DNA of 64,000 nucleotides from an uncultured Clostridia bacterium. GTDB lineage: Bacteria > Bacillota > Clostridia > UMGS1883. Below are positions 1 through 64,000 of the stretch, in pieces. The notes beneath the pieces were generated by a model. It did not search any database. It was given only the letters and a program-made list of their open reading frames with translations, and was not told where the DNA came from. The position numbers were made by a program, and so were the translations under genes. The stretch is from positions 23,673 to 87,672 of the forward strand of contig CAKSNY010000001.1 of NCBI GenBank assembly GCA_934476455.1. The letters are read 5' to 3'. Within the stretch, counting starts at the first letter, position 1. The number at the start of each line of letters is the position of its first letter.

Positions 1-159
1 GATACAAAAGAGCGGAAAAAATATGGAAGCACGTGCGCTTAGTGAGTACTACAACAAAAAAATAAGAATAAAACAAAAAATTTGATTTCAAGAAGCGGTC
101 CTGCTGTAACTGTTGTATGAATAAATAGCTGCCGATTTCTCAGAAAGAAGGGTGTTTTT

Positions 160-480
160 TTGAAGGTGGCGGAAGCCTATATACGTGTTTCTACTGAAGA
201 CCAGATTGAATTCAGTCCGGACAGTCAGTTAGAAAAAATAAAATTTTATGCAGAAAGAAATCAAATTTTGTTACCTGAAGACTTTATATTTTTAGACGAG
301 GGCATTGGCGGAAAAAATGCGGCTAAACGACCGGCATTTAATGAAATGACTGGTATTGCAAAACGTAAGCCAAAGCCGTTTGACGTTATCTTAGTTTGGA
401 AATACAGCCGATTTGCACGAACCGTGAAGACAGCGTTGTTTATAAATCAATGCTTTTCTCTTCCAAATGTATACCTGTAA
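160..480 (+). pseudogene. Truncated serine recombinase (resolvase-domain) N-terminal fragment
   Basis: The 106-aa ORF begins with a resolvase catalytic-serine motif (AYIRVSTEDQ ... SPDSQ ... DVILVWKYSRFAR). It then diverges and stops well short of a complete resolvase domain or a large serine recombinase. TTG start. Its 3' end overlaps the 3' end of the convergent AraC gene. Confidence 0.5.
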
Positions 481-1727
481 TCCCGCGGGGTGTAGCCCGT
501 AAGCGAGTGAAAGACGCGCGAAAAGCTGTTATATGAACCAAACCCAACCTTCTTTGCAACGTCGTTAATTTTATCGTTTGTGGAGGAGAGAAGCTCTTTT
601 GCTATTTTAATTCGGTATTCGCTGAGATATTGTGAAAATCCGATACCGTTGCTCTTTTTAAATACCGTTGAAATATACGGCGCCGACAACCCGAGCTTTT
701 TTGCAACAAGTGTAATCGTTACGGATGAATCGCTGTAATTCTTCCTGACAAAACCTATGATATATTTTTTGATTTGCTCGCTTTGGTCAAGCGAATAGTC
801 GGGGATAGCGGTAAAAAGAAAGGAATATAAGTTTATAATATACTCTTTCAAATATTCCGTGCGGTATTCATCCTCGATTATGCCCAGTGTATCTGTAATA
901 TCATAGCTTAAATCCGATTTTTTGCAGATTTTTACAAAGGTGTTTATAAGAAGAAGTATAAGGCGCTTCATTGACGAATTTGACAGGTTTTTATTGTTTG
1001 CAAATATATTTTCCAAAACATTTACGGCAAATGTTTTGTTTTTTATCTGCATACATTCAAGCATGGTGGTTTCAAGCTTGTCGGAAAGCTGTATATTTTC
1101 ATTTCCGGGCTGCTCCATAGAACCATATATATAGAGCGTATTGGAGCAAGCCCCGTATTTAACGGCGTTTTCCGCCAATGTGAGAGAGCTTGTAAGCTTG
1201 GCAAAGCAATCGCATATTTCGCCTATGCCTATTACTGAAAACAATCCATAGGTATCTCGCAGCCAGTCGTGAATTTCTATGGCAAATAAAAATAAATTTT
1301 CTTCCGTAAGAGTATCGGAATTTACAATCAGACAGTAGCTTTTATTGCCGTACGGAAAATAATTGACGGACAATGAAGTGTTTTTTTGTATAAACAAATT
1401 CAGGTATTCGTCCATATCTGTGGGAACAACTGTTTTTAAAACCAAAACGGAAAACATTTTATAAGAAAATCTTTTCTCCAGGGAAAGGTCAGCTTCAGAT
1501 GACTTGAAAAAGCGTATAAGCTTTTGTCTGAACTCATAATTTTCGTTATCCTGTTTTATTTCAAGCACCGCGTTTGAAAGGCGGTCAAGCGCGTTTTTGT
1601 TTTCGTACCGATAGGATCTGTCAGGAACCAGTTTTTGCAGAATCTTTTTTATCGGAGAAGAATTTTTCCAACTGAAATAATATCCCGACAAAACACCCAA
1701 AAACGTTATAATAAATAACATAAGCAC
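447..1727 (-). CDS. AraC-family transcriptional regulator, membrane-anchored (N-terminal TM helix, C-terminal HTH)
   Basis: The N-terminus (MLMLFIITFLGVLSGYYFSW) is hydrophobic. The C-terminus has the AraC double-HTH signature (VAKKLGLSAPYISTVFKK ... GFGSYNSFSRVFHSLTGYTPRDYR). Confidence 0.8.
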   Translation of the reverse strand: MLMLFIITFLGVLSGYYFSWKNSSPIKKILQKLVPDRSYRYENKNALDRLSNAVLEIKQDNENYEFRQKLIRFFKSSEADLSLEKRFSYKMFSVLVLKTVVPTDMDEYLNLFIQKNTSLSVNYFPYGNKSYCLIVNSDTLTEENLFLFAIEIHDWLRDTYGLFSVIGIGEICDCFAKLTSSLTLAENAVKYGACSNTLYIYGSMEQPGNENIQLSDKLETTMLECMQIKNKTFAVNVLENIFANNKNLSNSSMKRLILLLINTFVKICKKSDLSYDITDTLGIIEDEYRTEYLKEYIINLYSFLFTAIPDYSLDQSEQIKKYIIGFVRKNYSDSSVTITLVAKKLGLSAPYISTVFKKSNGIGFSQYLSEYRIKIAKELLSSTNDKINDVAKKVGFGSYNSFSRVFHSLTGYTPRDYRYTFGREKH

Positions 1728-1776
1728 GAATACAAATCGTAGATGCCGTAACTCCTTTAAGACAACGGATTTTGAT

Positions 1777-2229
1777 TCAACGAGAAGGTATGTTCCGTCT
1801 AAACGGTTTGAGCGTGCTTATACTGCCGGAATCTGTAAGTATATATTCAAGCGCGGGATTATATACAAAACAAAAATCAATTATGTTAATATGCCCTTTA
1901 AGGTTTGAAAGCGTTGTTGTAATTCCGACCTGGCTGTTTATCTTTTCAATTTCTTTTATGTAACCGTTACCGCTCATATTTTGGAACAGCGTGGTGCTTT
2001 CAAGAATGTTGTTTATTTGATTATCGATAATATACTGTGCATACAGAACGCTGTTTTCGTTAAGCTCTGTTTGTTTTGAAAGCATCGCATTGTAAGAATG
2101 TGAATAAAACAACGAAAAAAACAGTGCTGCAAGAGTAACAATGAACAAATAGCCGGTGAAAAATCTGAAGAACAGCCGGCTTTTATATAAGTGAACTATT
2201 TTTTTTATAATGCTGTTTATTAAATTCAT
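1777..2229 (-). CDS. Membrane protein with an N-terminal TM helix and a sensor-like extracytoplasmic segment; possibly the detached N-terminal portion of the downstream AraC sensor
   Basis: A TM helix (LFIVTLAALFFSLFY) is followed by a segment resembling the start of the periplasmic sensor region in the 777-aa AraC sensor at 42120..44453. It sits 50 bp upstream of the AraC gene in a different frame. Confidence 0.4.
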   Translation of the reverse strand: MNLINSIIKKIVHLYKSRLFFRFFTGYLFIVTLAALFFSLFYSHSYNAMLSKQTELNENSVLYAQYIIDNQINNILESTTLFQNMSGNGYIKEIEKINSQVGITTTLSNLKGHINIIDFCFVYNPALEYILTDSGSISTLKPFRRNIPSR

Positions 2230-2354
2230 AAAAACATACTCCCGTCAAACCTGTATACAACAATGCAACATGAGGGAAGATACCCGCCACACACAGTATA
2301 TCACATCAGAAAATTGCCGTCAACAAATGTGCAAAAGGAAATTTATTCCATGGC

Positions 2355-4898
2355 TTACTTAAGAATATCGTTCCAGCTTAAGGGCAGTGTGCCGATTGAA
2401 TTGTTTATGCTGCCGTCAAAATCAAGAATATAGGTTTTTACACGCGAGCCGTCATCAAGGTGAAGCCCCGTTTGGCAGCGGCCTATACAATCCACAATAT
2501 ACTTAGGCTGTGTTGCGGGTGCCTGTGCAAGGGCAGCGCTTGTATCATCAGAGGCATACTGAAAAGAAATATCCGTGTTTGATATTTCTGCAACGCAGCC
2601 GATGCTGATGCTGTAGGTATTGTGAACGTCTGCAACAATCGGACCGTTGCAGTTTTTATATTTTCCGCCCACGCGCAGAATTTTTATGGCGTCGTGCGCG
2701 GTTGAGGCGTTTTCGTTTTTCTGAGCGGTTGCACCCGAAAGCATATATACTCCGCAATCGTACGCTGTGCAGTTTATTTCTGCCGCAAGACTGTCGCAGG
2801 AGGAAGAATGATAATTAAATCCGTCCTTGGAAGGGTATGCGGCAATACAGTTAATAACATAGGCAGAGTATTTTCCGCTTACCTCAAACGTATTTGTTTT
2901 ACCTCTGTAAAATTTTGAATTAAATACGTAAAGTGAGGAAGCGGCATCCGCAAAATTAAGCTTGTAGCATCCGCCGAAAAAGCCGAGATTATTAAGAACA
3001 GTCATTTTGCCTGTATATCCGTCAAACTTTGCCATTGACCATTCGCGTAGCAAACGTATATTTTCAATGCTTTTATCGTCAAACGGATTAACATAATATT
3101 TGCTGTCATCAAAGAAAAATGAACCCGGTACAGCCTTGCAGCTTTCAATGTTTGCGGCAAGGGTGTAGGGATGTGGCATACCGTTCTTATCGGCAAAAGA
3201 AAAGTCAACCGGGAAAAGGTATTTTGTCGGGGATTCGGCAGTCGTGCAGGAATACAGCCCGTCTGAATAAGTAAAGCTGCAATCTGTCAGCTTTCCGAGC
3301 CAGGAAAAATTTGCGTCGCTTTTGCTTTGTATAAGAATGTTACTTTTTTTTGTATTTAATTCGGCAATAATGCTGTTTAAATCCTCGGTGTAAACATTGT
3401 CGCAAATATTAAGCACGCAACTTTCTATGCTGCTGTATGATTTAATGGAGTTGAGGCATTGTGCCGCCGAAACCCCCTTTGAGCTGTCAAGTGACAAATC
3501 AAATGAAAGCTGTGCCGTTCCGAAAACGTTTGCGGCTGTTACTTCCAATAAATTTTTCCCCGAAATGCTGTAGCATTTCGGGGAGTTTTTTACTATTTCA
3601 AACGGCAGCGAGGGAAAGTCGGAAGCAAGCGAAATAACCGCTTGCTTTGTCACCGTAGAAACATCGCTTTCCCCAAGCGGAGAGAGGGTGTCTGTTGTCC
3701 AGACAAACATTTTAAGCTTATATACGTTTTCACTGAGAGCAGTGCCTATCGTTTTATCGGCATAGTCCTTTGACGCACCGCTTGAAAGGGACAGTGATTC
3801 GGAATTTACCTTAACAAGCCTTCCGTCGGTATCGTAAAGTGCAAAGATAACCGCAGCATTGTCCGGGGAAGCCGTCCCGCTTCCGTTTTTAACCGACGCG
3901 GAATATGTAACCGTTCCGTTTTCAAGCTTACACGAGGTTATGTCTGCAAGAAAGCCGCTAAACGCATCAACGGATGTATTGGATGAAACGTGTTCGCCGA
4001 AACTTGAAGTTCCCTTTGCGTATACATTATATGTTTTTCCGGGCGTTAACGTGTTTGCCGAAGCTGTAAACGTTCCGTTTCCGTCGGACGTTCCGTCTGC
4101 AATAAGCGTATCGTCGTCTGCATTGTAAAAGGAAACGGATTTAAAAGCCCCGCCGACAAAATCTGCTGTAATCGCAGAAAGCTTTACACCTTCCTCTTTT
4201 GAATAGCTGCCTTGTACGGTAAATGTCTGCGGATAAGGAGCGGCAATGCTTCCGTTCGCATATAGCTCTATTTCATTTATGTATAACTGTTCATTCCTCG
4301 GTATGTAAAGCTTAAAGTCTTTACCGGTAACAGCGCTTGAAAGTGTAATAACAGTTCTTCTGAATTCGCCGCTTTTCTTATAGTCTACAGAGGACGCGGT
4401 AATTGCAGCTTCCGTAAAGTCGTTATCATTCCACCAAGAATTTGAAGAAGCAGCATATAAAAAGGAAGGTACGGAAGAATCCGAAAGCAGTCCATCCCCG
4501 TTGGATGCCTTTCTGGTCGTTATAACTATTTGCTTAACGGTTTTTTCTTCACTGAACTTAATTCTGAAAGAAGCTTTATTTCCCCCGCTTTTGCTTATTG
4601 AATGACAGTTGGAGGTGTTTATCAGACTGCCGTCAATTATGGCAGCATTTTCTGCTGGTGTTTCTGCTGAAGAGCTTGGCTGAATAAGCACACCGCACTT
4701 TACGTTTGTGCCGCCAACCGTCGGTGTTGTGGTTGTACGTGTAACTGCCGCACCGGTTAAAAGATTTTTGGCGGTGTCGTAGTCGGCTGTTTCTGCCGCG
4801 TTTGCGCAAATACCCGTTGTAAGTACAGCGGAAACGGCAAAAGCTGCGGACAAAAATACACAAGAAGCTTTTTTGAAAAATTTTAATGTAAATTCCAT
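2355..4898 (-). CDS. Secreted protein with N-terminal discoidin (F5/8 type C)-like domain; C-terminal region of unknown function
   Basis: Start moved to the internal ATG (MEFTLKFFKKASCVFLSAAFAVSA), which gives a signal peptide and is preceded by AAGGAG. The N-terminal ~180 aa are paralogous to the N-termini of the 9330, 18301 and 11678 proteins (DYDTAKNLLTGA ... ASFRIKFS ... VITTRK ... INEIELY). Confidence 0.6.
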   Translation of the reverse strand: MEFTLKFFKKASCVFLSAAFAVSAVLTTGICANAAETADYDTAKNLLTGAAVTRTTTTPTVGGTNVKCGVLIQPSSSAETPAENAAIIDGSLINTSNCHSISKSGGNKASFRIKFSEEKTVKQIVITTRKASNGDGLLSDSSVPSFLYAASSNSWWNDNDFTEAAITASSVDYKKSGEFRRTVITLSSAVTGKDFKLYIPRNEQLYINEIELYANGSIAAPYPQTFTVQGSYSKEEGVKLSAITADFVGGAFKSVSFYNADDDTLIADGTSDGNGTFTASANTLTPGKTYNVYAKGTSSFGEHVSSNTSVDAFSGFLADITSCKLENGTVTYSASVKNGSGTASPDNAAVIFALYDTDGRLVKVNSESLSLSSGASKDYADKTIGTALSENVYKLKMFVWTTDTLSPLGESDVSTVTKQAVISLASDFPSLPFEIVKNSPKCYSISGKNLLEVTAANVFGTAQLSFDLSLDSSKGVSAAQCLNSIKSYSSIESCVLNICDNVYTEDLNSIIAELNTKKSNILIQSKSDANFSWLGKLTDCSFTYSDGLYSCTTAESPTKYLFPVDFSFADKNGMPHPYTLAANIESCKAVPGSFFFDDSKYYVNPFDDKSIENIRLLREWSMAKFDGYTGKMTVLNNLGFFGGCYKLNFADAASSLYVFNSKFYRGKTNTFEVSGKYSAYVINCIAAYPSKDGFNYHSSSCDSLAAEINCTAYDCGVYMLSGATAQKNENASTAHDAIKILRVGGKYKNCNGPIVADVHNTYSISIGCVAEISNTDISFQYASDDTSAALAQAPATQPKYIVDCIGRCQTGLHLDDGSRVKTYILDFDGSINNSIGTLPLSWNDILK

Positions 4899-5050
4899 TT
4901 TAATTCTCCTTATTTTAAAATTGGTCTTTTTTGCAAGACGGCAATCTAAACCATATATAATGTAGCACAAACAATGCTTAAAAATAAAGGGACACTTTCT
5001 TGCTAAAAGGTAATTTGCAAAACAAAAAGGCAAAAAATAAAAAAATGGTG

Positions 5051-5089
5051 CAAAAATAAAAAAATGGTGCTTTTGGGATTGAGCTTTTA
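5051..5089. repeat. Tandem direct repeat (2 x ~19-20 bp, caaaaa(a)taaaaaaatggtg) in divergent intergenic region
   Basis: The repeat is read directly from the sequence. It lies between the divergently transcribed 2355..4898 and 5183..7843 genes. Confidence 0.6.
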
Positions 5090-5112
5090 ACCGTTTCTAA
5101 ATGTTTTGCTGA

Positions 5113-5141
5113 TTGAAAAACACAGTTCAAAATGATATATT
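5113..5141 (+). promoter_or_regulatory. Candidate sigma-A type promoter (TTGAAA - 17 bp - TATATT) for the beta-helix hydrolase gene
   Basis: The -35 and -10 hexamers with a 17-bp spacer lie ~45 bp upstream of the start codon. Confidence 0.3.
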
Positions 5142-5182
5142 AACACTGCAAGACGGCAAAGAAAATCGAACGGGAGGGAGAA

Positions 5183-7843
5183 ATGCCTATGAAATTGTAT
5201 GTATTCCGATTGAAGCGGCTTGCCGCATATGTAACTGCACTGGCTGCTGTGATTGGAATGTTAGGAGGGTTAAATGCAAAAGCAAGCGCGCCGAGCGGAG
5301 AGGTTACGGTATATCCGTTTGCCGTATGCGATGAAAAAAGCGAATTATTTTTTGTAAGGGCAAATGATAAAGAAGTAGGCGTTGTTCATTTTACCGATTA
5401 CCATTATGCACATTTTTCGTTTTCAGGGGCTGTTGATATAGAAGTAACGGCACCCGAAAAGATTGAAAAGGCAGATATCAGCCCGCACAGTGCGAATGTT
5501 AATTATACGGTTTCTGAAAACAAGCTTACCTTTACTGTTACAGGCGGAAAGGAAAAGCCCGATTATTACATTATAAGAATAAATGATCTGGAGCTTTTGA
5601 ATATCTTGTGCGATCCGCCGGAGGAAAACCGCCCGATGCCGCAGGGAAAAAATATTTATAACGTTACGGATGAACCGTACAATATGGATAACAGCGGTAA
5701 AGAAAACCTAACGCAGAAAATAAACACTTTGATTGAAGAAGTCGGAAAAAACGGGGGAGGGACTATATACTTTCCACCGGGTGTGTACAAAACAGCAGGC
5801 AGACTGTTGGTGAAATATGACAACATTCACATATATCTTTCGGGAGGCGCGGTTATAAAATGCTCCGAGGACAGGAAAGACTACGACAGCGTGGCATATA
5901 CGGATTTTGCCCTTGTTTTTGAAGATACTGCAAATTGCAGCCTGACAGGGCGGGGAACATTGGACGCGAGCGGAAGCTTCCTTTTTAATAAAACACCGAA
6001 TTCTGCCGACGGAAAATACCCCGAACGCAGGCAGGTATTTATTGCGTCACGCTGCAAAAACTTTTTGCTTGACGGAATTTTTGTAAAAGACGGCACAACA
6101 TGGACGGTGCAAACGTGGGATTGCGATGACGTTCTGATAAGAAATGTAAAAGTAATAGACTTAAAAGCGTCGGCAGGGTACATAGTGCAAAACGATGGAA
6201 TTGACATATGCGGTTCAAGAAACGTGCTTGTTGAAAAGTGCTTTGTTATGAATGTAGACGATGCTTTCTGTTCAAAATCCATAGGATCGGCAAGTGAGGT
6301 AAAAAACATTGTTGCGGCAAATAACGTTTTGTTCAGCAACTGTGCGGGGCTTAAGGTCGGAATGCAGTCATGGACGCGTATGTACGATGTATGGATGATT
6401 GATAACGATATTGTAGAGGCAAGCCGCGGCTTCGGTGTTGAGCAGCTGGCAGGCAATGCCGTGATGTATGACATCCACTTTATTAACAACAATGTTGAAA
6501 AAATTGTTGACTATGTTCCACCGGTATACAGCGCGGTTAAAGGCAGAAATATGGAGTTTAACACAACAACGGCATCACAGATTAAAATTGAAATTGTAAA
6601 CTGCAATTTTGAAGAAAACAAGCAAATAATATTTGATGCAAAAAATGCAAATATTATTTCCGATGTTAATTTTTCAAACGTTACGTTTGCCGGAAAGAAA
6701 GTGACAGATACATCGTTCTTTTCATTCACGAAGGACTGTCAGGAGTCTGTGAAAAATATATCTTTTGACGAAAAGGAAATATCGTACGTTATCGATTTTA
6801 ACGATACAAACGGACACTGGGCAAGAAACAGCATTGTTTCGGCTGCAAGAAAGGGAATTATACAAGGTGTCGGAAACAGCAATTTTGCGCCGGAGGAAGG
6901 TTTGACCCGTGCAGATTTTATAATATTGCTGCTGCGTGCTTTGCAGGTTTCGCCGGGTGAAGGTACATATTCTTATGATGACGTGGACAGTAATTCATAT
7001 TACGCAAAATTTGTAAGCTGCGCAAAAGAAACGGGCATAATAAAACAGGCGTCGGGCAATTTCAGACCGACAGAGACCGTGAGCCGTGAGGAAGCGGCAG
7101 AGTTTATAATGAATGCAGCCGACGCTTTTTATGCACAATACCAAGATGGAACGGAAAAAGAGCTTGAGCAGTTTATTGATAAGGATGAAATAGGAACAGA
7201 TTATGTTAAGATTTTAGCGAGTGCGGTTAAAAACAGTATTATTGTCGGGGACGGCGGATGTATATACCCAAAGGAGAAGCTTACCCGTGCAGAGGGCGCT
7301 ATAATACTGACCAGAGCAAGAAATTTAATAAACGCGGAATTTGCACGGCTTGCGGAGGAAGCGGTATTACCCGTTGTTGACGACAATGCTTTAATGGACG
7401 ACGAGCCGTACATTGCGGAATCTGTAGAAAAGGGCTTTTCATACACAACGCCCGAAGCGCTTATGAATACAAGCGGAGTTATTGCCGCACAGGACGGTGT
7501 TTTCAGCATAATTTGCGGAGGTAAGGGAAACGTATATTGGAATCCGTCTATCGATAAAAGCGGTAGGGTTGAAGTTATGGTATGGATTCCGGGAAATTCT
7601 TCGTCCGTGAAGCAAACTTACACGGTATGCTATAACAACAGAGCGACGCAAAAGATAATCGCGCCGTACGATTATGAAAAAAGCCAATGGGTAAGTCTTG
7701 GAGAATACACTTTCTCGGGACAGGGAAACGAATATTTGATGCTTTCGTGTCCCGGTAACGGCAAAAATTCGAGAATTGCAGAGACGAAATTTATTTTAAA
7801 GGACTACGGCGACGAGGAAATTCTGATAAAGCACTCACGATAA
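5183..7843 (+). CDS. Secreted right-handed beta-helix glycoside hydrolase/lyase (pectate-lyase superfamily, GH28-related) with C-terminal SLH domains
   Basis: A signal peptide is present. GGGTIYFPPGVY matches the N-terminal motif of the Pectate_lyase_3 family. NDGIDICGS and VDDAFCSKS are beta-helix catalytic-type motifs. The C-terminal half carries SLH-like repeats (ARNSIVSAARKGIIQG, SYYAKFVSCAKETGII ... TRAEGAIILTRA). Confidence 0.6.
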   Translation: MPMKLYVFRLKRLAAYVTALAAVIGMLGGLNAKASAPSGEVTVYPFAVCDEKSELFFVRANDKEVGVVHFTDYHYAHFSFSGAVDIEVTAPEKIEKADISPHSANVNYTVSENKLTFTVTGGKEKPDYYIIRINDLELLNILCDPPEENRPMPQGKNIYNVTDEPYNMDNSGKENLTQKINTLIEEVGKNGGGTIYFPPGVYKTAGRLLVKYDNIHIYLSGGAVIKCSEDRKDYDSVAYTDFALVFEDTANCSLTGRGTLDASGSFLFNKTPNSADGKYPERRQVFIASRCKNFLLDGIFVKDGTTWTVQTWDCDDVLIRNVKVIDLKASAGYIVQNDGIDICGSRNVLVEKCFVMNVDDAFCSKSIGSASEVKNIVAANNVLFSNCAGLKVGMQSWTRMYDVWMIDNDIVEASRGFGVEQLAGNAVMYDIHFINNNVEKIVDYVPPVYSAVKGRNMEFNTTTASQIKIEIVNCNFEENKQIIFDAKNANIISDVNFSNVTFAGKKVTDTSFFSFTKDCQESVKNISFDEKEISYVIDFNDTNGHWARNSIVSAARKGIIQGVGNSNFAPEEGLTRADFIILLLRALQVSPGEGTYSYDDVDSNSYYAKFVSCAKETGIIKQASGNFRPTETVSREEAAEFIMNAADAFYAQYQDGTEKELEQFIDKDEIGTDYVKILASAVKNSIIVGDGGCIYPKEKLTRAEGAIILTRARNLINAEFARLAEEAVLPVVDDNALMDDEPYIAESVEKGFSYTTPEALMNTSGVIAAQDGVFSIICGGKGNVYWNPSIDKSGRVEVMVWIPGNSSSVKQTYTVCYNNRATQKIIAPYDYEKSQWVSLGEYTFSGQGNEYLMLSCPGNGKNSRIAETKFILKDYGDEEILIKHSR

Positions 7844-7885
7844 AGGCGTATAAAATATAAACAGAGAGGCGGAAGCTAAAGAAAT

Positions 7886-9265
7886 ATGTGGATTTTATAT
7901 TTGCTTCTGACAATTGCATTTGTGCTGTTAGGGTATGAATATTTCAGGCAAAAGAAGATTTTGGCAGGCATTGAAAAAAGCCTTATGATAAATTGCAAAA
8001 AAGTTAAAACAAAGGATAAGGACCGTACCTTTGTTTTAACCGCGATTGAAAAAATGCTCCAAAATTGTAACAAGCTGGAGGAAAAAGCCCAAAAAGCCGA
8101 AAAATGCAATTTGTATTGCGAAGTTATGGACGCTGTATATAATGAAGCATCGGATGCTGAAGTATCAAAAAGAAATGATATGCAGATGTATGAGCATAGC
8201 GGCAAAAATTATATGGTGCTGATGCTCGGCAACTTAAGGCAACCGATGAAAGAGAGAAAGGATTTAACCGTAATTATAAGTAAAATTTTAAACCGCCGCC
8301 AAAAGAACGGAGAAATTTTTTTGGTAAACGACATATATATATGCGTTATATACTTTGACGAAGCAGATAAGGAAAACAATACAAAAGATGCTTACAATTT
8401 TGCAAATCATGTAATCAGATTATGTAAAAGATTATACGATTTCGATATTTTTGCAGCAATAGGCTCTGTAAAGAGAGATGCGAGTGAATTAAGGGAAGCC
8501 GTAAAAGAAGTAAAGAAAATATTTGATTACCACATAGTTCTCGGGACGGAATCCGTGTTAGACAGCGGAATTGTAGAAACCTATAATGGCGGCATTAAAA
8601 ACGGATACTACTATCCGTGCAGGGTTGATGCGGCAATTTCAAATTCTATAAAAAACGGCGACGTCACGGGTGCAATGGAAAAGATAGAAAAAATTACGGA
8701 AAGAAATTTCAGCGTCGAATCTTTAAGCCCGAAGGATGCCGAGCTGCTTTTCCTTAACATTCTTTTGTGTATAGACAGAAGCCTAAGAGAACTTAAAATA
8801 AATCTTTTGGACTTTGGCACTGTTAAAAATCGGCATATCGGCAGCAGCCCCGAACAATTTATGTGTTTTATAAATAATGTTTTATTGCAGGCTGAAACTG
8901 TTATAAAGCATGACAGGCAGCAGTCGGAAGCACTTTTTTATATCGAGGTTGAAGATTTTGTAAAAACGAATTTTTCGGATTGTACACTAAACATATCTTC
9001 AATTGCAGAGCATTTTAAAATATCGCCGACATATCTTTCAAAGGTATTTAAAGAACAAACGGGAAAACGCCTGTTTGATTATATAAGCGAATACAGAATA
9101 GAAGAGGCAAAAAAGCTTTTGAAAAAGGACAAGGCAACCGTTTTGGAGGTAATGAAAAAGGTAGGGTATTTTGACGCAAAAACATTTACCAGAAGCTTTA
9201 AAAATATTGTCGGAATTACGCCGGGAAAATACAAAAGCTTTGATGAAAAGGAATCGATTGAATAG
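7886..9265 (+). CDS. AraC-family transcriptional regulator, membrane-anchored
   Basis: The N-terminal TM helix is WILYLLLTIAFVLLGY. The C-terminal AraC HTH is IAEHFKISPTYLSKVFKEQTGK ... GYFDAKTFTRSFKNIVGITPGKYK. Confidence 0.8.
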   Translation: MWILYLLLTIAFVLLGYEYFRQKKILAGIEKSLMINCKKVKTKDKDRTFVLTAIEKMLQNCNKLEEKAQKAEKCNLYCEVMDAVYNEASDAEVSKRNDMQMYEHSGKNYMVLMLGNLRQPMKERKDLTVIISKILNRRQKNGEIFLVNDIYICVIYFDEADKENNTKDAYNFANHVIRLCKRLYDFDIFAAIGSVKRDASELREAVKEVKKIFDYHIVLGTESVLDSGIVETYNGGIKNGYYYPCRVDAAISNSIKNGDVTGAMEKIEKITERNFSVESLSPKDAELLFLNILLCIDRSLRELKINLLDFGTVKNRHIGSSPEQFMCFINNVLLQAETVIKHDRQQSEALFYIEVEDFVKTNFSDCTLNISSIAEHFKISPTYLSKVFKEQTGKRLFDYISEYRIEEAKKLLKKDKATVLEVMKKVGYFDAKTFTRSFKNIVGITPGKYKSFDEKESIE

Positions 9266-9329
9266 CGCTTTACTATACAGCACAGTTAGCTTATATACAG
9301 CTTGTACGCATCACGGGAGGGATTTTGTA

Positions 9330-11672
9330 ATGAAAAAGTTAAAAAGTAAGGTATATGGGTATTTTACGGCACTGTTTGTTTTTTGCGGCATATGTGTGTG
9401 TGTTATGCAAAATACGGCGAATGCGGCGCAGGATTACGATACAGCCAAAAATCTTTTAACAGGCGCGCAGATTGTCCGCAAAAATGCCGCTACACCAAAC
9501 GTTGACGGAGAAACGGTTAAATGCGGTATGCTTATTTCCCCGGGTTCTTCAACGGAAACAACAGCCGCAAACGCCGTTATAATTGACGGAAGCCTGACAA
9601 ACACGTCTAATTATCACACAATAAGCAAAAGCGAGGGGAACAAAGCTTCCTTCAGAATTAAATTCAGCGACGAGAAGAATGTAAAGCAAGTGGTTATAAC
9701 CACGCGCAAACAAAGTGACGGTACGGGCTTGCTTGACGATACGGTTTTACCAAGCTTTGGATATTCTTTGCAAAATGACAGTTGGTGGAGCGGATCGTTT
9801 ACATCTGTGCAGGTGACGGTTTCCTCGTATACATACACAGCGGGCAGCGAGTTTAAGAGAACGGTTATAGATTTGCAGCAAGCGTGCAAAGGAAAGGATT
9901 TTCTTCTTGAAATCCCGCGCGAAACATCAATGAATATAAACGAAATTGAAGTTTATGAGGACGAAAACATAGGCGGGCCGCTTCCGATATGCACAATAGA
10001 CGATACTTCGGAGCCGTCCGTTAACGGAAGAAATTACAAGGAGCTGTCAGCCTCGGCAGAGATGAACAGTCTTGTAAATATTCCCGTTAAAAAGGTAGAA
10101 TTTTTTGATAAAGACGGCAGCTTTATAGGCGAGGGAATAAAAAACGAAAATGACGGAAAATATCATTTTACGTGGAAGAATCTTGAATTTGAAACAGTAT
10201 ATTTTGTAAAAGCGATTGCAACCGATATGTCGGGTGCAGCAAGCGAAAGCAGTGAGATTGAATTCGAGCTTCAGCCCTTGCCCGAATCGGAACTGGCTGA
10301 GGCGATACGTGCTTTTGATACGATTGCGGATACGACCGAGGTTTCGCAAACGCTTGAACGGTATTCGGAAATTCTTGAAAATATCGGGTACAATATTGAG
10401 GAACATAACGCGCTTAATCCGGAGAAAAAGACGTATTTTGAGAATGCTGTTGTAAATTTTAACACAAACGGCGTGTACACCGCGGCGGAATTTTACAGGT
10501 TTACAAATGCATTAAAAACCTTTAATAATATGGCGGACCTTGCCTTTTGCGAGGATGACAATATTCTTGAAATATTGAAAGAAAATAAAGCTTTTTATGC
10601 AGTTGACACGGATGACAAGTATTTTTTTAGCTTTGATGAAAACGAGCAAAAAACCGTGCTTTCGGGCTTAAAACAATTCTTGCTTGATATTCCAACCCTT
10701 GTACCTGACGGTTTGAATGTCAAATTTAAAGAAATCTGTGCGCTTCAAAGCTTCGGCAGTACATATTGGGGAGAGTACTATGATTGGATAAAACATTTTA
10801 ATATTTGTTTGATGATTGATCTTTCCGATTATGAAAATACGCTTACAGAGGCAGAACAGGTAAAGGTTATGCAGGAAATGGCACATTTTAAAAATGCCGT
10901 TTCCGCAGAAATGATAAAGGCGGAGTTTGAAAGACTGGTTCAAAACGCAATAGACAGCAGAACCGATGAAAACCCGACGCCGATTGTAGATGTTAAAAAG
11001 CCGAGTGGAGGCGGCGGTGCCAAGTCCCCGACAACGGTAAAAATTGTTTCGGATAATTCCCGCGAAATCGAAAACAAAAACGATGTTCCCTCGGAAGGTG
11101 ATGAAGGCGGGCTGCCGTTTAAAGATATATCCGATGCTCGGTGGGCAGAGGAAGCTATTACATACTTGTATAAAAACGAAATAATCTCGGGCGTGTCGGA
11201 AGATATGTTTGAACCGCAAAGAAGCGTAACGCGTGAGGAATTTGTTAAAATTCTGCTTGGCATACTCGGCATAAAGCCGCAAAAAAGTGCAGAATTGATT
11301 TTTGCGGATTCTTCCCCGGAGGCATGGTATAACGATTATATATCAACAGCCAAGGAGATGGGAATTATAAACGGCGTGTCGGAAAACGAATTTGGTGTCG
11401 GTCAGTTCATTAGAAGGCAGGATATGGCGCTTATGCTGTATAACGGGATTAAAGACAAAATACGCACGGACGCAGAAAAAATAAATGTTTATTTTAATGA
11501 TGAAGCAGACATTAACGAATATGCCCTGTCGGCAGTTAAAGCGTTAAGCACCGCCGGTCTTTTTGAAGGAAACGAAAACGGATGCTTTTTGCCGCATAAG
11601 AGTGCTGCAAGAGCTGAGGCGGCAAAGGTATTATATGAAGCGGCATTGTTAATGAAAAATACGGGGGATTGA
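9330..11672 (+). CDS. Cell-surface protein: signal peptide, discoidin-like N-terminal domain, helical middle region, Gly-rich linker, 3x C-terminal SLH domains
   Basis: The start was trimmed to the ATG after GGGAGGG, which gives a signal peptide (MKKLKSKVYGYFTALFVFCGICVCV). The N-terminus is paralogous to the 2355..4898 protein. PSGGGGAKSP linker. The C-terminal SLH motifs are WAEEAITYLYKNEIISG, AWYNDYISTAKEMGIING and ALSAVKALSTAGLFEG. Confidence 0.7.
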   Translation: MKKLKSKVYGYFTALFVFCGICVCVMQNTANAAQDYDTAKNLLTGAQIVRKNAATPNVDGETVKCGMLISPGSSTETTAANAVIIDGSLTNTSNYHTISKSEGNKASFRIKFSDEKNVKQVVITTRKQSDGTGLLDDTVLPSFGYSLQNDSWWSGSFTSVQVTVSSYTYTAGSEFKRTVIDLQQACKGKDFLLEIPRETSMNINEIEVYEDENIGGPLPICTIDDTSEPSVNGRNYKELSASAEMNSLVNIPVKKVEFFDKDGSFIGEGIKNENDGKYHFTWKNLEFETVYFVKAIATDMSGAASESSEIEFELQPLPESELAEAIRAFDTIADTTEVSQTLERYSEILENIGYNIEEHNALNPEKKTYFENAVVNFNTNGVYTAAEFYRFTNALKTFNNMADLAFCEDDNILEILKENKAFYAVDTDDKYFFSFDENEQKTVLSGLKQFLLDIPTLVPDGLNVKFKEICALQSFGSTYWGEYYDWIKHFNICLMIDLSDYENTLTEAEQVKVMQEMAHFKNAVSAEMIKAEFERLVQNAIDSRTDENPTPIVDVKKPSGGGGAKSPTTVKIVSDNSREIENKNDVPSEGDEGGLPFKDISDARWAEEAITYLYKNEIISGVSEDMFEPQRSVTREEFVKILLGILGIKPQKSAELIFADSSPEAWYNDYISTAKEMGIINGVSENEFGVGQFIRRQDMALMLYNGIKDKIRTDAEKINVYFNDEADINEYALSAVKALSTAGLFEGNENGCFLPHKSAARAEAAKVLYEAALLMKNTGD

Positions 11673-11677
11673 TTGTG

Positions 11678-14600
11678 ATGAGAAAATTTATATGCAGTAT
11701 ATTACTATTTGCAATGCTTTTACCTCAGGCTTCGGTTGCCGTGTATGCAGAAACCGTAAATATCGAAAACGTTGCAATCGGGAAAAAAATACTGACAGAT
11801 GTTCCCAAAAGCGATGCCGAAAGCAATACGGAGGCAATGGTTGACGGAAAAATAATGGTAAACGGAGCCGGTGAAACGCGTTGGTACGTAAGAAAGAACT
11901 GTGCCGACGCATGGTTTAATATTTACCTGGGAAATGAAACAAAGCTGTACTATGCAATGGTGTATTCCGGAGCAAACAGCTCTCCGGCAGGCATAATAAC
12001 GGATTTTAAGCTTCAGTATCGCACGTCAAACGGTTGGGAAGACATTGACGGGGCAGACATTTCCGGAAATGAAAAAATGAAGCTGAAGGTCACCTTTAAG
12101 CAGCCTGTAACAACGGACGCCGTAAGGTTTGTTTCAAAGACAGCTTCAGAGTTCAGAATAAGAGAATTTGAACTGTACGGTGAGGTTGACTCAGTCATAG
12201 CCGCGTCAAAAAATAAAGGAAATGAAGAAGGTTTTGGAATACAATTTCAAAGGGATGTTTCGTTTTTAAGCGCGCTCGGAGTGCTGGACGACAACGCAGT
12301 AATGGATGAAAACGAATTTATTACACGCGGAAGATTTGCAGATATTGCAATGCGTGCATTAGGATACAGAGAGCTTGTATTTACAGAACAGGACGGTATA
12401 TATGAGGATGTTGATACTCAAAACCCCTATTACCAAAGTATAATGAATGCAAGAAAGCTTAATGCAATAAGCGGTGAACAAAAATATTTTTATCCGAACA
12501 AAATTATAAATGAAAACGAAATGTTGAAAATCATTATGTGCCTGATGGGCTACTCCGAATACGCCGAAATGAACGGCGGATATCCGACAGGGTACATAAG
12601 GGCTGCACGTACGGCGGAGGTTGATATCGTTTATGCAAGTGATGCCGACAACAACATAACAAACGGCGAAGCTGTAAGGTTTATTTGCGAAACGTTTGAC
12701 GGATACCCTATGTGTGAGGACGAATACAATAACGGCACAGTAAAAAATGTATCGGACCGTTCGGTATTTGAAAATGTTTATAACGGAAAAAAGGGCGAGG
12801 GTGTTGTAGAAGCAAATGAGGTTACATATTTATACCAAAAAAACTCCCGAGCGGCAAAGGGCGAGGTTATCATAAACGGTGAGCGGTATAAAAACGGCGG
12901 CACGGACGCCGCAGAGCTTTTAGGATTTTACGTCGATTATTATTCTGTAGAAAAGCAGGGAACGGATACGCTTGTATATGTATGCCCCGACAAAAAAAGA
13001 AATTCCGTGCTGACGCTGACATCTGAGGATATAGTGCCCGAAAGCTCAGGCATAAGGCAAATATCCTACCGTGAAAACAATAAAACAAAAGAGGCGAAGC
13101 TGTCAGACGCGCCGTATATTTTAATAAACGGAAAATTTGACGGAAGCTTTACAAAGCAGGATTTGGATTCCGAGACATTGTATATTTTGCTTGTGGATTG
13201 GGATAATGACGATATTTACGATTTTGCAAGCATATATAAATTTGGTACCTTTATTGTCGGCGGTGTTGACGAAAATGCCAAACGAATAAGAAGCCGTGAC
13301 GGTGAAAAAGCTATAGATTTGCTTAACGACGGGGATGAGCTGTACTACACAATAAAAAAATCGGGGCAAAGCGTGCCAATCGGTATTATCAAGGAGGATG
13401 ACGTTGTTTGTGCGGCTCTGTCCTCCGACGGGCGCGCTGCACAAATATTGGTTTCGGGGCGAAAAATAAGCGGCACCGTGGAGGCAACCGACGATGACGG
13501 AAATGTTGTTATCGGCGGAAACGAATACCCGGTATACACGGGCGTTAAAATAAATCTTAACGACAGCGGAACCTTTTATATTGACTCATTCGGAAAGATT
13601 GCAGGTTATGATACAACTTTATCTGCGGAAAAATACGGTTTGGTTCTGAATATTGCGGAGGTGGGAAGTAGTGTAAAGCCATGCGTACAGATTAAACTGT
13701 TAGATGAAAGCGGAGCTGTACAAACATACAATGCGGCAAAGAAATATAAGTTAAACAAGCAGAGAGAGAAATCGGAAAATATTATCGGAAACCCCGCATT
13801 TTTTGACAGCGGAAGCGTGCGAAATGATTTAATTCGCTATAATCTTAACCAAGAAGGCGAGATTAACGAAATAATCACTGTTACAGACAGAAGCACTGAC
13901 GCCGATAAGAGCAGTAACAGAGATATTTTGTCGCTTGACGTTAAGCTTGGAAAGGTAAAGTACAAATCACAGCTTTTATCGGTTTCTGGAAAAAACACCT
14001 ATGCCATCGATATAAACAGACCTATATTTTTTACAACAACCGACAGCGATATCAAGGCTTTGCAAATTGAAGAAAGTGTTTATTCGGGAAAAGCTTCGGA
14101 ATATTTATCGGATTACACAACAATAAACGGAACGGTATCTTTGTATGATATTGACGAATACGGACTTCCGGGGGCAGTTGTGGTTTATGATTATTCGCCT
14201 ACAATGATACCTACAACAAATCAGATTGCGGTTGTAAAAAAAGCGCTTGGCGGAACAAATGAAAACGGCGAAAACACAAAATTTTTGAAGCTGTTTAAAG
14301 AGGGCGCAGAGCTGCAAATTGAATTGCCGCAGTCCGCAAAGGTAATTACATCACTTGCTGCCGCAAAAAGAGAGGGAATGAACACAACATATTTCGGTGA
14401 GTATTACGTTCCCGAGTACGCCGATTATAATGCGGATGATTTAAAAGCGGGAGATATAATTTTGTACTCGCAGCAGAAAGGCAAAATTACGTATTGGCAA
14501 TACGTGTATAAAAACGGTGACACTGTAAGCAGGGTTATTCAGCAGACAGGCGGCGACAGCGGATATTATGCAAATCTTGAAACCATGTTCGTCAGGTTAA

Positions 14601-14824
14601 AGCAGCTGACGGGCAGCGTTATCACGTTTGTTGACGGCGGAGGAACGGAGTATAGCTACCTAAACGATAAAATAAGGGTAACAGTGTACGATTCCATGCA
14701 GAAGGATGTGTATCAGGGAACGATTGATGATATTATAAATGAGGTAAATAACAGCCCGAACATAAATAATTTATTTGTCAGGACGCAGGTAAAGGCTGTT
14801 AAAGACATTGTAATTTATAAATAA
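11678..14824 (+). CDS. Large secreted SLH-domain protein (discoidin-like N-terminal domain, SLH repeats, ~800-aa uncharacterised region)
   Basis: A signal peptide and an F5/8-type-C-like domain (RWYVRKNCADAWFNIYLG ... IREFELYG) come first. SLH-like repeats follow (FLSALGVLDDNAVMD, YQSIMNARKLNAISG). The remainder is paralogous across its full length to the 36697..39366 and 44450..47077 proteins (GYSEYAEMNGGYPTGYIRAA versus GYREYVSVKYGKYPNGYISAA, plus a conserved C-terminus). Confidence 0.6.
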   Translation: MRKFICSILLFAMLLPQASVAVYAETVNIENVAIGKKILTDVPKSDAESNTEAMVDGKIMVNGAGETRWYVRKNCADAWFNIYLGNETKLYYAMVYSGANSSPAGIITDFKLQYRTSNGWEDIDGADISGNEKMKLKVTFKQPVTTDAVRFVSKTASEFRIREFELYGEVDSVIAASKNKGNEEGFGIQFQRDVSFLSALGVLDDNAVMDENEFITRGRFADIAMRALGYRELVFTEQDGIYEDVDTQNPYYQSIMNARKLNAISGEQKYFYPNKIINENEMLKIIMCLMGYSEYAEMNGGYPTGYIRAARTAEVDIVYASDADNNITNGEAVRFICETFDGYPMCEDEYNNGTVKNVSDRSVFENVYNGKKGEGVVEANEVTYLYQKNSRAAKGEVIINGERYKNGGTDAAELLGFYVDYYSVEKQGTDTLVYVCPDKKRNSVLTLTSEDIVPESSGIRQISYRENNKTKEAKLSDAPYILINGKFDGSFTKQDLDSETLYILLVDWDNDDIYDFASIYKFGTFIVGGVDENAKRIRSRDGEKAIDLLNDGDELYYTIKKSGQSVPIGIIKEDDVVCAALSSDGRAAQILVSGRKISGTVEATDDDGNVVIGGNEYPVYTGVKINLNDSGTFYIDSFGKIAGYDTTLSAEKYGLVLNIAEVGSSVKPCVQIKLLDESGAVQTYNAAKKYKLNKQREKSENIIGNPAFFDSGSVRNDLIRYNLNQEGEINEIITVTDRSTDADKSSNRDILSLDVKLGKVKYKSQLLSVSGKNTYAIDINRPIFFTTTDSDIKALQIEESVYSGKASEYLSDYTTINGTVSLYDIDEYGLPGAVVVYDYSPTMIPTTNQIAVVKKALGGTNENGENTKFLKLFKEGAELQIELPQSAKVITSLAAAKREGMNTTYFGEYYVPEYADYNADDLKAGDIILYSQQKGKITYWQYVYKNGDTVSRVIQQTGGDSGYYANLETMFVRLKQLTGSVITFVDGGGTEYSYLNDKIRVTVYDSMQKDVYQGTIDDIINEVNNSPNINNLFVRTQVKAVKDIVIYK

Positions 14825-14843
14825 ATGGATGTGGGGTAGTAAT

Positions 14844-15791
14844 ATGAAAAAAACAACCGCAGCGGCGGTATGCAATTCAAAGAAAAAAAACAACTTTGTT
14901 AACAGGGTGAAAAACCAAAAGTATCTTCTTATTATGCTTGCACCGTGCCTTTTGTATTATATTTTATTCAGGTATATACCGATGTTCGGATTGGTGATTG
15001 CATTTAACAGATACAATTTTGCGGACGGTATATTCGGAAGCCCATGGGTCGGGCTGGATAATTTTTCACAGTTTATATTTGGCCCGTATTTTTGGCGGCT
15101 GATGAAAAATACTTTCCTGACAAGCTTTTATGATCTGTTGTTCGGATTTCCTGCGCCTATAATATTTGCACTTATGCTAAATGAGCTTGCGGGGAGAAAA
15201 TTCAAAAGATTGGTACAAACAGTAAGCTATCTTCCGCATTTTTTGTCGGCTGTCGTTGTTGTCGGTCTTATGAAGCAAATGCTTTCACCGACATCTGGTA
15301 TTGTAAATGCGGCAATATGTGCTTTGGGCGGCGAAAGCATAAACTTTTTTATGGAAAAAGGCTGGTTCAGATTTTTGTATGTTATATCGGGAATTTGGCA
15401 AAATTTCGGCTGGGGAGCAATTATCTATATAGCCGGAATTGCCGCCATTGACCCGGCTCTTTACGAGGCGGCGGAAATTGATGGGGCAAAAAGGTTTAAG
15501 AAAATGATACATATTACTATTCCGGGAATTGCACCGACAATGATTATTTTGTTGATTTTGCGTATGGGTACTTTGCTTGATGTAGGATATGAAAAAGTGC
15601 TGCTGATGTATAACCCGGGAATATATGAAACGGCGGACGTTATTTCCACATATGTATACCGAAACGGTATTCAGGAGGCAAATTACAGTTTTGGTACGGC
15701 TGTCGGGCTTATGAACTCTGTTATCGCAATGATTTTGATAATTGCATCCAACACAATAAGCAAGAGAGTATCGGAAACCAGCTTGTGGTAA
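14844..15791 (+). CDS. Carbohydrate ABC transporter permease (LplB/YesP-like)
   Basis: Multi-TM protein with a typical polysaccharide-ABC permease N-terminus (LLIMLAPCLLYYILFRYIPMFGLVIAFNRYNF) and an EAA-loop region (AAIDPALYEAAEIDGA). Confidence 0.85.
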   Translation: MKKTTAAAVCNSKKKNNFVNRVKNQKYLLIMLAPCLLYYILFRYIPMFGLVIAFNRYNFADGIFGSPWVGLDNFSQFIFGPYFWRLMKNTFLTSFYDLLFGFPAPIIFALMLNELAGRKFKRLVQTVSYLPHFLSAVVVVGLMKQMLSPTSGIVNAAICALGGESINFFMEKGWFRFLYVISGIWQNFGWGAIIYIAGIAAIDPALYEAAEIDGAKRFKKMIHITIPGIAPTMIILLILRMGTLLDVGYEKVLLMYNPGIYETADVISTYVYRNGIQEANYSFGTAVGLMNSVIAMILIIASNTISKRVSETSLW

Positions 15792-15819
15792 ACAGAATTA
15801 AAATATAGGAGGCAATTAT

Positions 15820-16701
15820 ATGCAAAAAAATAAAGAGCTATCAAGCAAGATATTTGATGCTTTTAACATTATAGGTATGTGTGTCATCATATTTATAACG
15901 CTGTACCCGATTATATATGAGCTTGCGATTTCCATGAGTTCGTCTAAGTATGTTCAGGCGAATATGGTTACGTTTCTTCCGAAGGGCATAAATATGGGGG
16001 CGTACAAAAAGGTATTTGCGGACAGAGGCTTTTGGATATCTTATAAAAATACCATTTTTTACACTGTATTCGGAACATTTATAAACATTTTTTTTACCTG
16101 TACATTGGCATTTTGCCTGTCAAGAAAAGAGCTTATAGGCAGAAAGCCCATAACGTTTCTTGTAATGATGACGATGTTTTTTAGCGGCGGTATTATACCG
16201 AATTTCCTTGTGGTAAAGTGGCTTGGGTTATATAACACCATTTGGGCAGTGGTGCTGCCGTATGCAATAAATACATACAATATGGTTATTGTCCGAACTT
16301 TTATGGTTTCAATACCGGAATCGCTTGTAGAAGCTGTAAGAATTGACGGAGGAAATGACTGGAATTTGTACAGCAGGGTAATACTGCCGTTATCAAAACC
16401 CGTTATTGCAACCGTAGGTTTGTTTTATGCCGTAAATCACTGGAACAGCTACTTCACACCTATGCTTTACTTAAACGAAAAATCGCTTCAGCCGCTTCAG
16501 GTAATATTAAAGGAAATGGTCGTAGACCAAAACCTGCAAAGCGTTGCGGCGGATTTGGCTGATATGGAACAATCCACACCAAACAGCGATATGCTTATAG
16601 CGGCTTCAATAATAATTTCACTGCTGCCGATTATATCGGTTTACCCGTTCCTTCAAAAATACTTTGTTAAGGGAATGATGATAGGTTCTGTTAAAGGATA
16701 A
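15820..16701 (+). CDS. Carbohydrate ABC transporter permease (LplC/YesQ-like)
   Basis: Multi-TM protein with the EAA motif EAVRIDGGNDWNLYSRVILPLSKP. Confidence 0.85.
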   Translation: MQKNKELSSKIFDAFNIIGMCVIIFITLYPIIYELAISMSSSKYVQANMVTFLPKGINMGAYKKVFADRGFWISYKNTIFYTVFGTFINIFFTCTLAFCLSRKELIGRKPITFLVMMTMFFSGGIIPNFLVVKWLGLYNTIWAVVLPYAINTYNMVIVRTFMVSIPESLVEAVRIDGGNDWNLYSRVILPLSKPVIATVGLFYAVNHWNSYFTPMLYLNEKSLQPLQVILKEMVVDQNLQSVAADLADMEQSTPNSDMLIAASIIISLLPIISVYPFLQKYFVKGMMIGSVKG

Positions 16702-16730
16702 AAATAAATAAAAGAAAGGAAGAATAATTT

Positions 16731-18308
16731 ATGAAAAAAACATTTAAGAAAGGGGCAGGGCTGGCGCTTGCAGTTTTAATGGCAGTTACAGCCGCAGGAT
16801 GCGGCAAAAAAAACGGCGAAGCGATGAAGCCTGACACCGATGAGCGTCTTGACATTGATTTTATGATTTCGGGACAAGGAACAGACGACAGCCATTTTGT
16901 GCTGAAAAAGACGTTGGATGAAAAATTTAATATTAACGCAAATTTTCTTATAAGTGCGTCAAGCGCGCATATTGATAAGCTTAAAATACTTATAACCTCC
17001 GACAGCCTTCCGGATATTGTGTCGCCGTTTCCGAACGATTTGGCAAAAAACTGCGGACCGCGCGGGGCTTTGGTTCCGCTTTCGGATTACCTTGACAAAA
17101 TGCCCAACTACAAAAAGTATTTAACGTCAAACGCTGAATCCTATGCTTCGCAAATGGCAAATGACGATAAGGTTTATGTTGCGGCACTGTACAGAGAGCA
17201 AAGCGATTGCAGATATGTTCCCATATTGCGGCGCGATTTGTTCGAGGAGCAGGGCATCGAAATTCCCAAAACATATAACGAGCTTTATACGGCACTCAAA
17301 AAAATAAAAGAAAAGCATCCCGAAATCATAGGCCTTGTTAATAAAGTACAAATGGCTTGCCTGTCGGATTACGGTATGAATTTTAATACAAGCAGCGAAA
17401 TGTTTTACAACAAAGAAAATGATAAATGGGAATACGGTCCGGTAAATAAGGGTTTTAAAGAAATGCTGACGTTCTTTAATAACCTTTGGAAAGAAGGCTT
17501 GATGGATCCCGAGTTCTTTACGGCTTCAACAAAGCAATGGGAGGAAAAAATCCTTTCAGGAAAAGCTGTATTTACATTGGGTTGGGTCAATGATTCGTAT
17601 GATTATAAGAAAACATATCTCGAGCTTCACCCGAATTCAAAATTTGACCTGTCTTTGACAGAGCCGATGACAACAGAATCGTATGATGTACCTGTTATAC
17701 AAACATCCGCACAAATTAACGATTACTGCGCGTACGGAATTTCGGCAAAATCTCCTGCGGCGGCACGTTTGTTAAAGGTTGTTGACTTTATGTATTCCGA
17801 CGAAGGCTCTACGCTTGCTCAATACGGTGTAGAGGGGAAGAACTTTACAACAACGGAAGACGGAAAAAAGAAGTATGCAGAGGATATTATGTGGGGATAT
17901 AATCCGAAAGGAACACATAATCCGCTGACTTATTACGGGCTGCGTTCCGACCATTTAATGCGTGTTGTGAAAGCGCAGGATTATGAAAAATATGCCGACA
18001 TTGAAATGGACGCTATCAATATGCGCCAAAAATATTGGGATAATAACTGGGGATACACTTCAAATAACGGTATAAAGCTGACATTTACAGAGGATCAGCA
18101 GGCAGAAATTGATAAAATAAAGAACAATTTAAGCACAATGGTAAATGAAGAAAGCATTAAGTTCATCGTGGGTGAAAGACCGATGTCGGAATTTGATTCC
18201 TTTATTGCACAGCTTGAAAAGCTTAATTACAAAAAGCTTGAGAATATATATTCGGAAGCATTCAAGCAGTATAAGGATCGTATTAAAATGATTAAGCTTT
18301 ATGACTAA
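16731..18308 (+). CDS. Extracellular solute-binding lipoprotein (family 1, LplA-like) of the sugar ABC transporter
   Basis: Signal peptide with lipobox (LMAVTAAGCGKK), ~520 aa, typical size and composition of Firmicute polysaccharide binding proteins. It is adjacent to the two permeases. Confidence 0.8.
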   Translation: MKKTFKKGAGLALAVLMAVTAAGCGKKNGEAMKPDTDERLDIDFMISGQGTDDSHFVLKKTLDEKFNINANFLISASSAHIDKLKILITSDSLPDIVSPFPNDLAKNCGPRGALVPLSDYLDKMPNYKKYLTSNAESYASQMANDDKVYVAALYREQSDCRYVPILRRDLFEEQGIEIPKTYNELYTALKKIKEKHPEIIGLVNKVQMACLSDYGMNFNTSSEMFYNKENDKWEYGPVNKGFKEMLTFFNNLWKEGLMDPEFFTASTKQWEEKILSGKAVFTLGWVNDSYDYKKTYLELHPNSKFDLSLTEPMTTESYDVPVIQTSAQINDYCAYGISAKSPAAARLLKVVDFMYSDEGSTLAQYGVEGKNFTTTEDGKKKYAEDIMWGYNPKGTHNPLTYYGLRSDHLMRVVKAQDYEKYADIEMDAINMRQKYWDNNWGYTSNNGIKLTFTEDQQAEIDKIKNNLSTMVNEESIKFIVGERPMSEFDSFIAQLEKLNYKKLENIYSEAFKQYKDRIKMIKLYD

Positions 18309-20301
18309 AAGCGGGAAAAATAAGGCTATGATAAGGGCTTTCCTTGTATCGATGCTTTCGGGAATATGTATATTAGCTTGCGGAGGCGTACACCACGCCT
18401 CCGCAGCTGACTATGAGTATGATAAAAATTTATTAAAGGATGCAACGGTTTTCGGTGACGGTATTGTAGAGGGTGAGGTGCGCTTGCCCGTTGTTACGCT
18501 GATTAACGGAGCGCCGGCAAATACACGATTATGCGAAGAAATTATTGTAGACGGAAATCTGTTTAATTCGGAGGATACTCCCAAATTCGGAACAAGCAGC
18601 AGCAATACCGACGGGGCAATAAGAATTAAGCTTAATAAAGCGGAAACTGTATCTGTTTTTGTTTTAACAACGCGCAAAGACAAAAACGGTTATGGAATTA
18701 TTACAGAGCCGGAAAAGCTTACGTTCGGGTACGGCAATAAAATAGGCGGCTACGGGTTAAACGGGTTTGCTGAAAGAAATATAACGGTAAAATCGCATAT
18801 GTACGGCAACTGGCAAAGAATTACACTGACGCTTGATACCCCTGTCACAGCCGAGGATATCTTAATCGGAGGTATAAAACGCGACCACGATATAAATATT
18901 GTGGAAACAGAGCTGTACAAGGCGGGAAGCGAGGGAAGCGTTTTTTCGTCGGTTTCCGTTGCGGCGCCAAGAAACGGAAAAACGTTTTCTGCCGGAACGA
19001 AAAAAATACGTGTTTGCGTAAGTGCATACGACGCTATCGGAGCTAAAATTAAAAGCGTGGATTTTTTCGGTGCAGACGGTCGGCTAACAGGCAATGCCGA
19101 ATACAATCCGAAAAACGAAATGTTTGAATATATAATGCGTGTTTCGGCGGGAAATTACGAAATATACGCAAGTGCTGCGGGAGAAAACAATATTAAATAT
19201 TTAACGGAAAAGATAAGCTTTTCTGTAGAATATGATGTAAAAATACGGGCAGACGGAAAAGCCCGCTTCAGCCCGAATGAGAGCGTAACCCTGACGGCGG
19301 CAGTGCAGGACAGATACAATACCGTTGCAAAGGTAAGCTTTGAGCATAACGGCGAAATGACGCGGAAAGTAACAGATTACTATGAACATAACGGATATAA
19401 ATATTATTCATTGACATTGAAAAATGATGATTGCCGTGCCGGGGGCTATATACCGTATGCGTATGACAGCTCTAATAATTTGATATGCGAAGCGCAATCG
19501 GTTTTTTATTATATTAAAGGGTACAGCAATGTTGCGTTTTCAAAAAACGTATCTGCCGTATATGAAGACAGAACTGAAGTAACCGACAGTATTAACAGCC
19601 GCGTTTCATCGCTCACCGACGGAAGAATTGACGCCTATGAAGGGAAAAACAGCTTTACGGCGTATACAACCGAAGGTGAGAGCATAATTTTTGAAATAAA
19701 CCTTGAAAATATTTTTGAAATTTCGGATATAATGATTTTTTGCGGTGAAACCGACAAAACAAAAATTGATAACCTGATCGGTATTGTTGATAATGCGGAG
19801 GTTTATTACCTTGAAGGAACGCAGTGGAAAAAAATAAGTGAGGTAACGGACAACAAAATCGGAAATTTAATCATACGTTTCACCAAAGCCGTAAGTACGG
19901 ATTTACTTAGAATAAAGGTTAGTGCGAAAAAGCAATTTACAATAAGAGAGGTAATGGTATTTTCACCGCTCCCCATAAGTATGGAGGTGTCGTCCGACAA
20001 CGAAAAATGCGATATCACTGTTATTAACAGCGGTATATTTGATGAAAAATGCAGTGTAATTATTTCAAAATACCGCGAAGGCAAGCTTTACGATGTCGGT
20101 ATAAATAATATTTTCGTTCGTTCGGCTTCACTTCTTAGCTCAACGTCGCAATGGGGAAATGACGCTTGCCTTGTTCCGGGTGAATACAGGATAAAAATTA
20201 CAAGAGAAGAATATGACTGCCTTAAAATATATGTTCTGAGAGATATTGAAACCTTAAAACCGATTGTTAAATCTCAAACGATAGTTTTCAAAGTATATTA
20301 A
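18301..20301 (+). CDS. Secreted protein with N-terminal discoidin-like domain (paralog of 2355/9330 N-termini), Ig-like repeats and a second C-terminal discoidin-like domain
   Basis: A signal peptide is present. The N-terminal module (DYEYDKNLLKDA ... GAIRIKLN ... VLTTRK ... VETELYK) is homologous to the other locus-1 discoidin modules. The C-terminal LLRIKVSAKKQFTIREVMVF has the F5/8 type C-like pattern. Confidence 0.55.
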   Translation: MTKSGKNKAMIRAFLVSMLSGICILACGGVHHASAADYEYDKNLLKDATVFGDGIVEGEVRLPVVTLINGAPANTRLCEEIIVDGNLFNSEDTPKFGTSSSNTDGAIRIKLNKAETVSVFVLTTRKDKNGYGIITEPEKLTFGYGNKIGGYGLNGFAERNITVKSHMYGNWQRITLTLDTPVTAEDILIGGIKRDHDINIVETELYKAGSEGSVFSSVSVAAPRNGKTFSAGTKKIRVCVSAYDAIGAKIKSVDFFGADGRLTGNAEYNPKNEMFEYIMRVSAGNYEIYASAAGENNIKYLTEKISFSVEYDVKIRADGKARFSPNESVTLTAAVQDRYNTVAKVSFEHNGEMTRKVTDYYEHNGYKYYSLTLKNDDCRAGGYIPYAYDSSNNLICEAQSVFYYIKGYSNVAFSKNVSAVYEDRTEVTDSINSRVSSLTDGRIDAYEGKNSFTAYTTEGESIIFEINLENIFEISDIMIFCGETDKTKIDNLIGIVDNAEVYYLEGTQWKKISEVTDNKIGNLIIRFTKAVSTDLLRIKVSAKKQFTIREVMVFSPLPISMEVSSDNEKCDITVINSGIFDEKCSVIISKYREGKLYDVGINNIFVRSASLLSSTSQWGNDACLVPGEYRIKITREEYDCLKIYVLRDIETLKPIVKSQTIVFKVY

Positions 20302-20314
20302 CGGGGTGAATTAA

Positions 20315-22804
20315 GTGAAAAAACATATGCTAAACGGCTTGTGGAAGGCGAGAGGATGTTCGCCGGAGGGAGATATAATTGAGTTTGACGCATCAGTTCC
20401 GGGATGTGTGCATACGGATTTAATAAAAAATAAAAAAATAGAAAATCCTTTGTTGTCGGACAATTCTTTAAAATGCCGTTGGATAGAAAGGTGGACGTGG
20501 ATATACGAAAGAGCTTTTACAATGAACAGCATACCGAAAAAATGCTTTATAGAGTTTGAAATGCTGGATGTATACTGCGATATATACCTAAACGGAAAAA
20601 AACTTGGATTTTGCGACGATATGTTTTACCCGCATATGTTTGATGTTTCCGACATTTTGGTTGAGGGTGAGAACAACATCAGGGTAATATTTTATTCTCC
20701 GGTATTGCTTGCCGAAAACAAGCCGAGGTTAAATGGTGCTTTTACGCGGGAGCGAATGTATACAAGAAGAATACAGTGTACCTACGGCTGGGATTGGGTA
20801 GACAGGTTTGTTACATCGGGAATTTGCGGAAATGTTGCAATAGTAATACCTGCAAGCTGTGAAACAGACGATATTTATGTTCAGACAGTCAGTATTGACA
20901 AATACAGCGCACAGGTGAAATTAGAAATTAAATTTTCTGGAGAATTTGACGGATGCTTTGGCGTTGTTGAAATTTTTTCTCCTGACAAAACCTTAATTTT
21001 TCATCGCAGAGTGCCGATAGCCGAAGAAAACGTGGCATTTACAGTTGATATAGAAAACCCAAAGCTGTGGTATCCTATAGGCTACGGGAAGCCAAATCTT
21101 TACAAAACGGCGGTAGCCGTGGAAACCGAAAACGGGAAAACCGTATCCTTTGCAGAAACGTCTTTCGGAATAAGAAAAATCAAGGTTTTGCAATCAGAGG
21201 ACGAAAAGGGAAGCAGCAACCATAAAAAATGCATGGAGCTGAAAAAAATATCTTATCTTTCGGGAAAATGTGAAAAAAATGATATGAATACACACTACTT
21301 TGGTTTTATTGTAATTGTCAACGATATTCCCGTAATGTGCAAGGGCGCAAATTGGGTTCCGTGCGAACCGTTTGTTTCGGAAGAAACCGAAGAAAAAATA
21401 AGTGCATTGTTAAAGCTTTCACACGATGCCGGGATGAATTTAATACGTGTTTGGGGCGGCGGCATTTTTGAAAGGGAGCATTTTTATAATGAATGTGACA
21501 GACTTGGAATAATGGTATGTCAGGATTTTCTTATGGCATGCGGAAGCTACCCCGAAAACGATGCGAAATTTTGCGAAAATATGAAAAAAGAGGCAGAATA
21601 TATAACTGTCAGACTGCGAAATCATCCAAGCCTTATTTGGTGGTCGGGCGATAACGAAAATGCAGCAGACAGCAGTGACAATATGACAAAATATCCGGGG
21701 CGGTACATTGTAAGAAAAATTATCGAACCGATTGTAAGAAAAAACGACTCGGGACGGTATTTTTTCCCTTCAAGTCCGTTCGGCGGTATTCCTTACGGGT
21801 CGGTAACGGCAGGCACAACGCATAACACAAAATTTCTTATTCCTAAATTTAAATATTTTATGGAAACCGATATGAGGGACTATCAACAAAGATTTTCGGA
21901 GGGATTGTCAAGATTTGGTGTTGAGGAGCCAATACTCGGAGCACCGTCGCTGTGCACGGTCGAAAAATTTATTACGGGAAAAAAGCTTGATAATAACAGC
22001 GAAGAAATATGGCGTTTTCACACAAAGAATAACGGTGACGCATTTAAAACATTTGAAATATATGACTGTATGATTGAAGGAGCACGGAAGCTTTTCGGCA
22101 AATTTACGGGGGTTTCGGATAAGCTTTTAAAAATGCAGTATCTTCAATACGAGTGGGTTAGGATATCAATGGAAAGCTACAGACGGAACAAATGGTTTTC
22201 ATCGGGAATACTTTACTGGATGTTAAACGATTGCTGGCCGGCATTCGGGTGGGCGTTAATTGATTACAACTGCATTCCGAAAGCGGGATGGTATGCCTTT
22301 AAGCGTTCCGCAAAGGGCGTAATCGCATCAATTTCCGAAAAAGACAATTATCTGCAAATACATATATGTAACGACAGTGCAGAGCCGAAAAAGGGGCAGC
22401 TTAAAATTTATCGTGTGAAAGATGATGTGAAAAAAGTTTCTGAGCTTGACTTTACACAGAAAGCAAACACATCGGAAATTGTATATAAGCTTGGTATTAC
22501 CGAGGATGATAAAAATGACGTATGGATTTGTGACGTAAACGGCAAAAGCATAAATGACAGAGCAATGTGGTTTTCCGCACGACCGCAGGACATTAAGTTT
22601 AAAAAGCCTAAAATCAGCATTTTGCGACAAACGGATGACAGCATCACCCTTGCAGCAAAAACATATGTGCATGCTGTCAGGCTTGAGGCGGAGGCTGTGT
22701 TTGACGACAATTATTTTACAATGCTTCCCGGCGAAGAAAGGACAATACATTTTAAAACCCAAGCAGACGAATGTACCGTAAAGGTAGATGCGTTGTATGT
22801 GTGA
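20315..22804 (+). CDS. GH2 family glycoside hydrolase, beta-mannosidase-like (intracellular)
   Basis: The N-terminus (VPGCVHTDLIKNKKIENP ... WIERWTWIYERAFT) matches the beta-mannosidase GH2 pattern. WWSGDNEN is a TIM-barrel motif. Size fits at 829 aa and there is no signal peptide. Confidence 0.7.
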   Translation: MKKHMLNGLWKARGCSPEGDIIEFDASVPGCVHTDLIKNKKIENPLLSDNSLKCRWIERWTWIYERAFTMNSIPKKCFIEFEMLDVYCDIYLNGKKLGFCDDMFYPHMFDVSDILVEGENNIRVIFYSPVLLAENKPRLNGAFTRERMYTRRIQCTYGWDWVDRFVTSGICGNVAIVIPASCETDDIYVQTVSIDKYSAQVKLEIKFSGEFDGCFGVVEIFSPDKTLIFHRRVPIAEENVAFTVDIENPKLWYPIGYGKPNLYKTAVAVETENGKTVSFAETSFGIRKIKVLQSEDEKGSSNHKKCMELKKISYLSGKCEKNDMNTHYFGFIVIVNDIPVMCKGANWVPCEPFVSEETEEKISALLKLSHDAGMNLIRVWGGGIFEREHFYNECDRLGIMVCQDFLMACGSYPENDAKFCENMKKEAEYITVRLRNHPSLIWWSGDNENAADSSDNMTKYPGRYIVRKIIEPIVRKNDSGRYFFPSSPFGGIPYGSVTAGTTHNTKFLIPKFKYFMETDMRDYQQRFSEGLSRFGVEEPILGAPSLCTVEKFITGKKLDNNSEEIWRFHTKNNGDAFKTFEIYDCMIEGARKLFGKFTGVSDKLLKMQYLQYEWVRISMESYRRNKWFSSGILYWMLNDCWPAFGWALIDYNCIPKAGWYAFKRSAKGVIASISEKDNYLQIHICNDSAEPKKGQLKIYRVKDDVKKVSELDFTQKANTSEIVYKLGITEDDKNDVWICDVNGKSINDRAMWFSARPQDIKFKKPKISILRQTDDSITLAAKTYVHAVRLEAEAVFDDNYFTMLPGEERTIHFKTQADECTVKVDALYV

Positions 22805-22837
22805 GATAAAAAACAGGAAAAATGAGGTGCTTAATAT

Positions 22838-24850
22838 ATGTGGTTTAAAAACAGCTTTCGCAGGCATTTATGTGATATGCATATAGATGATTGGAATGAA
22901 GAATTTTTGTCGAAATTTTCGCCTGAGGAATATTTGGAAAATCTAAAAAAAGCAAAAGTTAATAATGCTATGCTTTATTTTCAGTCACATGTCGGGCTTT
23001 GTTATTATCCGACCAAATCGGGGAAAATACATAATGCATTTGTCGGACGTGAGGATATGATGAAGCGGCTTGCACATATGTGCCGAAAAAACAACATAGC
23101 AGTAACAGGGTATTACAGCCTTGTATATAACAATTGGGCGTACAATGCACATCCGGAGTGGAGGATACGTTCAGACGAGGACGAAATAAAGCTTGATTTT
23201 GCATCTGAAAAAGTAAGCCGTTACGGTCGGTGCTGTCCCAACAATCCCGGATATAGGAGGTTTGTGTCAGTGCAGCTGAAAGAAATAGCCGATTATTTTG
23301 AATTTGACGGTATGTTTTTTGATATGCTTTTTTGGCCGAAGCTTTGTGTGTGTGAATACTGCCGCGCACGTTTTAAAAACGAAACGGGCTGCGACCTTCC
23401 CAAAGCCGTGGACGAATGGGACAACCCCATGTGGCTGTTGCATCTTCGGAAACGCCGCGAATGGATGGGAGATTTTGCACAATCGGTATCGGATGAAATG
23501 AAAAGCTATGCACCGGGAATAAGCGTTGAGCATAATGTCGCAAATGCGGTTGTGCCGCAGCCCAAGCTTGCATGTGCGGAGGAAGTAATAAATGCGTGTG
23601 ATTATGCCGGCGGCGATCTTTACGGAGGTTTGCTCAGACAATCATTTGCGTGCAAATTCTACAGAAATATAACTAAAAATCAACCGTTTGAATATATGTT
23701 TTCGCGCTGCGAACCAAATCTTACAAAACATACCGTTACGAAATCACTTGCGGCAACCGAAAGTTCGAATTTTCTTACGTTAGCACACCATGGGGCTACG
23801 CTTGTTATAGATGCAATAGATCCTGTGGGAACACTTGATAAACGTGTATATGAAAGAGTGGGAGCAGCGTTTGAAAAATCAATCCCGTATGAAAAATATA
23901 TTAAGGGAGAAATGATAGAGGATGTTGGTATATACTACACCCTTAAAAGCAAATTTAATGCGCATGGAGAACAATACACCAATTTCACTGGCGCAACAAA
24001 CACTGTTAAACTGATGATAAACAATAATATATGCTGTGGTGTTACCGGCGGGTATCACGATATAAATACGTACAACCTCTTGATTGCGCCTTGCCTTACA
24101 GAGGAGGATAGGTACGATTACGACAGAATTGAAACCTATGTTCAAAACGGAGGAAATTTGTATATAAGCGGCGGTGATTGTTTAGGACTTATAAAAAAGT
24201 TTTTTGGTGCAGAAATTACCAAAAGAACGCGGGAGACTGTGGTTTACATAGCGCCAACTGCCAGGGCTGAAAAGTCATTCGGATGGTTTAACGGTGATTA
24301 TCCGCTGCATTTTGACGCAGCCGCACCGGTTGCAAAAGGAATTGACACGGAATGTGTGCTTGCAGCGCTCACGCTTCCGTATACACCGCAGGATACAGAC
24401 AAATTTGCTTCAATACATTCAAATCCGCCGGGGATAAAGACGGATATTCCCGCAGTTGCATTAAAAAAATACGGAAAGGGAAAAGTGCTTTGGTCTGCCC
24501 TTCCAATTGAAAGCATGGAAAAACCGTACCAATATGGGAAAGTTTTTTTGTCTTTATTACGCGAATTTTTAGACTTGGAGCAAACAATATCTTCAAGCGC
24601 GCCGCAGGATGTTGAAATAGTAGCATTTAAAGACGAAGGCGAAATAACGGTTTCATCCGTACAACTGTGCGAGGGCGAGGCGGCGCACAAGGTAGAAATG
24701 TTTGATATATCTGTAAAGACTGATAAAATGCCGAAAAGGGTTTTGAAACTTCCTAATGAAACGGAATGTAAATTTAAATATGAGAACGGAACGATTACGC
24801 TGAAAACAGATGATTTAAACATATTCGATATGAAGAAAATAATACTATAA
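22838..24850 (+). CDS. Putative glycoside hydrolase (GHL6-like TIM-barrel N-terminal domain + beta-galactosidase-trimerisation/GATase1-like domain)
   Basis: The N-terminal region HLCDMHIDDW ... NAMLYFQSHVG ... MFFDMLFWP resembles hypothetical-glycosyl-hydrolase-6 type proteins. The middle region ETYVQNGGNLYISGGDCLG is a GH42-domain-2-like fold. The assignment rests on recalled family features only. Confidence 0.4.
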   Translation: MWFKNSFRRHLCDMHIDDWNEEFLSKFSPEEYLENLKKAKVNNAMLYFQSHVGLCYYPTKSGKIHNAFVGREDMMKRLAHMCRKNNIAVTGYYSLVYNNWAYNAHPEWRIRSDEDEIKLDFASEKVSRYGRCCPNNPGYRRFVSVQLKEIADYFEFDGMFFDMLFWPKLCVCEYCRARFKNETGCDLPKAVDEWDNPMWLLHLRKRREWMGDFAQSVSDEMKSYAPGISVEHNVANAVVPQPKLACAEEVINACDYAGGDLYGGLLRQSFACKFYRNITKNQPFEYMFSRCEPNLTKHTVTKSLAATESSNFLTLAHHGATLVIDAIDPVGTLDKRVYERVGAAFEKSIPYEKYIKGEMIEDVGIYYTLKSKFNAHGEQYTNFTGATNTVKLMINNNICCGVTGGYHDINTYNLLIAPCLTEEDRYDYDRIETYVQNGGNLYISGGDCLGLIKKFFGAEITKRTRETVVYIAPTARAEKSFGWFNGDYPLHFDAAAPVAKGIDTECVLAALTLPYTPQDTDKFASIHSNPPGIKTDIPAVALKKYGKGKVLWSALPIESMEKPYQYGKVFLSLLREFLDLEQTISSSAPQDVEIVAFKDEGEITVSSVQLCEGEAAHKVEMFDISVKTDKMPKRVLKLPNETECKFKYENGTITLKTDDLNIFDMKKIIL

Positions 24851-24868
24851 AAGGGAGGAAGAATTTTT

Positions 24869-26068
24869 ATGTCAACAGCAAAAAAATTACTTGAAGAGGG
24901 CGGCGGTATATACCGCCTTGCACCCACATGGGTGCCGAGGGCGTTTTGCCGCCCGGCAAAAAGAATAAAACTGCATCCCGACGACTATTACGTTTTGGGA
25001 CAGCAAAGAGGAGGAATCGATGAAAGATGGTTTTCATCAACAACACACGCAGATAACGGACCGCAAACGCCTGAGGACGAGGGTCTTAGCTACATAGTGT
25101 CAAAGGACGGCAGCGAAAAGGTTTTGCTGCGTGATGCGGTTAAGGAGCTTGGCGCAGAGGTCGTAGGTGAAAGCATATGGAACAAATATCATAAATGGCC
25201 TATGTTTTCAAAATTCTTTGATAACCTCGGACCGCTTCCGCATCATATACATCACCGCGAGCAGCACGCAAGGCGTGTGGGCGAGGCAGGAAAGCCCGAG
25301 ATGTATTTTTTTCCGTCACAGGTAAATAACTATGAGGGTGAATTCGGATATACGTTTTTCGGATTGAAGCCCGAAACCACAAAGGAACAGGTTAAAAAAT
25401 GCCTTGAGAACTTTACCAAGGGCGACAACCACCTTCTTGACCTGTCGCAGGCGTATAAAATAACGCTTGATACAGGCTGGGACGTTCCTCCGGGGGTGCT
25501 GCACGCTCCGGCAAGCCTCTGCACCTATGAGCCGCAGTTTGCAAGCGACGTATACGCTATGTATCAATCGGTTTTATACGGCGGACACTGTGTTTCGGAG
25601 GATTTGCTGTGGAAAAACTGCCCCGAGGAGGAAATAGGCAATTTCGACTATCTTGTAGAGGTAATAGACTGGGATAAGAACGTAGACCCGAAATTCAGCG
25701 AAAACAGGTTTATGGCGCCAAAGGTAACAGCACAAAACGATGACTACACAGAGGAATGGATTTGCTATAGGTGCGAAACCGTTTGCGCGAAAAGGCTTAC
25801 GGTAAACCCGGGAAAGACTGCCGTTATAAAGGATAAAGCCGCATACGGAATGATTCTTTTACAGGGTAAAGGAAAAATGGGTGCCTGGGATATAGAAACA
25901 CCTACGCTTATACGCTACGGCGAGCTTACAAATGACGAGTTTTTTGTTACTGAAAAAGCTGCAAACGGCGGGGTTAAGATTATAAACACGTCAAAAACGG
26001 AGCCCATTGTAATGCTTAAGCATTTTGCGGAAAACCCCGAGCTTTCCGAGGTGCTGTGCAATGAATAA
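24869..26068 (+). CDS. Cupin-fold sugar isomerase, phosphomannose-isomerase type I-like
   Basis: KRIKLHPDDYYV matches the conserved IKVHPDD motif of type I PMI (such as B. subtilis ManA). His/Glu-rich metal-binding candidates (HHIHHREQH) are present. The architecture is atypical because the motif sits close to the N-terminus. Confidence 0.45.
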   Translation: MSTAKKLLEEGGGIYRLAPTWVPRAFCRPAKRIKLHPDDYYVLGQQRGGIDERWFSSTTHADNGPQTPEDEGLSYIVSKDGSEKVLLRDAVKELGAEVVGESIWNKYHKWPMFSKFFDNLGPLPHHIHHREQHARRVGEAGKPEMYFFPSQVNNYEGEFGYTFFGLKPETTKEQVKKCLENFTKGDNHLLDLSQAYKITLDTGWDVPPGVLHAPASLCTYEPQFASDVYAMYQSVLYGGHCVSEDLLWKNCPEEEIGNFDYLVEVIDWDKNVDPKFSENRFMAPKVTAQNDDYTEEWICYRCETVCAKRLTVNPGKTAVIKDKAAYGMILLQGKGKMGAWDIETPTLIRYGELTNDEFFVTEKAANGGVKIINTSKTEPIVMLKHFAENPELSEVLCNE

Positions 26069-27026
26069 ATATATAGGGCATCCCTCACAGCTGTGCGGCG
26101 TGCGGGAGATGCGCCTTACGGGCGGAAAGGCGGACGGTATGCGTGTGCTTGAGGTATACAATGCGTCAAAGCTGAGATTTACCGTTTCGCTTGACCGCGG
26201 CGGAGATATACCGTATTTGTTTTTCAGTTCAAAGTCAATGGCATATATCGCCCCGTGCGGTATGGTTTCACCGCAGTTTTACGATAAAGAGGGGACAGGC
26301 TTTTTAAAATCGTTTACGGCGGGATTTCTTACAACCTGCGGGCTTACCGCAGCGGGGAATCCGTGCAGCGATAACGGAGAGCAGCTGCCGCTTCACGGTA
26401 CGGTTTCGCATACGCCGTGTGAAAAGCATTCGTATGATATTGATGATGAAAATATAACCGTAAAGATAAAGGTGCGTGATGCGTCTTTGTTTTCACATAA
26501 GCTTATGCTTGAGAGAACGTATATCTGCGGTGTAAACCGCGACAGACTTGTAATAAAGGATAAAATATCAAATATCGGCAGTGAGGAAACACCGTATATG
26601 ATTTTATATCATTGTAATTTCGGCTATCCGCTGCTTTGCGAAAATGCTGTATTGGAAATAAACTCAAGCAAAATAACGCCGAGAAATGAGCACGCAAAAA
26701 AAGATTTAGGGGCGTGGAACAAGCTTGTAAAACCACAAAAGGGGTTTGTTGAACAGTGCTACTATCACGAATTTACTAAAAAGCCGCATATATCTCTTAC
26801 AAATTCCGAGATAGGCGTAAAAATGACAATGACATATTCAAAAGAAAGCCTGAACTGCTTTACACAGTGGAAAATGCTTGGCGAGTACGAATATGTGACA
26901 GGACTTGAACCGGGAAATTGCCTTCCCGACGGGCGGGATATTATGCGGAAAAAGGGTATGCTGAAATTTTTGCAGCCGGCTATGTCGGCGGAAAATCGAT
27001 TGTGTTTTGAATTTGAGAATATATAG
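26061..27026 (+). CDS. Aldose 1-epimerase (galactose mutarotase)-like family protein
   Basis: About 320 aa with a beta-sandwich-like composition and an LPLHGTVSH motif reminiscent of the mutarotase-family HG motif. Its ATG overlaps the upstream stop (ATGAATAA), so the two genes are translationally coupled. Confidence 0.35.
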   Translation: MNKYIGHPSQLCGVREMRLTGGKADGMRVLEVYNASKLRFTVSLDRGGDIPYLFFSSKSMAYIAPCGMVSPQFYDKEGTGFLKSFTAGFLTTCGLTAAGNPCSDNGEQLPLHGTVSHTPCEKHSYDIDDENITVKIKVRDASLFSHKLMLERTYICGVNRDRLVIKDKISNIGSEETPYMILYHCNFGYPLLCENAVLEINSSKITPRNEHAKKDLGAWNKLVKPQKGFVEQCYYHEFTKKPHISLTNSEIGVKMTMTYSKESLNCFTQWKMLGEYEYVTGLEPGNCLPDGRDIMRKKGMLKFLQPAMSAENRLCFEFENI

Positions 27027-27087
27027 AGCCTATAAAAAGGTTGGGATGAAATTTATTATTTCGTTCCAACCTTTTTATAGGCTCTAT
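27023..27087 (+). terminator. Perfect 22-bp inverted repeat (atagagcctataaaaaggttgg / ccaacctttttataggctctat) starting at the stop codon of the upstream gene; likely terminator or protein-binding palindrome
   Basis: Read directly from the sequence. The arms are 27023..27044 and 27066..27087 with a 21-nt loop. It marks the end of locus 1. Confidence 0.5.
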
Positions 27088-27201
27088 CATATATGTAGGA
27101 ACGTGCAGCCGGCAATGCCGAGAAAATTTTACTAAAGCAATTAAACAGGCATTTTTCTTAAACTTGTCATAAAAATAAAGCGAAAGTCTTAATTCTGTCA
27201 A

Positions 27202-27230
27202 TTGAAATATTGTAATTATGGGATTAAAAT
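27202..27230 (+). promoter_or_regulatory. Candidate sigma-A promoter (TTGAAA - 17 bp - TAAAAT) upstream of locus 2
   Basis: Hexamers with a 17-bp spacing ~60 bp upstream of the 27293 start codon. Confidence 0.3.
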
Positions 27231-27292
27231 TATTTTGTAAGTGCCATATAGATGCGGCACTGAAAAGAAAGCAATTATTGAGGAGGATTATT

Positions 27293-28768
27293 ATGTTAAA
27301 TGGAAAGAAAACAGGTATGCTGCTGTGTATCGTAACCATTCTTTGCATATGCTTGCAAATGGTTGTTTCAGCTGCGTCGGATGCTGTCAGTGAGAGTTTA
27401 ACACTTACCGAAACGACAGTCGGATACAGTTTGGAAGGAACGGTATCATCCGATGAGGTAGGTTCCGTGCAGCTTGTAGCAGCGGTATATGACGGGACAA
27501 CAAATGCACTGCGCACAGTAAAGCCGATAGAGGCAAGCTTTACCAACAACAGCGCGAAAATTTCTGCATCAATTACATGTACCCCAGAGGCAAATGATAA
27601 AATAAAGCTGTTTATTTTAGACACTTTTAAAAATTTAAAACCTCTTGCACAGGTATCGGAAAAAAAGATTCAGACAGAGAACGAGGTTAAGACTGTATGT
27701 AAGGCGAACGGTGTCGTTCTTTCATGGGATAAGATAGACGGTGTACAAAGCTACGAAATTTACAGAGATAATGTAAAAATTGCAACCGTAGAAGATACTA
27801 CATATAACGATATTTATTTCGAAACAATTGAACAGATGCTTGGAGAGACTTTGGGTATGGCAGACGGAATTACAACGGAGAACATTTCCGAAAGCCACAG
27901 CTATTATGTTGTTGCGGGAAAGTATAAGAGTAAGAGTGCAGAAGCTAAAGCAAGCACAGAAAAAATTCGCTATTTCTCTCTCAGCGGTGTGACAGATGCA
28001 ATGACCAAGGCAGTTGAGGATATAACCAAAAATGCAAAGGCAAATAGGATTACGATTGAAGCTCAAAATTATAAGAATACAAGCGGAAGCTGGGTTATGG
28101 ACGGTAGATTAAAAGCGGTTGAAAAATACAGCGCGCTTACAGAGTTAACAACGGATACAAAAGACAGTGCTAACGAAATTAAAACGCAATATGGAATAAC
28201 GAGCAATGCAGGTTGGGATAACGCTACACCTCTTGCACCGGTTATAGAAGAGTATAAAGGCAAACAAGCATTTCGTCTTGTTACACTTAAGAATTATATG
28301 GATAAGACATCAAGTGATAGCTACAATCCGGGTTATGCGGCTGTAGGATTTAAGGTGGATTTGTTTGAAGGCGAGACAGAGAGCGAAACAAGATATACCT
28401 GCCTTGTCAACGCTGATTTGAAGCCGTTGACGACCAGCTATAAGATTACAACGGTATTTCCCGTAGGAACTGTGGTAAATGGGAGTTTTGGAAATCTAAA
28501 AGTTGTTACGGATAATGCCGCAAGCACAGTTAAAACCCAAACAGAGACAGTAGGATTCCATGTAAAAGAGAATGACACCAGAGATTATGCGACCTATATT
28601 TATGATATTACCACAAAACTGGGTGCGAACAGTAAATTTAATGTAAATGCGTATTCGCCCAAAAAAGCTAACTACACATATTTAAAAGACCAGACAAATA
28701 TAACGGGTGATAATGGTTCCGTTCACAGTATCGCGTTAGTTCCGGCAGAGGACTTTTTAAGAAGATAA
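27293..28768 (+). CDS. Secreted hypothetical protein with fibronectin type III-like domain
   Basis: Start moved to the ATG after GAGGAGG, giving a signal peptide (MLLCIVTILCICLQMVVSAAS). The FN3-like segment is GVVLSWDKIDGVQSYEIYRDNVKIATVEDTTYND. No catalytic motifs were recognised. Confidence 0.5.
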   Translation: MLNGKKTGMLLCIVTILCICLQMVVSAASDAVSESLTLTETTVGYSLEGTVSSDEVGSVQLVAAVYDGTTNALRTVKPIEASFTNNSAKISASITCTPEANDKIKLFILDTFKNLKPLAQVSEKKIQTENEVKTVCKANGVVLSWDKIDGVQSYEIYRDNVKIATVEDTTYNDIYFETIEQMLGETLGMADGITTENISESHSYYVVAGKYKSKSAEAKASTEKIRYFSLSGVTDAMTKAVEDITKNAKANRITIEAQNYKNTSGSWVMDGRLKAVEKYSALTELTTDTKDSANEIKTQYGITSNAGWDNATPLAPVIEEYKGKQAFRLVTLKNYMDKTSSDSYNPGYAAVGFKVDLFEGETESETRYTCLVNADLKPLTTSYKITTVFPVGTVVNGSFGNLKVVTDNAASTVKTQTETVGFHVKENDTRDYATYIYDITTKLGANSKFNVNAYSPKKANYTYLKDQTNITGDNGSVHSIALVPAEDFLRR

Positions 28769-28804
28769 AAACATTGACATTACGACCGATGTGTTGAGAG
28801 GGGA

Positions 28805-31450
28805 ATGAATGTGAAAAAAGGAAAAAAAATAATGATTATGTTATTGTCGGTTGTATTGTTTGTGAACTTTTCGGGTGTGCAGCTGTATGCCGATGCTGCA
28901 TATCCCGAAAAGTACGCATATTTGTTAAACAGCGCACCCGACAGCGCATATGCAATTATAGGTAAAAAAACCGATCAGCATTATTGCAAATTTATTGACG
29001 GTCGGGAAAGTGGAATAACAGACAGCAATAATATACTTTATTCCGCCGATACTGAGATTGACGGAATCGATGCAAGGTATTTTAATGTAAACAATTATTT
29101 GTGCATAGCTTATGATAGCGGTTTCTACGGCAAGGATGACCACAGTTTTCTGTTTTCGGTTGTTTATTATGATTACGGACCGGGACAGGGAAAATTTTAT
29201 CTTGACTATTACAGTACAAACGGAAGCATAAATCGTGTAACAATGATAAAGCCGGGAAAGGTTCAGGGATGGTTTGCAAACACCGTTTGCGTCGATGATA
29301 TAGATATGACAAAAACCTTTGCCGAGGGCGGAAATATAAGAATAATTACAAGTGGAAAAAATGCATTCAAAAAGGTGGAAACAGCAAATCTCTCACGCCT
29401 GCGGTTAAACAAGCAAAGCGCGCAGCTAAGCTGTCTCGGGTCAACAAGGGTAGATGTAATGCAGCAGCTGGGCTTTTTACAAAACTTTGAAAAGTCAAAT
29501 ATGGGCAAAGACTGCACTAAACGGGAAGCATGGATAATGCTTTCAAAAATATGCGGTGAAGATTATAAAAGTATTCCGGATAAATATGATGATTCTGCCA
29601 TAACTCAGGGCGAGCTTTTAAAGTTATATATGGACAAGCTGGGGATGTATTTCTCAACGGACGCTATCAGTGCTGCTGAAACCGTGCAGCTTATTTCGTT
29701 ATCTGAACTTTTTTTGTCTGAAAACAGCCCCGCGAGTGAATATAATCTTATAAATCTTACATATAGGGCGCTTTTCTTTAAATCCGAGGGGAAAAAATCG
29801 CTTGCGGCTGTGCTTATTGAAAGAGACTTTTTCCCGAGCAGTGTTATAAAAGAAGTGTCGGATCAGCTGTTTGTTTCGGAATATTACAGCGTCCCGCGAA
29901 AATGCCGGTCCGAAAAAATAGAAGATCAAGAGACAGGGCGAACATATTATTATATGAATATGTTCGGGGAACCGGCATTGCGGCCGTATCTTACCCTTCA
30001 ATCGTGGATGGAAGATGGAACAGGTTTTTTGGTAGGTACAAAAACAAACGGTATTTACAATTTGTTTTTGTACAATATAGAGAACGAAACAGTTACATTC
30101 ATAGATACTGATTTGGAAACCTACGGTAATGACCACATAGACGCATGCGTTGGGACAGATAATAAAATTTACTATGTAAAGCGTACAAACGGACACAACA
30201 GCATATGGTGTGCCGAAACAGAAAAATACACAAAAACATTGCTTATAGATATTCCGGATATGGTTAAGGTAGGCGGTATATCTCTTACAAACGACTGTAA
30301 TTATATTGGTTTTGATTATTCCGAACCATACACACCCGACAAACCGTATCCCGAAAATTCAAAGCTTGGCGCACGTCTGAACATACGTACGGGTGAATGG
30401 AAAATATTTGCACACAAATGGAGTTTTTCAAACATTCTAAACCATACGCAAATAAACCCAAAATATCCGAATCTGCTGTTCTTTTGTCATGAGATTGCAG
30501 GCTCAACGGGATATCAGGGAATCCTGGATGACAGACTGTGGACTGTGGATCTGGATAGCGGAAAACAGCAATGCGTATTTATACAAGGGCAGGATTGCGG
30601 GGAAACAATAATTCAGCCAACACATGAAACGTGGTCAAATGACGGTGAAAAGCTGTATTTTGTTTACTGTTCTGGTCTGGGGAACGGGTTGTATGCGCTC
30701 GACAAGGACGGTCGTCATAGGCAATTTTATTTAAATCCATACGGTTATTCATATTCGCACTGCTTTGGAAGCGGGGATAATAAGTATCTTGTTGCAGACG
30801 GACGGTTTATAACCGTTGTAAATACACAGACACATCAGGCATACAAAATTGCACGTTGGTTTAAAAATGCTTTTAATGATCATCCGTACCATCCGCACCC
30901 TCATGTTGCACGTAATTTTTACAAAACCAATTGGGGGGCTGTTCACAATGATGTTTTGGGTGTAATGTGGTATGATTTTTCGGAGATAGATGAAAATGAG
31001 ACGGCTGTAGGCGGATTTAAACGTCTTAATGATACTGCAAGATATGTAAGCTACAGTGATTTGGATTGTAAAGTAGAAGCTGTGAAAAAGGATGGAATTG
31101 ACTGCATCAAAGTCTCAGGCGGAAATTCTCTTTATATTGATGTCGATGAAAATATAGTTGACGCAGTCGACGCTTCGGCGGAAATAGAGTTTGAATATTA
31201 TGATTACGGATATTCGCCCGTAATTCTTACCTACACGCGTGGTTTTAAAAGCAATGAAGATTATTGGAAGACCGGTAACGGTCAGCTTGTTGTTGAAAGA
31301 AACAACACAAAAAAATGGGAAAAAGCGAAGCTGTATATTGACAGCGGAAATTTTGAGAACATAGGAAAGTATTCGACGGATTTTAAAATCGGCGGATTAA
31401 ATTCAGAGGTATATATAAAAGATGTTAAAGTTAGAAGGAGTGTAAAGTGA
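28805..31450 (+). CDS. Secreted multidomain protein: terminal 'YYDYG' beta-sandwich-like modules flanking a central beta-propeller resembling oligogalacturonate lyase (PL22)
   Basis: A signal peptide is present. The central region (LFFCHEIAGSTGYQGILDDRLWTVDLDSGKQ ... WSNDGEKLYFV) resembles the Ogl/PL22 propeller, including its LLFCHEG-type motif. The modules near both the N-terminus (FSVVYYDYGPGQGKF) and the C-terminus (IEFEYYDYGYSPVILTY) are similar to each other. Confidence 0.5.
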   Translation: MNVKKGKKIMIMLLSVVLFVNFSGVQLYADAAYPEKYAYLLNSAPDSAYAIIGKKTDQHYCKFIDGRESGITDSNNILYSADTEIDGIDARYFNVNNYLCIAYDSGFYGKDDHSFLFSVVYYDYGPGQGKFYLDYYSTNGSINRVTMIKPGKVQGWFANTVCVDDIDMTKTFAEGGNIRIITSGKNAFKKVETANLSRLRLNKQSAQLSCLGSTRVDVMQQLGFLQNFEKSNMGKDCTKREAWIMLSKICGEDYKSIPDKYDDSAITQGELLKLYMDKLGMYFSTDAISAAETVQLISLSELFLSENSPASEYNLINLTYRALFFKSEGKKSLAAVLIERDFFPSSVIKEVSDQLFVSEYYSVPRKCRSEKIEDQETGRTYYYMNMFGEPALRPYLTLQSWMEDGTGFLVGTKTNGIYNLFLYNIENETVTFIDTDLETYGNDHIDACVGTDNKIYYVKRTNGHNSIWCAETEKYTKTLLIDIPDMVKVGGISLTNDCNYIGFDYSEPYTPDKPYPENSKLGARLNIRTGEWKIFAHKWSFSNILNHTQINPKYPNLLFFCHEIAGSTGYQGILDDRLWTVDLDSGKQQCVFIQGQDCGETIIQPTHETWSNDGEKLYFVYCSGLGNGLYALDKDGRHRQFYLNPYGYSYSHCFGSGDNKYLVADGRFITVVNTQTHQAYKIARWFKNAFNDHPYHPHPHVARNFYKTNWGAVHNDVLGVMWYDFSEIDENETAVGGFKRLNDTARYVSYSDLDCKVEAVKKDGIDCIKVSGGNSLYIDVDENIVDAVDASAEIEFEYYDYGYSPVILTYTRGFKSNEDYWKTGNGQLVVERNNTKKWEKAKLYIDSGNFENIGKYSTDFKIGGLNSEVYIKDVKVRRSVK

Positions 31451-33009
31451 TGAAAAGGAAAAGAATATTATGCATATGTCTTGCGTCTTTCATGCTTTTT
31501 GTTTGCGGCTGCAACAAAAAACAGGCAACGCATTCAGTATCAAATTTGAAAAAAGGAGAGATTAGCTATCCGATAGACACCACGGAAAAGCTTACTTATT
31601 GGAGAATTCTCCCTTCAAATATTTCCGCTGATGTTTCAAATTTGGGCGAAACGGAATTTGCAAAAAACCTTAAAGAGGCTACAGGAATTGAGGTAGAATA
31701 CATACATCCCGCACAAGGGCAGGAAAACGCAATAAATTTGCTTTTGGCATCCGATGATTTGCCTGATATCATACAAACAGATTGGATAATGCAGTCGCCG
31801 ACAAGCTGTATTGAGCAGCAGCTTATATTAAAGCTTAACGACTATGTAAAAGATTATGCGCCGAACTTTGCAAATTTCCTTAAAGAAAATCAAGACCTTG
31901 CAAAGCAGGTTGTTGATGATGAGGGGAATTACTACTCGTTTCCGTTTATAAGAAATGACAAAACGCTCTACTCAAGCAGGGGAATTATAGTGCGCAGTGA
32001 TTTGTTTGATGAACTTGGACTGCAAATTCCGGAAACGATAGAGGAATGGGACAGAGCATTAGAAGCTGTAAAGAAAAAGTGCAAGACGCCCTTCGCAACG
32101 AATACGGCAGGTTTTATCGCTTTTATGGGTGGATTTGACGCTTTTAACAGTTTGTATTTAAAAGACAATAAAGTGCATTTCGGAGCTATAGAAGAAAATT
32201 ATAAAAAATATATAGCAAAACTTCACGAATGGTATGAAAAGGGATACATTGATAAAAACTACGCAATTGCAGATCAAAAGATGATGGATTCGGCTATGCT
32301 TAATGGCGAATCCGCAATAACTGTAGGGTCGGGCGGTTCTACAATGGGTTCATACCTTTCTGCAAAGCCTAATGATAAATACAGTCTCAGTGCTGCAAAA
32401 TTTCCGTCCGTTAAAAAGGGCGTAAATTCGAAATTCAGTGTAAGCTCTACGAGATATTCAAATACCGGAGCGGCTGTTTCAACAAACTGTAAACACCCGG
32501 AGCTTGCGGTGCGTTTTCTTGATTTTGGTTACAGCGAAAAAGGTGCACTTTTCTATAATTTTGGGAAAGAAGGCGAAAGCTATAATATGATAAACGATTA
32601 CCCTACGTATAAGCCCGAGCTTCTTTCACCGAAAAACGGCAAGTCTGCCGCACAAATGCTTACGCTTAATTGCTTGGGTCCGGTTGACGGTCCGTTTTTA
32701 CAGGATAAGAGATATTTAGAGCAGTACTATACAAATGATAGCCAAAAGAAAGCGGTTGAAAGGTGGGCTGAAACAGATTGGCAGGATTATCGATTGCCCG
32801 CGCTTACATTGACGGCAGAGGAAACAGAAGAATACAACTCGATTATGAGTGAAATAAACATTTATCTGGATGAAATGCTGAACAATATGATTATAGGAAA
32901 GGTTTCCGTAGATAAATTTAATGACTATGTCAAGACTGCGAAGACAATGGGTATTGAAAGAGCAATAAAAATACAACAGGATGCGTATGACAGGTATCTT
33001 AAGAGATAA
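31447..33009 (+). CDS. Extracellular solute-binding lipoprotein (family 1, LplA-like)
   Basis: Signal peptide with lipobox (FMLFVCGCNKK). At 520 aa it is a paralog of the 16731..18308 binding protein and sits adjacent to two permeases. Confidence 0.8.
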   Translation: MMKRKRILCICLASFMLFVCGCNKKQATHSVSNLKKGEISYPIDTTEKLTYWRILPSNISADVSNLGETEFAKNLKEATGIEVEYIHPAQGQENAINLLLASDDLPDIIQTDWIMQSPTSCIEQQLILKLNDYVKDYAPNFANFLKENQDLAKQVVDDEGNYYSFPFIRNDKTLYSSRGIIVRSDLFDELGLQIPETIEEWDRALEAVKKKCKTPFATNTAGFIAFMGGFDAFNSLYLKDNKVHFGAIEENYKKYIAKLHEWYEKGYIDKNYAIADQKMMDSAMLNGESAITVGSGGSTMGSYLSAKPNDKYSLSAAKFPSVKKGVNSKFSVSSTRYSNTGAAVSTNCKHPELAVRFLDFGYSEKGALFYNFGKEGESYNMINDYPTYKPELLSPKNGKSAAQMLTLNCLGPVDGPFLQDKRYLEQYYTNDSQKKAVERWAETDWQDYRLPALTLTAEETEEYNSIMSEINIYLDEMLNNMIIGKVSVDKFNDYVKTAKTMGIERAIKIQQDAYDRYLKR

Positions 33010-33074
33010 ATTAGTGCCGGGCTTAATCAACGGAAAATGACTTTCCGGATATTGACCGAGAGGAGCAACAACAA

Positions 33075-34016
33075 ATGTCATCAATGCAAAAGAAATTATA
33101 CAAAGAATCATTTTGGGAGAGAGCGAAAAAGGATATAAAAAAGAACAAGGTTTTGTATTTGCTTGTATTATTACCGCTTGCATATTATATAGTATTTCAA
33201 TATGTGCCGATGTATGGGATAGTTATAGCATTTAAGCGATATATTCCTGCTCTTGGCATAAATGACAGTCCGTGGGTAGGATTCAGTCACTTCAAAAAGT
33301 TCTTTGAAAGCGTATATTTTTGGCGAATTTTGAAAAATACTTTCCGAATAAGCTTTTTCAGTATTATGTTCGGATTTCCCGCACCGATACTGCTTGCATT
33401 GCTTATAAACGAATTGTCGAATAAGTATTTTGTAAAAAGCGTGCAAACCATAACATACCTTCCGCATTTTGTTTCTATGGTTGTTATATGCGGCATAATA
33501 AAAAGCTTTACCGGAACAAACGGAATAATAACAAACATATTATCGTATTTTACGCATGATACTACTTCTGTGCTCATGCACCCGGAATATTTTACGGCGG
33601 TATATGTGTTATCAAATATATGGCAAGGGATAGGCTGGGGCTCAATAATCTATTTTGCCGCGCTGACAAATATCAATTCGGAATTGTATGAAGCGTGCGA
33701 AATAGACGGCGGCGGCAGACTACGCCAGGCAATCCATGTAACCATCCCGGGAATTTTGCCGACAATCATAATAATGCTTATTATGCGTGTGGGCAGTATA
33801 CTTAATGTAGGCTATGAGAAAATAATTTTGCTTTACAATCCGCTTACATATAAAACGGCGGATGTTATATCAACGTATGTTTACAGAAAAGGTCTTTTGG
33901 AAAACAACTACAGTTACGCAACGGCGGTAGGATTGTTTAATTCTGTTGTAAACGTTATCTTTTTGTGCCTTTGCAATAGGTTTTGCAGAAAGGTTTCAGA
34001 TACAAGCTTATGGTGA
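33075..34016 (+). CDS. Carbohydrate ABC transporter permease (LplB-like)
   Basis: Paralog of the 14844..15791 permease (LLVLLPLAYYIVFQYVPMYGIVIAFKRY, plus an EAA-loop region ACEIDGGGRLRQ). Confidence 0.85.
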   Translation: MSSMQKKLYKESFWERAKKDIKKNKVLYLLVLLPLAYYIVFQYVPMYGIVIAFKRYIPALGINDSPWVGFSHFKKFFESVYFWRILKNTFRISFFSIMFGFPAPILLALLINELSNKYFVKSVQTITYLPHFVSMVVICGIIKSFTGTNGIITNILSYFTHDTTSVLMHPEYFTAVYVLSNIWQGIGWGSIIYFAALTNINSELYEACEIDGGGRLRQAIHVTIPGILPTIIIMLIMRVGSILNVGYEKIILLYNPLTYKTADVISTYVYRKGLLENNYSYATAVGLFNSVVNVIFLCLCNRFCRKVSDTSLW

Positions 34017-34045
34017 CCTACCGATGCTCAGAGGAGAGAGAATAT

Positions 34046-34924
34046 ATGAAAAAATTAACTTTATCGCGCAAGGCGTTCCTTGTTTTTGATGTGACACTGC
34101 TGGCGCTTTTGATTGCAGTGTGCGCATATCCTCTTATCTATGTGCTGTTTGCTTCATTCAGCGACTCGAATTTACTTATCAAGCACAGCGGATTTTTGTT
34201 AAAACCGCTTGGGTTTAACATTATGTCATACAAGGCAGTGTTCAGCAACCCGATGATAGGAAAGGGATATTTAAACACCCTGTTTATACTGGTGGTAGGT
34301 GTAGCTATAAATATTATGATGACATCACTGGCAGCATATTTCCTTTCAAGGAGAAATGTTATGTTTAAAGCTCCCATTATGGCAATAATGCTTTTTACAA
34401 TGTATTTTTCCGGCGGTATTATTCCCAGCTATATTACAATTAAAAATTTGGGCTTGTACGATTCGCTATGGTCGCTTATTCTTCCCGTTTCAATCAGTAC
34501 ATATAACCTTATAATTATGCGTACATCTTTCCAGGGGATACCTGCAAGCCTTGAGGAAGCGGCATATCTTGACGGTGCAGGTCATTTAACAATAATACGT
34601 TATGTTATTTTGCCGCTTTCAAAGGCGATAATTGCCGTAATGGTATTATATTACGGTGTGGAATATTGGAACTCGTGGTTTAACGCAAGTATATATCTAA
34701 ACGACAGAAGCAAATATCCTTTGCAGCTTGTGTTAAGAGAAATATTACTGCAAAATGATATTTCAAATATGGCGGGCGGAGCTGAGGCAGGCGATGTGTA
34801 CAGTGTTGCCGAAAGTATTAAATATGCAGTAATCGTTGTTGCAACCTTTCCTATTTTATGTTTATATCCGTATTTGCAAAAATACTTTGTAAAGGGTGTA
34901 ATGATAGGCTCTTTGAAAGGATGA
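34046..34924 (+). CDS. Carbohydrate ABC transporter permease (LplC-like)
   Basis: Start trimmed to the ATG after GAGGAGAG. EAA motif EAAYLDGAGHLTIIRYVILPLSKA. Paralog of the 15820..16701 permease. Confidence 0.85.
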   Translation: MKKLTLSRKAFLVFDVTLLALLIAVCAYPLIYVLFASFSDSNLLIKHSGFLLKPLGFNIMSYKAVFSNPMIGKGYLNTLFILVVGVAINIMMTSLAAYFLSRRNVMFKAPIMAIMLFTMYFSGGIIPSYITIKNLGLYDSLWSLILPVSISTYNLIIMRTSFQGIPASLEEAAYLDGAGHLTIIRYVILPLSKAIIAVMVLYYGVEYWNSWFNASIYLNDRSKYPLQLVLREILLQNDISNMAGGAEAGDVYSVAESIKYAVIVVATFPILCLYPYLQKYFVKGVMIGSLKG

Positions 34925-34929
34925 TTTAT

Positions 34930-36675
34930 ATGTTGGCAAGTTGCTATTGCACTATAAGGAAATACATTCTGAAGAAAACGATATGCGGTGCGGTTGCTTT
35001 GCTTTTAGGAATTGCTTCCGTTATATCAAATGAAATTACCGCTGCAGCAGCGGTTTTGGATGCAGAATGGTCTGCTGATTATACTGATATGAAGCTGATA
35101 ATAAATGTGAATACATCCGCTCCATACATACAACAGATAACTGCAGTAATGTATCCTGCCGATATTACGGTGCCGACGTTTAATGACTATTCACGTGTCT
35201 GTGAAATTACGACAAATAAAAGCGGTAACAAAATAATTTTCGGAATTTATGACGACTTAAACGCTCCTGACGGGAAATACAAAATTGAACTGCGCGGGAA
35301 CGGATATATGGCAGAGCAATGTAAAAAAGACCTTGAGGTATATGTAATCTGTCCAAACAGAATAAAAGGTGCGGGAGGTCTTTTGGAAAGAGCAAATACG
35401 GAAAATTCATCGAACGGAATAAACGCGCTTATCGGAGAATTAAAAGATGGCCTTTTATTAACCGAGGAATCGGATAATGAAAGAAAAGAAATACGGGCAC
35501 AGGTGTTTGTCAATATCAGAAGCGACGACTTTAACGGCGCGTTTAAAAACCTCGATAATGTTAGGGAAGCCTGGCTCATTTCGGATATTTTGACGCATTT
35601 TAATGAAAGCTCGGCTTCAAAAGATTCTATAAAAGCAAAGATTGAACAGAATGCAGCCTTGCTGGATACAGATATTAACGACGCAGAGTACGATAAGTAT
35701 TCTGATGCGGTTTATTCAAGTATTTATACATTCAGAAATAATTATTGCAATAAAGGCATAAGATCATACACATTGTTAAAAAAATCTATAAAAGAGTTTT
35801 TGGCTCTTGCAATAATAAATGATTCCGATTTAGAGAACGGAAATTTAAAAAGCAACATAGAAACCTATTATAAAGACTTAGGCATACCCGAAGAATTATA
35901 TGCGCGTTATTCAAAGCTTGACAAATCAAACAAAGAGCTTGTTTTAAAACAGCTTTATCATAAAGACTTTGCAGATGGTACGGTTTTGCAAAAAGTATTC
36001 GGTGATGCAGTGGAGTATGTAGAAAAACAAGGTAATAAAAGTGATAATTCGGATAGCGGAAAATCATGGTCAGGCGGCGGTGGCGGTAGCTACAGCATTG
36101 CTTCGCCGAAGAATAACGAAATAAACACTGATGAATTTAGGTTTAATGATTGTCCTGAAACGCATTGGGCGTACAGTTATATAAAAAAACTGTGTAATAA
36201 AAATATTTTGTCGGGCTATGGGGACGGCAGCTTTTTACCGGAAAAAAATGTGAGTCGGGAAGAATTTGTGAAAATGATTATTTCCGCTGTCGGATTGTAC
36301 GACAAAGGTGCGGAATGTGAGTTTGCGGATGTTTCGAAAAGCAGCTGGAGCTACAGATATATTGCTTCTGCGCGTAATGCAGAGATCATTAACGGAATGA
36401 ATGATAATATATTCGGGGCGCAAAGCTTTGTAACACGTGAGGATGCCGCCGTTATCGCAAGTAGAGTTTTGAAAAGATTCGGTATAGATGCAGACGGTAT
36501 CGGAATTGTGTTTTCAGACGAAAATCTGATAAAGGATTACGCAAAGGAATGTGTTAATTCTCTCTCTGCGATGGGAATAATAACCGGTTATGAAGACGGA
36601 GGCTTTTATCCTCAGGGGAATCTTACCCGTGCACAGGCAGCAAAGATAATTTGTGAGATATGCCGCTATGTATAA
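34930..36675 (+). CDS. Cell-surface protein with N-terminal uncharacterised domain, helical region, Gly-rich linker and 3x C-terminal SLH domains
   Basis: Signal/TM segment ICGAVALLLGIASVI. WSGGGGGSYS linker. The SLH motifs are WAYSYIKKLCNKNILSGYGDGSF, WSYRYIASARNAEIINGM and YAKECVNSLSAMGIITGYEDGGF. The C-terminal half has the same architecture as the 9330..11672 protein. Confidence 0.7.
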   Translation: MLASCYCTIRKYILKKTICGAVALLLGIASVISNEITAAAAVLDAEWSADYTDMKLIINVNTSAPYIQQITAVMYPADITVPTFNDYSRVCEITTNKSGNKIIFGIYDDLNAPDGKYKIELRGNGYMAEQCKKDLEVYVICPNRIKGAGGLLERANTENSSNGINALIGELKDGLLLTEESDNERKEIRAQVFVNIRSDDFNGAFKNLDNVREAWLISDILTHFNESSASKDSIKAKIEQNAALLDTDINDAEYDKYSDAVYSSIYTFRNNYCNKGIRSYTLLKKSIKEFLALAIINDSDLENGNLKSNIETYYKDLGIPEELYARYSKLDKSNKELVLKQLYHKDFADGTVLQKVFGDAVEYVEKQGNKSDNSDSGKSWSGGGGGSYSIASPKNNEINTDEFRFNDCPETHWAYSYIKKLCNKNILSGYGDGSFLPEKNVSREEFVKMIISAVGLYDKGAECEFADVSKSSWSYRYIASARNAEIINGMNDNIFGAQSFVTREDAAVIASRVLKRFGIDADGIGIVFSDENLIKDYAKECVNSLSAMGIITGYEDGGFYPQGNLTRAQAAKIICEICRYV

Positions 36676-36696
36676 AATGGGGGAGGGCTAAATATA

Positions 36697-39366
36697 TTGA
36701 GAAAGATATATATTTGTTTTGCCGTAGTGGCGGTGTCGGTTTTACTGACGCTTTGCAATATTACGGGATATGCAAGCAGCACCGATACAACATATGACGA
36801 AAGCCTTTCTGCGCTTAACGCCATGGGGGTTTTAAACCTTCCGGATTCGGAAGGGGATAATCAAAATATTACACGTGCACAGTTTGCCGCAAATATTTTT
36901 AACATTGCGGGATATGAAAAGGTAAATCATCCGGCGGCGGATATACCGTTTTCGGATGTAAGTGTCGATTATGTGTATAAAGACGAGATATGCACACTTT
37001 ATGATTTGAAAATTATAAACGGTACGGAAAACGGATTCTTTTCACCCGAAGAACCTATAACATATGTACAGGCAGTTAAGCTTGCGGCAGACATACTTGG
37101 GTACAGAGAATATGTAAGCGTAAAATACGGAAAGTATCCAAACGGGTATATATCAGCCGCCTATGATTTAAAGCTGACAGACGGGATAAAATCTCCTGTA
37201 ACAGATATACCGTTAAACTTAAAGGATGCAGTTCGTTTTTTGTATAATACCGCGTGTTCTTTCGTTTCGGAGGGAGAGGAATATAAAACGAACGGAGGTA
37301 TAACATACGCAAAAGACAACAGAATGCTCATAACAAAGGGACATAATATTTATTACGGTGAAGGAGTTTTAAAAAGTAACGGGGTATGTGCGCTTACCGG
37401 TGTGACGCTGAAAAAGGGTCATACAGAAATAAACAATGAGGAATATATGATAGGAAAATGTGACGTTTTAAGCCTTCTCGGAAGCAAGGTAAAATATTTT
37501 TACAGAGAGGAAAAAGGCGGAAACGTTCTTTTGTGGGCGTCGGAGCATAAAAGCAACAAAACGCTGACAATAAACAGCCGTGACCTTATAACAGACGATA
37601 CCGATTACAGCGCGGAAAAAATAATATATTATGACAAAAACAAAAGAACAGCTGCCGAAATATCCCCGTTTGCAAGCATTGTTTATAACAATAAGCTGAG
37701 AAATATCACATGTGTTATAAAACCCGTTTCGGGTACTGTGAAACTTACGGATTCTGATGGGGACGGAAGATGGGAGACTGTGACCGTAAACGAATTTAAA
37801 AATATTTTTATTACAGGGATTTTGCCGAATGAAAAGGTAATTGCAGATAAATTCGGAAATACGGTTTGCCTTAATGATTATAAGAACGTAACGATAGTTA
37901 AAGAAGGCAGAAAGATAAACATAGAGGAAGTTCCGACGCGGGTTATTGCGTCATACACAGAGGATGAAGAAAAAGAAAGCATATATGTATATATATGCGA
38001 TGAAGGGGAGCTTGGCACTCTTGAAGCTGTAGGTGAGGAAAACGGAAAAAATATATACACATTCTCCGGAAAAGAAAAGAGAATTTCATACAGTTATTCG
38101 AAGATTATATCTGATGGAATTTATCCTGCGTGTGAACTGAAAATAGGGGAAAATTATAAATATTATACGGATATTTCGGGCGATATTGCCGAACTTGAAA
38201 ATCGCAACGACGGGAAAATCAGATACGCATATCTGATTGACGCGGCAAAAGATAATAAGGCAACGGCAAAAAGCTATGCTGCACTTGTAAAGCTTTTGCT
38301 TGACAATGGAGATATAATTATTGCAAAGGCAGAAAAAAACATAAAGATAAACAATGTTTCCGGTTTTACGGGTGAAGATCTACTGAATTGCCCATTTATT
38401 TCGGAAGGCGGGAAAATAAAACAGCAGGTTGTAAAAATTGCGTTTGGGCACGATGATAAGGTACTGGAGATACAGTTTGCGGAAGACAATACAAATTCTG
38501 AATATGGGTATAATTCAAATGTTTTTTCACTTGATTTCAGCTGTAATCAGATAGGTGAGCCAAGTTATTATTACGGTTCGAAGATCGACGCTTTTGCCGT
38601 TGACGGAAATGCAAAATATTTTGTTGCCGATGGCACAATCTGTTTTGTAAAATATTCTGATTCTCTGCAAGATGAGCCATATGCCGTAACAAGTGCATTA
38701 AATTTCGCGGACAAGGGTAGATATAATGTTGAGCTGTATGATTGCAACGAAAAAATGGAAATAGCTGCAATGAGTACGGTCAGAACACTTGGCGGCGTTG
38801 AAAACGCAATATTTGTTGTAGACAACGTGCGTTATGTTTTGGGTGAAAACGGAGAGAATTTAAAACAAGTAAGCGGCTACAAAAATGGAAATTATTTAAC
38901 GTATACAGAACTTTACGAAGATATAATTCCCGATGGACTGCAACGCGGAGATGCAATTAAGATAGGGATGTACAACGGAAAAATAAGCAGCTTTAAACAG
39001 ATTTGCAGCCTGAGACAGTATCCGGAAGCCTTTATAGAAGCGGACTCTGTCAGAGAGGATGGATTGCTTTTCGGACAATTATACTCTGTGGGAATTAACA
39101 ATATTGTTACCGTAGTTCCTGATTCCGAAAAGGCGGTATACGGAAAACTTGTATCGTCATCATTGGCTGAAATATGGGCAAATCCGGTGTATATTACGAT
39201 ATATAATTGTGCGGACGACACAATTTCAAAGGGAGAACTGAGAGATATTTTGCCCGCCGGCGGACCTGATAATAACGGCGATTTGCCCGCAGACGGCAGA
39301 AAAATAATGGCATTGCTTAATAAAACAAAAGGTTATGCGCGTGATATAGTTGTAGTGTATTATTAA
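36697..39366 (+). CDS. Large secreted SLH-domain protein (N-terminal SLH-like repeats + ~700-aa uncharacterised region); paralog of 44450..47077 and 11678..14824
   Basis: TTG start after GGGGGAGGG. A signal peptide is present. The N-terminal SLH-like repeats are LSALNAMGVLNLPDSEG and YKDEICTLYDLKIINGTENGFF. The conserved C-terminus ends RDIVVVYY. Confidence 0.6.
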   Translation: MRKIYICFAVVAVSVLLTLCNITGYASSTDTTYDESLSALNAMGVLNLPDSEGDNQNITRAQFAANIFNIAGYEKVNHPAADIPFSDVSVDYVYKDEICTLYDLKIINGTENGFFSPEEPITYVQAVKLAADILGYREYVSVKYGKYPNGYISAAYDLKLTDGIKSPVTDIPLNLKDAVRFLYNTACSFVSEGEEYKTNGGITYAKDNRMLITKGHNIYYGEGVLKSNGVCALTGVTLKKGHTEINNEEYMIGKCDVLSLLGSKVKYFYREEKGGNVLLWASEHKSNKTLTINSRDLITDDTDYSAEKIIYYDKNKRTAAEISPFASIVYNNKLRNITCVIKPVSGTVKLTDSDGDGRWETVTVNEFKNIFITGILPNEKVIADKFGNTVCLNDYKNVTIVKEGRKINIEEVPTRVIASYTEDEEKESIYVYICDEGELGTLEAVGEENGKNIYTFSGKEKRISYSYSKIISDGIYPACELKIGENYKYYTDISGDIAELENRNDGKIRYAYLIDAAKDNKATAKSYAALVKLLLDNGDIIIAKAEKNIKINNVSGFTGEDLLNCPFISEGGKIKQQVVKIAFGHDDKVLEIQFAEDNTNSEYGYNSNVFSLDFSCNQIGEPSYYYGSKIDAFAVDGNAKYFVADGTICFVKYSDSLQDEPYAVTSALNFADKGRYNVELYDCNEKMEIAAMSTVRTLGGVENAIFVVDNVRYVLGENGENLKQVSGYKNGNYLTYTELYEDIIPDGLQRGDAIKIGMYNGKISSFKQICSLRQYPEAFIEADSVREDGLLFGQLYSVGINNIVTVVPDSEKAVYGKLVSSSLAEIWANPVYITIYNCADDTISKGELRDILPAGGPDNNGDLPADGRKIMALLNKTKGYARDIVVVYY
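36742..37703 (+). repeat. Copy A of a ~962-bp near-identical direct repeat (copy B at 44507..45468)
   Basis: Nucleotide comparison gives a constant offset of 7765 bp across the repeat, with only two substitutions seen on spot checks. It encodes the identical N-terminal ~320 aa of the paralogs, and the six-frame track shows identical antisense ORFs at 37076..37312 and 44841..45077. Confidence 0.85.
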
Positions 39367-39383
39367 GAAAGCAGGTAACAAAT

Positions 39384-42077
39384 ATGAGAAAAGCACAACG
39401 ATTTTTATGTATATTTTTTATAATCGGTATGTTTACAGTGCTATTTAACGGCAATACTGCTCAATCGGTATATGATGCGGAATGGAAGAGCATTTATGTA
39501 CAGGATTTTTCGTCAGAGGTAAACCTCGATAAAACGGAGAATACATCGTTTTTTTCGGTAAAAACAGACGGCAGTTTAAATGTAAGCTCGCACAGCATCT
39601 GTCAATTTGCCGTTAACAGTGAAAACCTGTCATCCGGTGAGAATTGTATAGGTATAAGTGTTGCATACCCTAATGCACGTATAACAAGGCTGCCGCAGCC
39701 GCTTGAATTTGAAGGTATTATGTATGAATATACCGGAAGCGGAAACAATACACACTTCATTGAGGAAATAGATGGTAAAAAGGCACTTAAGCTGTTTACA
39801 TACATCAATGCCGGCAAATACGGAACATCAGATGACAAAAGTGTGGTTCTTAGAACAAATTCTCCGAGACTTAGTGTTGAAGACGGTCATTTTACAAGTG
39901 AAGATAATTCTGTAACGGTCGAGATTGAATGTTACAGTACAGCTCAAAACGATGAAGACAACTGTTTACGTATTTACTATCCTAATACGCAAGGAGTTAC
40001 AAAAGCGTATACAATAACGCAGCAGAAAATGCGCGAAAAAGGAGACGGATGGGTTAAATTCGTAATAAACTTAACAGATGTAGATCTGACAAAAAAGCTT
40101 GGAGAGGGAAACACGTTTAAGATTTTAGAGGACAATTATTCGAGCAATGTAAATTATATTCACAGTTTTAAAGTTTATAAAACACCCGATACATCTGCGG
40201 ATGACGTTTCATTTACGGAGAATGACAAGTCGGTATCATTAAGCTTCGGTGACCGGGCGGTAGTTGGAAATGTGCGGGCTAAGTTTGACGTTCTTATTCC
40301 GAGCGGGGACACTGTGTCAAACACAATACCGTTTAACACGGGAAGTAATGCAATAAGAGCCGGTCTTCTGGATAAAAATAAAAATGCAGCACTTCTTTTT
40401 GAGATCAATCTTAACGACAATCGCACAGAAGCTGACAGCGGACGAATATATGTACTTTACGGCGACGGTGACGGTGCAGAAAATAAAAGACTGATTTATA
40501 CCGGAAACTTATACGGCAGGACGCTATCCTTTTCGGCAGAAACAAATCGAGAAGAAAAAACATTTTCAGCGAAAATTTTTGACAGCGGTGAAGAGCTTTT
40601 CTCGGGAGAAGATTTTACAGGTGGACTGCTTAATTCAAATTCGTATGAGGATATACAGTACTTCACCGTTATACAAAGCGGGTTGTCACACGCGGTTATG
40701 TGTGCAGCAGATAATATTTCAATAGAAGCACAGCAAATAATGGATTATAGTTATTGTGCTGAGGACTGTGCTGCCATTGAGAAGCTTATGCCTAAAAGTG
40801 GAGCGGATGTAACAGAAAATATTCAGCTTCCTACTATTGGTGAGATTCACCAAAGCAGTATAACATGGGAAAGCAGCAACACAAATGCGGCAGAAATAGT
40901 GAACGGCAGTCTATTGCTGCTAAAGCGAAATGAAAAAAATGAAAATGTAACAATTAAGGCAACTGTTGTCTGCGGGTGCGCTGTTTTAACAAGGGAGTTT
41001 GATTATTGCATTTTAGGTGTTGGAAAAATATATTCCGATATTACAGCGGATATTAAAAAATCTGTTTCAGAGTCTTTGGCGGAGAACGGCACTATTACCG
41101 CAAGTCTGAAATTTAACAACTATAAAATAACCGGACGAATTACGTTTGCGGCAGTCGTGTCCAATAAAATCACGGGAGAAAAAGTCGGAACATATACCGA
41201 TGTAAAAAATATTTCAACGACTTATCAGGATAACAGTTTTTGTATAGAAAATATAGTAAAGGGAGAAAATGACGATATAGAATATTATTTATGGGATGAA
41301 AACAATGTGTCTCTGAGAAATAATGCTCCTACGGATATAGAAAATATTTTGTGCACAGCGAAAGCAAAGGCTGTTCATTTGTCCTGGGAGCAAAGCTATG
41401 ATGATAATGAAGCAACTGTATATGAAATATATCGTAACGGAGTATTTATTAAAGAAACGGAAGAGTGTTCATATATAGATAAAAGCGTAAAGCAAGATAC
41501 AAATTATAATTATGAGGTAAAGGTAAGAGATACCAATAGGAATTCTGCAAACGGCGCTGTTCTATCAGCAAAAACGAAAAAAATGCTTTCGTGGAATGAA
41601 GGGACACAAGACGGTGTTGAAACCGTAGCTGTAACAGACCCTGAACGTGCGGCGTACAGCATAAAGACAACAGTTTCAGACAGTAACGAAAACACCTCAA
41701 CTTGTATGTGCGCGCCGCCCTCCAAACGATCCGGCGGCGGGGCGTATGCCATATTCTTCAAAGCTCCGAAAATAGGTAATGCAAATGATATTGCCGTTGA
41801 AGTAACATATTTAGACACTGATGGGTATCTTAATATGTCATATACCGAAATACGCCCTGATGGTGCATTGGAAAGTACATCGTACAATAAAAATGTGCGC
41901 CTTGTAAATTCTATGACAAATACGCGTACGTGGAAAACAATTACATATGTTTTGCATGGCGCACAATTCAGGCAATCAACGAATATGTCTTTGGCGGATA
42001 TTGGATTCAGTGCGGGTGCAGACAAGTATCTTTATATTAAAAAAATTGCTGTTATTGCGGAAGAAGATTATGAATGA
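39384..42077 (+). CDS. Secreted hypothetical protein with FN3-like domain and N-/C-terminal 'YYDYG'-type modules
   Basis: A signal peptide is present. FN3-like segment AVHLSWEQSYDDNEATVYEIYRNGVFIKETEECSYIDK. The C-terminal module (IAVEVTYLDTDGYLNMSYTE ... YLYIKKIAV) resembles the terminal modules of the 28805..31450 protein. Confidence 0.5.
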   Translation: MRKAQRFLCIFFIIGMFTVLFNGNTAQSVYDAEWKSIYVQDFSSEVNLDKTENTSFFSVKTDGSLNVSSHSICQFAVNSENLSSGENCIGISVAYPNARITRLPQPLEFEGIMYEYTGSGNNTHFIEEIDGKKALKLFTYINAGKYGTSDDKSVVLRTNSPRLSVEDGHFTSEDNSVTVEIECYSTAQNDEDNCLRIYYPNTQGVTKAYTITQQKMREKGDGWVKFVINLTDVDLTKKLGEGNTFKILEDNYSSNVNYIHSFKVYKTPDTSADDVSFTENDKSVSLSFGDRAVVGNVRAKFDVLIPSGDTVSNTIPFNTGSNAIRAGLLDKNKNAALLFEINLNDNRTEADSGRIYVLYGDGDGAENKRLIYTGNLYGRTLSFSAETNREEKTFSAKIFDSGEELFSGEDFTGGLLNSNSYEDIQYFTVIQSGLSHAVMCAADNISIEAQQIMDYSYCAEDCAAIEKLMPKSGADVTENIQLPTIGEIHQSSITWESSNTNAAEIVNGSLLLLKRNEKNENVTIKATVVCGCAVLTREFDYCILGVGKIYSDITADIKKSVSESLAENGTITASLKFNNYKITGRITFAAVVSNKITGEKVGTYTDVKNISTTYQDNSFCIENIVKGENDDIEYYLWDENNVSLRNNAPTDIENILCTAKAKAVHLSWEQSYDDNEATVYEIYRNGVFIKETEECSYIDKSVKQDTNYNYEVKVRDTNRNSANGAVLSAKTKKMLSWNEGTQDGVETVAVTDPERAAYSIKTTVSDSNENTSTCMCAPPSKRSGGGAYAIFFKAPKIGNANDIAVEVTYLDTDGYLNMSYTEIRPDGALESTSYNKNVRLVNSMTNTRTWKTITYVLHGAQFRQSTNMSLADIGFSAGADKYLYIKKIAVIAEEDYE

Positions 42078-42119
42078 ATGGACGATAATTATAATTTAAC
42101 CATGTTGATAAAGTGAGGA

Positions 42120-44453
42120 TTGCACCTAATGAAGAGAACGAAAATTAAAGAATTTTTTTCAAGCGACTTTTTCGGAACGATAATGGTTACGTTTTTTTCA
42201 ATATTTGCTATTCCAATGTTATCCGGTATAATTGCGCTTCATTTTGACGAAAACGCAATAAAGAAAGAGCTTGCGGAATCTGATAAAATAATGGTTACAA
42301 CCGTGCAGCAGCATATTGAAAGGCAGCTTGCAACAATTACATCAGCGGCGACCTCTGTTTCACACGATGCAAAAATAAGAGAAATTTCCGAAACGACAGG
42401 AAATGACCCGTACGAAACGGAAGTTTTAAGCAAAACCAATCAGCTGGCAAAATCATTATCCAAATATTTGGAGGTAGAAAAAAGCATAGACAATGTATAT
42501 GTTGTTTTTGGAAAAAAGGGAATTGTCGTTTCGCCTACAATGGTTGAAACAAACGAAAGCTTTTTTGAAAAATACTATAGAGAATCCGATTTTTTATTAA
42601 GTAAGTGGAATAGCATTTTAAACAGAAAATCTTACGGACAGTATTCAATAGTTTATGAAAATGAAAAAAAATATATTGATTTTTATTTTAGCAACTCCCT
42701 GATTTCAAAAAGAAATAATTCGGGTGAAACAATAGTTGTCAGAATTTCGGAAGCAGAATTCGGTAATTATGTATCCAAATTTCATTCCTTTACGGATAAG
42801 CAAATTTGTGTAATTGATAAAAACAACGATGTTGTACTGAATTATGGTGACCGCATATTAAAAAATTACAATTATGATAGCTACAACTCGATTATGAAAG
42901 CAGAAAAAACGGATGATTTTACGTATACAATGGCAAAATCGGGAAGCAACAACTGGAAGTATGTGTTGTCGACAAGCGATAAATATATTCAAAAAAAGGT
43001 ATATTACAATAGAATGTTGGTAATTGTAAATGTTCTGATTTATTTAATTGCTGCCATTATAGTTGTAAGTATATATATGGTAAAAAACTATATTCCGTTA
43101 AGAAGGATAATCAGTAAAGCAGACGGATGCAGTGCAAACAGTTATGATGCTCTTGAAAAAGTTGTATCGGAATATAATTGGTACAAGACATATGCACTGC
43201 GGTATAAAAGGCAGTATAACAAGGTGCAGACAGAGCAGTTTTTCTACAATATTGTTTCGTTTAACAGAAATCCGAAGGAAATTAAAAAGATAGCAGAACA
43301 TCTCAAAATAAGTCTTGTGTCGGATATGTTTACAGTCATACTGATAGACATATGTGATTATGAAAAATTATTTGAAGATGACGAAATTGACGAGGCTGAG
43401 CGCGTGGCGAGTGCGGAGTTAATAGTCAGAAATATTTTTGGTGAGCTTCTTTCTTCCATAGGCGTAGCATATTTCCTTTTGAAAGATGACAAGCAAATTT
43501 GTATACTGAATTTAAAAAATGAGGAAAACTGGAAACAGCGCGTGGCGGAAATTTTGCATAACGGTAAGGATGTAATCCAAGAACATTTTGAAATACCAGT
43601 GACAGTTTGCATAAGCAGATTGTCAGAAGGCTTGGAAAACCTGCGTAATGCCTACGTTGAAACTGTTGAAACCAATATGAAGCATTGGCTTGCCGTTGAT
43701 AACGAGATTGTGTTCTGCGAGCCTGTATCTGCAATTCATAATAAAACATATTACGATTGTTCAGATGCTGAAAAAATTCTTTCCTTTATAAAAAAAGGAG
43801 AAAAGGCACGCGGTATTGAACAAATGAAAAATACAATCAGGCGCTGTGCGAGTGACTCTGACTACGGAGAAGGAAAGGCAAAGATGTTTTCCGTGAAATT
43901 GATTGACGGTATTTATGATTATATATCCGAAGAAATAGAACCCGACAATAGGTTTTATGCAATTGTAAATCGGGTTTTATTGTTTAAATCATATGATGGT
44001 TATATTGCAGCGTTAGAGGAAATCATCAGATATGCGTGCAATATTCAGAATTTGAACAGTGTAGGCAGTATCTCAAAAACCGAGAAAGTATCGGCTGAAA
44101 ATATGGTTGAAACTATAAAGTCGTATATTTCCGCAGAGTATACTGACAGTACACTGAGCTTAACACGTATTGGTGAATATATGGGTATTACACCGTATTA
44201 TGTTTCACATACCTTCAAAAAGGTAACAGGTGAAAATCTTTCAGATTATATAAGTCGCTTCCGTATTGAGAAGTCAAAGGATGTTATATGTAACAATGAT
44301 AGAATTTCATCTGCACGTCTTGCGGAAATGGTCGGTTTTGGCAGCGAACGTACTTTTATACGGATGTTCAATAAATTCGAGAATGTTTCGGTAGGGCAAT
44401 ATAAGGCAATGCTTAGGAAAGATGATTATATTGAGAAAGGAAAGCAACAATGA
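42120..44453 (+). CDS. Transmembrane sensor AraC-family regulator (TM1 - extracytoplasmic sensor domain - TM2 - cytoplasmic domain - AraC HTH)
   Basis: Two hydrophobic helices (FGTIMVTFFSIFAIPMLSGIIAL and MLVIVNVLIYLIAAIIVVSIYMV) flank a ~260-aa extracytoplasmic segment. The C-terminal AraC HTH is LTRIGEYMGITPYYVSHTFKK ... GFGSERTFIRMFNKFENVSVGQYK. Confidence 0.8.
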   Translation: MHLMKRTKIKEFFSSDFFGTIMVTFFSIFAIPMLSGIIALHFDENAIKKELAESDKIMVTTVQQHIERQLATITSAATSVSHDAKIREISETTGNDPYETEVLSKTNQLAKSLSKYLEVEKSIDNVYVVFGKKGIVVSPTMVETNESFFEKYYRESDFLLSKWNSILNRKSYGQYSIVYENEKKYIDFYFSNSLISKRNNSGETIVVRISEAEFGNYVSKFHSFTDKQICVIDKNNDVVLNYGDRILKNYNYDSYNSIMKAEKTDDFTYTMAKSGSNNWKYVLSTSDKYIQKKVYYNRMLVIVNVLIYLIAAIIVVSIYMVKNYIPLRRIISKADGCSANSYDALEKVVSEYNWYKTYALRYKRQYNKVQTEQFFYNIVSFNRNPKEIKKIAEHLKISLVSDMFTVILIDICDYEKLFEDDEIDEAERVASAELIVRNIFGELLSSIGVAYFLLKDDKQICILNLKNEENWKQRVAEILHNGKDVIQEHFEIPVTVCISRLSEGLENLRNAYVETVETNMKHWLAVDNEIVFCEPVSAIHNKTYYDCSDAEKILSFIKKGEKARGIEQMKNTIRRCASDSDYGEGKAKMFSVKLIDGIYDYISEEIEPDNRFYAIVNRVLLFKSYDGYIAALEEIIRYACNIQNLNSVGSISKTEKVSAENMVETIKSYISAEYTDSTLSLTRIGEYMGITPYYVSHTFKKVTGENLSDYISRFRIEKSKDVICNNDRISSARLAEMVGFGSERTFIRMFNKFENVSVGQYKAMLRKDDYIEKGKQQ

Positions 44454-47077
44454 TAATCTCTAAAAAACAAAGACATCATTTATACGCTGCGGTAACGGTT
44501 ATTTTATTACTGACGCTTTGCAATATTACGGGATATGCAAGCAGCACCGATACAACATATGACGAAAGCCTTTCTGCGCTTAACGCCATGGGGGTTTTAA
44601 ACCTTCCGGATTCGGAAGGGGATAATCAAAATATTACACGTGCACAGTTTGCCGCAAATATTTTTAACATTGCGGGATATGAAAAGGTAAATCATCCGGC
44701 GGCGGATATACCGTTTTCGGATGTAAGTGTCGATTATGTGTATAAAGACGAGATATGCACACTTTATGATTTGAAAATTATAAACGGTACGGAAAACGGA
44801 TTCTTTTCACCCGAAGAACCTATAACATATGTACAGGCAGTTAAGCTTGCGGCAGACATACTTGGGTACAGAGAATATGTAAGCGTAAAATACGGAAAGT
44901 ATCCAAACGGGTATATATCAGCCGCCTATGATTTAAAGCTGACAGACGGGATAAAATCTCCTGTAACAGATATACCGTTAAACTTAAAGGATGCAGTTCG
45001 TTTTTTGTATAATACCGCGTGTTCTTTCGTTTCGGAGGGAGAGGAATATAAAACGAACGGAGGTATAACATACGCAAAAGACAACAGAATGCTCATAACA
45101 AAGGGACATAATATTTATTACGGTGAAGGAGTTTTAAAAAGTAACGGGGTATGTGCGCTTACCGGTGTGACGCTGAAAAAGGGTCATACAGAAATAAACA
45201 ATGAGGAATATATGATAGGAAAATGTGACGTTTTAAGCCTTCTCGGAAGCAAGGTAAAATATTTTTACAGAGAGGAAAAAGGCGGAAACGTTCTTTTGTG
45301 GGCGTCGGAGCATAAAAGCAACAAAACGCTGACAATAAACAGCCGTGACCTTATAACAGACGATACCGATTACAGCGCGGAAAAAATAATATATTATGAC
45401 AAAAACAAAAGAACGGCTGCCGAAATATCTCCGTTTGCAAGCATTGTTTATAACAATAAGCTGAGAAACAGTTCTCAAATAAAACCAAAGACAGGAAATA
45501 TAAAGCTTGTTGATAACAACAATGACGGAAGCTACGACACGGTAGTTGTTACTGAATTTAAAAATATGTTTGTTGTCAGCGTTTCGCAAAAAGGAAATTT
45601 CATATCAGACAGTTATAACCATAGCTTAAATCTTGATGATTACAATAATATATATATTTATGAAAATGGCGTACAGATATACCTTGATGATATAGGCAGT
45701 AAACGAATAATTTCATATGTAACAGATGCTGAAAAGGAAAATTTGTATATTTACGTATGCAAAAAGGGGGTGGAGGCAACCTTAGATGCTATCGGTGAAA
45801 AAAGTGGAAAAACAGTATACGAATTTAACGGAAAAGAACTTTATATGTCAGAGGAATATTTAAGTATCGGCGAAAATAATTACAACACAGTATTGCCAAA
45901 GGTGGGTGTAAGGTACTTGTACTATACAGATATTGCCGGAGATATTGCGGAAATAACGGAGGTATCCGGTAATATTTTGGAATATGCTTATTTGATAAAC
46001 GCTGCAAAGGATTCAAGACCGCTTGCAAAAGACAATTCGGCAGCGCTAAGGCTGCTTATGACAGACGGTAATATTATAACAGCATATACCGCAAAAGATA
46101 TTATTATTGACGGCGTAGGAAAAAAGAACGGCAGTGATATTCTTTCGGACAACAGGCTAAACACAGCAGCAGGCTTTAACGAACAGGTCATTAAGGTGCG
46201 CTTTACAAGCAGCGGAGAGTTAAAGGAAATCTGTTTTCCGGAAAATTGTAAATCGGAATACGGGTACGATGTAAAAAATTTTACAACTGATTTTGACGGT
46301 ACTGCAACATTTACGACAAATCGTCAGATTTACACATTTAACTATAAGTACAGCATATATCCGAACACAATTATTTTTGCAAGGTATGATAATATAAATG
46401 TAGATGAACCATACGCTGTTATTGATTACAATGCTCTCAAAGGAATAAAAAGGGCAAGGTTATACGATTGTGATAAAACCCTTTCGCCTTCGGTTGTTGC
46501 GGTTGAGCTGAACGGAGAAGTATACAGCGAAAATATGATTTTGGTTGACAATATAAAATACGAACAACAACAAGACGGTAATTTTTATAAAAAAATATAT
46601 GGTTACAGTTACGGAAAACCGTACGACTGTGTTGAGTATTACGAGGGTGTTATACCTAACGACTTAAAGCGCGGAGATGTTGTACGTGCTGCGCTTTTGG
46701 AACGAAGGGTTGTAAAAATTGAAAAAATAGTAAGCTTAAGTGAACCTCCCGCTCCGCGGCTGGACAATCTTGCAAGCAGCAATTTTTCAATAATTGTCGG
46801 GGAACTGTATGCTATAAGCGAACATGGAATAGTTACATTAAACCCCATAAATACGGCAAGCAGATTGACAACGTCTGCATATTCGTCTCAAACGAGCGGT
46901 CAACTGCAGATTTATGATACGGTAAATGATATAATACGCCCCGCTTTGTTTACAGAAATTATGCCGATTACACTGCCCTATTCGGACGGAACGCTTTGTC
47001 AAAACAACGGCAGTTTATGGGTTGTATTGTATAGAAAATATGAACATTTGAGAGATGCCATTGCGGTTTATTATTAA
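44450..47077 (+). CDS. Large secreted SLH-domain protein; paralog of 36697..39366 (N-terminal 320 aa identical), with a divergent C-terminal region
   Basis: See the repeat feature. The C-terminus ends RDAIAVYY, as in the paralogs. Confidence 0.6.
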   Translation: MIISKKQRHHLYAAVTVILLLTLCNITGYASSTDTTYDESLSALNAMGVLNLPDSEGDNQNITRAQFAANIFNIAGYEKVNHPAADIPFSDVSVDYVYKDEICTLYDLKIINGTENGFFSPEEPITYVQAVKLAADILGYREYVSVKYGKYPNGYISAAYDLKLTDGIKSPVTDIPLNLKDAVRFLYNTACSFVSEGEEYKTNGGITYAKDNRMLITKGHNIYYGEGVLKSNGVCALTGVTLKKGHTEINNEEYMIGKCDVLSLLGSKVKYFYREEKGGNVLLWASEHKSNKTLTINSRDLITDDTDYSAEKIIYYDKNKRTAAEISPFASIVYNNKLRNSSQIKPKTGNIKLVDNNNDGSYDTVVVTEFKNMFVVSVSQKGNFISDSYNHSLNLDDYNNIYIYENGVQIYLDDIGSKRIISYVTDAEKENLYIYVCKKGVEATLDAIGEKSGKTVYEFNGKELYMSEEYLSIGENNYNTVLPKVGVRYLYYTDIAGDIAEITEVSGNILEYAYLINAAKDSRPLAKDNSAALRLLMTDGNIITAYTAKDIIIDGVGKKNGSDILSDNRLNTAAGFNEQVIKVRFTSSGELKEICFPENCKSEYGYDVKNFTTDFDGTATFTTNRQIYTFNYKYSIYPNTIIFARYDNINVDEPYAVIDYNALKGIKRARLYDCDKTLSPSVVAVELNGEVYSENMILVDNIKYEQQQDGNFYKKIYGYSYGKPYDCVEYYEGVIPNDLKRGDVVRAALLERRVVKIEKIVSLSEPPAPRLDNLASSNFSIIVGELYAISEHGIVTLNPINTASRLTTSAYSSQTSGQLQIYDTVNDIIRPALFTEIMPITLPYSDGTLCQNNGSLWVVLYRKYEHLRDAIAVYY
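44507..45468 (+). repeat. Copy B of the ~962-bp direct repeat
   Basis: See copy A. Confidence 0.85.
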
Positions 47078-47108
47078 ACTGTATTAGAATGTGCGGAAAG
47101 GAAAAGAA

Positions 47109-48656
47109 ATGAAATACATATTTAAAATGGAAGAACACGAGCTCTGGTGGGGAGGTACTTCCACTGACGGGATTATTTCCCCGTTTGATAAATCTACGGT
47201 ATTAAAACACGATTTTAGGGTTTTGGCAGATAATCAATCAATGCCTATGTATATTTCAAATATGGGAAGATGTATTTGGTCTGAAGAACCGTTTGAGGTA
47301 AGCTTTTTAAGCGGTGAAATTAAGATTATAGGAAAAGACGTAATAATTGAAAAATTCGGAAATACATTAAGAGATGCATATACGGGTGCGTCAAAAAAAT
47401 ATTTTCCTCAAAAGGGTGAAAAATTACCGGAGAAGTTTTTTACAACGCCGCAATACAACACATGGATGCAGCTTGTATACGACCAAAGCCAAAAAGGTGT
47501 AATGGATTACGCAAAAAATATTATAAAGAACGGATTTGCCCCCGGAATTTTAATTATAGACGAGGGCTGGCAAAAAGATTACGGAAAGTGGCAGTTTGAT
47601 GAAATAAAATTCCCGGAACCAAAAAAAATGATTGATGAACTCCACGCTATGGGCTTTACTGTTATGCTGTGGGTTGTACCTTTTGTGGGAACGGACGGAA
47701 AAGATTATGCCATGCGTGTATTTAAGGGACTTTCACCCGATAAATACCAACAAAACTTTTTGCGAAATGAAAATGGGAAACCTTTAATAACAGAATGGTG
47801 GAACGGTTACAGTTCTATTTTAGATTTCACAAATGAATATGACAAAGAATATTTAGATTCACAGCTGCAATCGCTTATTGATGAATTTTCTATAGACGGC
47901 TTTAAATTTGACGGGGGATGTCTTGCCAGCTATTGTGATACACGTGCTGTAAACGGTCCGATTAACAAGATGTACACACCTGCGCAAAGAAATATAGCAT
48001 GGAATGAGTTCGGGCTTAAGTACAGTTATCATGAATATAAAGATACTTTTAAGGGCGGTGGGAAAAGGTGCATTCAAAGACTATTTGATAAATTTCACAG
48101 TTGGGACAACAACGGACTTAATACGCTTATCCCGAATGCTTTGTCAGCCGGGTTAATGGGCTATCCTTTTATATGCCCTGATATGATAGGCGGGGGCGAA
48201 TGGACTATTCGTGAAAATAATCAGAGGGTAGATATGGAGCTTTTTGTACGAATGGCGCAATGCAGCGCACTTTTCCCGATGATGCAGTTTTCTTGGGCGC
48301 CTTGGGAAGCTGTGGATAAACAGCATTTAAAGTATATAAAGGATGCACACGACCTTCATATAAGATTTGCGGATAGATTCAGAGCATTGGTTGAACAGTG
48401 CTATAAAGATAACGAGCCTGTTTTAAGAAGCCTTGAATACAATTATCCGCATTGCGGATTTGAAAGGGTGAAAGATATGTTTATGCTGGGAAATGATATC
48501 TTAGCCGCACCTGTTATCGTAAAAGGGCAAAAGGTTAGAAAGGTAACGCTTCCGCAAGGAAAATGGAAAGGTTTTAACGGAATTGAATATTATGGCAATA
48601 AAACATATGAAATACCGGTAACACTTGCAGATACAGTTTATTTCACCAAAATGTGA
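47109..48656 (+). CDS. GH31 family glycoside hydrolase (short form; alpha-glucosidase/alpha-xylosidase/alpha-galactosidase-like)
   Basis: IDGFKFDGG matches the GH31 nucleophile region (compare YicI VDCFKTDFGE). IIDEGWQ is also characteristic. No signal peptide. Start chosen at the ATG after GGAAAGGAAAAG. Confidence 0.6.
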   Translation: MKYIFKMEEHELWWGGTSTDGIISPFDKSTVLKHDFRVLADNQSMPMYISNMGRCIWSEEPFEVSFLSGEIKIIGKDVIIEKFGNTLRDAYTGASKKYFPQKGEKLPEKFFTTPQYNTWMQLVYDQSQKGVMDYAKNIIKNGFAPGILIIDEGWQKDYGKWQFDEIKFPEPKKMIDELHAMGFTVMLWVVPFVGTDGKDYAMRVFKGLSPDKYQQNFLRNENGKPLITEWWNGYSSILDFTNEYDKEYLDSQLQSLIDEFSIDGFKFDGGCLASYCDTRAVNGPINKMYTPAQRNIAWNEFGLKYSYHEYKDTFKGGGKRCIQRLFDKFHSWDNNGLNTLIPNALSAGLMGYPFICPDMIGGGEWTIRENNQRVDMELFVRMAQCSALFPMMQFSWAPWEAVDKQHLKYIKDAHDLHIRFADRFRALVEQCYKDNEPVLRSLEYNYPHCGFERVKDMFMLGNDILAAPVIVKGQKVRKVTLPQGKWKGFNGIEYYGNKTYEIPVTLADTVYFTKM

Positions 48657-48734
48657 TATGAAATACCACGGTGAAAATATAAGGCAGAAAATAAAAAAAG
48701 ATATTTTAATATGCAGACAGAAAGGCTGAAAATA

Positions 48735-49829
48735 ATGAATACATACAAGAGTGCTCTTGAATATGCAAAAATGTGCTGTGATACAATTATGCGCAAATTC
48801 CCTGCAAAGGAGCTTCCGCCCAAAGGAAGATTTCATTACCACGCGGGGGTGTTTTTGTCCGGTATGGAAAGATGCTTCCTTCTAAATGGAATGGAAAAAT
48901 ATAATGAATATATAAAGGCTTTCATAGACGAGTTTGTTGATAATAACGGAAAACTTAACAATGCTAATTTGGAAAAATTAGACGATATGCAGCCTTGTAA
49001 TTTGATGTTCCGCTACTGTAACCGGGATGACAGATATAACAAAGTGCTTGACAGTGTTGTGCCGCGCCTGCTTACATGGAAAACAAATAAGTACGGCGGA
49101 TTTTGGCACATGGGAGATACACCTGATCAAATGTGGCTTGACAGCCTTTATATGGGCGGTCCGTTAGCTGTCAGATATGGACTTTCGAGGGGTAAGCGCG
49201 AATATATAGAACTAATTCATAAGCAAATGGAACTTATGTTTAAAAATATGCGTAATAAAAAAACAGGGCTTTTGTACCATGCGTGGGATTGCAGTAAAAA
49301 AGAATTATGGGCAAATCATGAAAACGGTTGTTCGGGCTTTTTCTGGGGCAGAGCAATTGGATGGGTAATTGTTGCAACAGCAGATATTGCCGAATATCTC
49401 GGAGACGACGTTCTCGCACGAAGCTTTATGGATCGTGCGGTCGAACTTACTATGGCAGTTTTAAAATATCAGGATCCAAAAAGCAATTTATGGTTTCAGG
49501 TTGTGGACAAGGGAGATGATCCTGATAATTGGACGGAAACATCGTGTTCGTGCCTTTTCTTATACGGTTTGTGTAAACTGATAAGAATGGGAGCTATTGA
49601 CAATAAGTATATAGAAAGAGCAGAAAAAGCTTTTCACGGAATTATAAAAGAAAAAACGTATGAAGAAAACGGAAATTTTATTGTAAAGGACATATGTATA
49701 GGAACCGGCGTCGGAGATTATAAACACTATATAGAGCGTCCAACGGTTGAAAATGATTTGCACGGAACAGGGGCATTTACACTTATGTGTACGGAATATG
49801 AAAAAATGCAGCGTAAGTGGGAGAAATAA
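48735..49829 (+). CDS. GH105/GH88 family unsaturated rhamnogalacturonyl/glucuronyl hydrolase (YteR/YesR-like)
   Basis: QMWLDSLYMGGP matches the catalytic Asp region of the YteR family. The (alpha/alpha)6-type composition and the ~365-aa size fit. Confidence 0.7.
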   Translation: MNTYKSALEYAKMCCDTIMRKFPAKELPPKGRFHYHAGVFLSGMERCFLLNGMEKYNEYIKAFIDEFVDNNGKLNNANLEKLDDMQPCNLMFRYCNRDDRYNKVLDSVVPRLLTWKTNKYGGFWHMGDTPDQMWLDSLYMGGPLAVRYGLSRGKREYIELIHKQMELMFKNMRNKKTGLLYHAWDCSKKELWANHENGCSGFFWGRAIGWVIVATADIAEYLGDDVLARSFMDRAVELTMAVLKYQDPKSNLWFQVVDKGDDPDNWTETSCSCLFLYGLCKLIRMGAIDNKYIERAEKAFHGIIKEKTYEENGNFIVKDICIGTGVGDYKHYIERPTVENDLHGTGAFTLMCTEYEKMQRKWEK

Positions 49830-49849
49830 CAAAGTAAGGAGATGTTAAA

Positions 49850-51250
49850 ATGAAAAAAACAGAGGTAACGTTTGCGCTGTTTTTCGGAAACCGCGGGTTT
49901 TTCCCCGGCGAGGTTATAGCAAGCGCGCGTAAGGAAATGATCGCCGCCGTTACAAAAAACGGTTTTGACTATATCTGTATGGACGAAAGCCTTACCCGCT
50001 ACGGCGCTGTTGAAACACGCGCCGAGGGGAAAAAATATGCGGCTTTTCTTGAAGAAAACAGGGGCAAGTTCGACGGTATAATTTTGTGTATGCCCAATTT
50101 TTCCGATGAAAACGGAGCAGCAGAGGCGCTTAAGGGGATAGATGTACCCGTGCTTGTGCAGGCATATCCCGACGAGCTCGGAAAAATGGATTTTGCACAA
50201 AGGCGCGATACCGTCTGCGGAAAGTTTGCAATGTGCCATGTACTTCGTCAGTGCAAAATAAATTTTACATTAACAAAGAAAATGGCAGTATCGCCGTCTG
50301 ATGAAGCATTCTCGGAGGATTTAAAGCGCTTTGGTGCAATCTGCCGTATTGTAAAGGGAATGAAAAGCTTCAGCATAGGCGCTATGGGTGCAAGAACAAC
50401 AGCCTTTAAAACCGTAAGGGCAGACGAAACCGCACTTCAGGGAAAAGGCATTACGGTTGAAACAATAGACCTTTCGTATATATTCGACTTAATGGAAAAG
50501 GTCGAAGCAAAGCAGCTTGAAGAAAAGAAAGAATATTACAGGGGCGTTGCGTCCTTTGGCAGTTATCCGGAGGAAAAGCTTACAAATATAGCAAGGCTCG
50601 GAGCAGTGTTTGACAATCTTATAGAGGAATACGGTTTAAATGCCGTTGCCGTAAGATGCTGGGATGAATTTGTAACGCAGTACAATATAGCGCCGTGCCT
50701 TGTATTAAGCGATCTCAACGAGAAAGGCATACCTGCGGCGTGCGAGCTTGACGTAAACAATGCTGTTATGATGTATGCGCTGTGCCTTGCCTCGCAGGAG
50801 CCTGTAATGCTGCTTGACGTAAACAATAACTACGGTACATCGGAAACAAAGAATATAATGTTCCACTGCTCTGCGGTTCCGTCGTCATTTTTTAAAGAAA
50901 AGCCGTATATTTCCGAGCATTTGATGTTTAAGAAAAGCTACGGCGAAGGAACGGGCGTGGGTATTCTTAACGGAAAAATTAAAAGCGGGAAGGTAACCGT
51001 CGGAACAATTAAAACAGAGGACGGCAAAATCAGCGGTTTTACCACAGACGGAAAGCTGACCGATGACGAATTTGATAAGGAATTTTTCGGCACGGGTATT
51101 GTGTTTGAAAACAAAAACCTTGAAGGAATATTTAAGTTTATGTGCGAAAACGGCTATAAGCACCATGTTGCAATAGCAAAGGGCGAATGGTCAGACAGTG
51201 TGAAAGAGGCGCTTGAAAAATACCTCGGATATAATATAGATATACTGTAA
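49850..51250 (+). CDS. L-fucose/L-arabinose isomerase family protein (FucI/AraA-like, ~466 aa)
   Basis: The overall pattern fits the short FucI-related isomerases (COG2407-type). The N-terminal Rossmann-like region is FALFFGNRGFFPGE. No signal peptide. Confidence 0.55.
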   Translation: MKKTEVTFALFFGNRGFFPGEVIASARKEMIAAVTKNGFDYICMDESLTRYGAVETRAEGKKYAAFLEENRGKFDGIILCMPNFSDENGAAEALKGIDVPVLVQAYPDELGKMDFAQRRDTVCGKFAMCHVLRQCKINFTLTKKMAVSPSDEAFSEDLKRFGAICRIVKGMKSFSIGAMGARTTAFKTVRADETALQGKGITVETIDLSYIFDLMEKVEAKQLEEKKEYYRGVASFGSYPEEKLTNIARLGAVFDNLIEEYGLNAVAVRCWDEFVTQYNIAPCLVLSDLNEKGIPAACELDVNNAVMMYALCLASQEPVMLLDVNNNYGTSETKNIMFHCSAVPSSFFKEKPYISEHLMFKKSYGEGTGVGILNGKIKSGKVTVGTIKTEDGKISGFTTDGKLTDDEFDKEFFGTGIVFENKNLEGIFKFMCENGYKHHVAIAKGEWSDSVKEALEKYLGYNIDIL

Positions 51251-51260
51251 AATGGAGGAA

Positions 51261-52157
51261 ATGAAAGTGAATAAGCTTGGCATTTTTATGAATTTTTGGG
51301 AAAAGAACTGGGATGCAGACCACGCAAAGTATATAAAAAAGGCAAAGGCTATAGGGTTTGACGTTTTGGAATTTCAGGCGCAGCCGCTGCTTGAAATGTC
51401 GGATGAAAAAATACGCTCTTTAAAAGCGCTTGCCGATGAAACAGGTATTGAGCTTACATACAGCCTCGGACTGGATCGGGCGTACGATGTTTCATCTCTT
51501 GACGAAACGGTAAGACTTGGCGGGGTTAAATATCTGCAAAACATAATAAAGAAGATGTATGTCGGCGGGGGAACGCTGCTTTCCGGCGTAAGCTATGCAG
51601 GGTGGGGAACACCCGACAATTTTAACGGCGACAAACGCCCGTATTGGGAACAAAGCGTAAAAAGTATGCGCGAGATAATAAAAACAGCCCAGGAGTGCGG
51701 CGTTACCTATTGTGTGGAAGCGGTAAACCGTTTTGAAACGTGCCTTATAAACACAGCGGAGGAAGCGCTTAAATATACAGAAGAAATAGACAGCCCGAAC
51801 ATTGGGGTGCTGCTTGACACGTATCATATGAATATAGAGGAAAATAACATAGGCGATGCAATAAGGCTGGTCGGAAAAAGGCTGACAAGCTTTCACACAG
51901 GGGAAAACAACCGCACGGCACCGGGCAGGGGACATATAAACTGGGACGAAATATTTAAAGCGCTTGCCGATATTGAATATAAAGGGAGAATAATATCCGA
52001 GCCTTTTGTAACGGAAGGCGGAGAGGTAGGGCGCGATATACATGTGTACCGCAATCTTGTAGAAAACCCGTGCGAGGGAACCATCGATAACGAGGCAAGA
52101 TTCCTTTTGAATTTTGAAAAGAAAATGCTTGAAAAATATATGTGCATAAATATATAA
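51261..52157 (+). CDS. Ketose 3-epimerase (D-psicose/D-tagatose 3-epimerase family; xylose-isomerase-like TIM barrel)
   Basis: FHTGENNRTAPGRGHINWDEIFKALADIEYKGRIISEPF closely matches the DPEase/DTEase signature (FHTGECNRRVPGKGRMPW ... IMEPF). Start chosen at the ATG after GGAGGA. Confidence 0.7.
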   Translation: MKVNKLGIFMNFWEKNWDADHAKYIKKAKAIGFDVLEFQAQPLLEMSDEKIRSLKALADETGIELTYSLGLDRAYDVSSLDETVRLGGVKYLQNIIKKMYVGGGTLLSGVSYAGWGTPDNFNGDKRPYWEQSVKSMREIIKTAQECGVTYCVEAVNRFETCLINTAEEALKYTEEIDSPNIGVLLDTYHMNIEENNIGDAIRLVGKRLTSFHTGENNRTAPGRGHINWDEIFKALADIEYKGRIISEPFVTEGGEVGRDIHVYRNLVENPCEGTIDNEARFLLNFEKKMLEKYMCINI

Positions 52158-52182
52158 TGAAAAAATGAAAGGAAACGAAGAA

Positions 52183-54375
52183 ATGATTGTATATGACGGC
52201 AGTACAAATATTTTTCACATTGCAACAAAAAACACCTCATACATAATGCGCCTTAAATGCGGCAGCATACTTGAGCATCTGTATTACGGAAAGCGCCTTC
52301 AAAATATCGACGGGATAGAGCTTTTCCCCGATGATGAAATAAAGAATTTTGCAGCGGTTGACTGTAGAGTGGGCGCGGATGGTGCGCGCCTTTCAACAGA
52401 GTGTATAATGCAGGAGTACGCTTTTTTCGGAAGTGCGGATTTGCGCAAGCCGTCGTTTCACGCACAGTATAAAGACGGCAGCAGAATTACAAAAATGAAA
52501 TATGCGGGGCATAAAATTTACAGCGGCAAAAATGCGCTTTGCGGCTTGCCCTCGACATGCGAAGGAGAGGATAAAAACGTTCAAACGCTTGAAATCACTC
52601 TTTTTGACGAGCTTACAGGGCTGAAGCTTATTCTTTTGTATTCCGCATTTGAAGAAAAGGACGCAATTGTAAGAAGTGTTCGTGCGGAGAACAGCGGAAA
52701 CAGCCCGATAGACATTAAAGAAATAATGAGTATGAGTATTGATATGGCGGACGATGGGTATGATTTTTTGCACCTTCCCGGTTCGTGGGCAAGGGAACGC
52801 CATATAGAAAGAAAGCCGCTTATAAGCGGAACAATGAAAATTGAAAGCCGCCGCGGCAGCAGCTCGCATCATCACAGCCCGTTTTTTGCACTTGCAAAGA
52901 AAGAAGCGACGGAATACAGCGGCGATGTTTACGGATTCAGCTTTGTTTACAGCGGAAACTTTGAAGCGGGGATAGAAAAAGACACATACAATACAATCCG
53001 TGCTTTTATGGGGATAAACTCGTTTGACTTTAGCTGGCGCCTTGAAAGCGGAGAGGCGTTTACCGCACCCGAGGTTGTTATGATATATTCCGAAAACGGA
53101 TTAACGGATATGTCGCAAAGATTTCACAATCTTTATAAAAAGAACCTGGCGCGCGGGAAGTGGCGCGACAAAGAGCGCCCGATTCTTATAAACAACTGGG
53201 AGGCAACGTATTTTGACTTTGACGAGGAAAAAATACTTCAAATTGCAAAAAAAGCAAAGAGCGTAGGGATAGAGCTTATGGTGCTTGACGACGGCTGGTT
53301 TGGGAAAAGGAACAGCGACAATTGCTCCCTAGGTGACTGGACGGAAAACCGCGAAAAGCTGCCGCACGGCATAGACGGTCTTGCAGAGGAGATTGAAAAG
53401 CTTGGAATGAAGTTCGGGCTGTGGTTTGAGCCTGAAATGGTTTCGCCCGACAGTGACCTTTACAGGGCGCACCCCGACTGGTGCCTGCACGTTGAAAACC
53501 GCGAAAAAAGCTTGGGGCGAAACCAGCTTATACTTGATTTATCGCGGGAGGACGTGTGCGGGTATGTGGTATCGTTTCTTACGGATATTCTTAAAAGGGC
53601 AAAAATATCGTACGTAAAGTGGGATATGAACAGAAATATGACAGAGGTCGGCTCTGCGCTTCTGCCGCCGCAAAAACAGGCAGAGGTTTCGCACCGCTAT
53701 ATGCTTGGGCTGTACAAAATCCTTGAAACAATCACAAAGGAATTTCCGGACGTTCTTTTCGAGGGGTGCAGCGGCGGCGGCGGAAGGTTTGATGCGGGAA
53801 TGATGCACTACTTTAATCAGTACTGGACAAGCGACGATACAGATGGGGTTGAGCGCATATACATACAGTACGGCACAAGCATTGTTATGCCGCCCACCTT
53901 TATGGGAGCGCATATATCCGATGTTCCCAATCATCAGACGCAGCGTGTAACGCCGATGAAGCTTAGGGCAGACGCTTCATTGTGCGGGCAGTTTGGCTAT
54001 GAGCTTGACATAACAAAAATGAGTGATGACGAATTAGAAGAGGTTAAAAAGCAGATAGAATTTTATAAGTCCGTACGCGATGTAATACACAACGGCGATA
54101 TGTACCGTCTTGCTTCGCCGTTTGAAGAAAGCCGCGCCGCGTGGGAGTTTGTATCGGAGGATAAACAAACGGCTGTTTTGTGCAGTTATATTATAAAAAA
54201 GCTGCCCGGAATGAAGCACGGAAGAATTAAAATGCGCGGGCTTAAAGAAAACGCCCTTTACCGCATAAGGGGAACGGAGCATACCTTCGGCGGCAGTGTT
54301 TTGATGAATTACGGCATAAGGGCAAAGGAAGAAAAGGATTATGACAGCGAAATTTTGGTTTTTGATATGATATAA
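52183..54375 (+). CDS. GH36 alpha-galactosidase
   Basis: The N-terminus MIVYDGSTNIFHIATKNTSYIM is typical for AgaA/MelA. The GH36 catalytic motifs KWDMNR and CSGGGGRFD are present. ~730 aa. Confidence 0.85.
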   Translation: MIVYDGSTNIFHIATKNTSYIMRLKCGSILEHLYYGKRLQNIDGIELFPDDEIKNFAAVDCRVGADGARLSTECIMQEYAFFGSADLRKPSFHAQYKDGSRITKMKYAGHKIYSGKNALCGLPSTCEGEDKNVQTLEITLFDELTGLKLILLYSAFEEKDAIVRSVRAENSGNSPIDIKEIMSMSIDMADDGYDFLHLPGSWARERHIERKPLISGTMKIESRRGSSSHHHSPFFALAKKEATEYSGDVYGFSFVYSGNFEAGIEKDTYNTIRAFMGINSFDFSWRLESGEAFTAPEVVMIYSENGLTDMSQRFHNLYKKNLARGKWRDKERPILINNWEATYFDFDEEKILQIAKKAKSVGIELMVLDDGWFGKRNSDNCSLGDWTENREKLPHGIDGLAEEIEKLGMKFGLWFEPEMVSPDSDLYRAHPDWCLHVENREKSLGRNQLILDLSREDVCGYVVSFLTDILKRAKISYVKWDMNRNMTEVGSALLPPQKQAEVSHRYMLGLYKILETITKEFPDVLFEGCSGGGGRFDAGMMHYFNQYWTSDDTDGVERIYIQYGTSIVMPPTFMGAHISDVPNHQTQRVTPMKLRADASLCGQFGYELDITKMSDDELEEVKKQIEFYKSVRDVIHNGDMYRLASPFEESRAAWEFVSEDKQTAVLCSYIIKKLPGMKHGRIKMRGLKENALYRIRGTEHTFGGSVLMNYGIRAKEEKDYDSEILVFDMI

Positions 54376-54405
54376 TCAAAAACCTATGTAAAAAAATGGA
54401 ATTGG

Positions 54406-54446
54406 TGCGGCAGCTTAAGCTGCCGCATTAGTTTTTGCCTTTTTAC
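54406..54446 (+). terminator. Rho-independent terminator (tgcggcagc-ttaa-gctgccgca + T-rich tail) ending the glycosidase/isomerase operon
   Basis: A 9-bp GC-rich stem and tetraloop followed by ttagtttttgcctttttac, 30 bp after the GH36 stop codon. Confidence 0.7.
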
Positions 54447-54735
54447 TCTTGTATCTAAACATATGTAATATTCTTTTTCTGAATCGTTCAAAATTGCGGT
54501 ATCCGTAAGCATTTCGCTTTAACACTTTTATCTTGTTGTTGCGTTCTTCAGTAAATCCGTTTGCCTATTTTAAGGCTTTGAAATCCGAACAGAATATAAC
54601 AGCTAAAACTGTAACACTTAATCAATGTGAAATATGCGTTGTTAATCACAACAACGTACGCGTGTTTTTTAATTTTAAAACAAAGTATAAATCTGCCTTT
54701 TTTGTAGTATATTTTTATGAGGAAAGGGGATTTAT

Positions 54736-55818
54736 ATGCGAAAAGTTATTCCGTTGTTTATTATTATAATGAATGTGCTTTCCGTAAGCACATTTGCGAT
54801 AAGCGCCAAAAGTGCGGTTCTGATTGACAGTGCAAGCGGCAGGGTGCTTTTTGAGAAAAATAAGGATGAAAGACTGCCTATGGCAAGCACTACAAAAATA
54901 ATGACGGGGCTTTTGGCATGTGAAAGTAAAAAACTTTCCGAAACTGTAACCGTAAGCCCTGTAGCGGAAGGAACGGAAGGGTCGTCTATTTGGCTTAAAG
55001 CGGGTGAAAAGCTTACGCTTGAAGAATTGTGCTATGGGCTTATGCTTAAAAGCGGAAACGACGCCGCCGTTGCGATAGCGCAGTATTTGTGCGGAAGTGA
55101 GGATGCGTTTGCGCTTGTTATGAACAAGCGTGCGCGTGCGGCAGGTGCAAATAACACGTGCTTTAAAAATCCGAGCGGACTTGACGCGGAGGGACATTTT
55201 ACAACGGCATATGACCTTGCAATGATTAGTAAAAGCGCAATGCAAAATGCCGCTTTCAGAAAAATTGCAGGAACGAAAAACAAAACAATCCCGTGGGAGG
55301 ATTCCGAATGGGACAGAGCGCTTAAAAACCACAACAAGCTTCTATGGCTTTATGAGGGGTGCAACGGCATTAAAACAGGGTTTACCAAAAAAAGCGGAAG
55401 ATGTCTTGTATCTTCGGCGGCGAGGGATAATACAGAGCTTATTGCGGTTACCCTTAACGCGCCCGACGACTGGAACGACCATAAGGCAATGCTTGACGAG
55501 GGGTTTAAAAATTACAGTACAAGAATTATTTATATTAAGGGCGAAAAGGTGACAAAATATGTTTATGACAAAAAAAGGTCAAAAAGAGTTTTGTTAGTGT
55601 CCGAAAACGGGTTTTCAATAGCTGTTAAAAGCGGTGAAACGATAAGCGAAAAAATAGAATATTTGCCGAAAAAACCGCCGCTTAAAAAAGGCGAAACGGG
55701 TGCGATAGTTCACATATATGTAAACGGAAACGAAATATGCACCACGCCGCTGGTGTACAAAAATAATATAGTAACAAAGGATAAGGAGAAAGGGTTTATA
55801 AAAAAGCTTTTCGGTTAA
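54736..55818 (+). CDS. dac: D-alanyl-D-alanine carboxypeptidase (serine-type, PBP5/DacF-like)
   Basis: A signal peptide is present. The SxxK motif is MASTTKIMT, the SxN motif is KSGNDAA and the KTG motif is GIKTGFT. Confidence 0.85.
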   Translation: MRKVIPLFIIIMNVLSVSTFAISAKSAVLIDSASGRVLFEKNKDERLPMASTTKIMTGLLACESKKLSETVTVSPVAEGTEGSSIWLKAGEKLTLEELCYGLMLKSGNDAAVAIAQYLCGSEDAFALVMNKRARAAGANNTCFKNPSGLDAEGHFTTAYDLAMISKSAMQNAAFRKIAGTKNKTIPWEDSEWDRALKNHNKLLWLYEGCNGIKTGFTKKSGRCLVSSAARDNTELIAVTLNAPDDWNDHKAMLDEGFKNYSTRIIYIKGEKVTKYVYDKKRSKRVLLVSENGFSIAVKSGETISEKIEYLPKKPPLKKGETGAIVHIYVNGNEICTTPLVYKNNIVTKDKEKGFIKKLFG

Positions 55819-55830
55819 TCGGCACAGGTA

Positions 55831-55859
55831 TTGACAATAAAGAAACGATTTGCTATAAT
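55831..55859 (+). promoter_or_regulatory. Consensus sigma-A promoter (TTGACA - 17 bp - TATAAT) for trkAH, followed by a ~90-nt leader
   Basis: Perfect -35 and -10 hexamers with a 17-bp spacer, read directly from the sequence. Confidence 0.55.
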
Positions 55860-55951
55860 ACAGGCGGACTTAAGAATATGTACTCGTATATCGGCACATA
55901 TGCTTATGTAACGAATAATCCGAAAACAAATGTAAAATCGAGGGACAGACA

Positions 55952-57310
55952 ATGAATATTATTATAGTAGGCTGCGGTAAAATCGGACAAAAGCTTGTTG
56001 AGGAGTTAAGCTCTGAGGAACATGATATTACCGCGGTCGATTTGCGCCCGGGCGTAATTCGGGATCTTACCGGAAAATACGACGTTATGGGGGTAACCGG
56101 AAACGGCGCCGTGATAGACGTTTTGGAGGAGGCAGGCGTTACGGATGCAGACATTCTTATTGCCGTAACGGGGTCTGACGAGATAAACCTTCTCACGTGC
56201 CTTATAGCGAGAAAGGCGGGCGGCTGCCGCACGATAGCACGCGTGCGAAATCCGGAATACAGCAAGGAAATAAGCATATTTAAAGAAGATTTGGGTCTTG
56301 CAATGATTATAAACCCCGAGCTTACAGCGGCAAACGAAATAGCAAGGATATTAAGATTTCCCTCTGCAATACAGATAGATACGTTTGCAAAGGGCAGGGT
56401 TGAAATACTAAAGTTCAGAATACCCGAGGGCAGCATTTTGGACCAGCTGAAAATTGTAGATGTGGGGCGCAATCTGAAATGCGACGTTTTAATATGCGGG
56501 GTAGAGCGCGGAAACGACGCCTTTATTCCCGACGGAAGCTTTGAACTTCGCGCGGGGGATTTTGTGAGCATAGTTGCCTCTATAAAAAACGGGCAGTTTT
56601 TCTTTAAAAAGATAGGGATAAAGTCCGGCAGTGTAAAAGACGCGATGATTGTAGGCGGCGGAGCTACGGGATATTATCTTGCACATAAGCTTTTGCAGAC
56701 GGGAATAGCCGTAAAAATAATAGATAACAGTGCGGCGCGCTGTGACGAACTGTGCAGACTTTTGCCGCGCGCAACAGTTATAAACGGCGACGGAACAGAT
56801 GCGTCTGTTCTTATTGAAGAAGGTGTTGAAAATGCGGGCGCGGTTGTTGCACTTACGGGCATTGACGAAGAAAACATTCTTTTATCGCTTTTTGCAAAGA
56901 GCAGGTCAAATGAAAACGCCAAAGTTGTTACAAAGCTTAACCGCATTTCATATGACGAGGTAATAAGTGCGCTTAACCTTGACACAATAATTTATCCGAA
57001 AAATATTACGGCAGAATACATTGTACGTTTTGTGCGTGCAAAAAATAACTCCGTGGGCGATATAGAAACAATGCACTTTATTCTTGACGGTAAGGCGGAA
57101 GCGCTGGAATTCAGGGTTAATAAGGCATGCTCACTTACGGATATTCCGCTTGAAAAACTGAAGCTTAGGAAGAACATTCTTCTTGCATGTATCAACAGAA
57201 ACGGAAATATCATAATTCCGCGCGGACATGATGTGATAAAGATTGGCGATACCGTGATAATAGTAACAACAAATACCGGAATACAGCAGATTTCCGACAT
57301 CGTTGAGTAA
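55952..57310 (+). CDS. trkA: Trk potassium uptake system NAD-binding protein TrkA (two RCK domains)
   Basis: MNIIIVGCGKIGQKL and a second IVGGGATGYYLA Rossmann motif give a duplicated RCK architecture of ~450 aa. Confidence 0.85.
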   Translation: MNIIIVGCGKIGQKLVEELSSEEHDITAVDLRPGVIRDLTGKYDVMGVTGNGAVIDVLEEAGVTDADILIAVTGSDEINLLTCLIARKAGGCRTIARVRNPEYSKEISIFKEDLGLAMIINPELTAANEIARILRFPSAIQIDTFAKGRVEILKFRIPEGSILDQLKIVDVGRNLKCDVLICGVERGNDAFIPDGSFELRAGDFVSIVASIKNGQFFFKKIGIKSGSVKDAMIVGGGATGYYLAHKLLQTGIAVKIIDNSAARCDELCRLLPRATVINGDGTDASVLIEEGVENAGAVVALTGIDEENILLSLFAKSRSNENAKVVTKLNRISYDEVISALNLDTIIYPKNITAEYIVRFVRAKNNSVGDIETMHFILDGKAEALEFRVNKACSLTDIPLEKLKLRKNILLACINRNGNIIIPRGHDVIKIGDTVIIVTTNTGIQQISDIVE

Positions 57311-57322
57311 GGAAGTGCCGAT

Positions 57323-58759
57323 ATGAACTACAGGGTTATCTCTCATACACTCGGTTGGGTGGCGATTGTTGAGGCGGCGTGTATGGCGCTTCCGCTTATT
57401 TGTGCGGCAATTTACGGCGAAGCTTGCATAAAAAGCTTTGCGATTTGTATTTTGCTGTGCCTTGCGGTGGGATTTTTGCTTACGCGCGGAAAAATCGTGC
57501 GCCGCGAAATGTATGCGCGTGACGGTTTTGTAACGGTTGCGGCAAGCTGGATTATGATAAGCATATTGGGGGCGATGCCGTTTATGCTTATTTTAAAGGA
57601 CTTTGCATTTGCGGACGCTCTTTTTGAAACGGTGTCGGGCTTTACGACAACAGGTGCGTCAATATTAAACGATGTGGAGGCGCTTCCGAAATCGCTTTTG
57701 TTTTGGCGAAGCTTTACACACTGGATAGGCGGAATGGGCGTGCTTGTATTTTTGGTAGCACTGCTGCCGCTTTCGGGGGGTACGAATATGTACCTTATTA
57801 AGGCGGAAAGCCCGGGTCCATCCGTAAGCAAGCTTGTACCGAAGGTTCGTTCAACCGCAAAAATACTTTATCTTATTTATATTTTTATGACGGCAGTGCA
57901 GATTATACTGCTGCTTATAGGCGGAATGAAGCCGTTTGACGCTCTGACGCTTTCTTTCGGTACGGCAGGTACCGGCGGATTTGGTATTAAAAATTCAAGC
58001 ATTGCGGATTATTCTACGTATTCGCAGTGGGTAATAACAATATTTATGATATTGTTCGGTATTGATTTTTCGGTTTACCACAGCCTTTTTATACGCAGAT
58101 TTTCGTCTGCCATCCGTTCGGAGGAGGTGCGGGTGTATCTTCTTACAATAGCGGCGGCAACGGCTGTTATTATGTATAATTGCCGCGGCCTTTTTGAAGG
58201 CTTTTTCGACGCACTGCGCCACAGCGCATTTCAGGTGGCGTCTGTTATCACTACTACGGGGTACTCTACCGCTGATTTTGACAAATGGCCCGAGCTTTCA
58301 AAAACAGTGCTGCTTTTGCTTATGTTTATAGGTGCATGTGCGGGAAGCACGGGCGGCGGTATAAAGGTTTCCCGCGTGATTGTTATGTTTAAAAGCATAG
58401 TGAAAGAGGTAAAGATTGCGGCACACCCCAAAAGTACGCACAAGCTTCAGCTGAGCGGCAGACCTGTAGAACACGAAACGCAGCGTTCGATAAATGTATT
58501 TTTTGCCGCATATATAGTAATTTATGTTGTATCGCTGCTTGTTATAAGCATTGATAATTTCGATTTTACAACAAATTTTTCCGCCGTTGTTGCAACGTTT
58601 AACAATATAGGACCGGGATTTTCCAAGGTTGGACCGACTATGAACTTTTCTGCGTACAGCACGCTTTCTAAAGTTGTTTTAACATTTGATATGCTTGCAG
58701 GCAGACTGGAAATTTTCCCGCTTTTGGTGTTCTTTGCACCATACACATGGAAAAAATAA
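57323..58759 (+). CDS. trkH: Trk/Ktr family potassium transporter membrane subunit (TrkH)
   Basis: Polytopic membrane protein with selectivity-filter-like motifs (GFTTTGASI, GTAGTGGFG). It lies immediately downstream of trkA. Confidence 0.85.
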   Translation: MNYRVISHTLGWVAIVEAACMALPLICAAIYGEACIKSFAICILLCLAVGFLLTRGKIVRREMYARDGFVTVAASWIMISILGAMPFMLILKDFAFADALFETVSGFTTTGASILNDVEALPKSLLFWRSFTHWIGGMGVLVFLVALLPLSGGTNMYLIKAESPGPSVSKLVPKVRSTAKILYLIYIFMTAVQIILLLIGGMKPFDALTLSFGTAGTGGFGIKNSSIADYSTYSQWVITIFMILFGIDFSVYHSLFIRRFSSAIRSEEVRVYLLTIAAATAVIMYNCRGLFEGFFDALRHSAFQVASVITTTGYSTADFDKWPELSKTVLLLLMFIGACAGSTGGGIKVSRVIVMFKSIVKEVKIAAHPKSTHKLQLSGRPVEHETQRSINVFFAAYIVIYVVSLLVISIDNFDFTTNFSAVVATFNNIGPGFSKVGPTMNFSAYSTLSKVVLTFDMLAGRLEIFPLLVFFAPYTWKK

Positions 58760-58878
58760 AAATAGGGGCATGCAGCAAAACAGTGCAGCCCCACAAGCAG
58801 ATAATTATAAAAATTTTTTAAATATGCATAATTGTGATAGAAAAACGCACATTGCGGTGATACAATCAAGCCGGACAG

Positions 58879-59682
58879 TTAAACAGAGTTTCTGTATTTA
58901 AGGGGTGATATTCCGTAGCAGCCCGTAAACAGCTTGCCAAAATATGAAAAGCTTGAAAATCCCGTTTGAAGTGCTATTTCAGAAATCGAAAGGCGGGTGC
59001 TTTTTATAAGCTCCGCCGCTTTTTTTATGCGGAGATTGTTGGTAAATTCTACAACGGTGTAACCGGTAGCTGCCTTGAAAAGCCGAGTCAGGCGGCTTAC
59101 AGATATTCCGCAATGAACGGATATGTCGGACAGGGAAAATTTTTCACTGTAGTGTGCGTTTATGTAGGAAACAACGTCGGTAATTTCGGGCGGACAACTG
59201 TTCACAGCCACCGCCGAGCTTTTGCACAGTCTGTAAAATTCAATAAAGACCTTTGTTACAAGTGAGGATAACGCCTCGTCGCGAAGGGGATTTTCCGTTT
59301 CACATTCGCGGCATATTTCGCCTAACAGAAAGCGAAATATGTGCTGCGTTTGTGCGTCGGGCAAAAAGCAGCCGCCGCCGCAAAAGGCAGACGCAATTTG
59401 CGGAAAGCTTTTTTCGAGAATTGATTTTTTTATGCAGATTACAAAGCGCGTATGCGGGGCGTTGCAGTCGGAAAAGGAGCGGTGCATTGTTTCGCCGTCA
59501 ACAAAAGCGAGAGAGCCGCCGGAAAGCGGGTAGACCTTGTCGTTTATGTAAAACAGGCGCGAGCCGCCTGTAAGAAAGTACAGCTCGTATTCATTGTGAA
59601 AATGCGGTTTGTGCATATTAAATTGGGTGGGCGCTTTGCTGTTGTACAAAATGCGCACACCGTTATGAATATATGTTCTCAC
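58879..59682 (-). CDS. AraC-family transcriptional regulator (cupin-type N-terminal domain + HTH), soluble
   Basis: Start trimmed to the GTG after GAGGTG (VRTYIHNGVRI ...). The cupin-like region is PHFHNEYELYFLTGG. The C-terminal HTH is SDISVHCGISVSRLTRLFK ... GFSSFSYFGKLFTGCYGISPLKYR. It is transcribed divergently from the 59770 gene. Confidence 0.8.
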   Translation of the reverse strand: MRTYIHNGVRILYNSKAPTQFNMHKPHFHNEYELYFLTGGSRLFYINDKVYPLSGGSLAFVDGETMHRSFSDCNAPHTRFVICIKKSILEKSFPQIASAFCGGGCFLPDAQTQHIFRFLLGEICRECETENPLRDEALSSLVTKVFIEFYRLCKSSAVAVNSCPPEITDVVSYINAHYSEKFSLSDISVHCGISVSRLTRLFKAATGYTVVEFTNNLRIKKAAELIKSTRLSISEIALQTGFSSFSYFGKLFTGCYGISPLKYRNSV

Positions 59683-59769
59683 AATAAACACCTCACATTC
59701 TTTAGAAATGGTAACACAAATAATATAAATAGTCAAGCATCAGAAATTTACTGTAAGGAGAGTAGGATT

Positions 59770-60540
59770 ATGGAAAATGTGTTTTTAGGAACAATTGCAT
59801 TGGAAAAAAACCGCTGGGCAGAGGGCAGAATACCGACAATAAAAGCGAGCGACTACGTAAAAAGAGCGCTCGACAGCGGCTTTGCGGGTATGGAGCTGTG
59901 GGAAAACCATTATCTGCTTGCGGATGGTGCGGAAAAGAAAAAGCTTTGCGATAGCGGCGCGGTTCGTATTTTTAACAGCTATTTATCGCTTAAGGAAGGG
60001 CTTACAGATAATTTAAAAAGCGTTGCGGAAGCAGTGCGTGCGCTCGGTGCGGATTTTATTAAGTATAATTATTCCCTGCGCGATTTTGACTCTGAGCCGG
60101 GATATACAAGAAAGGACTATGAAGAACAAACCGACACGCTTTTGCGCTTTGCAGAGCTTTTGCCCGCAAATGTAAAGCTTTTATGCGAATGTCATGCAAA
60201 TACACTTATGGAAAAGCCGGAAATTGCGGGAGAGGTATTTAAACACCTTGACGAAAGGTTTGGCGCAATTATACACCTTTCGGCAGAGCGTACGCTTGCG
60301 GAAGGATGTTTCAGATGCTACGGCAAACGCATATGCCATATACATACAGCGTACAGAAGCAAAGAAAAAAGGTTTGAGCTTTTGGAAAGTGCGGATGCGC
60401 TTTTGCGCGGAAATATGCAGTATTTTAAAAAATGCGGATTTTGCGGCAGCGCAACCGTAGAGTTTACAAAGGAGGACGGCGGTGCTGAGGCAGCGTATGA
60501 AAATGCACTGAAAGATATGAGATATATCAAAAGTTTATAA
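59770..60540 (+). CDS. Sugar phosphate isomerase/epimerase-like (xylose-isomerase-like TIM barrel) protein
   Basis: Start at the ATG after AAGGAGAG. ~256 aa with composition and spacing of acidic and His residues (ELWENHY, CECHANT, IHLSAE) suggestive of the TIM-barrel AP-endonuclease-2/isomerase superfamily. Weak assignment. Confidence 0.35.
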   Translation: MENVFLGTIALEKNRWAEGRIPTIKASDYVKRALDSGFAGMELWENHYLLADGAEKKKLCDSGAVRIFNSYLSLKEGLTDNLKSVAEAVRALGADFIKYNYSLRDFDSEPGYTRKDYEEQTDTLLRFAELLPANVKLLCECHANTLMEKPEIAGEVFKHLDERFGAIIHLSAERTLAEGCFRCYGKRICHIHTAYRSKEKRFELLESADALLRGNMQYFKKCGFCGSATVEFTKEDGGAEAAYENALKDMRYIKSL

Positions 60541-60547
60541 TTAAAGC

Positions 60548-60590
60548 GGGGATGTAAAAAAGCAAACGGGCTTTTTAACATCCCGTTTTG
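60548..60590 (+). terminator. Hairpin (cggggatgtaaaaaagc / gctttttaacatcccg) + T-rich tail downstream of 59770..60540
   Basis: Imperfect ~16-bp inverted repeat followed by ttttgttt. Confidence 0.45.
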
Positions 60591-61027
60591 TTTGAGGGGA
60601 TAGGAAAAAAGCTCCAGAACGGACAAACTGAATCCGAAGATGTATATAACAGGGCATCCCGAAAACCAAAGGTTTTTGGGAAAAAGGAGAAACAGCGTAA
60701 TGAGTGAACAGCAAATTGAAATTTGCTGCGAACGATACATCGCTGATTTCGACGCCCGAGAGATGAAGTTTGTTCGTAGCAAAAAGCTTATAAATACTGA
60801 AAAATCGAATATAATGAGATTTTTCTACCAAAATCGAGTTTTTAAACTGTTTTGCAGTTACAAATCTTTAATTATAATTGCTTTTTGCGTTCTGGGCTTT
60901 TTAACATCCCCGTTTCTTAGCAGATAATTATAAAATATATATATTTGGGCGAAATTATGATAGAAAATAGAAAAATCCGATGTTAAAATTATTGTAAATA
61001 ATATGCGGAAGAGGAGCTGATAATGGC

Positions 61028-62374
61028 ATGGCGGATGAATTTAAGGTCTTTAACTACAAAACCGAGGAACAAATTCTTGAAAAAATGAAGGAGCTTTCAA
61101 TAGATATTCCTTTTGAAAGTGATGTTTCAATTTTAAAACAAGGTATATCTATAGGTAAAAAAAATCTGAAAAACCGTATGCTGGTAAATCCGATGGAGGG
61201 GTGCGATTCTAACCCCGACGGGTCGCCGACAGAGTTTGTGTATCGCAGATACGAGAGGTTTGCCAAAGGCGGCAGCGCCCTTTTGTGGGTGGAGGCATGC
61301 GCCGTGTGCAGGGAGGGGCGCGCAAATCCGCGGCAGATGCATATAAACAGCGAAAATGTGCAGGAATTTAAAAAGCTTGTCGGACATATAAAAAAATGTG
61401 CCGATAATGACGTGTACACAGTTTTGCAGCTTACACATTCGGGAAGATATGCAAAGCCGGGTGAGGGTATGCCGGCTGTTATAGCATACCATAACGAACA
61501 TCTTGACAGATTTTTGCCGGAAAACGTTCACGTAATTACAGATGAAGAGGTACAAGCACTTGAGAACAAATATGCGGAAGCGGCGGTTTTGGCAAAAGAA
61601 GCAGGGTTTGACGCAGTAGATATTAAATGCTGCCACCGCTACCTTTTAAGTGAATTTTTGTCGGCATACAAGAGAGAGGGGCGCTACGGCGGCAGCTTTG
61701 AGAACAGAACGCGCATTCTGTTTAATATTATAAAAAAAGTTAAGGAAAAAACGGATATAGATATTGTTGTAAGGCTCGGCGCATATGACGAAATACCGTA
61801 TCCGGACGGGTTCGGTGCAGATAAAGAGGATTTTCACCGTGTAGATTTAACCGAAACAAAAATTATTGCAAAAACACTTTACGGGCTTGGCGTAAAGCTT
61901 ATAAATGTTACAGGCGGCAACCCGTATTATAATCCCCATGTAAACAGACCCTATGATGCCGGTCCTTATATACCCAAAAATAACCAGATTAATTACATAT
62001 ACAAGCTGTTTAACGCCGCCCGCGAAATAAAGGCAGAGGTTCCGGAGATAACGGTATCTGCAAGCGGCTTTACATGGCTTCGCGAATTTGCCGCAAATTT
62101 TGCCGCCGGATGTATAAAAGAAGGCTGGTTTGATATGGCAGGCTTTGGCAGGCAGGCATTTGCATATCCCGATTTTGCAAAGGATATTATACAAAACGGC
62201 AAAATGGACAGAAAAAAATGTTGCGCTGCGTGCAGCAAGTGCACCGTAATGATGCGCGACAAAAACGTTGCGGGCTGCGCAGTGCGTGACAGCGAGGTGT
62301 ACCTTCCGATATACAAAAAGGGCAGGGAGGGTAAACCAAGCGCCACAAGTACACAAATAAGGGAAAGCTTATAA
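61028..62374 (+). CDS. NADH:flavin oxidoreductase (Old Yellow Enzyme family) with C-terminal Cys-rich segment
   Basis: The order of motifs matches the OYE family (RMLVNPMEG ... ALLWVEACAV ... QLTHSGRY). The C-terminal CCAACSKCTVMMRDKNVAGCAV segment is Cys-rich. Confidence 0.55.
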   Translation: MADEFKVFNYKTEEQILEKMKELSIDIPFESDVSILKQGISIGKKNLKNRMLVNPMEGCDSNPDGSPTEFVYRRYERFAKGGSALLWVEACAVCREGRANPRQMHINSENVQEFKKLVGHIKKCADNDVYTVLQLTHSGRYAKPGEGMPAVIAYHNEHLDRFLPENVHVITDEEVQALENKYAEAAVLAKEAGFDAVDIKCCHRYLLSEFLSAYKREGRYGGSFENRTRILFNIIKKVKEKTDIDIVVRLGAYDEIPYPDGFGADKEDFHRVDLTETKIIAKTLYGLGVKLINVTGGNPYYNPHVNRPYDAGPYIPKNNQINYIYKLFNAAREIKAEVPEITVSASGFTWLREFAANFAAGCIKEGWFDMAGFGRQAFAYPDFAKDIIQNGKMDRKKCCAACSKCTVMMRDKNVAGCAVRDSEVYLPIYKKGREGKPSATSTQIRESL

Positions 62375-62386
62375 GGAGGAGAAAAA

Positions 62387-63118
62387 ATGAAAACGGCAGT
62401 TATAACAGGTGGTATCGGCGGTATCGGATATGCGATAAGTACGGCACTTTCAAAAAGCGGGTTTAAAACGGTAATATTTGATGTGGCGGATGAAGAAAAG
62501 GCAGCGGAAAAAACGGCACAGTTAAACGAATGTGTATATGTTCGCGGGGATCTTTCAAAGGCAGAGGACAGAGAAGGGCTTGTTTGCCGCGCGGGAAATA
62601 TAGACTTGCTTGTAAACTGCGCCGGCGTTGCCCCGCGCGTTCGGGCAGATATATTAGAGGTTACGGAGGAGGATTTTGACTTTGTAACAAATATAAATAT
62701 TAAGGGAACATTTTTCCTTACGCAGCTTGCCGCAAAAAATATGATTGAAAATAAGACGTGCGGAAGGATTGTAAATATATCTTCCATGAGCGCATATACT
62801 TCTTCCGTAAACCGTCCGCAGTACTGTATATCGAAGGCAGGCGTAAGTATGATAACAAAGCTTTACGCCGACAAGCTGGCAGAATACGGAATAGGGGTGT
62901 ATGAAATACGCCCGGGTATTATAAAAACCGATATGACCAAAACGGTTGAAGGTAAATACGACCGCCTTATAAACGACGAAGGAATTTTGCCGATAAAGCG
63001 CTGGGGCTATCCGGAGGATATTGCAAAAGCTGTTGACGCGATAGCTTTGGGGGCGCTTCCGTACAGCACGGGCGAGGTAATAAACGTAGACGGCGGATTT
63101 CATCTCAGAAGACTGTAG
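62387..63118 (+). CDS. SDR family NAD(P)-dependent oxidoreductase
   Basis: The TGGIGGIGYAI cofactor motif, NISS and the catalytic Y-x3-K (YCISKAG) are present. 243 aa. Confidence 0.8.
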   Translation: MKTAVITGGIGGIGYAISTALSKSGFKTVIFDVADEEKAAEKTAQLNECVYVRGDLSKAEDREGLVCRAGNIDLLVNCAGVAPRVRADILEVTEEDFDFVTNINIKGTFFLTQLAAKNMIENKTCGRIVNISSMSAYTSSVNRPQYCISKAGVSMITKLYADKLAEYGIGVYEIRPGIIKTDMTKTVEGKYDRLINDEGILPIKRWGYPEDIAKAVDAIALGALPYSTGEVINVDGGFHLRRL

Positions 63119-63126
63119 GTAGTGCT

Positions 63127-64000
63127 ATGAAAAAAGATATTTTAAAAATAAACAATAAAGAGGTAGAGGCGTACTGCTTTAATACCGTAATTGTAGGCAG
63201 CGGCGCGGCGGCGTTCGGTGCGGCAGACAGACTGTTTGGTTTCGGACAAGAGGATATTGCAATTGTAACGGAGGATATAAACAGCGGAACAAGCAGAAAC
63301 GCCGGGTCCGACAAACAAACGTATTATAAGCTTTCGCTTTGCGGTGGTGAGGACGACAGTGTGTATAAAATGGCGCAAAATCTTTTTGACGGCGGCGCGG
63401 CAGACGGCGACAACGCCCTGTGCGAGGCAGCGCTTTCGGCACAAAGCTTTTACAGGCTGGCGGAAATAGGCGTTCCTTTTCCGTGCAACAGGTACGGGGA
63501 ATATGTGGGCTATAAAACAGACCACGACCCAAGAAAGCGCGCAACCTCTGCCGGACCGCTCACGTCAAAAATGATGACAGAGACGCTTGAAAGGGAAGTA
63601 ATAAAAAAACAAATTCCGATTTTTTCAAAGCATACTGTTATAAGGATTCTTGAAGAGGAAAAAAAGGCAAAGGGGCTGCTTTGTCTTAAAACGGAAAACA
63701 GCGAAAAAGAAAGTGCCGAATATGTTTTGTTCTTTGCCGTAAACATTATATATGCAACGGGCGGTCCTGCGGGCATATACCGTGACAGCGTTTATCCCAA
63801 AGGGCACCACGGTGCACACGGGTGCGCACTTGAAGCCGGTGTAAAGGCACAAAACCTTACAGAATGGCAGTACGGTATTGCATCAACCAAATTCAGATGG
63901 AATTTATCGGGAACATATCAGCAGGTAATACCCGCGTATATTTCCACCGACGAAAACGGCGGCAACGCGCGCGAATTTTTGGATGAGTACTTTGAAAGCG
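63127..64000 (+). CDS. FAD-dependent oxidoreductase (fumarate reductase/succinate dehydrogenase flavoprotein-like), 3'-partial at window edge
   Basis: The ORF is open to the end of the window. It has an N-terminal dinucleotide-binding motif (VIVGSGAAAFGAA) and HHGAHGCALEAG. Confidence 0.5.
   Translation, partial: MKKDILKINNKEVEAYCFNTVIVGSGAAAFGAADRLFGFGQEDIAIVTEDINSGTSRNAGSDKQTYYKLSLCGGEDDSVYKMAQNLFDGGAADGDNALCEAALSAQSFYRLAEIGVPFPCNRYGEYVGYKTDHDPRKRATSAGPLTSKMMTETLEREVIKKQIPIFSKHTVIRILEEEKKAKGLLCLKTENSEKESAEYVLFFAVNIIYATGGPAGIYRDSVYPKGHHGAHGCALEAGVKAQNLTEWQYGIASTKFRWNLSGTYQQVIPAYISTDENGGNAREFLDEYFES

Follow-up and report, generated by a model that had tools for sequence, protein, structure and literature searches.

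Clostridia of the gut and rumen rank among the main fibre degraders, yet how they capture glycan at the cell surface is, to our knowledge, poorly worked out next to the Sus-like systems of Bacteroidota. In the polysaccharide utilisation loci (PULs) of Bacteroidota, the SusE/SusF-like SGBPs are non-catalytic chains of small beta domains, anchored at the N-terminus and variable toward the far end, and are encoded beside a transporter in loci for many substrates. The distal domains of SusE/F are CBM-like beta-sandwiches with demonstrated binding, and a lipid anchor holds the proteins in the outer membrane. Among gut Clostridia, the pectin specialist Monoglobus pectinilyticus is said, from work by Kim et al. 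in ISME J in 2019, to have SLH-bearing CAZymes. The canonical place of the SLH region in Firmicute S-layer proteins, including Sap, EA1 and SbsB, is the N-terminus (PMC12175726), and N-terminal SLH triplets also occur in some of the SLH-anchored surface glycosidases of Paenibacillus JDR-2 (PMC4765114).

The window analysed here, a 64-kb stretch of DNA from an uncultured gut Clostridia bacterium, carries three paralogous surface-protein genes, P1, P2 and P3 (Table 1). All three ORFs listed in an earlier note on this DNA are present, each with a plausible ribosome-binding site 7-10 nt upstream of its start codon (ATG at 11678, TTG at 36697 and ATG at 44450). The paralogy proposed there was borne out, with identities of 57% between P2 and P3 across 890 aa, 24% between P1 and P2 across 727 aa (E 7e-34) and 27% between P1 and P3 across 421 aa (E 7e-29), while a search of the six-frame translation of the window with an HMM of the non-SLH region matched P1, P2 and P3 only. 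As judged from sequence, these comparisons support a family of paralogous SLH proteins that are secreted. At 875-1048 aa the proteins are large rather than "giant", as they had been called. The conserved blocks GYSEY/GYREY ... GYIRAA/GYISAA are real, and the C-terminal DIV(V/I)VYY described with them holds only approximately (DIVIYK in P1, DIVVVYY in P2 and DAIAVYY in P3).

Table 1. Coordinates of the family genes, their parts and their neighbours in the window.
Feature	Position (nt)	Strand	Length or aa range	Description
AraC-family regulator, P1 locus	7886..9265	+		Pfam HTH_18, HTH_AraC
P1 upstream partner	9171..11672	+	833 aa	Secreted; three C-terminal SLH repeats (Pfam SLH 96 bits, aa 649 onward)
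P1	11678..14824	+	1048 aa	ORF and translation; family HMM 486 bits
P1 signal peptide			~aa 1-25	
P1 F5/8 type C (discoidin) domain	11837-12142		aa 54-155	
P1 SLH-like trimer	12245-12706		~aa 190-343	
P1 all-beta chain			~aa 346 to 1048	
ABC sugar importer, directly 3' of P1	14829..18308	+		BPD_transp_1 twice and SBP_bac_1 (Pfam); two permeases and a 525-aa solute-binding protein, same order in L001
ABC sugar importer, 5' of the P2 partner-P2 pair	31447..34924	+		Solute-binding protein and two permeases (Pfam)
P2 upstream partner	34858..36675	+	605 aa as ORF	Pfam SLH 118.6 bits; Ig-like N-terminus, helical region, Gly-rich linker, three canonical SLH repeats
P2	36697..39366	+	889 aa	Signal peptide, then SLH trimer, then barrels
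Gene-conversion tract, P2 copy	36742..37703	+		Mature N-terminus, SLH trimer, domain 1, part of domain 2
P2 SLH trimer	36793-37254		aa 33-186	
P2 beta-barrel domains	37255-39363		aa 187-889	About eight small domains
AraC-type regulator	42120..44453	+	777 aa	HTH_18 and GGDEF_2-like domain (Pfam)
P3	44450..47077	+	875 aa	Architecture as P2
Gene-conversion tract, P3 copy	44507..45468	+		Counterpart of 36742..37703

SLH-like repeats were recognised at the N-terminal end of all three proteins, as had been noted. Pfam SLH (PF00395) matched one repeat each in P2 and in P3 with 34.9 bits (cut-off 20.8); P1 gave no Pfam SLH match at E<=0.1, though it aligns with P2 and P3 over that region. The family profile matched the SLH chains of Sap and SpaA with E values of 1e-14 to 1e-21, and the P2 model superposed at the trimer on the SpaA-SLH and Sap-SLH crystal structures (Foldseek probability 1.0, TMt 0.69-0.85, 160-171 columns). 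The N-terminal position, previously taken as the reverse of the usual, is the standard arrangement of the S-layer proteins cited above and is also found in surface glycosidases of JDR-2. Judging by the aligned residues, the trimer is a variant which keeps the TRAE-type arginine in the first repeat only: R was found in 144 of 147 members in repeat 1, Y, L or F takes its position in repeat 2, and in repeat 3, which opens with GGYPxGY, R was present in 55 of 147 members and absent from P2 and P3. A single intact ligand groove, as predicted here, may be sufficient for anchoring in the wall. No csaB was seen within the 64-kb window.

Past the anchor lie 685-703 aa in P1-P3, for which neither a catalytic nor a CBM family was recovered by Pfam, profile or fold search and which no entry in Pfam, NCBIfam or PDB covers. 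No GH, PL or CE catalytic domain was recognisable by sequence or fold anywhere in P1-P3. The earlier statement that no known enzyme or binding fold is present was therefore correct for this region, and it overlooked a discoidin/CBM32-like domain in P1 (significant Pfam F5_F8_type_C match, 42.7 bits). The predicted model (pTM 0.66) consists of about eight small OB-like beta-barrels of 60-115 residues each, approximately 700 residues in total. A DxDxDGxxD loop in the second barrel, present in 100 of 147 members, is probably a calcium site, and a Ca-loop-like motif, DSDGDGRWE, occurs at aa 352-360 of P2.

Clustering at 50% identity gave at least 150 full-length clusters for the family, and the true number probably runs to thousands. 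That the class is undescribed, as had been suggested, is plausible given the lack of Pfam, NCBIfam and PDB coverage and the generic SLH names of its members; against this stand its size and the faint similarity of its central domains to S-layer-like proteins. Conservation drops from the wall-proximal SLH/D1/D2 part toward the distal D6-D8, identity between P2 and P3 being 99% in D1 and 23% in D8. Some members bear extra N-terminal domains, either F5/8 type C (P1, P0193, P0238) or Golvesin_C (P0162). In P0231 and P0257, a ~650-aa unrecognised N-terminal region is followed by a canonical SLH triplet and then the family module, a layout which, taken by itself, looks like a fused C-terminally SLH-anchored partner.

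Thirteen loci were compared, namely the three in the window and ten from other assemblies (L001-L004, L006, L008, L010, L012, L013 and L094), several of them drawn from gut or rumen metagenomes that resemble one another. Every one of the 13 carries sugar ABC components, AraC regulators or CAZymes (GH10, GH16, GH28, PL8, heparinase II/III-like and Pel9A-like), including 10 of 10 from other assemblies, where the earlier note had proposed to look for such a recurrence; both are raw counts for the loci inspected. The note's report of transporter and AraC neighbours in the window agreed with the Pfam matches, and neither of the results that it had named as grounds for giving up its reading was obtained. 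The importer upstream of the P2 pair is paralogous to that linked to P1, and there is one divergent paralog for each transporter cluster. The order C-SLH protein, family member, permease, permease, solute-binding protein is common to P1 and P0004, which share 27% identity, and the AraC-type gene preceding P3 is translationally coupled to it, its stop overlapping the P3 start by 4 nt. The window also encodes a GH28-SLH protein, an RGI-lyase-like protein and a GH88.

From this genomic context we infer that P1-P3 may serve as non-catalytic, wall-anchored stalks which keep glycan at the cell surface, within reach of SLH enzymes and the ABC importer, a reading to which we give a probability of roughly 0.45. 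The N-terminal variant SLH trimer would hold a secreted, acidic, non-catalytic protein in the wall, from which the chain of some 700 residues would project outward, and its variable distal domains would keep the target glycan at the cell surface while adjacent SLH enzymes free oligosaccharides near the importer. The stalk might also position the co-encoded C-SLH partner. The family genes presumably share transcripts with the genes for sugar ABC importers, for AraC regulators and for SLH-anchored enzymes, and the family protein would be a non-enzymatic surface component of Gram-positive PULs. The architecture, the 13 of 13 sugar loci, the gene order, the partner gene, the distal variability and the aromatic content were counted in favour, together with the fusion-like P0231 and P0257, the accessory N-terminal domains and the single paralog per transporter cluster. 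Against it, the conserved core holds no CBM recognisable by Pfam or fold search, and barrels of the OB-like kind have a wide range of ligands, proteins, metals and nucleic acids among them. The branches of the family do not visibly track PUL substrate type among the 12 members compared, so a generic structural role fits as well as binding. A weak match of the beta-only HMM to S-layer-like proteins also counts against it, as does the fact that N-terminal SLH, beads-on-a-string beta domains, a calcium-type loop and a conserved N-terminus with a variable C-terminus make up the S-layer layout too (PMC12175726).

It is conceivable, if doubtful, that P1-P3 are instead locus-specific variants of an S-layer subunit, with a beta chain that self-assembles rather than binds glycan, co-induced with the sugar locus to build or remodel lattice patches displaying SLH enzymes. 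In Sap, EA1 and SbsB, too, a multi-domain beta region stabilised by calcium comes after an N-terminal SLH part (PMC12175726), and the acidic loop shared by two-thirds of the family fits such a region. The HMM match mentioned above (~35 bits) was to a Gottschalkia 'S-layer domain-containing protein' and similar Cys-free proteins. The wall-proximal part of P2 and P3 is, on sequence comparison, homogenised by gene conversion while the distal domains diverge: the two tract copies contain 908 identical nt and 2 mismatches over 962 nt, and in a sister strain (L005) both carry the same four strain-specific SNPs. Copies with an identical 5' kilobase and a divergent remainder resemble S-layer gene families. 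However, the solved S-layer assembly regions show no fold-level likeness to the beta chain (Sap 9g93, TM 0.08), and no sequence similarity to those regions was found either. The family genes lie mid-operon in sugar loci and are not stand-alone, strongly expressed genes, whereas the Gottschalkia relative is encoded on its own, with no sugar locus around it. Family members contain 2-16 cysteines and 9-12.6% aromatics, compared with 7-9% in the S-layer-like relatives, and several divergent copies occur per genome, each linked to a different transporter. Should S-layer variants be switched on with a sugar locus, this would tie nutrient acquisition to envelope architecture in a new way.

The partner genes raise another possibility, which we consider distinctly improbable, that the chain is a docking adaptor binding the C-SLH partner, the enzymes or the solute-binding lipoprotein, and organising a wall-spanning complex without contacting glycan. 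A gene for a C-terminally SLH-anchored protein is directly upstream in 10 of the 13 loci, with gaps of no more than 68 nt or overlaps. The P1 partner stops 5 nt ahead of the P1 start and, as its ORF overlaps the AraC gene, translation probably begins downstream of position 9171; the start of the P2 partner should lie near 34921, since its L005 orthologue was called at 584 aa. In L002, L004, L008, L012 and L013 the gene immediately before the family member encodes a homologue of the P2 partner, and in L094 a 566-aa SLH protein was assigned by its position. The canonical triplet right before the family module in P0231 and P0257, the greater conservation of the wall-proximal part and the pTM of the model, which suggests a defined rigid body, are all consistent with docking. 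Three loci lack the partner, however, and the partners differ so greatly outside the SLH region (550 to 2204 aa) that a conserved interface is not evident, which counts against this explanation.

It is very unlikely that the family is a glycan-active enzyme, whether hydrolase, lyase or esterase, whose fold CAZy does not yet list. An obligatory place among CAZyme genes and the invariant acidic and aromatic residues (D356, D492, Y510, Y681 and D752) would suit an enzyme, but the model is a string of small barrels without a large catalytic domain or cleft-forming fold, nothing matched any enzyme family, and the conserved acids are located in loop or Gly-Asp turn motifs of a kind typical of structural sites. 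An outer-membrane porin tethered through its SLH region, like OmpM or Deinococcus SlpA, brought to mind by matches of the N-terminal SLH profile to OmpM-type chains (8bys, 8bym) and D. radiodurans SlpA and by all-beta proteins ending in ...VYY, is effectively refuted by the fold, in which the coiled-coil stalk and large transmembrane beta-barrel were not found.

As a large family outside Pfam, NCBIfam and PDB that is tied to sugar importers and a recurrent SLH partner, these proteins are a concrete candidate for the part of Gram-positive PULs that works at the surface without being an enzyme, and possibly a genomic marker for such loci. A broader proposal, to be taken as speculative, is that partner and barrel chain form a generic, substrate-independent core module of PULs in those Clostridia of gut and rumen that have SLH proteins, paralleling in a monoderm the SusC/SusD-SGBP logic of Bacteroidota, with the chain as a new carbohydrate-binding architecture. 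Were this so, the pair could mark Gram-positive PULs in metagenomes.

Compared with known systems, the family shares with Firmicute S-layer proteins (Sap/EA1 of B. anthracis, SbsB of G. stearothermophilus and SpaA of P. alvei) a signal peptide, an N-terminal SLH trimer, 600-700 aa of beads-on-a-string beta domains, an acidic pI, a probable calcium site and a conserved N-terminus with a variable remainder. It differs in the variant trimer, in a beta chain unlike the solved assembly regions in sequence and global fold, and in the location of its several divergent copies inside sugar operons. SusE/SusF-like SGBPs resemble it as non-catalytic, N-terminally anchored chains of small beta domains, encoded next to transporters for many substrates, but they are not homologous, and the family has an SLH anchor in a monoderm wall and predicted binding. 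The JDR-2 enzymes Xyn10A1, Bgl16A1 and Amy13A2, like those of Caldicellulosiruptor and Thermoanaerobacterium, share with it SLH surface display and operons holding an ABC oligosaccharide importer and a regulator, but carry recognisable GH and CBM modules, neither of which occurs in the family core. Monoglobus pectinilyticus and the present bacterium are both gut Clostridia that show pectin-active proteins via SLH domains, the window having the GH28-SLH, RGI-lyase-like and GH88 proteins named above; the Monoglobus work is reported to describe SLH-bearing CAZymes, and the family here is non-catalytic.

Three paralogous SLH proteins, termed P1, P2 and P3 in gene order, are encoded in the window, which bears out the observation of the earlier note with some corrections. 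Each opens with a hydrophobic signal-peptide-like segment, and the ribosome-binding sites GGGGGA, GGGGGAGGG and AAGGAAAG lie 7-10 nt 5' of ATG 11678, TTG 36697 and ATG 44450. P2 and P3 share 57% identity over their full length, while P1 aligns with P2 at 24% (727 aa, E 7e-34) and with P3 at 27% (421 aa), alignments that identify the three as paralogs. A six-frame search of the window with an HMM of the non-SLH region recovered only these three genes. The conserved blocks quoted in the earlier note are present, the C-terminal one only loosely so (DIVIYK, DIVVVYY, DAIAVYY).

Coordinates and gene orders of the family loci, their partners and neighbouring genes
Feature	Location	Strand	Description
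P1 ORF	11669/11678-14824	+	1051 codons
P2 ORF	36697-39366	+	889 codons
P3 ORF	44450-47077	+	875 codons
P1 locus gene order		+	GH28-SLH, AraC, C-SLH protein, P1, permease, permease, SBP
Stretch between P1 and P2 loci		+	GH2, GHL6, DUF4432, others
P2/P3 gene order		+	SBP, permease, permease, C-SLH protein, P2, aBig_2/RGI-lyase-like, AraC, P3
Genes after P3		+	GH31, GH88, isomerases, GH36
550-643-aa partner	window 34858-36675		
550-643-aa partner	L002 8056-9987		
550-643-aa partner	L004 8180-9973		
550-643-aa partner	L008 8286-9995		
550-643-aa partner	L012 8352-10004		
550-643-aa partner	L013 8229-9980		
550-643-aa partner	L094 8233-9933		
Near-identical tract	window 36742-37703 (P2) and 44507-45468 (P3)	+	962 nt; DNA comparison
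Same tract, sister strain	L005 2293-3254 and 10058-11019		
GH28 pectinase-like protein	5183-7843		
881-aa protein	28805-31450		relative: L010 1672-4335
897-aa protein	39384-42077		relative: L010 8719-11451

Pfam recognised a single SLH repeat (34.9 bits) in each of P2 and P3. In P1 its significant match was to an F5/8 type C (discoidin) domain, which spans aa 54-155, precedes the SLH-like region and had been overlooked. No further Pfam or NCBIfam match was found in P1-P3 at E<=0.1, phmmer against all PDB chains gave no match, and an 80-member family profile matched PDB chains through its SLH part only (Sap, SpaA, OmpM-type chains and D. radiodurans SlpA). In a first, full-length model of P2 (14 sequences, pLDDT 76), aa 33-186 fit the SLH trimers of SpaA and Sap (Foldseek probability 1.0, TMt 0.69-0.85); DDB1 propeller matches, which dominated the same list together with the SLH domain, were discarded as spurious (TM 0.08). 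A second model, restricted to aa 187-889 without the SLH region and using 80 homologs, was predicted with confidence (mean pLDDT 91.6, pTM 0.66) and is all-beta, with about eight domains (D1-D8) of 60-115 residues each, as read from the strand pattern; its Foldseek TM never rose above 0.12. The earlier statement that no catalytic or binding fold can be recognised thus holds for the 685-703-aa core, in sequence as well as in fold. Only a weak tandem-repeat signal was detected among the eight domains (hhalign probability <=61%), and no repeat origin is claimed. A DxDxDGxxD loop, of the kind characteristic of the calcium sites of dockerins and FG-GAP repeats, occupies one aligned position in domain 2 of 100 of the 147 members and may bind calcium.

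Conservation in the family is highest in the SLH region, D1 and D2 (1.7-1.95 bits per column) and drops to 1.28 bits in D8, and P2/P3 identity likewise runs 99, 69, 33, 43, 36, 29, 29 and 23% from D1 to D8. The P2 and P3 genes share a tract with only two mismatches over 962 nt, 908 nt of it perfectly identical; the signal-peptide codons that flank it have diverged, as have the two-thirds of the genes that lie downstream. In the sister strain both copies are perfectly identical and carry four strain-specific SNPs; that these occur in both copies shows that gene conversion is ongoing. The DNA comparison indicates concerted evolution by gene conversion, restricted to the anchor-proximal part of P2 and P3.

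When 1.84 billion cluster representatives were searched exhaustively with hmmsearch, 8,896 matched at E<=1e-30, some of them SLH-only; among the 150 matches listed, all scored 455-1053 bits and nearly all were end-to-end, at 840-1060 aa. The impression of a very rare family, gained from a word-indexed homolog search (8-14 clusters), was thus an artefact of sensitivity. With P2 as lone query no relatives were found in GTDB representative genomes, P1 matched only a 1.7-kb fragment in metagenomes, and the TrkA protein of the window was no more than 69% identical to proteins in MAGs of uncultured Clostridia from gut and rumen. None of ten checked family clusters carries a name, and the few distant relatives named in later searches are called solely S-layer or S-layer-homology domain-containing proteins; the family is uncharacterised yet large, and belongs to the known kind of SLH-anchored surface proteins. 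Some members bear an extra N-terminal domain, F5/8 type C (P0193, P0238) or Golvesin_C (P0162). In P0154 (2594 aa) and P0235 (2313 aa) the SLH-like region and first domains occur three times in tandem, followed by several copies of the distal half, which suggests that the two halves, proximal and distal, can be separated as modules.

The window is a succession of plus-strand carbohydrate genes, with no convincing intergenic terminators between them. Homologs recur in sugar loci elsewhere: each of the ten additional family loci, taken from other assemblies, had genes for sugar ABC components, for AraC regulators or for CAZymes, the CAZyme-type genes including PL8, heparinase II/III-like, Pel9A-like beta-helix, GH16, GH10-CBM9 and GH28/GH106/GH94. 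P1 and its homolog P0004, 27% identical, have in common the order C-SLH protein, family member, permease, permease, SBP. No signal linked family branches to PUL substrate type at 23-29% identity.

Several neighbouring proteins were also noted. The GH28 pectinase-like protein combines an SLH pair in its interior with Golvesin_C at its C-terminus, a domain that is N-terminal in P0162. The 881-aa protein, without Pfam or NCBIfam match, aligns from end to end (45% identity) with a product of the syntenic locus L010, and in both loci the gene for the solute-binding protein comes right after its gene; on this sequence comparison it is another conserved component of this locus type. The 897-aa protein contains aBig_2, weak RGI-lyase beta-sheet and CbhB-like segments and no recognised catalytic domain; it is kept directly downstream of P2 and of the P2 relative P0003, at 28% identity over 937 aa. 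The products of 2355-5033 (-), 9171-11672 (+) and 18301-20301 (+) have in common an N-terminal domain of about 260-370 aa, family not assigned (48% identity between the first two, 24-30% to the third); SLH repeats occur only in the second, and in the third Big_7 is accompanied by a weak signal for F5/8 type C.

The best supported reading, held tentatively at a probability of about 0.45, is that these proteins are non-catalytic, wall-anchored stalks of Gram-positive PULs. The wall-proximal part would be generic and the distal part variable, the latter keeping glycan on the cell exterior, available to the ABC importer and to SLH enzymes encoded nearby. Such a stalk might also position the partner protein encoded next to it. 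The interpretation in the earlier note is partly supported, in its sugar-locus setting and unrecognised fold.

The foremost alternative, itself rather unlikely, is a structural paralog of S-layer type that is expressed together with the sugar locus. A beta-only HMM matched weakly (about 35 bits; E ~1e-7 for a million sequences) long collinear stretches of SLH proteins that are Cys-free and rich in Lys, Glu and Asp, including an 'S-layer domain-containing protein' of Gottschalkia purinilytica, the gene for which is solitary and away from sugar genes. Because of these weak matches, the PUL-linked family may form one branch within a broader S-layer-like superfamily. The PUL-linked proteins contain 2-16 Cys each and are richer in aromatics than these S-layer-like relatives. 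Less probable still is a pure protein-docking adaptor.

At ten of 13 loci a C-terminally SLH-anchored partner is encoded immediately upstream of the family member (gap <=68 nt, or overlap). Seven of the ten partners have 550-643 aa and form a second recurrent uncharacterised family; the seventh (L094) was counted by size and Pfam SLH match only. In the six aligned partners the signal peptide is followed by an Ig-like domain and a helical stretch in which Y..L(S/D)...K motifs recur, and a Gly-rich (poly-Gly) linker then leads to three canonical SLH repeats; for the N-terminal part there was no Pfam match and no PDB relative. In P0231 and P0257 the family module follows a ~650-aa unrecognised region and a canonical SLH triplet; this resembles a fusion of C-SLH protein and family member, a layout only suggestive as support for the adjacency. 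A glycosidase label was not applied to the N-terminal 650 aa of P0231, which matched no recognised family. For both partner genes in the window, the longest ORF overlaps the gene before it, by 67-95 nt (9171-9265, 34858-34920); as the L005 orthologue is called 21 codons shorter, the true starts are probably internal.

A novel enzyme within these carbohydrate loci is considered very unlikely, no GH, PL or CBM being among the 60 structural matches listed for the second P2 model. An OmpM-like SLH-tethered porin is ruled out by the fold.

The SLH trimer, which would attach these proteins to the wall, is by its sequence a variant specific to this family. The motif (V/I)TRAEF persists in repeat 1, where 144 of 147 members have Arg; repeat 2 reads ITYxQAxK without Arg; and in repeat 3, which starts with GGYPxGY, Arg occurs in 55 of the 147, P2 and P3 not among them. 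Its N-terminal placement, taken in the earlier note for the reverse of the usual arrangement, is the normal layout of Sap, EA1 and SbsB, in which N-terminal SLH is followed by calcium-stabilised beads-on-a-string domains (PMC12175726), and it is also known in the surface glucanases of Paenibacillus JDR-2 (PMC4765114).

Follow-up and report, generated by a model that had tools for sequence, protein, structure and literature searches.

A transport operon with four enzyme genes at its 3' end

The 64-kb stretch of DNA from an uncultured Clostridia bacterium that was analysed here (hereinafter the window) contains an operon of approximately 18 kb for oligosaccharide uptake, which runs on the plus strand from an AraC-family regulator through surface proteins and an ABC transporter to four enzyme genes. 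These four ORFs, located at the 3' end of the operon, encode a GH2-family enzyme (20315-22804), a GH151-like protein (22838-24850), a cupin (24869-26068) and a DUF4432 protein (26025/26061-27026). An earlier note on this DNA had listed the same genes as GH2, GHL6, PMI-like cupin and mutarotase-like protein, and all are indeed present on one strand; inspection of the N-termini revealed no signal peptide in any of the four proteins, which are considered cytoplasmic.

The head of the locus is a candidate regulator of the AraC family (7886-9265; Pfam HTH_18, E = 2e-19, and HTH_AraC). It is followed by the gene for a secreted, SLH-anchored surface protein (9171-11672; three SLH repeats, 9e-28; signal-peptide-like N-terminus), the true start of which is probably internal, at MKKLKSK..., and which matches PDB sequences only within the SLH part. 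The next product is a secreted surface protein of 1051 aa (11669-14824) that combines an F5/8-type-C lectin module (F5_F8_type_C, 7e-11) with an SLH-like region and beta-rich domains. Neither a recognizable catalytic fold nor a match in the PDB sequence search was obtained for this protein; it has just 9 homologs in the protein database, and its AF2 model, with a pLDDT of 64, retrieved only SLH and fucose-lectin-like modules in a Foldseek search. Two permeases of the oligosaccharide-uptake type (14829-15791 and 15820-16701; BPD_transp_1, 1e-14 and 8e-11, respectively) and the extracellular solute-binding lipoprotein of the ABC transporter (16731-18308; SBP_bac_1, 5.6e-13; lipoprotein-type N-terminus) come next, followed by a probable lipoprotein of 666 aa (18301-20301) with Big_7 and weak F5/8-type-C domains in Pfam, an ILAC lipobox-like motif and no hit in the PDB sequence search; its gene shares 8 nt with that of the solute-binding protein. 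Directly 3' of the last enzyme gene, the operon is closed by a perfect 30-bp stem-loop (27023-27087; MFE -45.1 kcal/mol, z = -11.4 versus shuffled sequences), which has no U-tract, was not called by a consensus terminator scan and is likely to mark the end of the transcription unit.

The two glycosidases

The GH2 gene (20315-22804) starts either with GTG at 20315 or with ATG at 20327, the latter being the start in the gene call on the source contig. The protein shows a five-domain architecture that includes a mannosidase-type Ig domain (Pfam Glyco_hydro_2_N2, 1e-41; Glyco_hydro_2; Glyco_hydro_2_C, weak; Ig_mannosidase, 3e-12), and the same architecture is found in DtMan (5N6U), BtMan2A (2JE8), XacMan2A (6BYC) and CapGH2b (9NFE). 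In the PDB search, these best relatives of solved structure, led by DtMan (3e-111) and BtMan2A (4e-78), are all beta-mannosidases; E-values for beta-mannosidases range from 3e-111 to 7e-55, compared to 1e-15 for an exo-glucosaminidase and 5e-11 or weaker for beta-galactosidases and glucuronidases, so that the description of this protein as an intracellular beta-mannosidase-like enzyme in the earlier note holds. The motifs common to GH2 beta-mannosidases, namely, WDW, RxWGGG, NE with the acid/base, the nucleophile motif RFxxE (RFMSE in BtMan2A, RFISE in DtMan) and WxLNDxWP, are all in place. The acid/base E448 (in N447-E448) and the nucleophile E537 (in RFxxE) are invariant in the alignment of 14 subfamily members, the nucleophile being shifted by four residues in the pairwise HMMER alignment. 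By contrast, two tryptophans of DtMan and BtMan2A, located in the VWQDF and HNW motifs, are replaced in all 14 members, at C402, where Cys, Thr, Ser or Ile is found, and at the invariant T505. Taken together, this protein is an exo-glycosidase of the beta-mannosidase clade, with beta-mannosidase (EC 3.2.1.25) as the predicted activity.

The Pfam survey of the window, which covered candidate coding ORFs from 180 aa upward, detected the glycosidase families GH28-like, GH2, GHL6, GH31, GH88 and GH36 and, in agreement with the earlier observation, no GH5, GH26, GH113 or GH130. Elsewhere, genes of this GH2 subfamily are solitary or accompanied by GH78, GH106, GH88 or GH20 genes or by sulfatases, and mannanases are not among the partners. 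With the GH2 protein in the cytoplasm and none of the known mannanase families encoded nearby, it is fair to conclude, for the GH2 gene taken by itself, that the substrate is a short beta-mannoside imported by the cell and not plant mannan.

The second enzyme (22838-24850), a three-domain protein that in Pfam matches GHL6 (6e-18), Alpha_L_fucos (1.6e-7) and Glyco_hydro_42M (2e-5), had been considered to belong to a family without a characterized activity. This characterization needs to be revised: as a single sequence, the protein matches the GH151 alpha-L-fucosidase ALfuk2 of Paenibacillus thiaminolyticus (6TVK) with an E-value of 1.5e-13 and over the first 180 residues only, but the profile of its subfamily aligns with ALfuk2 over the full length (E = 1.8e-47; profile positions 7-665 of 667, chain residues 31-685). 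Both proteins consist of a TIM barrel, a GH42M-like domain and a beta-sandwich, and both contain a CxCxxC cysteine cluster (Cys133/170/172/175 in the protein from the window). In ALfuk2, the nucleophile is D154 and the acid/base is E235, with His503 in a complementing role (review PMC10154630). The invariant D162 of the GH151-like subfamily aligns with chain residue D183 of 6TVK, which is the native D154 (offset 29), and so is the putative nucleophile. The position aligned with E235 is not conserved within what is a distant subfamily. The invariant SIH527SxPP motif appears to lie in the loop that supplies His503 in ALfuk2, H527 being no more than one residue away from the place of His503 in the alignment. 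The protein is thus related to alpha-L-fucosidases and is predicted to be a glycosidase; unlike ALfuk2, members of its subfamily are typically encoded together with the cupin.

With respect to the N-glycan cores that had been suggested as a substrate, there are weak hints, namely, the fucosidase-like GH151 relative, a sialidase-like neighbor in one related locus and the fucose-lectin-like modules of the surface protein.

A cupin with the type I PMI fold and its mutarotase-like partner

The cupin (24869-26068) belongs to a family that is named "hypothetical" in every source, and the protein itself matches no Pfam or NCBIfam family, PMI models included, at E <= 0.01. Searched as a single sequence, it finds the PMIs in the PDB at about E = 1, but the profile of its family retrieves 1zx5 (8.8e-7) and the Salmonella PMI (1e-4). 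With the AF2 model (pLDDT 95) as the query, type I PMIs account for each of the top 17 Foldseek matches in the PDB (TM 0.54-0.78, E from 3e-18 to 2e-14), whereas bicupins other than PMIs do not exceed a TM of about 0.35. The proposal that this is a PMI-type-I-like protein is therefore borne out. The overall fold, with three domains, is like that of the PMIs of Salmonella (3H1M/3H1Y), B. subtilis (1QWR), C. albicans (1PMI) and A. fulgidus (AF0035, 1ZX5), despite an identity of only 12-16% and scores under every PMI threshold of Pfam and NCBIfam.

The predicted metal ligands H126, H128, E144 and H212 and the catalytic-type residues K115, K142 and E221 do not vary among 23 diverse members of the family. 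With the N-terminal half aligned by HMMER, K115/H126/H128/K142/E144/H212/E221 line up with K86/Q97/H99/K132/E134/H255/E264 of the Salmonella PMI, and the two proteins share a K-P-E motif and the H...E(+9)...S-D(+14/15) spacing. The metal site is thus similarly placed, with HxH in the cupin in lieu of QxH; Gln97 and His99 are zinc ligands of the Salmonella enzyme, in agreement with the H99 mutant entries among the Foldseek matches. The HxH motif had been described as atypically N-terminal, but residues 126-128 of 399 pair with the Q-V-H of the 393-residue Salmonella chain, so that its location is approximately that found in class I PMIs. Given the shared fold, metal site and Lys/Glu residues, the cis-enediol aldose-ketose isomerization is the natural mechanistic model for the cupin.

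The phosphate clamp is a different matter. The R-A-G-x-T-P-K stretch of PMIs is replaced in the cupin: the TPK of the second PMI signature is missing in all 23 sequences, and position 231 (H212+19) is occupied by M, V, I, L or F in 23 of 23. Judged by motif spacing and the PMI signature PROSITE PS00966, this position appears to be equivalent to Arg274, the phosphate-binding arginine of the Salmonella PMI, so that a hydrophobic residue would have taken its place.

The cupin gene overlaps the DUF4432 gene (26061-27026) through ATGAATAA at 26061-26068, where the cupin end ...AAT GAA TAA runs into the DUF4432 ATG at 26061, a start also chosen when genes were called independently on the source contig. 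The DUF4432 protein (Pfam DUF4432, 2e-86) shows an overlapping, weak Aldose_epim match (9.5e-7), which links it to the aldose 1-epimerases of the GalM family, and a PDB match to the Klebsiella structural genomics entry 3TY1 (1e-27). It retains the His/His/Glu motifs of mutarotases (LHG, YHxNFG, LEPG), with H112, H184 and E283 conserved in at least 95% of 35 sequences. A literature search found no published activity for any DUF4432 member. Some enzymes with the mutarotase fold use sugar phosphates, e.g. glucose-6-phosphate 1-epimerase, which speaks against taking an unphosphorylated substrate for granted.

Genomic neighborhoods of the cupin

The cupin is a member of a large family, for which the searches gave more than 8000 matches and 1575 clusters at 50% identity. 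Its members, spread over at least six phyla, are about 60% identical, with values of 60-88% when sequences from Clostridia, Bacteroidota, Planctomycetota, Verrucomicrobiota, Lentisphaerota and Spirochaetota are compared with one another. In 80 other genome loci with the cupin, surveyed with flanks of ~7 kb, the neighbors are DUF4432 (36 loci), a ribose-type monosaccharide ABC importer (20), the GH151-like gene (17) and an FGGY kinase (9), and a DUF4432 or GH151-like gene adjoins the cupin in 51. No GH2 gene adjoins the cupin in any of the 80, and none of the present subfamily lies within ~7 kb of it, but in one metagenomic locus (L099) such a gene adjoins the GH151-like and cupin genes. In the closest relative, the module adjoins TrkA/TrkH genes, outside this operon, which implies that it has moved. 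The cupin, DUF4432 and GH151-like genes are, therefore, a separate, portable and widespread module that occurs mostly without a beta-mannosidase, and so is probably meant for some free sugar other than mannose.

Several types of context recur. Clusters of Lachnospiraceae, Christensenella and spirochaetes encode an ABC importer, a FucU-like mutarotase, DUF4432, one or more cupins, an FGGY kinase, an L-ribulose-5-phosphate 3-epimerase and an L-ribulose-5-phosphate 4-epimerase, an arrangement typical of a route in which isomerization precedes phosphorylation. The fuc operon of E. coli (FucU, FucI, FucK, FucA) and its L-lyxose/yiaK-S route (LyxK, SgbU, SgbE) are laid out in a similar manner, with the difference that the slot of the isomerase, FucI or RhaA in the E. 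coli routes, is filled by the PMI-fold cupin, often as two paralogs, and that the FGGY kinase of the cupin clusters scores under all NCBIfam equivalog cut-offs; in the window, the downstream genes of the fuc/yiaK-S type (kinase and epimerases) are absent. In some Firmicutes, L-xylulose-5-phosphate epimerases are found near the cupin. Many gut Clostridia possess only a PocR-AraC regulator, the GH151-like gene and the cupin among housekeeping genes. The latter two are separated by only 18-50 nt in many Clostridia, with no adjoining transporter or kinase. Finally, in 30 of the 80 loci, mostly from Bacteroidota but also from Planctomycetota and Balneolaceae, the cupin is accompanied by a xylose-isomerase-like TIM barrel and a dehydrogenase whose best match is levoglucosan dehydrogenase (341 bits, with the cut-off at 650), and none of these 30 has an FGGY kinase within the 7-kb flanks. 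Given these differing contexts, which point to different downstream routes, the family may not be isofunctional, or else the reaction may differ from a plain aldose-ketose shift.

A possible pathway and its alternatives

The observed folds, conserved residues, gene order and co-occurrence are compatible with the following scheme. Two exo-glycosidases, the beta-mannosidase-clade GH2 enzyme and the GH151-type enzyme, would trim the imported oligosaccharide; the DUF4432 protein would interconvert the anomers of a free, unphosphorylated sugar; and the PMI-fold cupin, with a metal bound by His/His/Glu/His and an enediol mechanism similar to that of PMIs, would convert the aldose to the ketose, to be phosphorylated by a kinase from another locus. 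The GH151-like enzyme would be the one that releases this sugar in the present genome, the flow from this enzyme via DUF4432 to the cupin being, like the isomerase chemistry and the unphosphorylated state of the substrate, something that we infer. The association of the cupin with monosaccharide importers, a FucU-like mutarotase, FGGY kinases and L-ribulose-5-phosphate epimerases fits the isomerization of a free sugar before phosphorylation, and not a mannose-6-phosphate isomerase. As for the identity of the sugar, our leading but tentative guess is an aldose in the L configuration, either like L-fucose/L-xylose or like L-rhamnose/L-lyxose.

One alternative, along the lines of the earlier note, takes the cupin for a true, if divergent, mannose-6-phosphate isomerase and DUF4432 for a mutarotase of mannose or mannose-6-phosphate. 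The GH2 enzyme would then free mannose from a short beta-mannoside, such as mannobiose, Man-beta-1,4-GlcNAc or the N-glycan core, and this mannose, once phosphorylated by a kinase encoded elsewhere, would enter glycolysis via the cupin. The PMI fold and catalytic residues, the beta-mannosidase-clade enzyme in the same operon, the presence of the same GH2 subfamily next to the module in L099 and a ROK-family gene that adjoins one distant relative of the cupin (the ROK family includes sugar kinases) all speak for this possibility. We nevertheless consider it unlikely: the pairing with this GH2 subfamily is not seen in any of the 80 genome loci, ROK kinases, mannanases and PTS are absent from the recurrent neighbor families in the cluster annotation of these loci, the PMI models of Pfam and NCBIfam all miss at E = 0.01, the phosphate-binding Arg/TPK motif appears to be lost, and the cupin is found alongside mutarotases, free-monosaccharide importers, FGGY ketose kinases and epimerases of pentulose phosphates rather than mannose kinases or GDP-mannose genes.

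An oxidative route is improbable to the same degree. Here, the cupin and DUF4432 would, for example, tautomerize, hydrate or isomerize a 3-keto or enol sugar produced by the levoglucosan-dehydrogenase-like oxidoreductase and a TIM-barrel eliminase, with the GH151-like enzyme as an alternative supplier of the precursor of the intermediate. The gene order DUF4432, cupin, xylose-isomerase-like TIM barrel, Gfo/Idh/MocA, conserved in the 30 mostly Bacteroidota loci, the frequent proximity of DUF1080 (3-keto-disaccharide hydrolase), ThuA and cytochrome-c proteins in these loci, and the similarity of the oxidoreductase to levoglucosan dehydrogenase, albeit below the cut-off, point in this direction. 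However, the oxidoreductase and TIM-barrel partners are missing in the window and in most of the Clostridia loci, the kinase and epimerase clusters of Firmicutes and spirochaetes resemble a classical isomerase-kinase pathway, and a literature search found no link of PMI-fold proteins to such routes. Still less probable, in our opinion, is the action of the cupin on the reducing end of a di- or oligosaccharide, similar to that of cellobiose 2-epimerase in mannan catabolism, followed by cleavage of the modified glycoside by the GH151-like or GH2 enzyme. The tight pairing of the GH151-like and cupin genes in many Clostridia without an adjacent transporter or kinase would be in line with such an activity, as would the preference of the characterized GH151 enzymes for disaccharides (review PMC10154630), but the 20 loci that link the cupin to ribose-type ABC systems, typically monosaccharide importers, and to FGGY kinases contain no glycosidase, and the mutarotase partner is equally consistent with free sugars.

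Isomerization of a free sugar is thus the reading that we favor, although, taken as a whole, we see the chances of this explanation as evenly balanced. The beta-mannoside target originally proposed for the entire locus is a fair reading for the GH2 gene but is not supported by the other three, which belong to a module with a distribution of its own; the notion of a mannoside target hinges on the GH2 enzyme. Given L099, there may be a functional link between this module and the beta-mannosidase in the present lineage. In the reading favored here, the last two genes of the operon belong to a portable module, predicted to isomerize a free sugar, and do not form a mannose-6-phosphate branch.

Results and discussion

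The last four genes of locus 1, all on the forward strand, encode a GH2 protein (20315-22804), a GHL6 protein (22838-24850), a cupin of 399 amino acids (24869-26068) and a DUF4432 protein (26061-27026), of which the cupin represents a new, unannotated branch of the type I phosphomannose isomerase (PMI) fold whose substrate class has probably changed. It has no Pfam or NCBIfam match and belongs to a family that is labelled "hypothetical" in every source, with more than 8000 matched database clusters (the best 120 at 78-97% identity) and 1575 representatives at the 50% level; between phyla, ~60% identity is conserved, which suggests a strongly constrained metabolic enzyme. The family profile detected 1zx5 (8.8e-7), the Salmonella PMI (1e-4) and the B. 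subtilis PMI (7.5e-4) in the PDB, and the top 17 matches in a fold search with the AF2 model (pLDDT 95, pTM 0.93) were exclusively type I PMIs, with TM of up to 0.78 versus ~0.35 for other bicupins. Searches of the literature on DUF4432, PF14486, GHL6, PMI-like cupins, L-xylulose/cupin and 3-keto-sugar/cupin yielded nothing on the cupin family.

In an alignment of 23 diverse members, K115, H126, H128, K142, E144, Y146, H212, E221 and Q223 are invariant, and HMMER paired the "...SKlFD" and "HlH" segments of the cupin with "...FKVLC" and "QVH" of the Salmonella PMI; a search of 1.6 Mb of collected loci for a canonical PMI, as a partner for direct alignment, found none. From the HMMER pairing and motif spacing, we take K115 to correspond to K86, H126/H128 to Q97/H99 and K142-P-E144 to K132-P-E134 of the Salmonella enzyme, and H212 and E221 presumably correspond, with identical nine-residue spacing, to PMI H255 and E264, and S226-D227, by motif spacing, to the S-D pair in the second PMI signature. 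The earlier note placed the cupin motif at an atypical N-terminal position, but HxH, at residues 126-128 of 399, is not unusually close to the N-terminus by the standard of class I PMIs. At the position that, by motif spacing and PROSITE PS00966, would correspond to the phosphate-binding arginine of PMI (R274, studied as the R274A mutant in 5ZVR), 23 of 23 sequences have a hydrophobic residue (M, V, I, L or F), and T-P-K is absent.

When one genome per GTDB species was scanned, at least 598 cupin loci were returned, and 80 of these, from Clostridia, Bacteroidota, Balneolaceae, Planctomycetota, Verrucomicrobiota, Lentisphaerota and Spirochaetota (59-88% identity to the window cupin), were examined by clustering the neighboring open reading frames and annotating the clusters, whereupon three recurring settings became apparent. 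The first (30 loci, mostly in Bacteroidota, some in Planctomycetota and Balneolaceae) has the order SusC/D, a cytochrome-c protein (~900 aa), DUF1080, DUF4432, cupin, a xylose-isomerase-like TIM barrel and a Gfo/Idh/MocA oxidoreductase that is closest to levoglucosan dehydrogenase (341 bits against a 650-bit cut-off), often with a ribose-type ABC importer next. In the second (17 loci and several metagenomic contigs of gut Clostridia, Lentisphaerota and Verrucomicrobiota), a GHL6 gene of the window's kind immediately adjoins the cupin gene, in varying order, 10 of the 17 loci also encode a PocR-AraC regulator, and the unit is sometimes isolated among housekeeping genes. The third, found in Lachnospiraceae, Christensenella and spirochaetes, combines a ribose-type ABC importer, a FucU-like mutarotase, DUF4432, one or two cupins, an FGGY kinase (XylB/LsrK-like, below cut-offs), and L-ribulose-5-phosphate 3-epimerase and 4-epimerase, both above the NCBIfam subfamily cut-offs. 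E. coli converts L-xylulose-5-phosphate to D-xylulose-5-phosphate via LyxK, SgbU and SgbE, and the layout of the third setting is presumably that of the same route.

The conserved unit is thus the cupin with DUF4432 and/or the GHL6 enzyme, and the beta-mannosidase-like GH2 is an occasional neighbor: no GH2 of the window's kind lies within ~7 kb of the cupin in any of the 80 loci. The module of the closest relative (88% identity) adjoins homologs of the TrkA/TrkH genes that are found at 55952-58759 in the window, so the module has moved between genomes. The only other association of the GH2 with the cupin that we found is on a metagenomic contig (L099, JGI 3300032167, 2317-10324), where the cupin is 83% identical to that of the window and a GH2 of the same subfamily (43% identity), divergently oriented, lies beside a PocR-AraC gene, a GHL6 gene and the cupin gene, followed by a BNR sialidase-like gene, an arrangement that differs from that of the window.

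Several cupin loci show further features. Five clusters of the third setting (L031, L030, L032, L035 and L036, from Christensenella, Blautia, Hespellia and Robinsoniella) contain two cupin paralogs, ~46% identical, of which the first, the window type, adjoins the binding-protein gene and the second adjoins DUF4432 and the FGGY kinase; because both retain every key residue, the two may act on different but related substrates or catalyze successive steps. In L031, from Christensenella tenuis NSJ-35, the binding protein is of the Peripla_BP_4 family. On contigs from the human and animal gut (L006, 11188-11544; L101, 9188-9544), a gene for a 118-aa ASRT-family protein (PF07100) begins exactly at the cupin stop and, from this junction, looks translationally coupled to it. 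A plasmid search yielded one distant relative, annotated as hypothetical (32% identity; L095, Arthrobacter plasmid NZ_CP084551.1, 27538-28743), at the end of a locus that resembles those for erythritol/threitol catabolism (DUF2291, ribose-type ABC, dihydroxyacetone-kinase family, RpiB and TPI-family); it is too distant for transfer of function to the cupin, but the wider superfamily may reach into tetrose/polyol metabolism.

The GHL6 protein had been described as lacking any characterized activity, a view that does not survive profile comparison. As a single sequence, it matches ALfuk2, the GH151 alpha-L-fucosidase of Paenibacillus thiaminolyticus (PDB 6TVK), only at the N-terminus (1.5e-13), whereas the profile of 16 subfamily members matches ALfuk2 end to end (1.8e-47), and the invariant D162 aligns with the ALfuk2 nucleophile D154 (PMC10154630) once the 29-residue PDB chain offset is allowed for. 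By virtue of this full-length match and the aligned nucleophile, the protein is, as far as sequence comparison goes, a distant GH151-type enzyme. The acid/base position of ALfuk2 is not conserved in the subfamily, and the invariant His in SIH527SxPP is at most one residue from the position of ALfuk2 His503. The subfamily also possesses an invariant cluster of four cysteines, C133, C170, C172 and C175 (C...CxCxxC), of which the CxCxxC part is present in ALfuk2 as well, and which may be akin to the zinc site that has a structural role in GH42 beta-galactosidases. The characterized GH151 enzymes are active on aryl-fucosides and fucosyl disaccharides and inactive on the larger fucosylated oligosaccharides tried (PMC10154630).

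The DUF4432 protein is similar to 3TY1, a structural-genomics "hypothetical aldose 1-epimerase" (1e-27), and across 35 sequences retains His112, His184 and Glu283 in the LHG, YHxNFG and LEPG motifs, a pattern that we take to be that of the catalytic residues of mutarotases. The literature searched assigns no activity to DUF4432.

Together, the PMI catalytic machinery, the apparently missing phosphate clamp, the mutarotase partner, the monosaccharide importers, the downstream ketose kinases and the lack of mannose-specific genes are consistent with the cupin being a metal-dependent aldose-ketose isomerase whose substrate is a free sugar, which would be either imported as such or freed in the cytoplasm by the GH151-like glycosidase. 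This sugar may be an L-configured aldose, either of the L-fucose/L-xylose type or of the L-rhamnose/L-lyxose type, judging from the homology to GH151, the FucU-like partner and the epimerases for L-pentulose phosphates; rhamnosidases of families GH78 and GH106 are also found repeatedly in the vicinity of the module as well as of the GH2 subfamily. The levoglucosan-dehydrogenase-like enzyme of the Bacteroidota setting keeps alive a rival, oxidative role of the module in 3-keto-sugar metabolism. A role of the cupin as a sulfoquinovose isomerase was dropped: the NCBIfam SftI model instead matches, weakly (111 bits against a 700-bit cut-off), a protein with a FucI C-terminal domain at 49850-51250. 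After the latter come a D-psicose 3-epimerase equivalog (384 bits, cut-off 300) and a GH36 alpha-galactosidase; at 49850-52157 the window has, then, another isomerase/epimerase pair for rare sugars, unrelated to the cupin module.

The earlier note had read the four enzymes as a set for an unusual beta-mannoside target. The GH2 part of this reading stands: all the best solved relatives are beta-mannosidases, namely, DtMan (3e-111), BtMan2A (4e-78), XacMan2A (1e-76) and CapGH2b (1e-74), the last of which has been shown to be a beta-mannosidase (PMC12770490), and beta-galactosidases and glucuronidases appear only at 5e-11 or weaker. A short imported beta-mannoside is therefore plausible; however, the other three genes lend no support, the cupin occurring elsewhere without this GH2 within ~7 kb in 80 of 80 loci, so it is the GH2 protein that carries the mannoside hypothesis. 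An apparent replacement of the nucleophile Glu by Arg in the pairwise HMMER alignment proved to be an artefact: in an alignment of 14 subfamily members, the motif RFxxE is conserved (RFMSE in BtMan2A, RFISE in DtMan), with the nucleophile E537 and the acid/base E448 invariant. Two tryptophans of both DtMan and BtMan2A (VWQDF, HNW) are, by contrast, replaced throughout the subfamily (C402 and T505 in the window), so its fine specificity may differ. The subfamily is cysteine-rich, and a disulfide redox switch has just been described in CapGH2b (PMC12770490), so redox control, or altered specificity, is conceivable. Elsewhere, members are solitary or adjoin GH78, GH106, GH88, GH20, sulfatase or lyase-like genes, with no consistent partner and no mannanase or mannan genes in the contexts examined.

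Locus 1, one of several same-strand polysaccharide-use loci in the window (GC ~40%), is headed by an AraC regulator (7886-9265). Next come an SLH surface protein (ending at 11672) and another surface protein, of 1051 aa (11669-14824), that has F5/8-type-C and SLH-like regions; these are followed by two permeases, a solute-binding lipoprotein and, directly before the four genes, a probable lipoprotein of 666 aa (18301-20301). From the solute-binding protein gene onward, the intergenic gaps are -8 to 33 nt. The four open reading frames are confirmed, and signal peptides are absent from all of them; the ATGAATAA overlap of the last two at 26061-26068 is as claimed, and ATG 26061 is also the start used by a separate gene prediction for the source contig. 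A perfect 30-bp inverted repeat/hairpin (27023-27087; -45 kcal/mol, z = -11) lies right after the DUF4432 stop; it has no U-tract and was not picked up by the consensus terminator scan, and the promoter and terminator consensus scans performed no better than on shuffled sequence. Pfam recognizes beta-mannosidase-type GH2 domains, GHL6 and DUF4432 (with a weak Aldose_epim match) and, among candidate coding ORFs of the whole window, also GH28-like, GH31, GH88 and GH36 but, in agreement with the earlier note, no GH5, GH26, GH113 or GH130. The identical cupin gene is present on ENA metagenome contigs, one of them a 171-kb scaffold whose gene order is the same, and the closest relatives belong to MAGs of Clostridia, Oscillospiraceae and Ruminococcaceae that were mostly recovered from ruminant and human gut samples.

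No catalytic fold was recognized in the three extracellular proteins of locus 1, which would define the target polymer; PDB sequence searches with them were empty or found SLH domains only. The 1051-aa surface protein (AF2 pLDDT 64) has fold matches just to SLH and F5/8-type-C lectin (fucose-lectin-like) modules, and the next locus (27218-31450) opens with two secreted proteins (516 and 881 aa) that match no family, save for a weak hit of the first to the GH85 C-terminal domain (E 2.8e-4). These lectin-like modules, the GH85_C match, the GH151-like partner and the sialidase-like neighbor in L099 are weak hints compatible with a fucosylated and beta-mannosylated glycan, such as an N-glycan core. 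The 1051-aa protein has two large paralogs with SLH regions in the window (36697-39366 and 44450-47077; 20-23% identical), one per locus. This family, with 9 homologs among 5.8 billion database proteins and no recognized catalytic fold, may comprise locus-specific glycan-binding or novel depolymerizing proteins; the window's surface proteins are found in none of the 80 cupin loci, barring one match at 19% identity (locus L018).

Conclusions

The interest of this locus lies on grounds other than those first proposed. Both glycosidases are new members of known families, and the annotation lesson is that a PMI-like fold beside a beta-mannosidase does not by itself signify mannose metabolism. We consider it a real, if somewhat less than even, prospect that the cupin founds a large cross-phylum family of PMI-fold isomerases of a free sugar, possibly an L-configured aldose, which, with DUF4432 and often a GH151-like glycosidase, would provide an undescribed route of sugar entry into central metabolism and a non-orthologous replacement of FucI/RhaA-type isomerases. 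If so, the first functions would be assigned to DUF4432 and the GH151-like subfamily. The cupin family runs to thousands of proteins, spread over gut Clostridia, soil and aquatic Bacteroidota, Planctomycetota, Verrucomicrobiota, Lentisphaerota and Spirochaetota; carriers in culture include Zobellia amurskyensis, Dyadobacter, Spirosoma, Emticicia and Christensenella tenuis. Identification of the cupin substrate would give DUF4432 a function, could point to the natural role of GH151-type enzymes, and would close a gap in reconstructions of how many gut and environmental bacteria not yet in culture break down sugars.

Follow-up and report, generated by a model that had tools for sequence, protein, structure and literature searches.

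To our knowledge, PL22 is known solely as a family of small cytoplasmic enzymes that finish off oligogalacturonides, and all of its characterised members prefer short oligomers to polymers. The oligomer preference of a Klebsiella OGL has been described (PMC13314786). The two solved PL22 oligogalacturonate lyases (Ogl), YeOGL (3pe7) and VPA0088 (3c5m), fall under PF14583, and Ogl are single-domain cytoplasmic proteins of ~390 aa that belong to a kdg-type regulon. PL11, PL24, PL25, and PL42 also use a propeller scaffold for beta-elimination on uronate-containing glycans. In the rhamnogalacturonan-I (RG-I) system of B. subtilis, secreted lyases are combined with ABC import of unsaturated GalA-Rha(-Gal) and a cytosolic GH105 (PMC7596534). 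This yes/yte system comprises PL11 YesW/YesX, YesOPQ, GH105 YesR/YteR, and YesS; YteR is an unsaturated rhamnogalacturonyl hydrolase (PMC4528949), and YesS is an AraC-family activator of 761 aa (PMC2788870).

Here, a PL22-like protein was analysed together with its surroundings in a stretch of 64,000 nucleotides from an uncultured Clostridia bacterium (hereafter, the window). Unlike Ogl, the protein has 881 aa, a predicted signal peptide, two terminal 'YYDYG' modules, and a helical region, and its gene lies in a cassette of SLH surface proteins (Table 1). A Shine-Dalgarno-like GAGAGGGG stands immediately 5' of the ORF, and the stop codon shares bases with the start of the next gene, which encodes the solute-binding protein (SBP) of an ABC importer. 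The N-terminal sequence, MNVKKGKKIMIMLLSVVLFVNFSGVQLYADA, looks like a Sec signal peptide when read by eye. In the AF2 model of the whole protein (pLDDT 83.7, pTM 0.74), residues 1-32 had a pLDDT <50, and a crude pattern detected signal-like N-termini in 103 of 125 relatives. Because of this signal-peptide-like N-terminus and the neighbouring SLH proteins, the PL22-like protein is probably secreted and extracellular. The ORF is present, and the motifs LLFFCHEIAGSTGYQG (residues 557-572), FSVVYYDYGPGQGKF (117-131), and IEFEYYDYGYSPVILTY (794-810) were all found where the first-pass annotation had placed them. The view taken there, that Ogl are normally intracellular enzymes of ~390 aa, holds for the characterised Ogl but not for the present branch, in which secreted multi-domain forms dominate in metagenomes.

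Table 1. Positions in the window of the PL22-like protein, its parts and aligned residues, and its neighbours.
Feature	Position	Strand	Basis
ORF of the PL22-like protein, 881 aa	28805..31450	+	ATG start
Signal-peptide-like N-terminus, residues 1-30 (basic n-region, hydrophobic core, YADA/A)	28805..28894	+	read by eye
N-terminal copy of the 'YYDYG' beta-sandwich module, residues ~41-200	28925..29404	+	all-beta in AF2 model
Helical region, residues 201-364	29405..29896	+	helices in AF2 model
Seven-bladed beta-propeller, predicted divergent PL22 superfamily catalytic domain, residues 365-734	29897..31006	+	profile and Foldseek
C-terminal module copy, jelly-roll abutting the propeller directly, residues 735-881	31007..31447	+	AF2 and Foldseek
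R577, aligned with Ogl R217, DRxW motif	30533..30535	+	R in 122/126 relatives
H607, aligned with Ogl H242, THExW motif	30623..30625	+	H in 126/126
H652, aligned with Ogl metal ligand H287	30758..30760	+	H in 126/126
HPYHPHP motif, H693/H696/H698 aligned with Ogl Q350/H353/H355	30881..30901	+	profile alignment
516-aa secreted protein, conserved upstream neighbour	27218..28768	+	BLASTP
ABC importer lipoprotein SBP	31447..33009	+	Pfam SBP_bac_1
ABC importer, two permeases	33075..34016, 33983..34924	+	50-60% tblastn identity to BPD_transp_1 genes of related loci
605-aa protein, three C-terminal SLH repeats	34858..36675	+	Pfam SLH 1.1e-34
889-aa protein, N-terminal SLH repeat	36697..39366	+	Pfam SLH 1.5e-8
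897-aa protein, module at both ends	39384..42077
N-terminal module copy of the 897-aa protein, residues 86-269	39639..40190	+	hhalign
C-terminal module copy of the 897-aa protein, residues 740-895	41601..42068	+	hhalign
AraC-family regulator, 777 aa, HTH_18 / GGDEF_2-like	42120..44453	+	Pfam
YteR-like GH105, predicted unsaturated rhamnogalacturonyl hydrolase	48711..49829	+	Pfam PF07470 4.6e-91

The relation to PL22 became visible at the level of the family. The protein had no Pfam match, PF14583 included, even at E<=10, whether searched whole or as three sub-fragments; the NCBIfam scan gave no match, and phmmer found nothing among the PDB sequences. A profile of 19 close homologues, however, matched both solved Ogl, 3pe7 and 3c5m (E 4.9e-10 and 9.4e-10), and when bridging sequences were added, 3pe7 was matched over residues 8-368 with an E value of 1.7e-36. 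Several of the bridging relatives themselves score above the gathering threshold of PF14583 (P0074, 49.0 bits; P0164, 48.1; P0069, 46.2; P0152, 39.2; and likewise P0102), and P0164 carries the NCBI name 'oligogalacturonate lyase family protein'. The central region, which the first-pass annotation had called Ogl-like, thus scores against Ogl as a family profile but not as a single sequence.

The AF2 model of the central region showed a seven-bladed beta-propeller with ~27 strands across residues 370-724. The best Foldseek matches of the model were 3c5m and 3pe7 (E ~7e-19, TM 0.75 when normalised to the query), and the next-best fold followed at E 5e-11, ~8 orders of magnitude worse. Among the best 50 PDB fold matches listed, PL22 stood alone on top and none of PL11, PL24, PL25, or PL42 appeared. 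Together, the profile and the predicted structure support the central region as a homologue of PL22 oligogalacturonate lyase, although the identity to Ogl in the Foldseek alignment is just 18-19% and the protein escapes Pfam detection. A literature search returned nothing relevant on PL22 in Monoglobus or on any PL22 clade described as secreted or multi-modular; the clade comprises several hundred sequences that current annotation models overlook.

The propeller was then compared with the active site of Ogl. Abbott et al. are said to have proposed in 2010 that H242 is the catalytic base of Ogl and R217 its catalytic Arg, and the Mn2+ site was reportedly formed by H287, Q350, H353, and H355. 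The numbering is that of YeOGL (3pe7), in whose sequence the numbers land on the right residue types. By alignment, the catalytic His base and Arg of PL22 are present as H607 and R577, and the predicted metal site H652/H693/H696/H698 matches the Mn2+ site of Ogl, with metal-ligating residues at all four positions. Conservation extends to the FCHE, DRxW, and THExW motifs and to the metal motif H...(Q/H)xxHxH, and the same chemistry is predicted, that is, metal-assisted beta-elimination with a His base; the catalytic residues and metal use of PL11, PL24, PL25, and PL42 differ from this His/Arg/His-cluster set. Across the 126 relatives, position 696 is occupied by H in 81 and Q in 40, and position 693 by H in 93, N in 14, D in 7, S in 7, and Q in 3. 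Two departures from Ogl were observed, namely His for Gln350 at the first position of the HPYHPHP motif and an invariant Asn, N551, where Ogl has R196, and because of these the metal and substrate may differ from those of Ogl.

Propellers often serve as non-catalytic scaffolds, and TolB and WD40 propellers were among the further Foldseek matches of the model. Together with the lack of a matching curated model and the identity to Ogl of <20%, this would agree with a propeller that is catalytically dead or a non-lyase, with PL22 ancestry only and a binding or scaffold role. We regard this as highly improbable, since the residues aligned with the base, the Arg, and the metal ligands of Ogl are all retained, and the presence of H607, H652, H698, and D665 in 126 of 126 propellers would be unexpected unless catalysis were under selection. 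Co-occurrence of the gene with GH105 points the same way.

To characterise the terminal modules, they were modelled and aligned across the relatives. The first-pass annotation had put their size at ~85 aa, which is an underestimate; the model and the alignments give ~140-165 aa. When modelled alone, the C-terminal module was an all-beta jelly-roll of ~145 residues (pLDDT 95, pTM 0.89), and the module carries the signature G.eC ... YyD.G ... W.t ... Da.F ... Df.I. The copies at the two ends are homologous, as that annotation had proposed. Family-wide HMMs cross-matched the opposite end at 7.8e-14 (the wide C-type HMM on the N-terminal copy) and 4.6e-20, a test that is partly circular because the HMMs were trained partly on cross-hits. 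The N-terminal copy also aligned with C-type copies along its full length, and both the N-type and the C-type HMMs fell on the same stretches of distant relatives. An earlier hhalign comparison of the two ends with the 19 close homologues alone was weak (36% probability, P 3.8e-4), and the homology became convincing after the module sets had been widened beyond these.

The 897-aa neighbour also carries the module at each end, and here a profile-profile comparison bore out the earlier reading of the sequence. By hhalign, the C-terminal copy was matched with 98.6% probability (E 5.8e-16) and the N-terminal copy, against module profile A3, with 96.8% (E 2.6e-10), whereas three control proteins in the same comparison stayed below 1%. 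In addition, residues 632-896 of this protein matched post-propeller regions of PL22-like relatives in BLASTP. An HMM-versus-sequence search of the other window ORFs gave nothing at E<=1, which for the 897-aa protein was a false negative; the module was not detected in the 516-aa, 605-aa, and 889-aa proteins of the window. The relatives carry two to four modules per protein, with tandem arrays of up to four copies.

The first-pass annotation had been unable to assign the modules to a known CBM, and this stood up in the searches. Neither terminal fragment had a Pfam match at E<=10, no Pfam family recurred among 26 diverse module copies, and the module profile found nothing significant among the PDB sequences. 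Foldseek against the PDB gave weak fold matches (TM 0.38-0.51, E>=3e-4), the best compact ones being CBM16, CBM61, CBM4, and the surface glycan-binding protein SGBP-B; toxin receptor-binding and MAM domains were also among the matches. Judged from the alignments and models, the modules form a family undescribed relative to Pfam and the PDB, with a CBM-like predicted jelly-roll. They resemble beta-sandwich CBMs (CBM16, CBM61, CBM4, and CBM22/35-type) in their ~145-residue jelly-roll and in their placement at enzyme termini and in tandem arrays, but the similarity is one of general fold, and the module has its own signature and no sequence kinship to Pfam families or solved structures.

These comparisons suggest that the modules may bind carbohydrate. 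A somewhat unlikely alternative is that they are structural or protein-protein modules that join the enzyme to the SLH-anchored proteins of the cassette, a role that comes into view because the PL22-like protein has no anchor of its own. It lacks SLH repeats, yet the genes that almost always follow its own encode two SLH proteins and the 897-aa protein, in which the module recurs. Moreover, the C-terminal module starts <=45 residues after the propeller in 95 of 125 relatives, joined without a linker like an integral accessory domain, and its likeness to true CBMs is weak (TM<=0.51), with the toxin and MAM domains among the matches. Tandem arrays and a position at both ends of the 897-aa protein, which has no catalytic domain, are however typical CBM behaviour, and the best compact fold matches are CBMs and a surface glycan-binding protein; similarity to cohesin or dockerin was not seen in the Pfam, PDB-sequence, or fold searches.

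The helical region between the N-terminal module and the propeller had no Pfam or PDB match. Together with the N-terminal module it is present in 58 of 125 relatives, and the two are conserved as a pair in the clade of the PL22-like protein. An SLH-like nature of this region was considered and rejected: the Pfam SLH scan of the protein was empty, an HMM of the region reached only E>=0.047 against the SLH proteins of the window, an internal repeat in the manner of a three-fold SLH array was unconvincing (P = 0.089), and the full-length profile was likewise without a PDB match there.

The gene neighbourhood was examined next. In the 18 related loci of >=14 kb, homologues of the 605-aa SLH protein and of the 889-aa protein were each found in 15, the former downstream of the PL22-like gene and directly next to it in most related loci. 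All five annotated homologous loci contain PF07470, a large GDSL/SGNH esterase, an ABC importer, a ~885-aa protein, and an aBig_2 protein; a ~570-aa SLH protein is present in four of them and an AraC regulator in three, and regulators homologous to the 777-aa AraC protein occur in L001, L028, and L031. Upstream, the 516-aa protein matched the C-terminal extensions of P0057, P0085, P0064, and others (BLASTP, E down to 1e-19). It also matched the L029 GDSL esterase in its C-terminal part and, in L028 and L031, the genes that immediately precede the PL22-like homologue. Its domains are thus fused elsewhere to PL22-like proteins or SGNH esterases, and domain fusions join this type of propeller to domain types of both neighbours. 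The SGNH esterase domain of other loci is absent from the window, where the 516-aa protein represents the non-catalytic C-terminal part.

Compared with B. subtilis yes/yte, the window shows the same chain of steps in a Gram-positive, from a candidate secreted lyase through ABC import to a cytosolic GH105, with an AraC regulator in the size class of YesS and, in related loci, esterases beside the lyase. The GH105, which lies ~17 kb from the PL22-like gene, has no signal peptide at its N-terminus and matches YteR (PDB 1nc5) at E 2.8e-93; its specificity is probably for unsaturated GalA-Rha. The two systems differ in several respects. The lyase candidate is PL22-like and not PL11, and PL11, PL4, and PL26 rhamnogalacturonan lyase domains were not found, nor was any second recognisable lyase, in the window ORFs scanned against Pfam (a set without the permeases and the ORFs at 447-2229 and beyond 57323). 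The SBP is AlgQ-type, the conserved 605-, 889-, and 897-aa surface proteins are without a B. subtilis counterpart, and the window copy lacks an esterase domain.

We consider it fairly probable, from sequence and predicted structure, that the protein is an extracellular, metal-dependent PL22-like uronate lyase with flanking modules that feeds the importer and the GH105, and that its substrate is most likely pectic. The propeller would most likely break the bond at O4 of galacturonate, or of another uronate. In this metal-assisted beta-elimination, the carboxylate would be neutralised by a transition metal bound to H652/H693/H696/H698, and H607, assisted by R577, would remove H5; the new non-reducing end of the product would then be a 4,5-unsaturated uronate. 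The two jelly-roll modules probably keep the enzyme on the polymer or lengthen the binding cleft. The enzyme would work outside the cell, in the company of the co-conserved proteins anchored through SLH repeats and of the 897-aa protein with its modules. The translationally coupled ABC importer would bring the oligosaccharide products of the enzyme into the cytoplasm, where the YteR-like GH105 would shorten them. The substrate is probably a polymer, in contrast to that of Ogl, and possibly something other than oligogalacturonide; RG-I or (acetylated) homogalacturonan would be the most likely. Beyond the homology, fold, and aligned residues, the layout shared with yes/yte and the kinship of the SBP to AlgQ1/2, which bind uronate oligosaccharides, speak for this reading. 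Weighing against it are the lack of a direct match to a curated PL22 model, the low identity to Ogl, the two substitutions, the SGNH esterase domain missing from the window, an SBP unlike YesO, the ~17 kb that separate the gene from the GH105, and the short oligomers used by characterised PL22 enzymes.

The nature of the substrate is where two further readings depart from this one. An active PL22-type lyase could instead act on a non-pectin uronate glycan, for which Rha-GlcA termini of arabinogalactan proteins, microbial exopolysaccharide, alginate, ulvan-like polymers, or host glycosaminoglycans could be candidates; we judge this unlikely. It draws on the SBP, whose closest PDB relatives are AlgQ1/AlgQ2 and the 5gub/5gx8 group (E 1e-30 to 1e-35). 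A YesO-type assignment of the SBP was rejected, YesO being absent from the PDB matches at E<=1e-3. AlgQ1/2 bind alginate oligosaccharides and the 5gub group unsaturated glycosaminoglycan disaccharides, and neither ligand is an RG-I fragment. The N551 and metal-ligand substitutions point the same way, as do the GH2, GH31, GH36, and GHL6 of the window locus and the GH38 of L001, none of which is specifically pectinolytic, and some GH105 act on non-pectic unsaturated uronides (4ce7 was among the PDB matches). Against this, the GH105 of the window is very near YteR, the window also encodes a GH28 bearing SLH repeats, and the large SGNH esterases of all five annotated loci are as in acetylated-pectin systems. 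The hosts, moreover, are Clostridia of the gut and rumen that degrade fibre, a Monoglobus relative among them.

The pectic substrate could also be a short one, if the protein had kept classical Ogl specificity and, relocated to the cell surface, were exo-acting on short (unsaturated) oligogalacturonides to complete the work of other pectinases. The oligomer preference of characterised PL22 enzymes and the conservation of the pocket-forming residues aligned with Ogl are consistent with this, and the extracellular GH28-SLH could provide the oligomers. This reading is nevertheless quite improbable: a set of two to four CBM-like modules in each protein, together with partners that anchor to the surface, is typical of enzymes that act on polymers, no other lyase that could make the GH105 substrate was found in the scanned ORFs of the locus, and extracellular monomer release fits badly with a coupled importer that has an oligosaccharide-type SBP.

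The preferred reading, a lyase acting on a pectic polymer, can be extended to the whole clade. It is possible, though on balance doubtful, that the clade represents a new PL subfamily or family, derived from PL22, extracellular, and endo-acting, that the module is a new CBM family, and that both belong to an undescribed Gram-positive surface apparatus that captures and cleaves glycans and is coupled to an ABC importer. If so, the clade would be specific for RG-I or another acetylated uronate polymer and would replace PL11/PL4 lyases in gut Clostridia, and the apparatus, which would also include the 897-aa protein and, anchored through SLH repeats, the 605- and 889-aa proteins, would be a Firmicutes counterpart of Sus-like systems. 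The PL22 catalytic scaffold appears to have been redeployed in a predicted secreted multi-domain protein of uncultured fibre-degrading Clostridia from the human (Hadza) and ruminant gut. If active on polymer, it would fill the place of the 'missing lyase' in loci that have a GH105 but no recognisable PL, and would add a candidate new CBM family and a conserved Gram-positive gut surface cassette for pectin capture, which would be relevant to dietary-fibre metabolism and enzyme discovery.

The gene for the target, the putatively secreted 881-aa PL22-like protein, was an uninterrupted ORF of 881 codons, with a Shine-Dalgarno-like sequence (GAGAGGGG) upstream of its ATG and a stop codon overlapping the start of the downstream SBP gene. 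Read by eye, the N-terminus of the product has the form of a putative Sec signal peptide. An AlphaFold2 model calculated from the family alignment (pLDDT 83.7, pTM 0.74) resolved a beta-sandwich, a helical region, a propeller of about 27 strands, and a second beta-sandwich. The motifs quoted in the first-pass annotation for the propeller (LLFFCHEIAGSTGYQG), N-module (FSVVYYDYGPGQGKF), and C-module (IEFEYYDYGYSPVILTY) were found at residues 557-572, 117-131, and 794-810, respectively. No relative of the helical region was detectable, and a test for an SLH-like origin of this region gave it no support.

No part of the target was recognised by Pfam or NCBIfam, even at E<=10, and phmmer of the target against PDB sequences gave no match. 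The word-indexed protein search returned 19 homologues of full length (879-913 aa) at 34-51% identity, all without Pfam domains, and one 99% identical copy. When a profile built from these homologues (A1) was compared with solved proteins, the only significant matches were 3pe7 (4.9e-10) and 3c5m (9.4e-10), both PL22 oligogalacturonate lyases (Ogl). With A1, an exhaustive HMMER search recovered 606 proteins at E<=1e-3, of which 147 also reached E<=1e-30; beside these 606, the 19 relatives from the word-indexed search would have given a misleading impression of rarity. Several relatives exceeded the gathering score (30 bits) of the Pfam Ogl model, PF14583, namely the Ogl-sized or shorter proteins P0074 (49.0 bits), P0164 (48.1), P0152 (39.2), and P0102 (34.3) and the 1613-aa multi-module protein P0069 (46.2); P0164 is named "oligogalacturonate lyase family protein" at NCBI. 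A second profile (A2), made from the propeller alone with bridging sequences included, matched 3pe7 across residues 8-368 (E 1.7e-36). In the Foldseek search of the target model against the PDB, 3c5m and 3pe7 ranked on top (E about 7e-19, target-normalised TM 0.75, 18-19% identity), followed by the TolB fold (5e-11). The Ogl-like propeller proposed for the target was thus borne out, and because the profile matches to the Ogl structures are joined by bridging relatives above the gathering score, the homology to PL22 is solid, yet beyond the reach of present curated models.

In work by Abbott, Gilbert and Boraston from 2010, Ogl H242 is reportedly the Brønsted base, assisted by R217, and H287, Q350, H353, and H355 bind Mn2+; these residue numbers match the expected residue types in the 3pe7 sequence, and the PDB title for the Ogl structure reads "in complex with manganese". 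In the A2 alignment, R217 (DARMW) corresponded to R577 (DRLW), H242 (THEFW) to H607 (THETW), H287 to H652, and Q350-V-T-H353-P-H355 to H693-P-Y-H696-P-H698. Among 126 superfamily propellers, H607, H652, H698, and D665 were invariant and R577 was kept in 122; position 696 was H in 81 and Q in 40, and position 693 was H in 93 and otherwise N, D, S, or Q. This conservation pattern argues strongly, at the level of sequence, that a catalytic site for metal-dependent beta-elimination would be retained. PL22 homology together with an intact site is highly probable, and the target is likely to be an active lyase. Two positions differ from Ogl: the target has His in place of Gln350, and Asn551 (Asn in 122/126 relatives; motif H-x-x-x-(R/N)-P) in place of Arg196. 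It is pure speculation that, if Arg196 of Ogl touches a substrate carboxylate, N551 could mean that the adjacent subsite takes a neutral sugar (rhamnose, for example).

The terminal modules had been described as units of ~85 aa; their presence at both ends of the target held, whereas their size had to be revised to about 140-165 aa. With close homologues alone, hhalign of the N-module against the C-module was weak (36% probability, P 3.8e-4). Once the family was widened, HMMs of the N-type and of the C-type landed on the same stretches in many proteins, with up to four tandem copies per protein, and broader module HMMs matched the opposite end of the target at 7.8e-14 and 4.6e-20, values that are partly circular because cross-hits were in the training set. 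The 26 diverse copies gave a coherent alignment with a common signature and shared no recurring Pfam family. By sequence, the module matched no solved structure. A word-indexed search with the module alignment returned no sequence, known family members included, and does not bear on how common the module is. Modelled by itself, the module gave a very confident jelly-roll (pLDDT 95, pTM 0.89), to which the nearest PDB folds were weakly similar (E>=3e-4, TM 0.38-0.51); they comprised CBM16, CBM61, CBM4, a xylanase CBM, SGBP-B, MAM domains, and toxin receptor-binding domains. The fold is CBM-like, given the jelly-roll model and neighbours including CBM16, CBM61, and CBM4, and carbohydrate binding by the modules is somewhat favoured. 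The suggestion that they fall outside known CBM families stood in a comparison confined to Pfam and PDB.

When every window ORF was searched by HMM, the module was seen nowhere but in the target. Profiles of the neighbours were then built from homologues in related loci and compared with the module profile. The 897-aa downstream protein, aBig897, matched over residues 740-895 with 98.6% probability (E 5.8e-16) and over residues 86-269 with 96.8% (E 2.6e-10), confirming that the module recurs at both ends of this neighbour. The SLH605 and SLH889 profiles and the 516-aa protein, the last compared as a lone sequence since no homologues were recovered for a profile, all scored below 1%. By BLASTP, aBig897 residues 632-896 matched the post-propeller regions of PL22-like relatives.

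Architectures were counted in 125 representative proteins, each with a complete propeller. A module followed the propeller within 45 residues in 95, the full N-module/helical/propeller/C-module layout was present in 58, and 17 had three or more modules; just 7 were stand-alone and Ogl-sized. A crude pattern found signal-peptide-like N-termini in 103/125. The window was 100% identical to an uncultured Clostridia MAG from the human gut (Hadza), and every relative came from a gut or rumen MAG, assigned to Oscillospiraceae, Acutalibacteraceae, Ca. Ornithomonoglobus, or unclassified Clostridia. Searches of the accessible literature turned up no account of the clade. Several target paralogues per genome were common; two to four occurred in single genomes (L011/L012, JAFQJD010000006.1; L019/L023, CAZYYT010000007.1; L010/L013/L015, a Ca. 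Ornithomonoglobus MAG), sometimes on one contig, with a separate set of SLH605/SLH889-type genes after each paralogue. This points to multiplication of the cassette within genomes, perhaps for different substrates.

Features of the window in map order, with residue ranges of the target from the AlphaFold2 model
Feature	Window position	Strand	Target residues
892-aa protein	2355..5033	-	
GH28 with SLH repeats		+	
AraC regulator (second set)	7886..9265	+	
Second set	9171..18308		
SLH protein (second set)	9171..11672	+	
1051-aa F5/8-type-C protein (second set)	11669..14824	+	
ABC importer (second set: two permeases, SBP)		+	
GH2		+	
GHL6		+	
399-aa protein	24869..26068	+	
DUF4432 (aldose-epimerase-like)		+	
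516-aa secreted protein	27218..28768	+	
Target	28805..31450	+	
Beta-sandwich			about 45-195
Helices			196-362
Propeller			365-725
Asn551 codon	30455..30457	+	551
Second beta-sandwich			735-878
SBP	31447..33009	+	
Two permeases		+	
SLH605	34858..36675	+	
SLH889	36697..39366	+	
aBig897 (aBig_2)	39384..42077	+	
777-aa AraC regulator		+	
SLH875 (875 aa)	44450..47077	+	
GH31		+	
PF07470		+	
FucI-like		+	
Xylose-isomerase-like		+	
GH36		+	

All large genes surrounding the target lay on the + strand. From 5183 to 63118 this held for nearly all large ORFs, and every 2-kb bin had a positive GC skew, in keeping with a long leading-strand run of co-oriented carbohydrate-utilisation operons. Related loci of at least 14 kb numbered 18; a homologue of SLH605 followed the target in 15 of them, an SLH889-type protein in 15, and a homologue of aBig897 in 10, and ABC permeases and a PF07470 gene each lay within 10 kb in 8/18. 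In each of the five Pfam-annotated loci, PF07470 and a large GDSL/SGNH esterase were accompanied by an SBP with two permeases and by two further proteins, one of about 885 aa and the other an aBig_2 protein (about 900 aa); four of the loci had an SLH protein of about 570 aa, and in three there was an AraC regulator (about 760-770 aa). Domain fusions link these neighbours with the target enzyme: aBig_2 domains lay N-terminal to the propeller in P0033, P0035, P0103, and P0114, and domains of the 516-aa protein recurred as extensions of PL22-like proteins, P0057 and P0085 among them (E down to 1e-19), or of the L029 esterase.

The 516-aa protein was the counterpart of the non-catalytic C-terminal part of the large GDSL/SGNH esterases near target homologues. 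Its esterase domain seems wholly missing, so a deacetylation step may have been lost from this locus or may never have existed in it. SLH875, with one N-terminal SLH repeat, was a paralogue of SLH889; in almost every related locus both matched one shared gene, and neither had a recognisable domain except SLH. The second set was partly paralogous to the target's cassette, and by tblastn its 1051-aa protein matched the same related-locus positions as the SLH889-type gene, which suggests that surface cassettes may have been duplicated and serve different glycans. The 399-aa protein, just upstream of the DUF4432 gene, had no Pfam match and no PDB match at E<=1e-3, and the 892-aa protein had no Pfam match; both are members of the sugar-utilisation region.

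We propose that the secreted PL22-type lyase would cleave a uronate-containing polymer by metal-assisted beta-elimination, targeted to it by the two CBM-like modules and acting beside SLH-anchored partners; the coupled ABC importer would take in unsaturated oligosaccharides, from which a cytosolic GH105 would strip the unsaturated uronate. Among the scanned window ORFs, no further lyase was recognisable besides the target. The PF07470 protein, GH2, GH31, and GH36 all lacked signal peptides, and the PF07470 protein, the GH105 encoded at 48711..49829, was close to YteR (E 2.8e-93), an unsaturated rhamnogalacturonyl hydrolase (PMC4528949). The organisation parallels the yes system of Bacillus subtilis, in which the YesW/X lyases are secreted and cleave Rha-(1,4)-GalA bonds, unsaturated GalA-Rha-Gal enters through YesOPQ, YesR (GH105) is cytosolic, and the 761-aa AraC-type YesS activates the genes (PMC7596534, PMC2788870), except that the window has a PL22-like enzyme where yes has PL11.

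We tentatively assign, at slightly below even chances, a pectic substrate, either RG-I or acetylated homogalacturonan. Pointing that way are the YteR-like GH105, the GH28-SLH protein, the esterases of related loci, and the fact that the hosts degrade fibre. The SBP was a lipoprotein. Among solved proteins it was closest (E 1e-30 to 1e-35) to AlgQ1/AlgQ2, which bind alginate, and to the 5gub/5gx8/5xs8 group, which binds unsaturated glycosaminoglycan disaccharides; it was not YesO-like. This AlgQ1/AlgQ2-related type and the altered active-site residues leave some room for a uronate polymer other than pectin, as a less probable alternative. The catalytic scaffold and chemistry are established ones; no precedent is known for their placement in a secreted multi-domain protein, for the accompanying module family, or for the conserved surface cassette. 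Though no conceptual surprise, the target is worthwhile for CAZyme discovery and gut-fibre biology.
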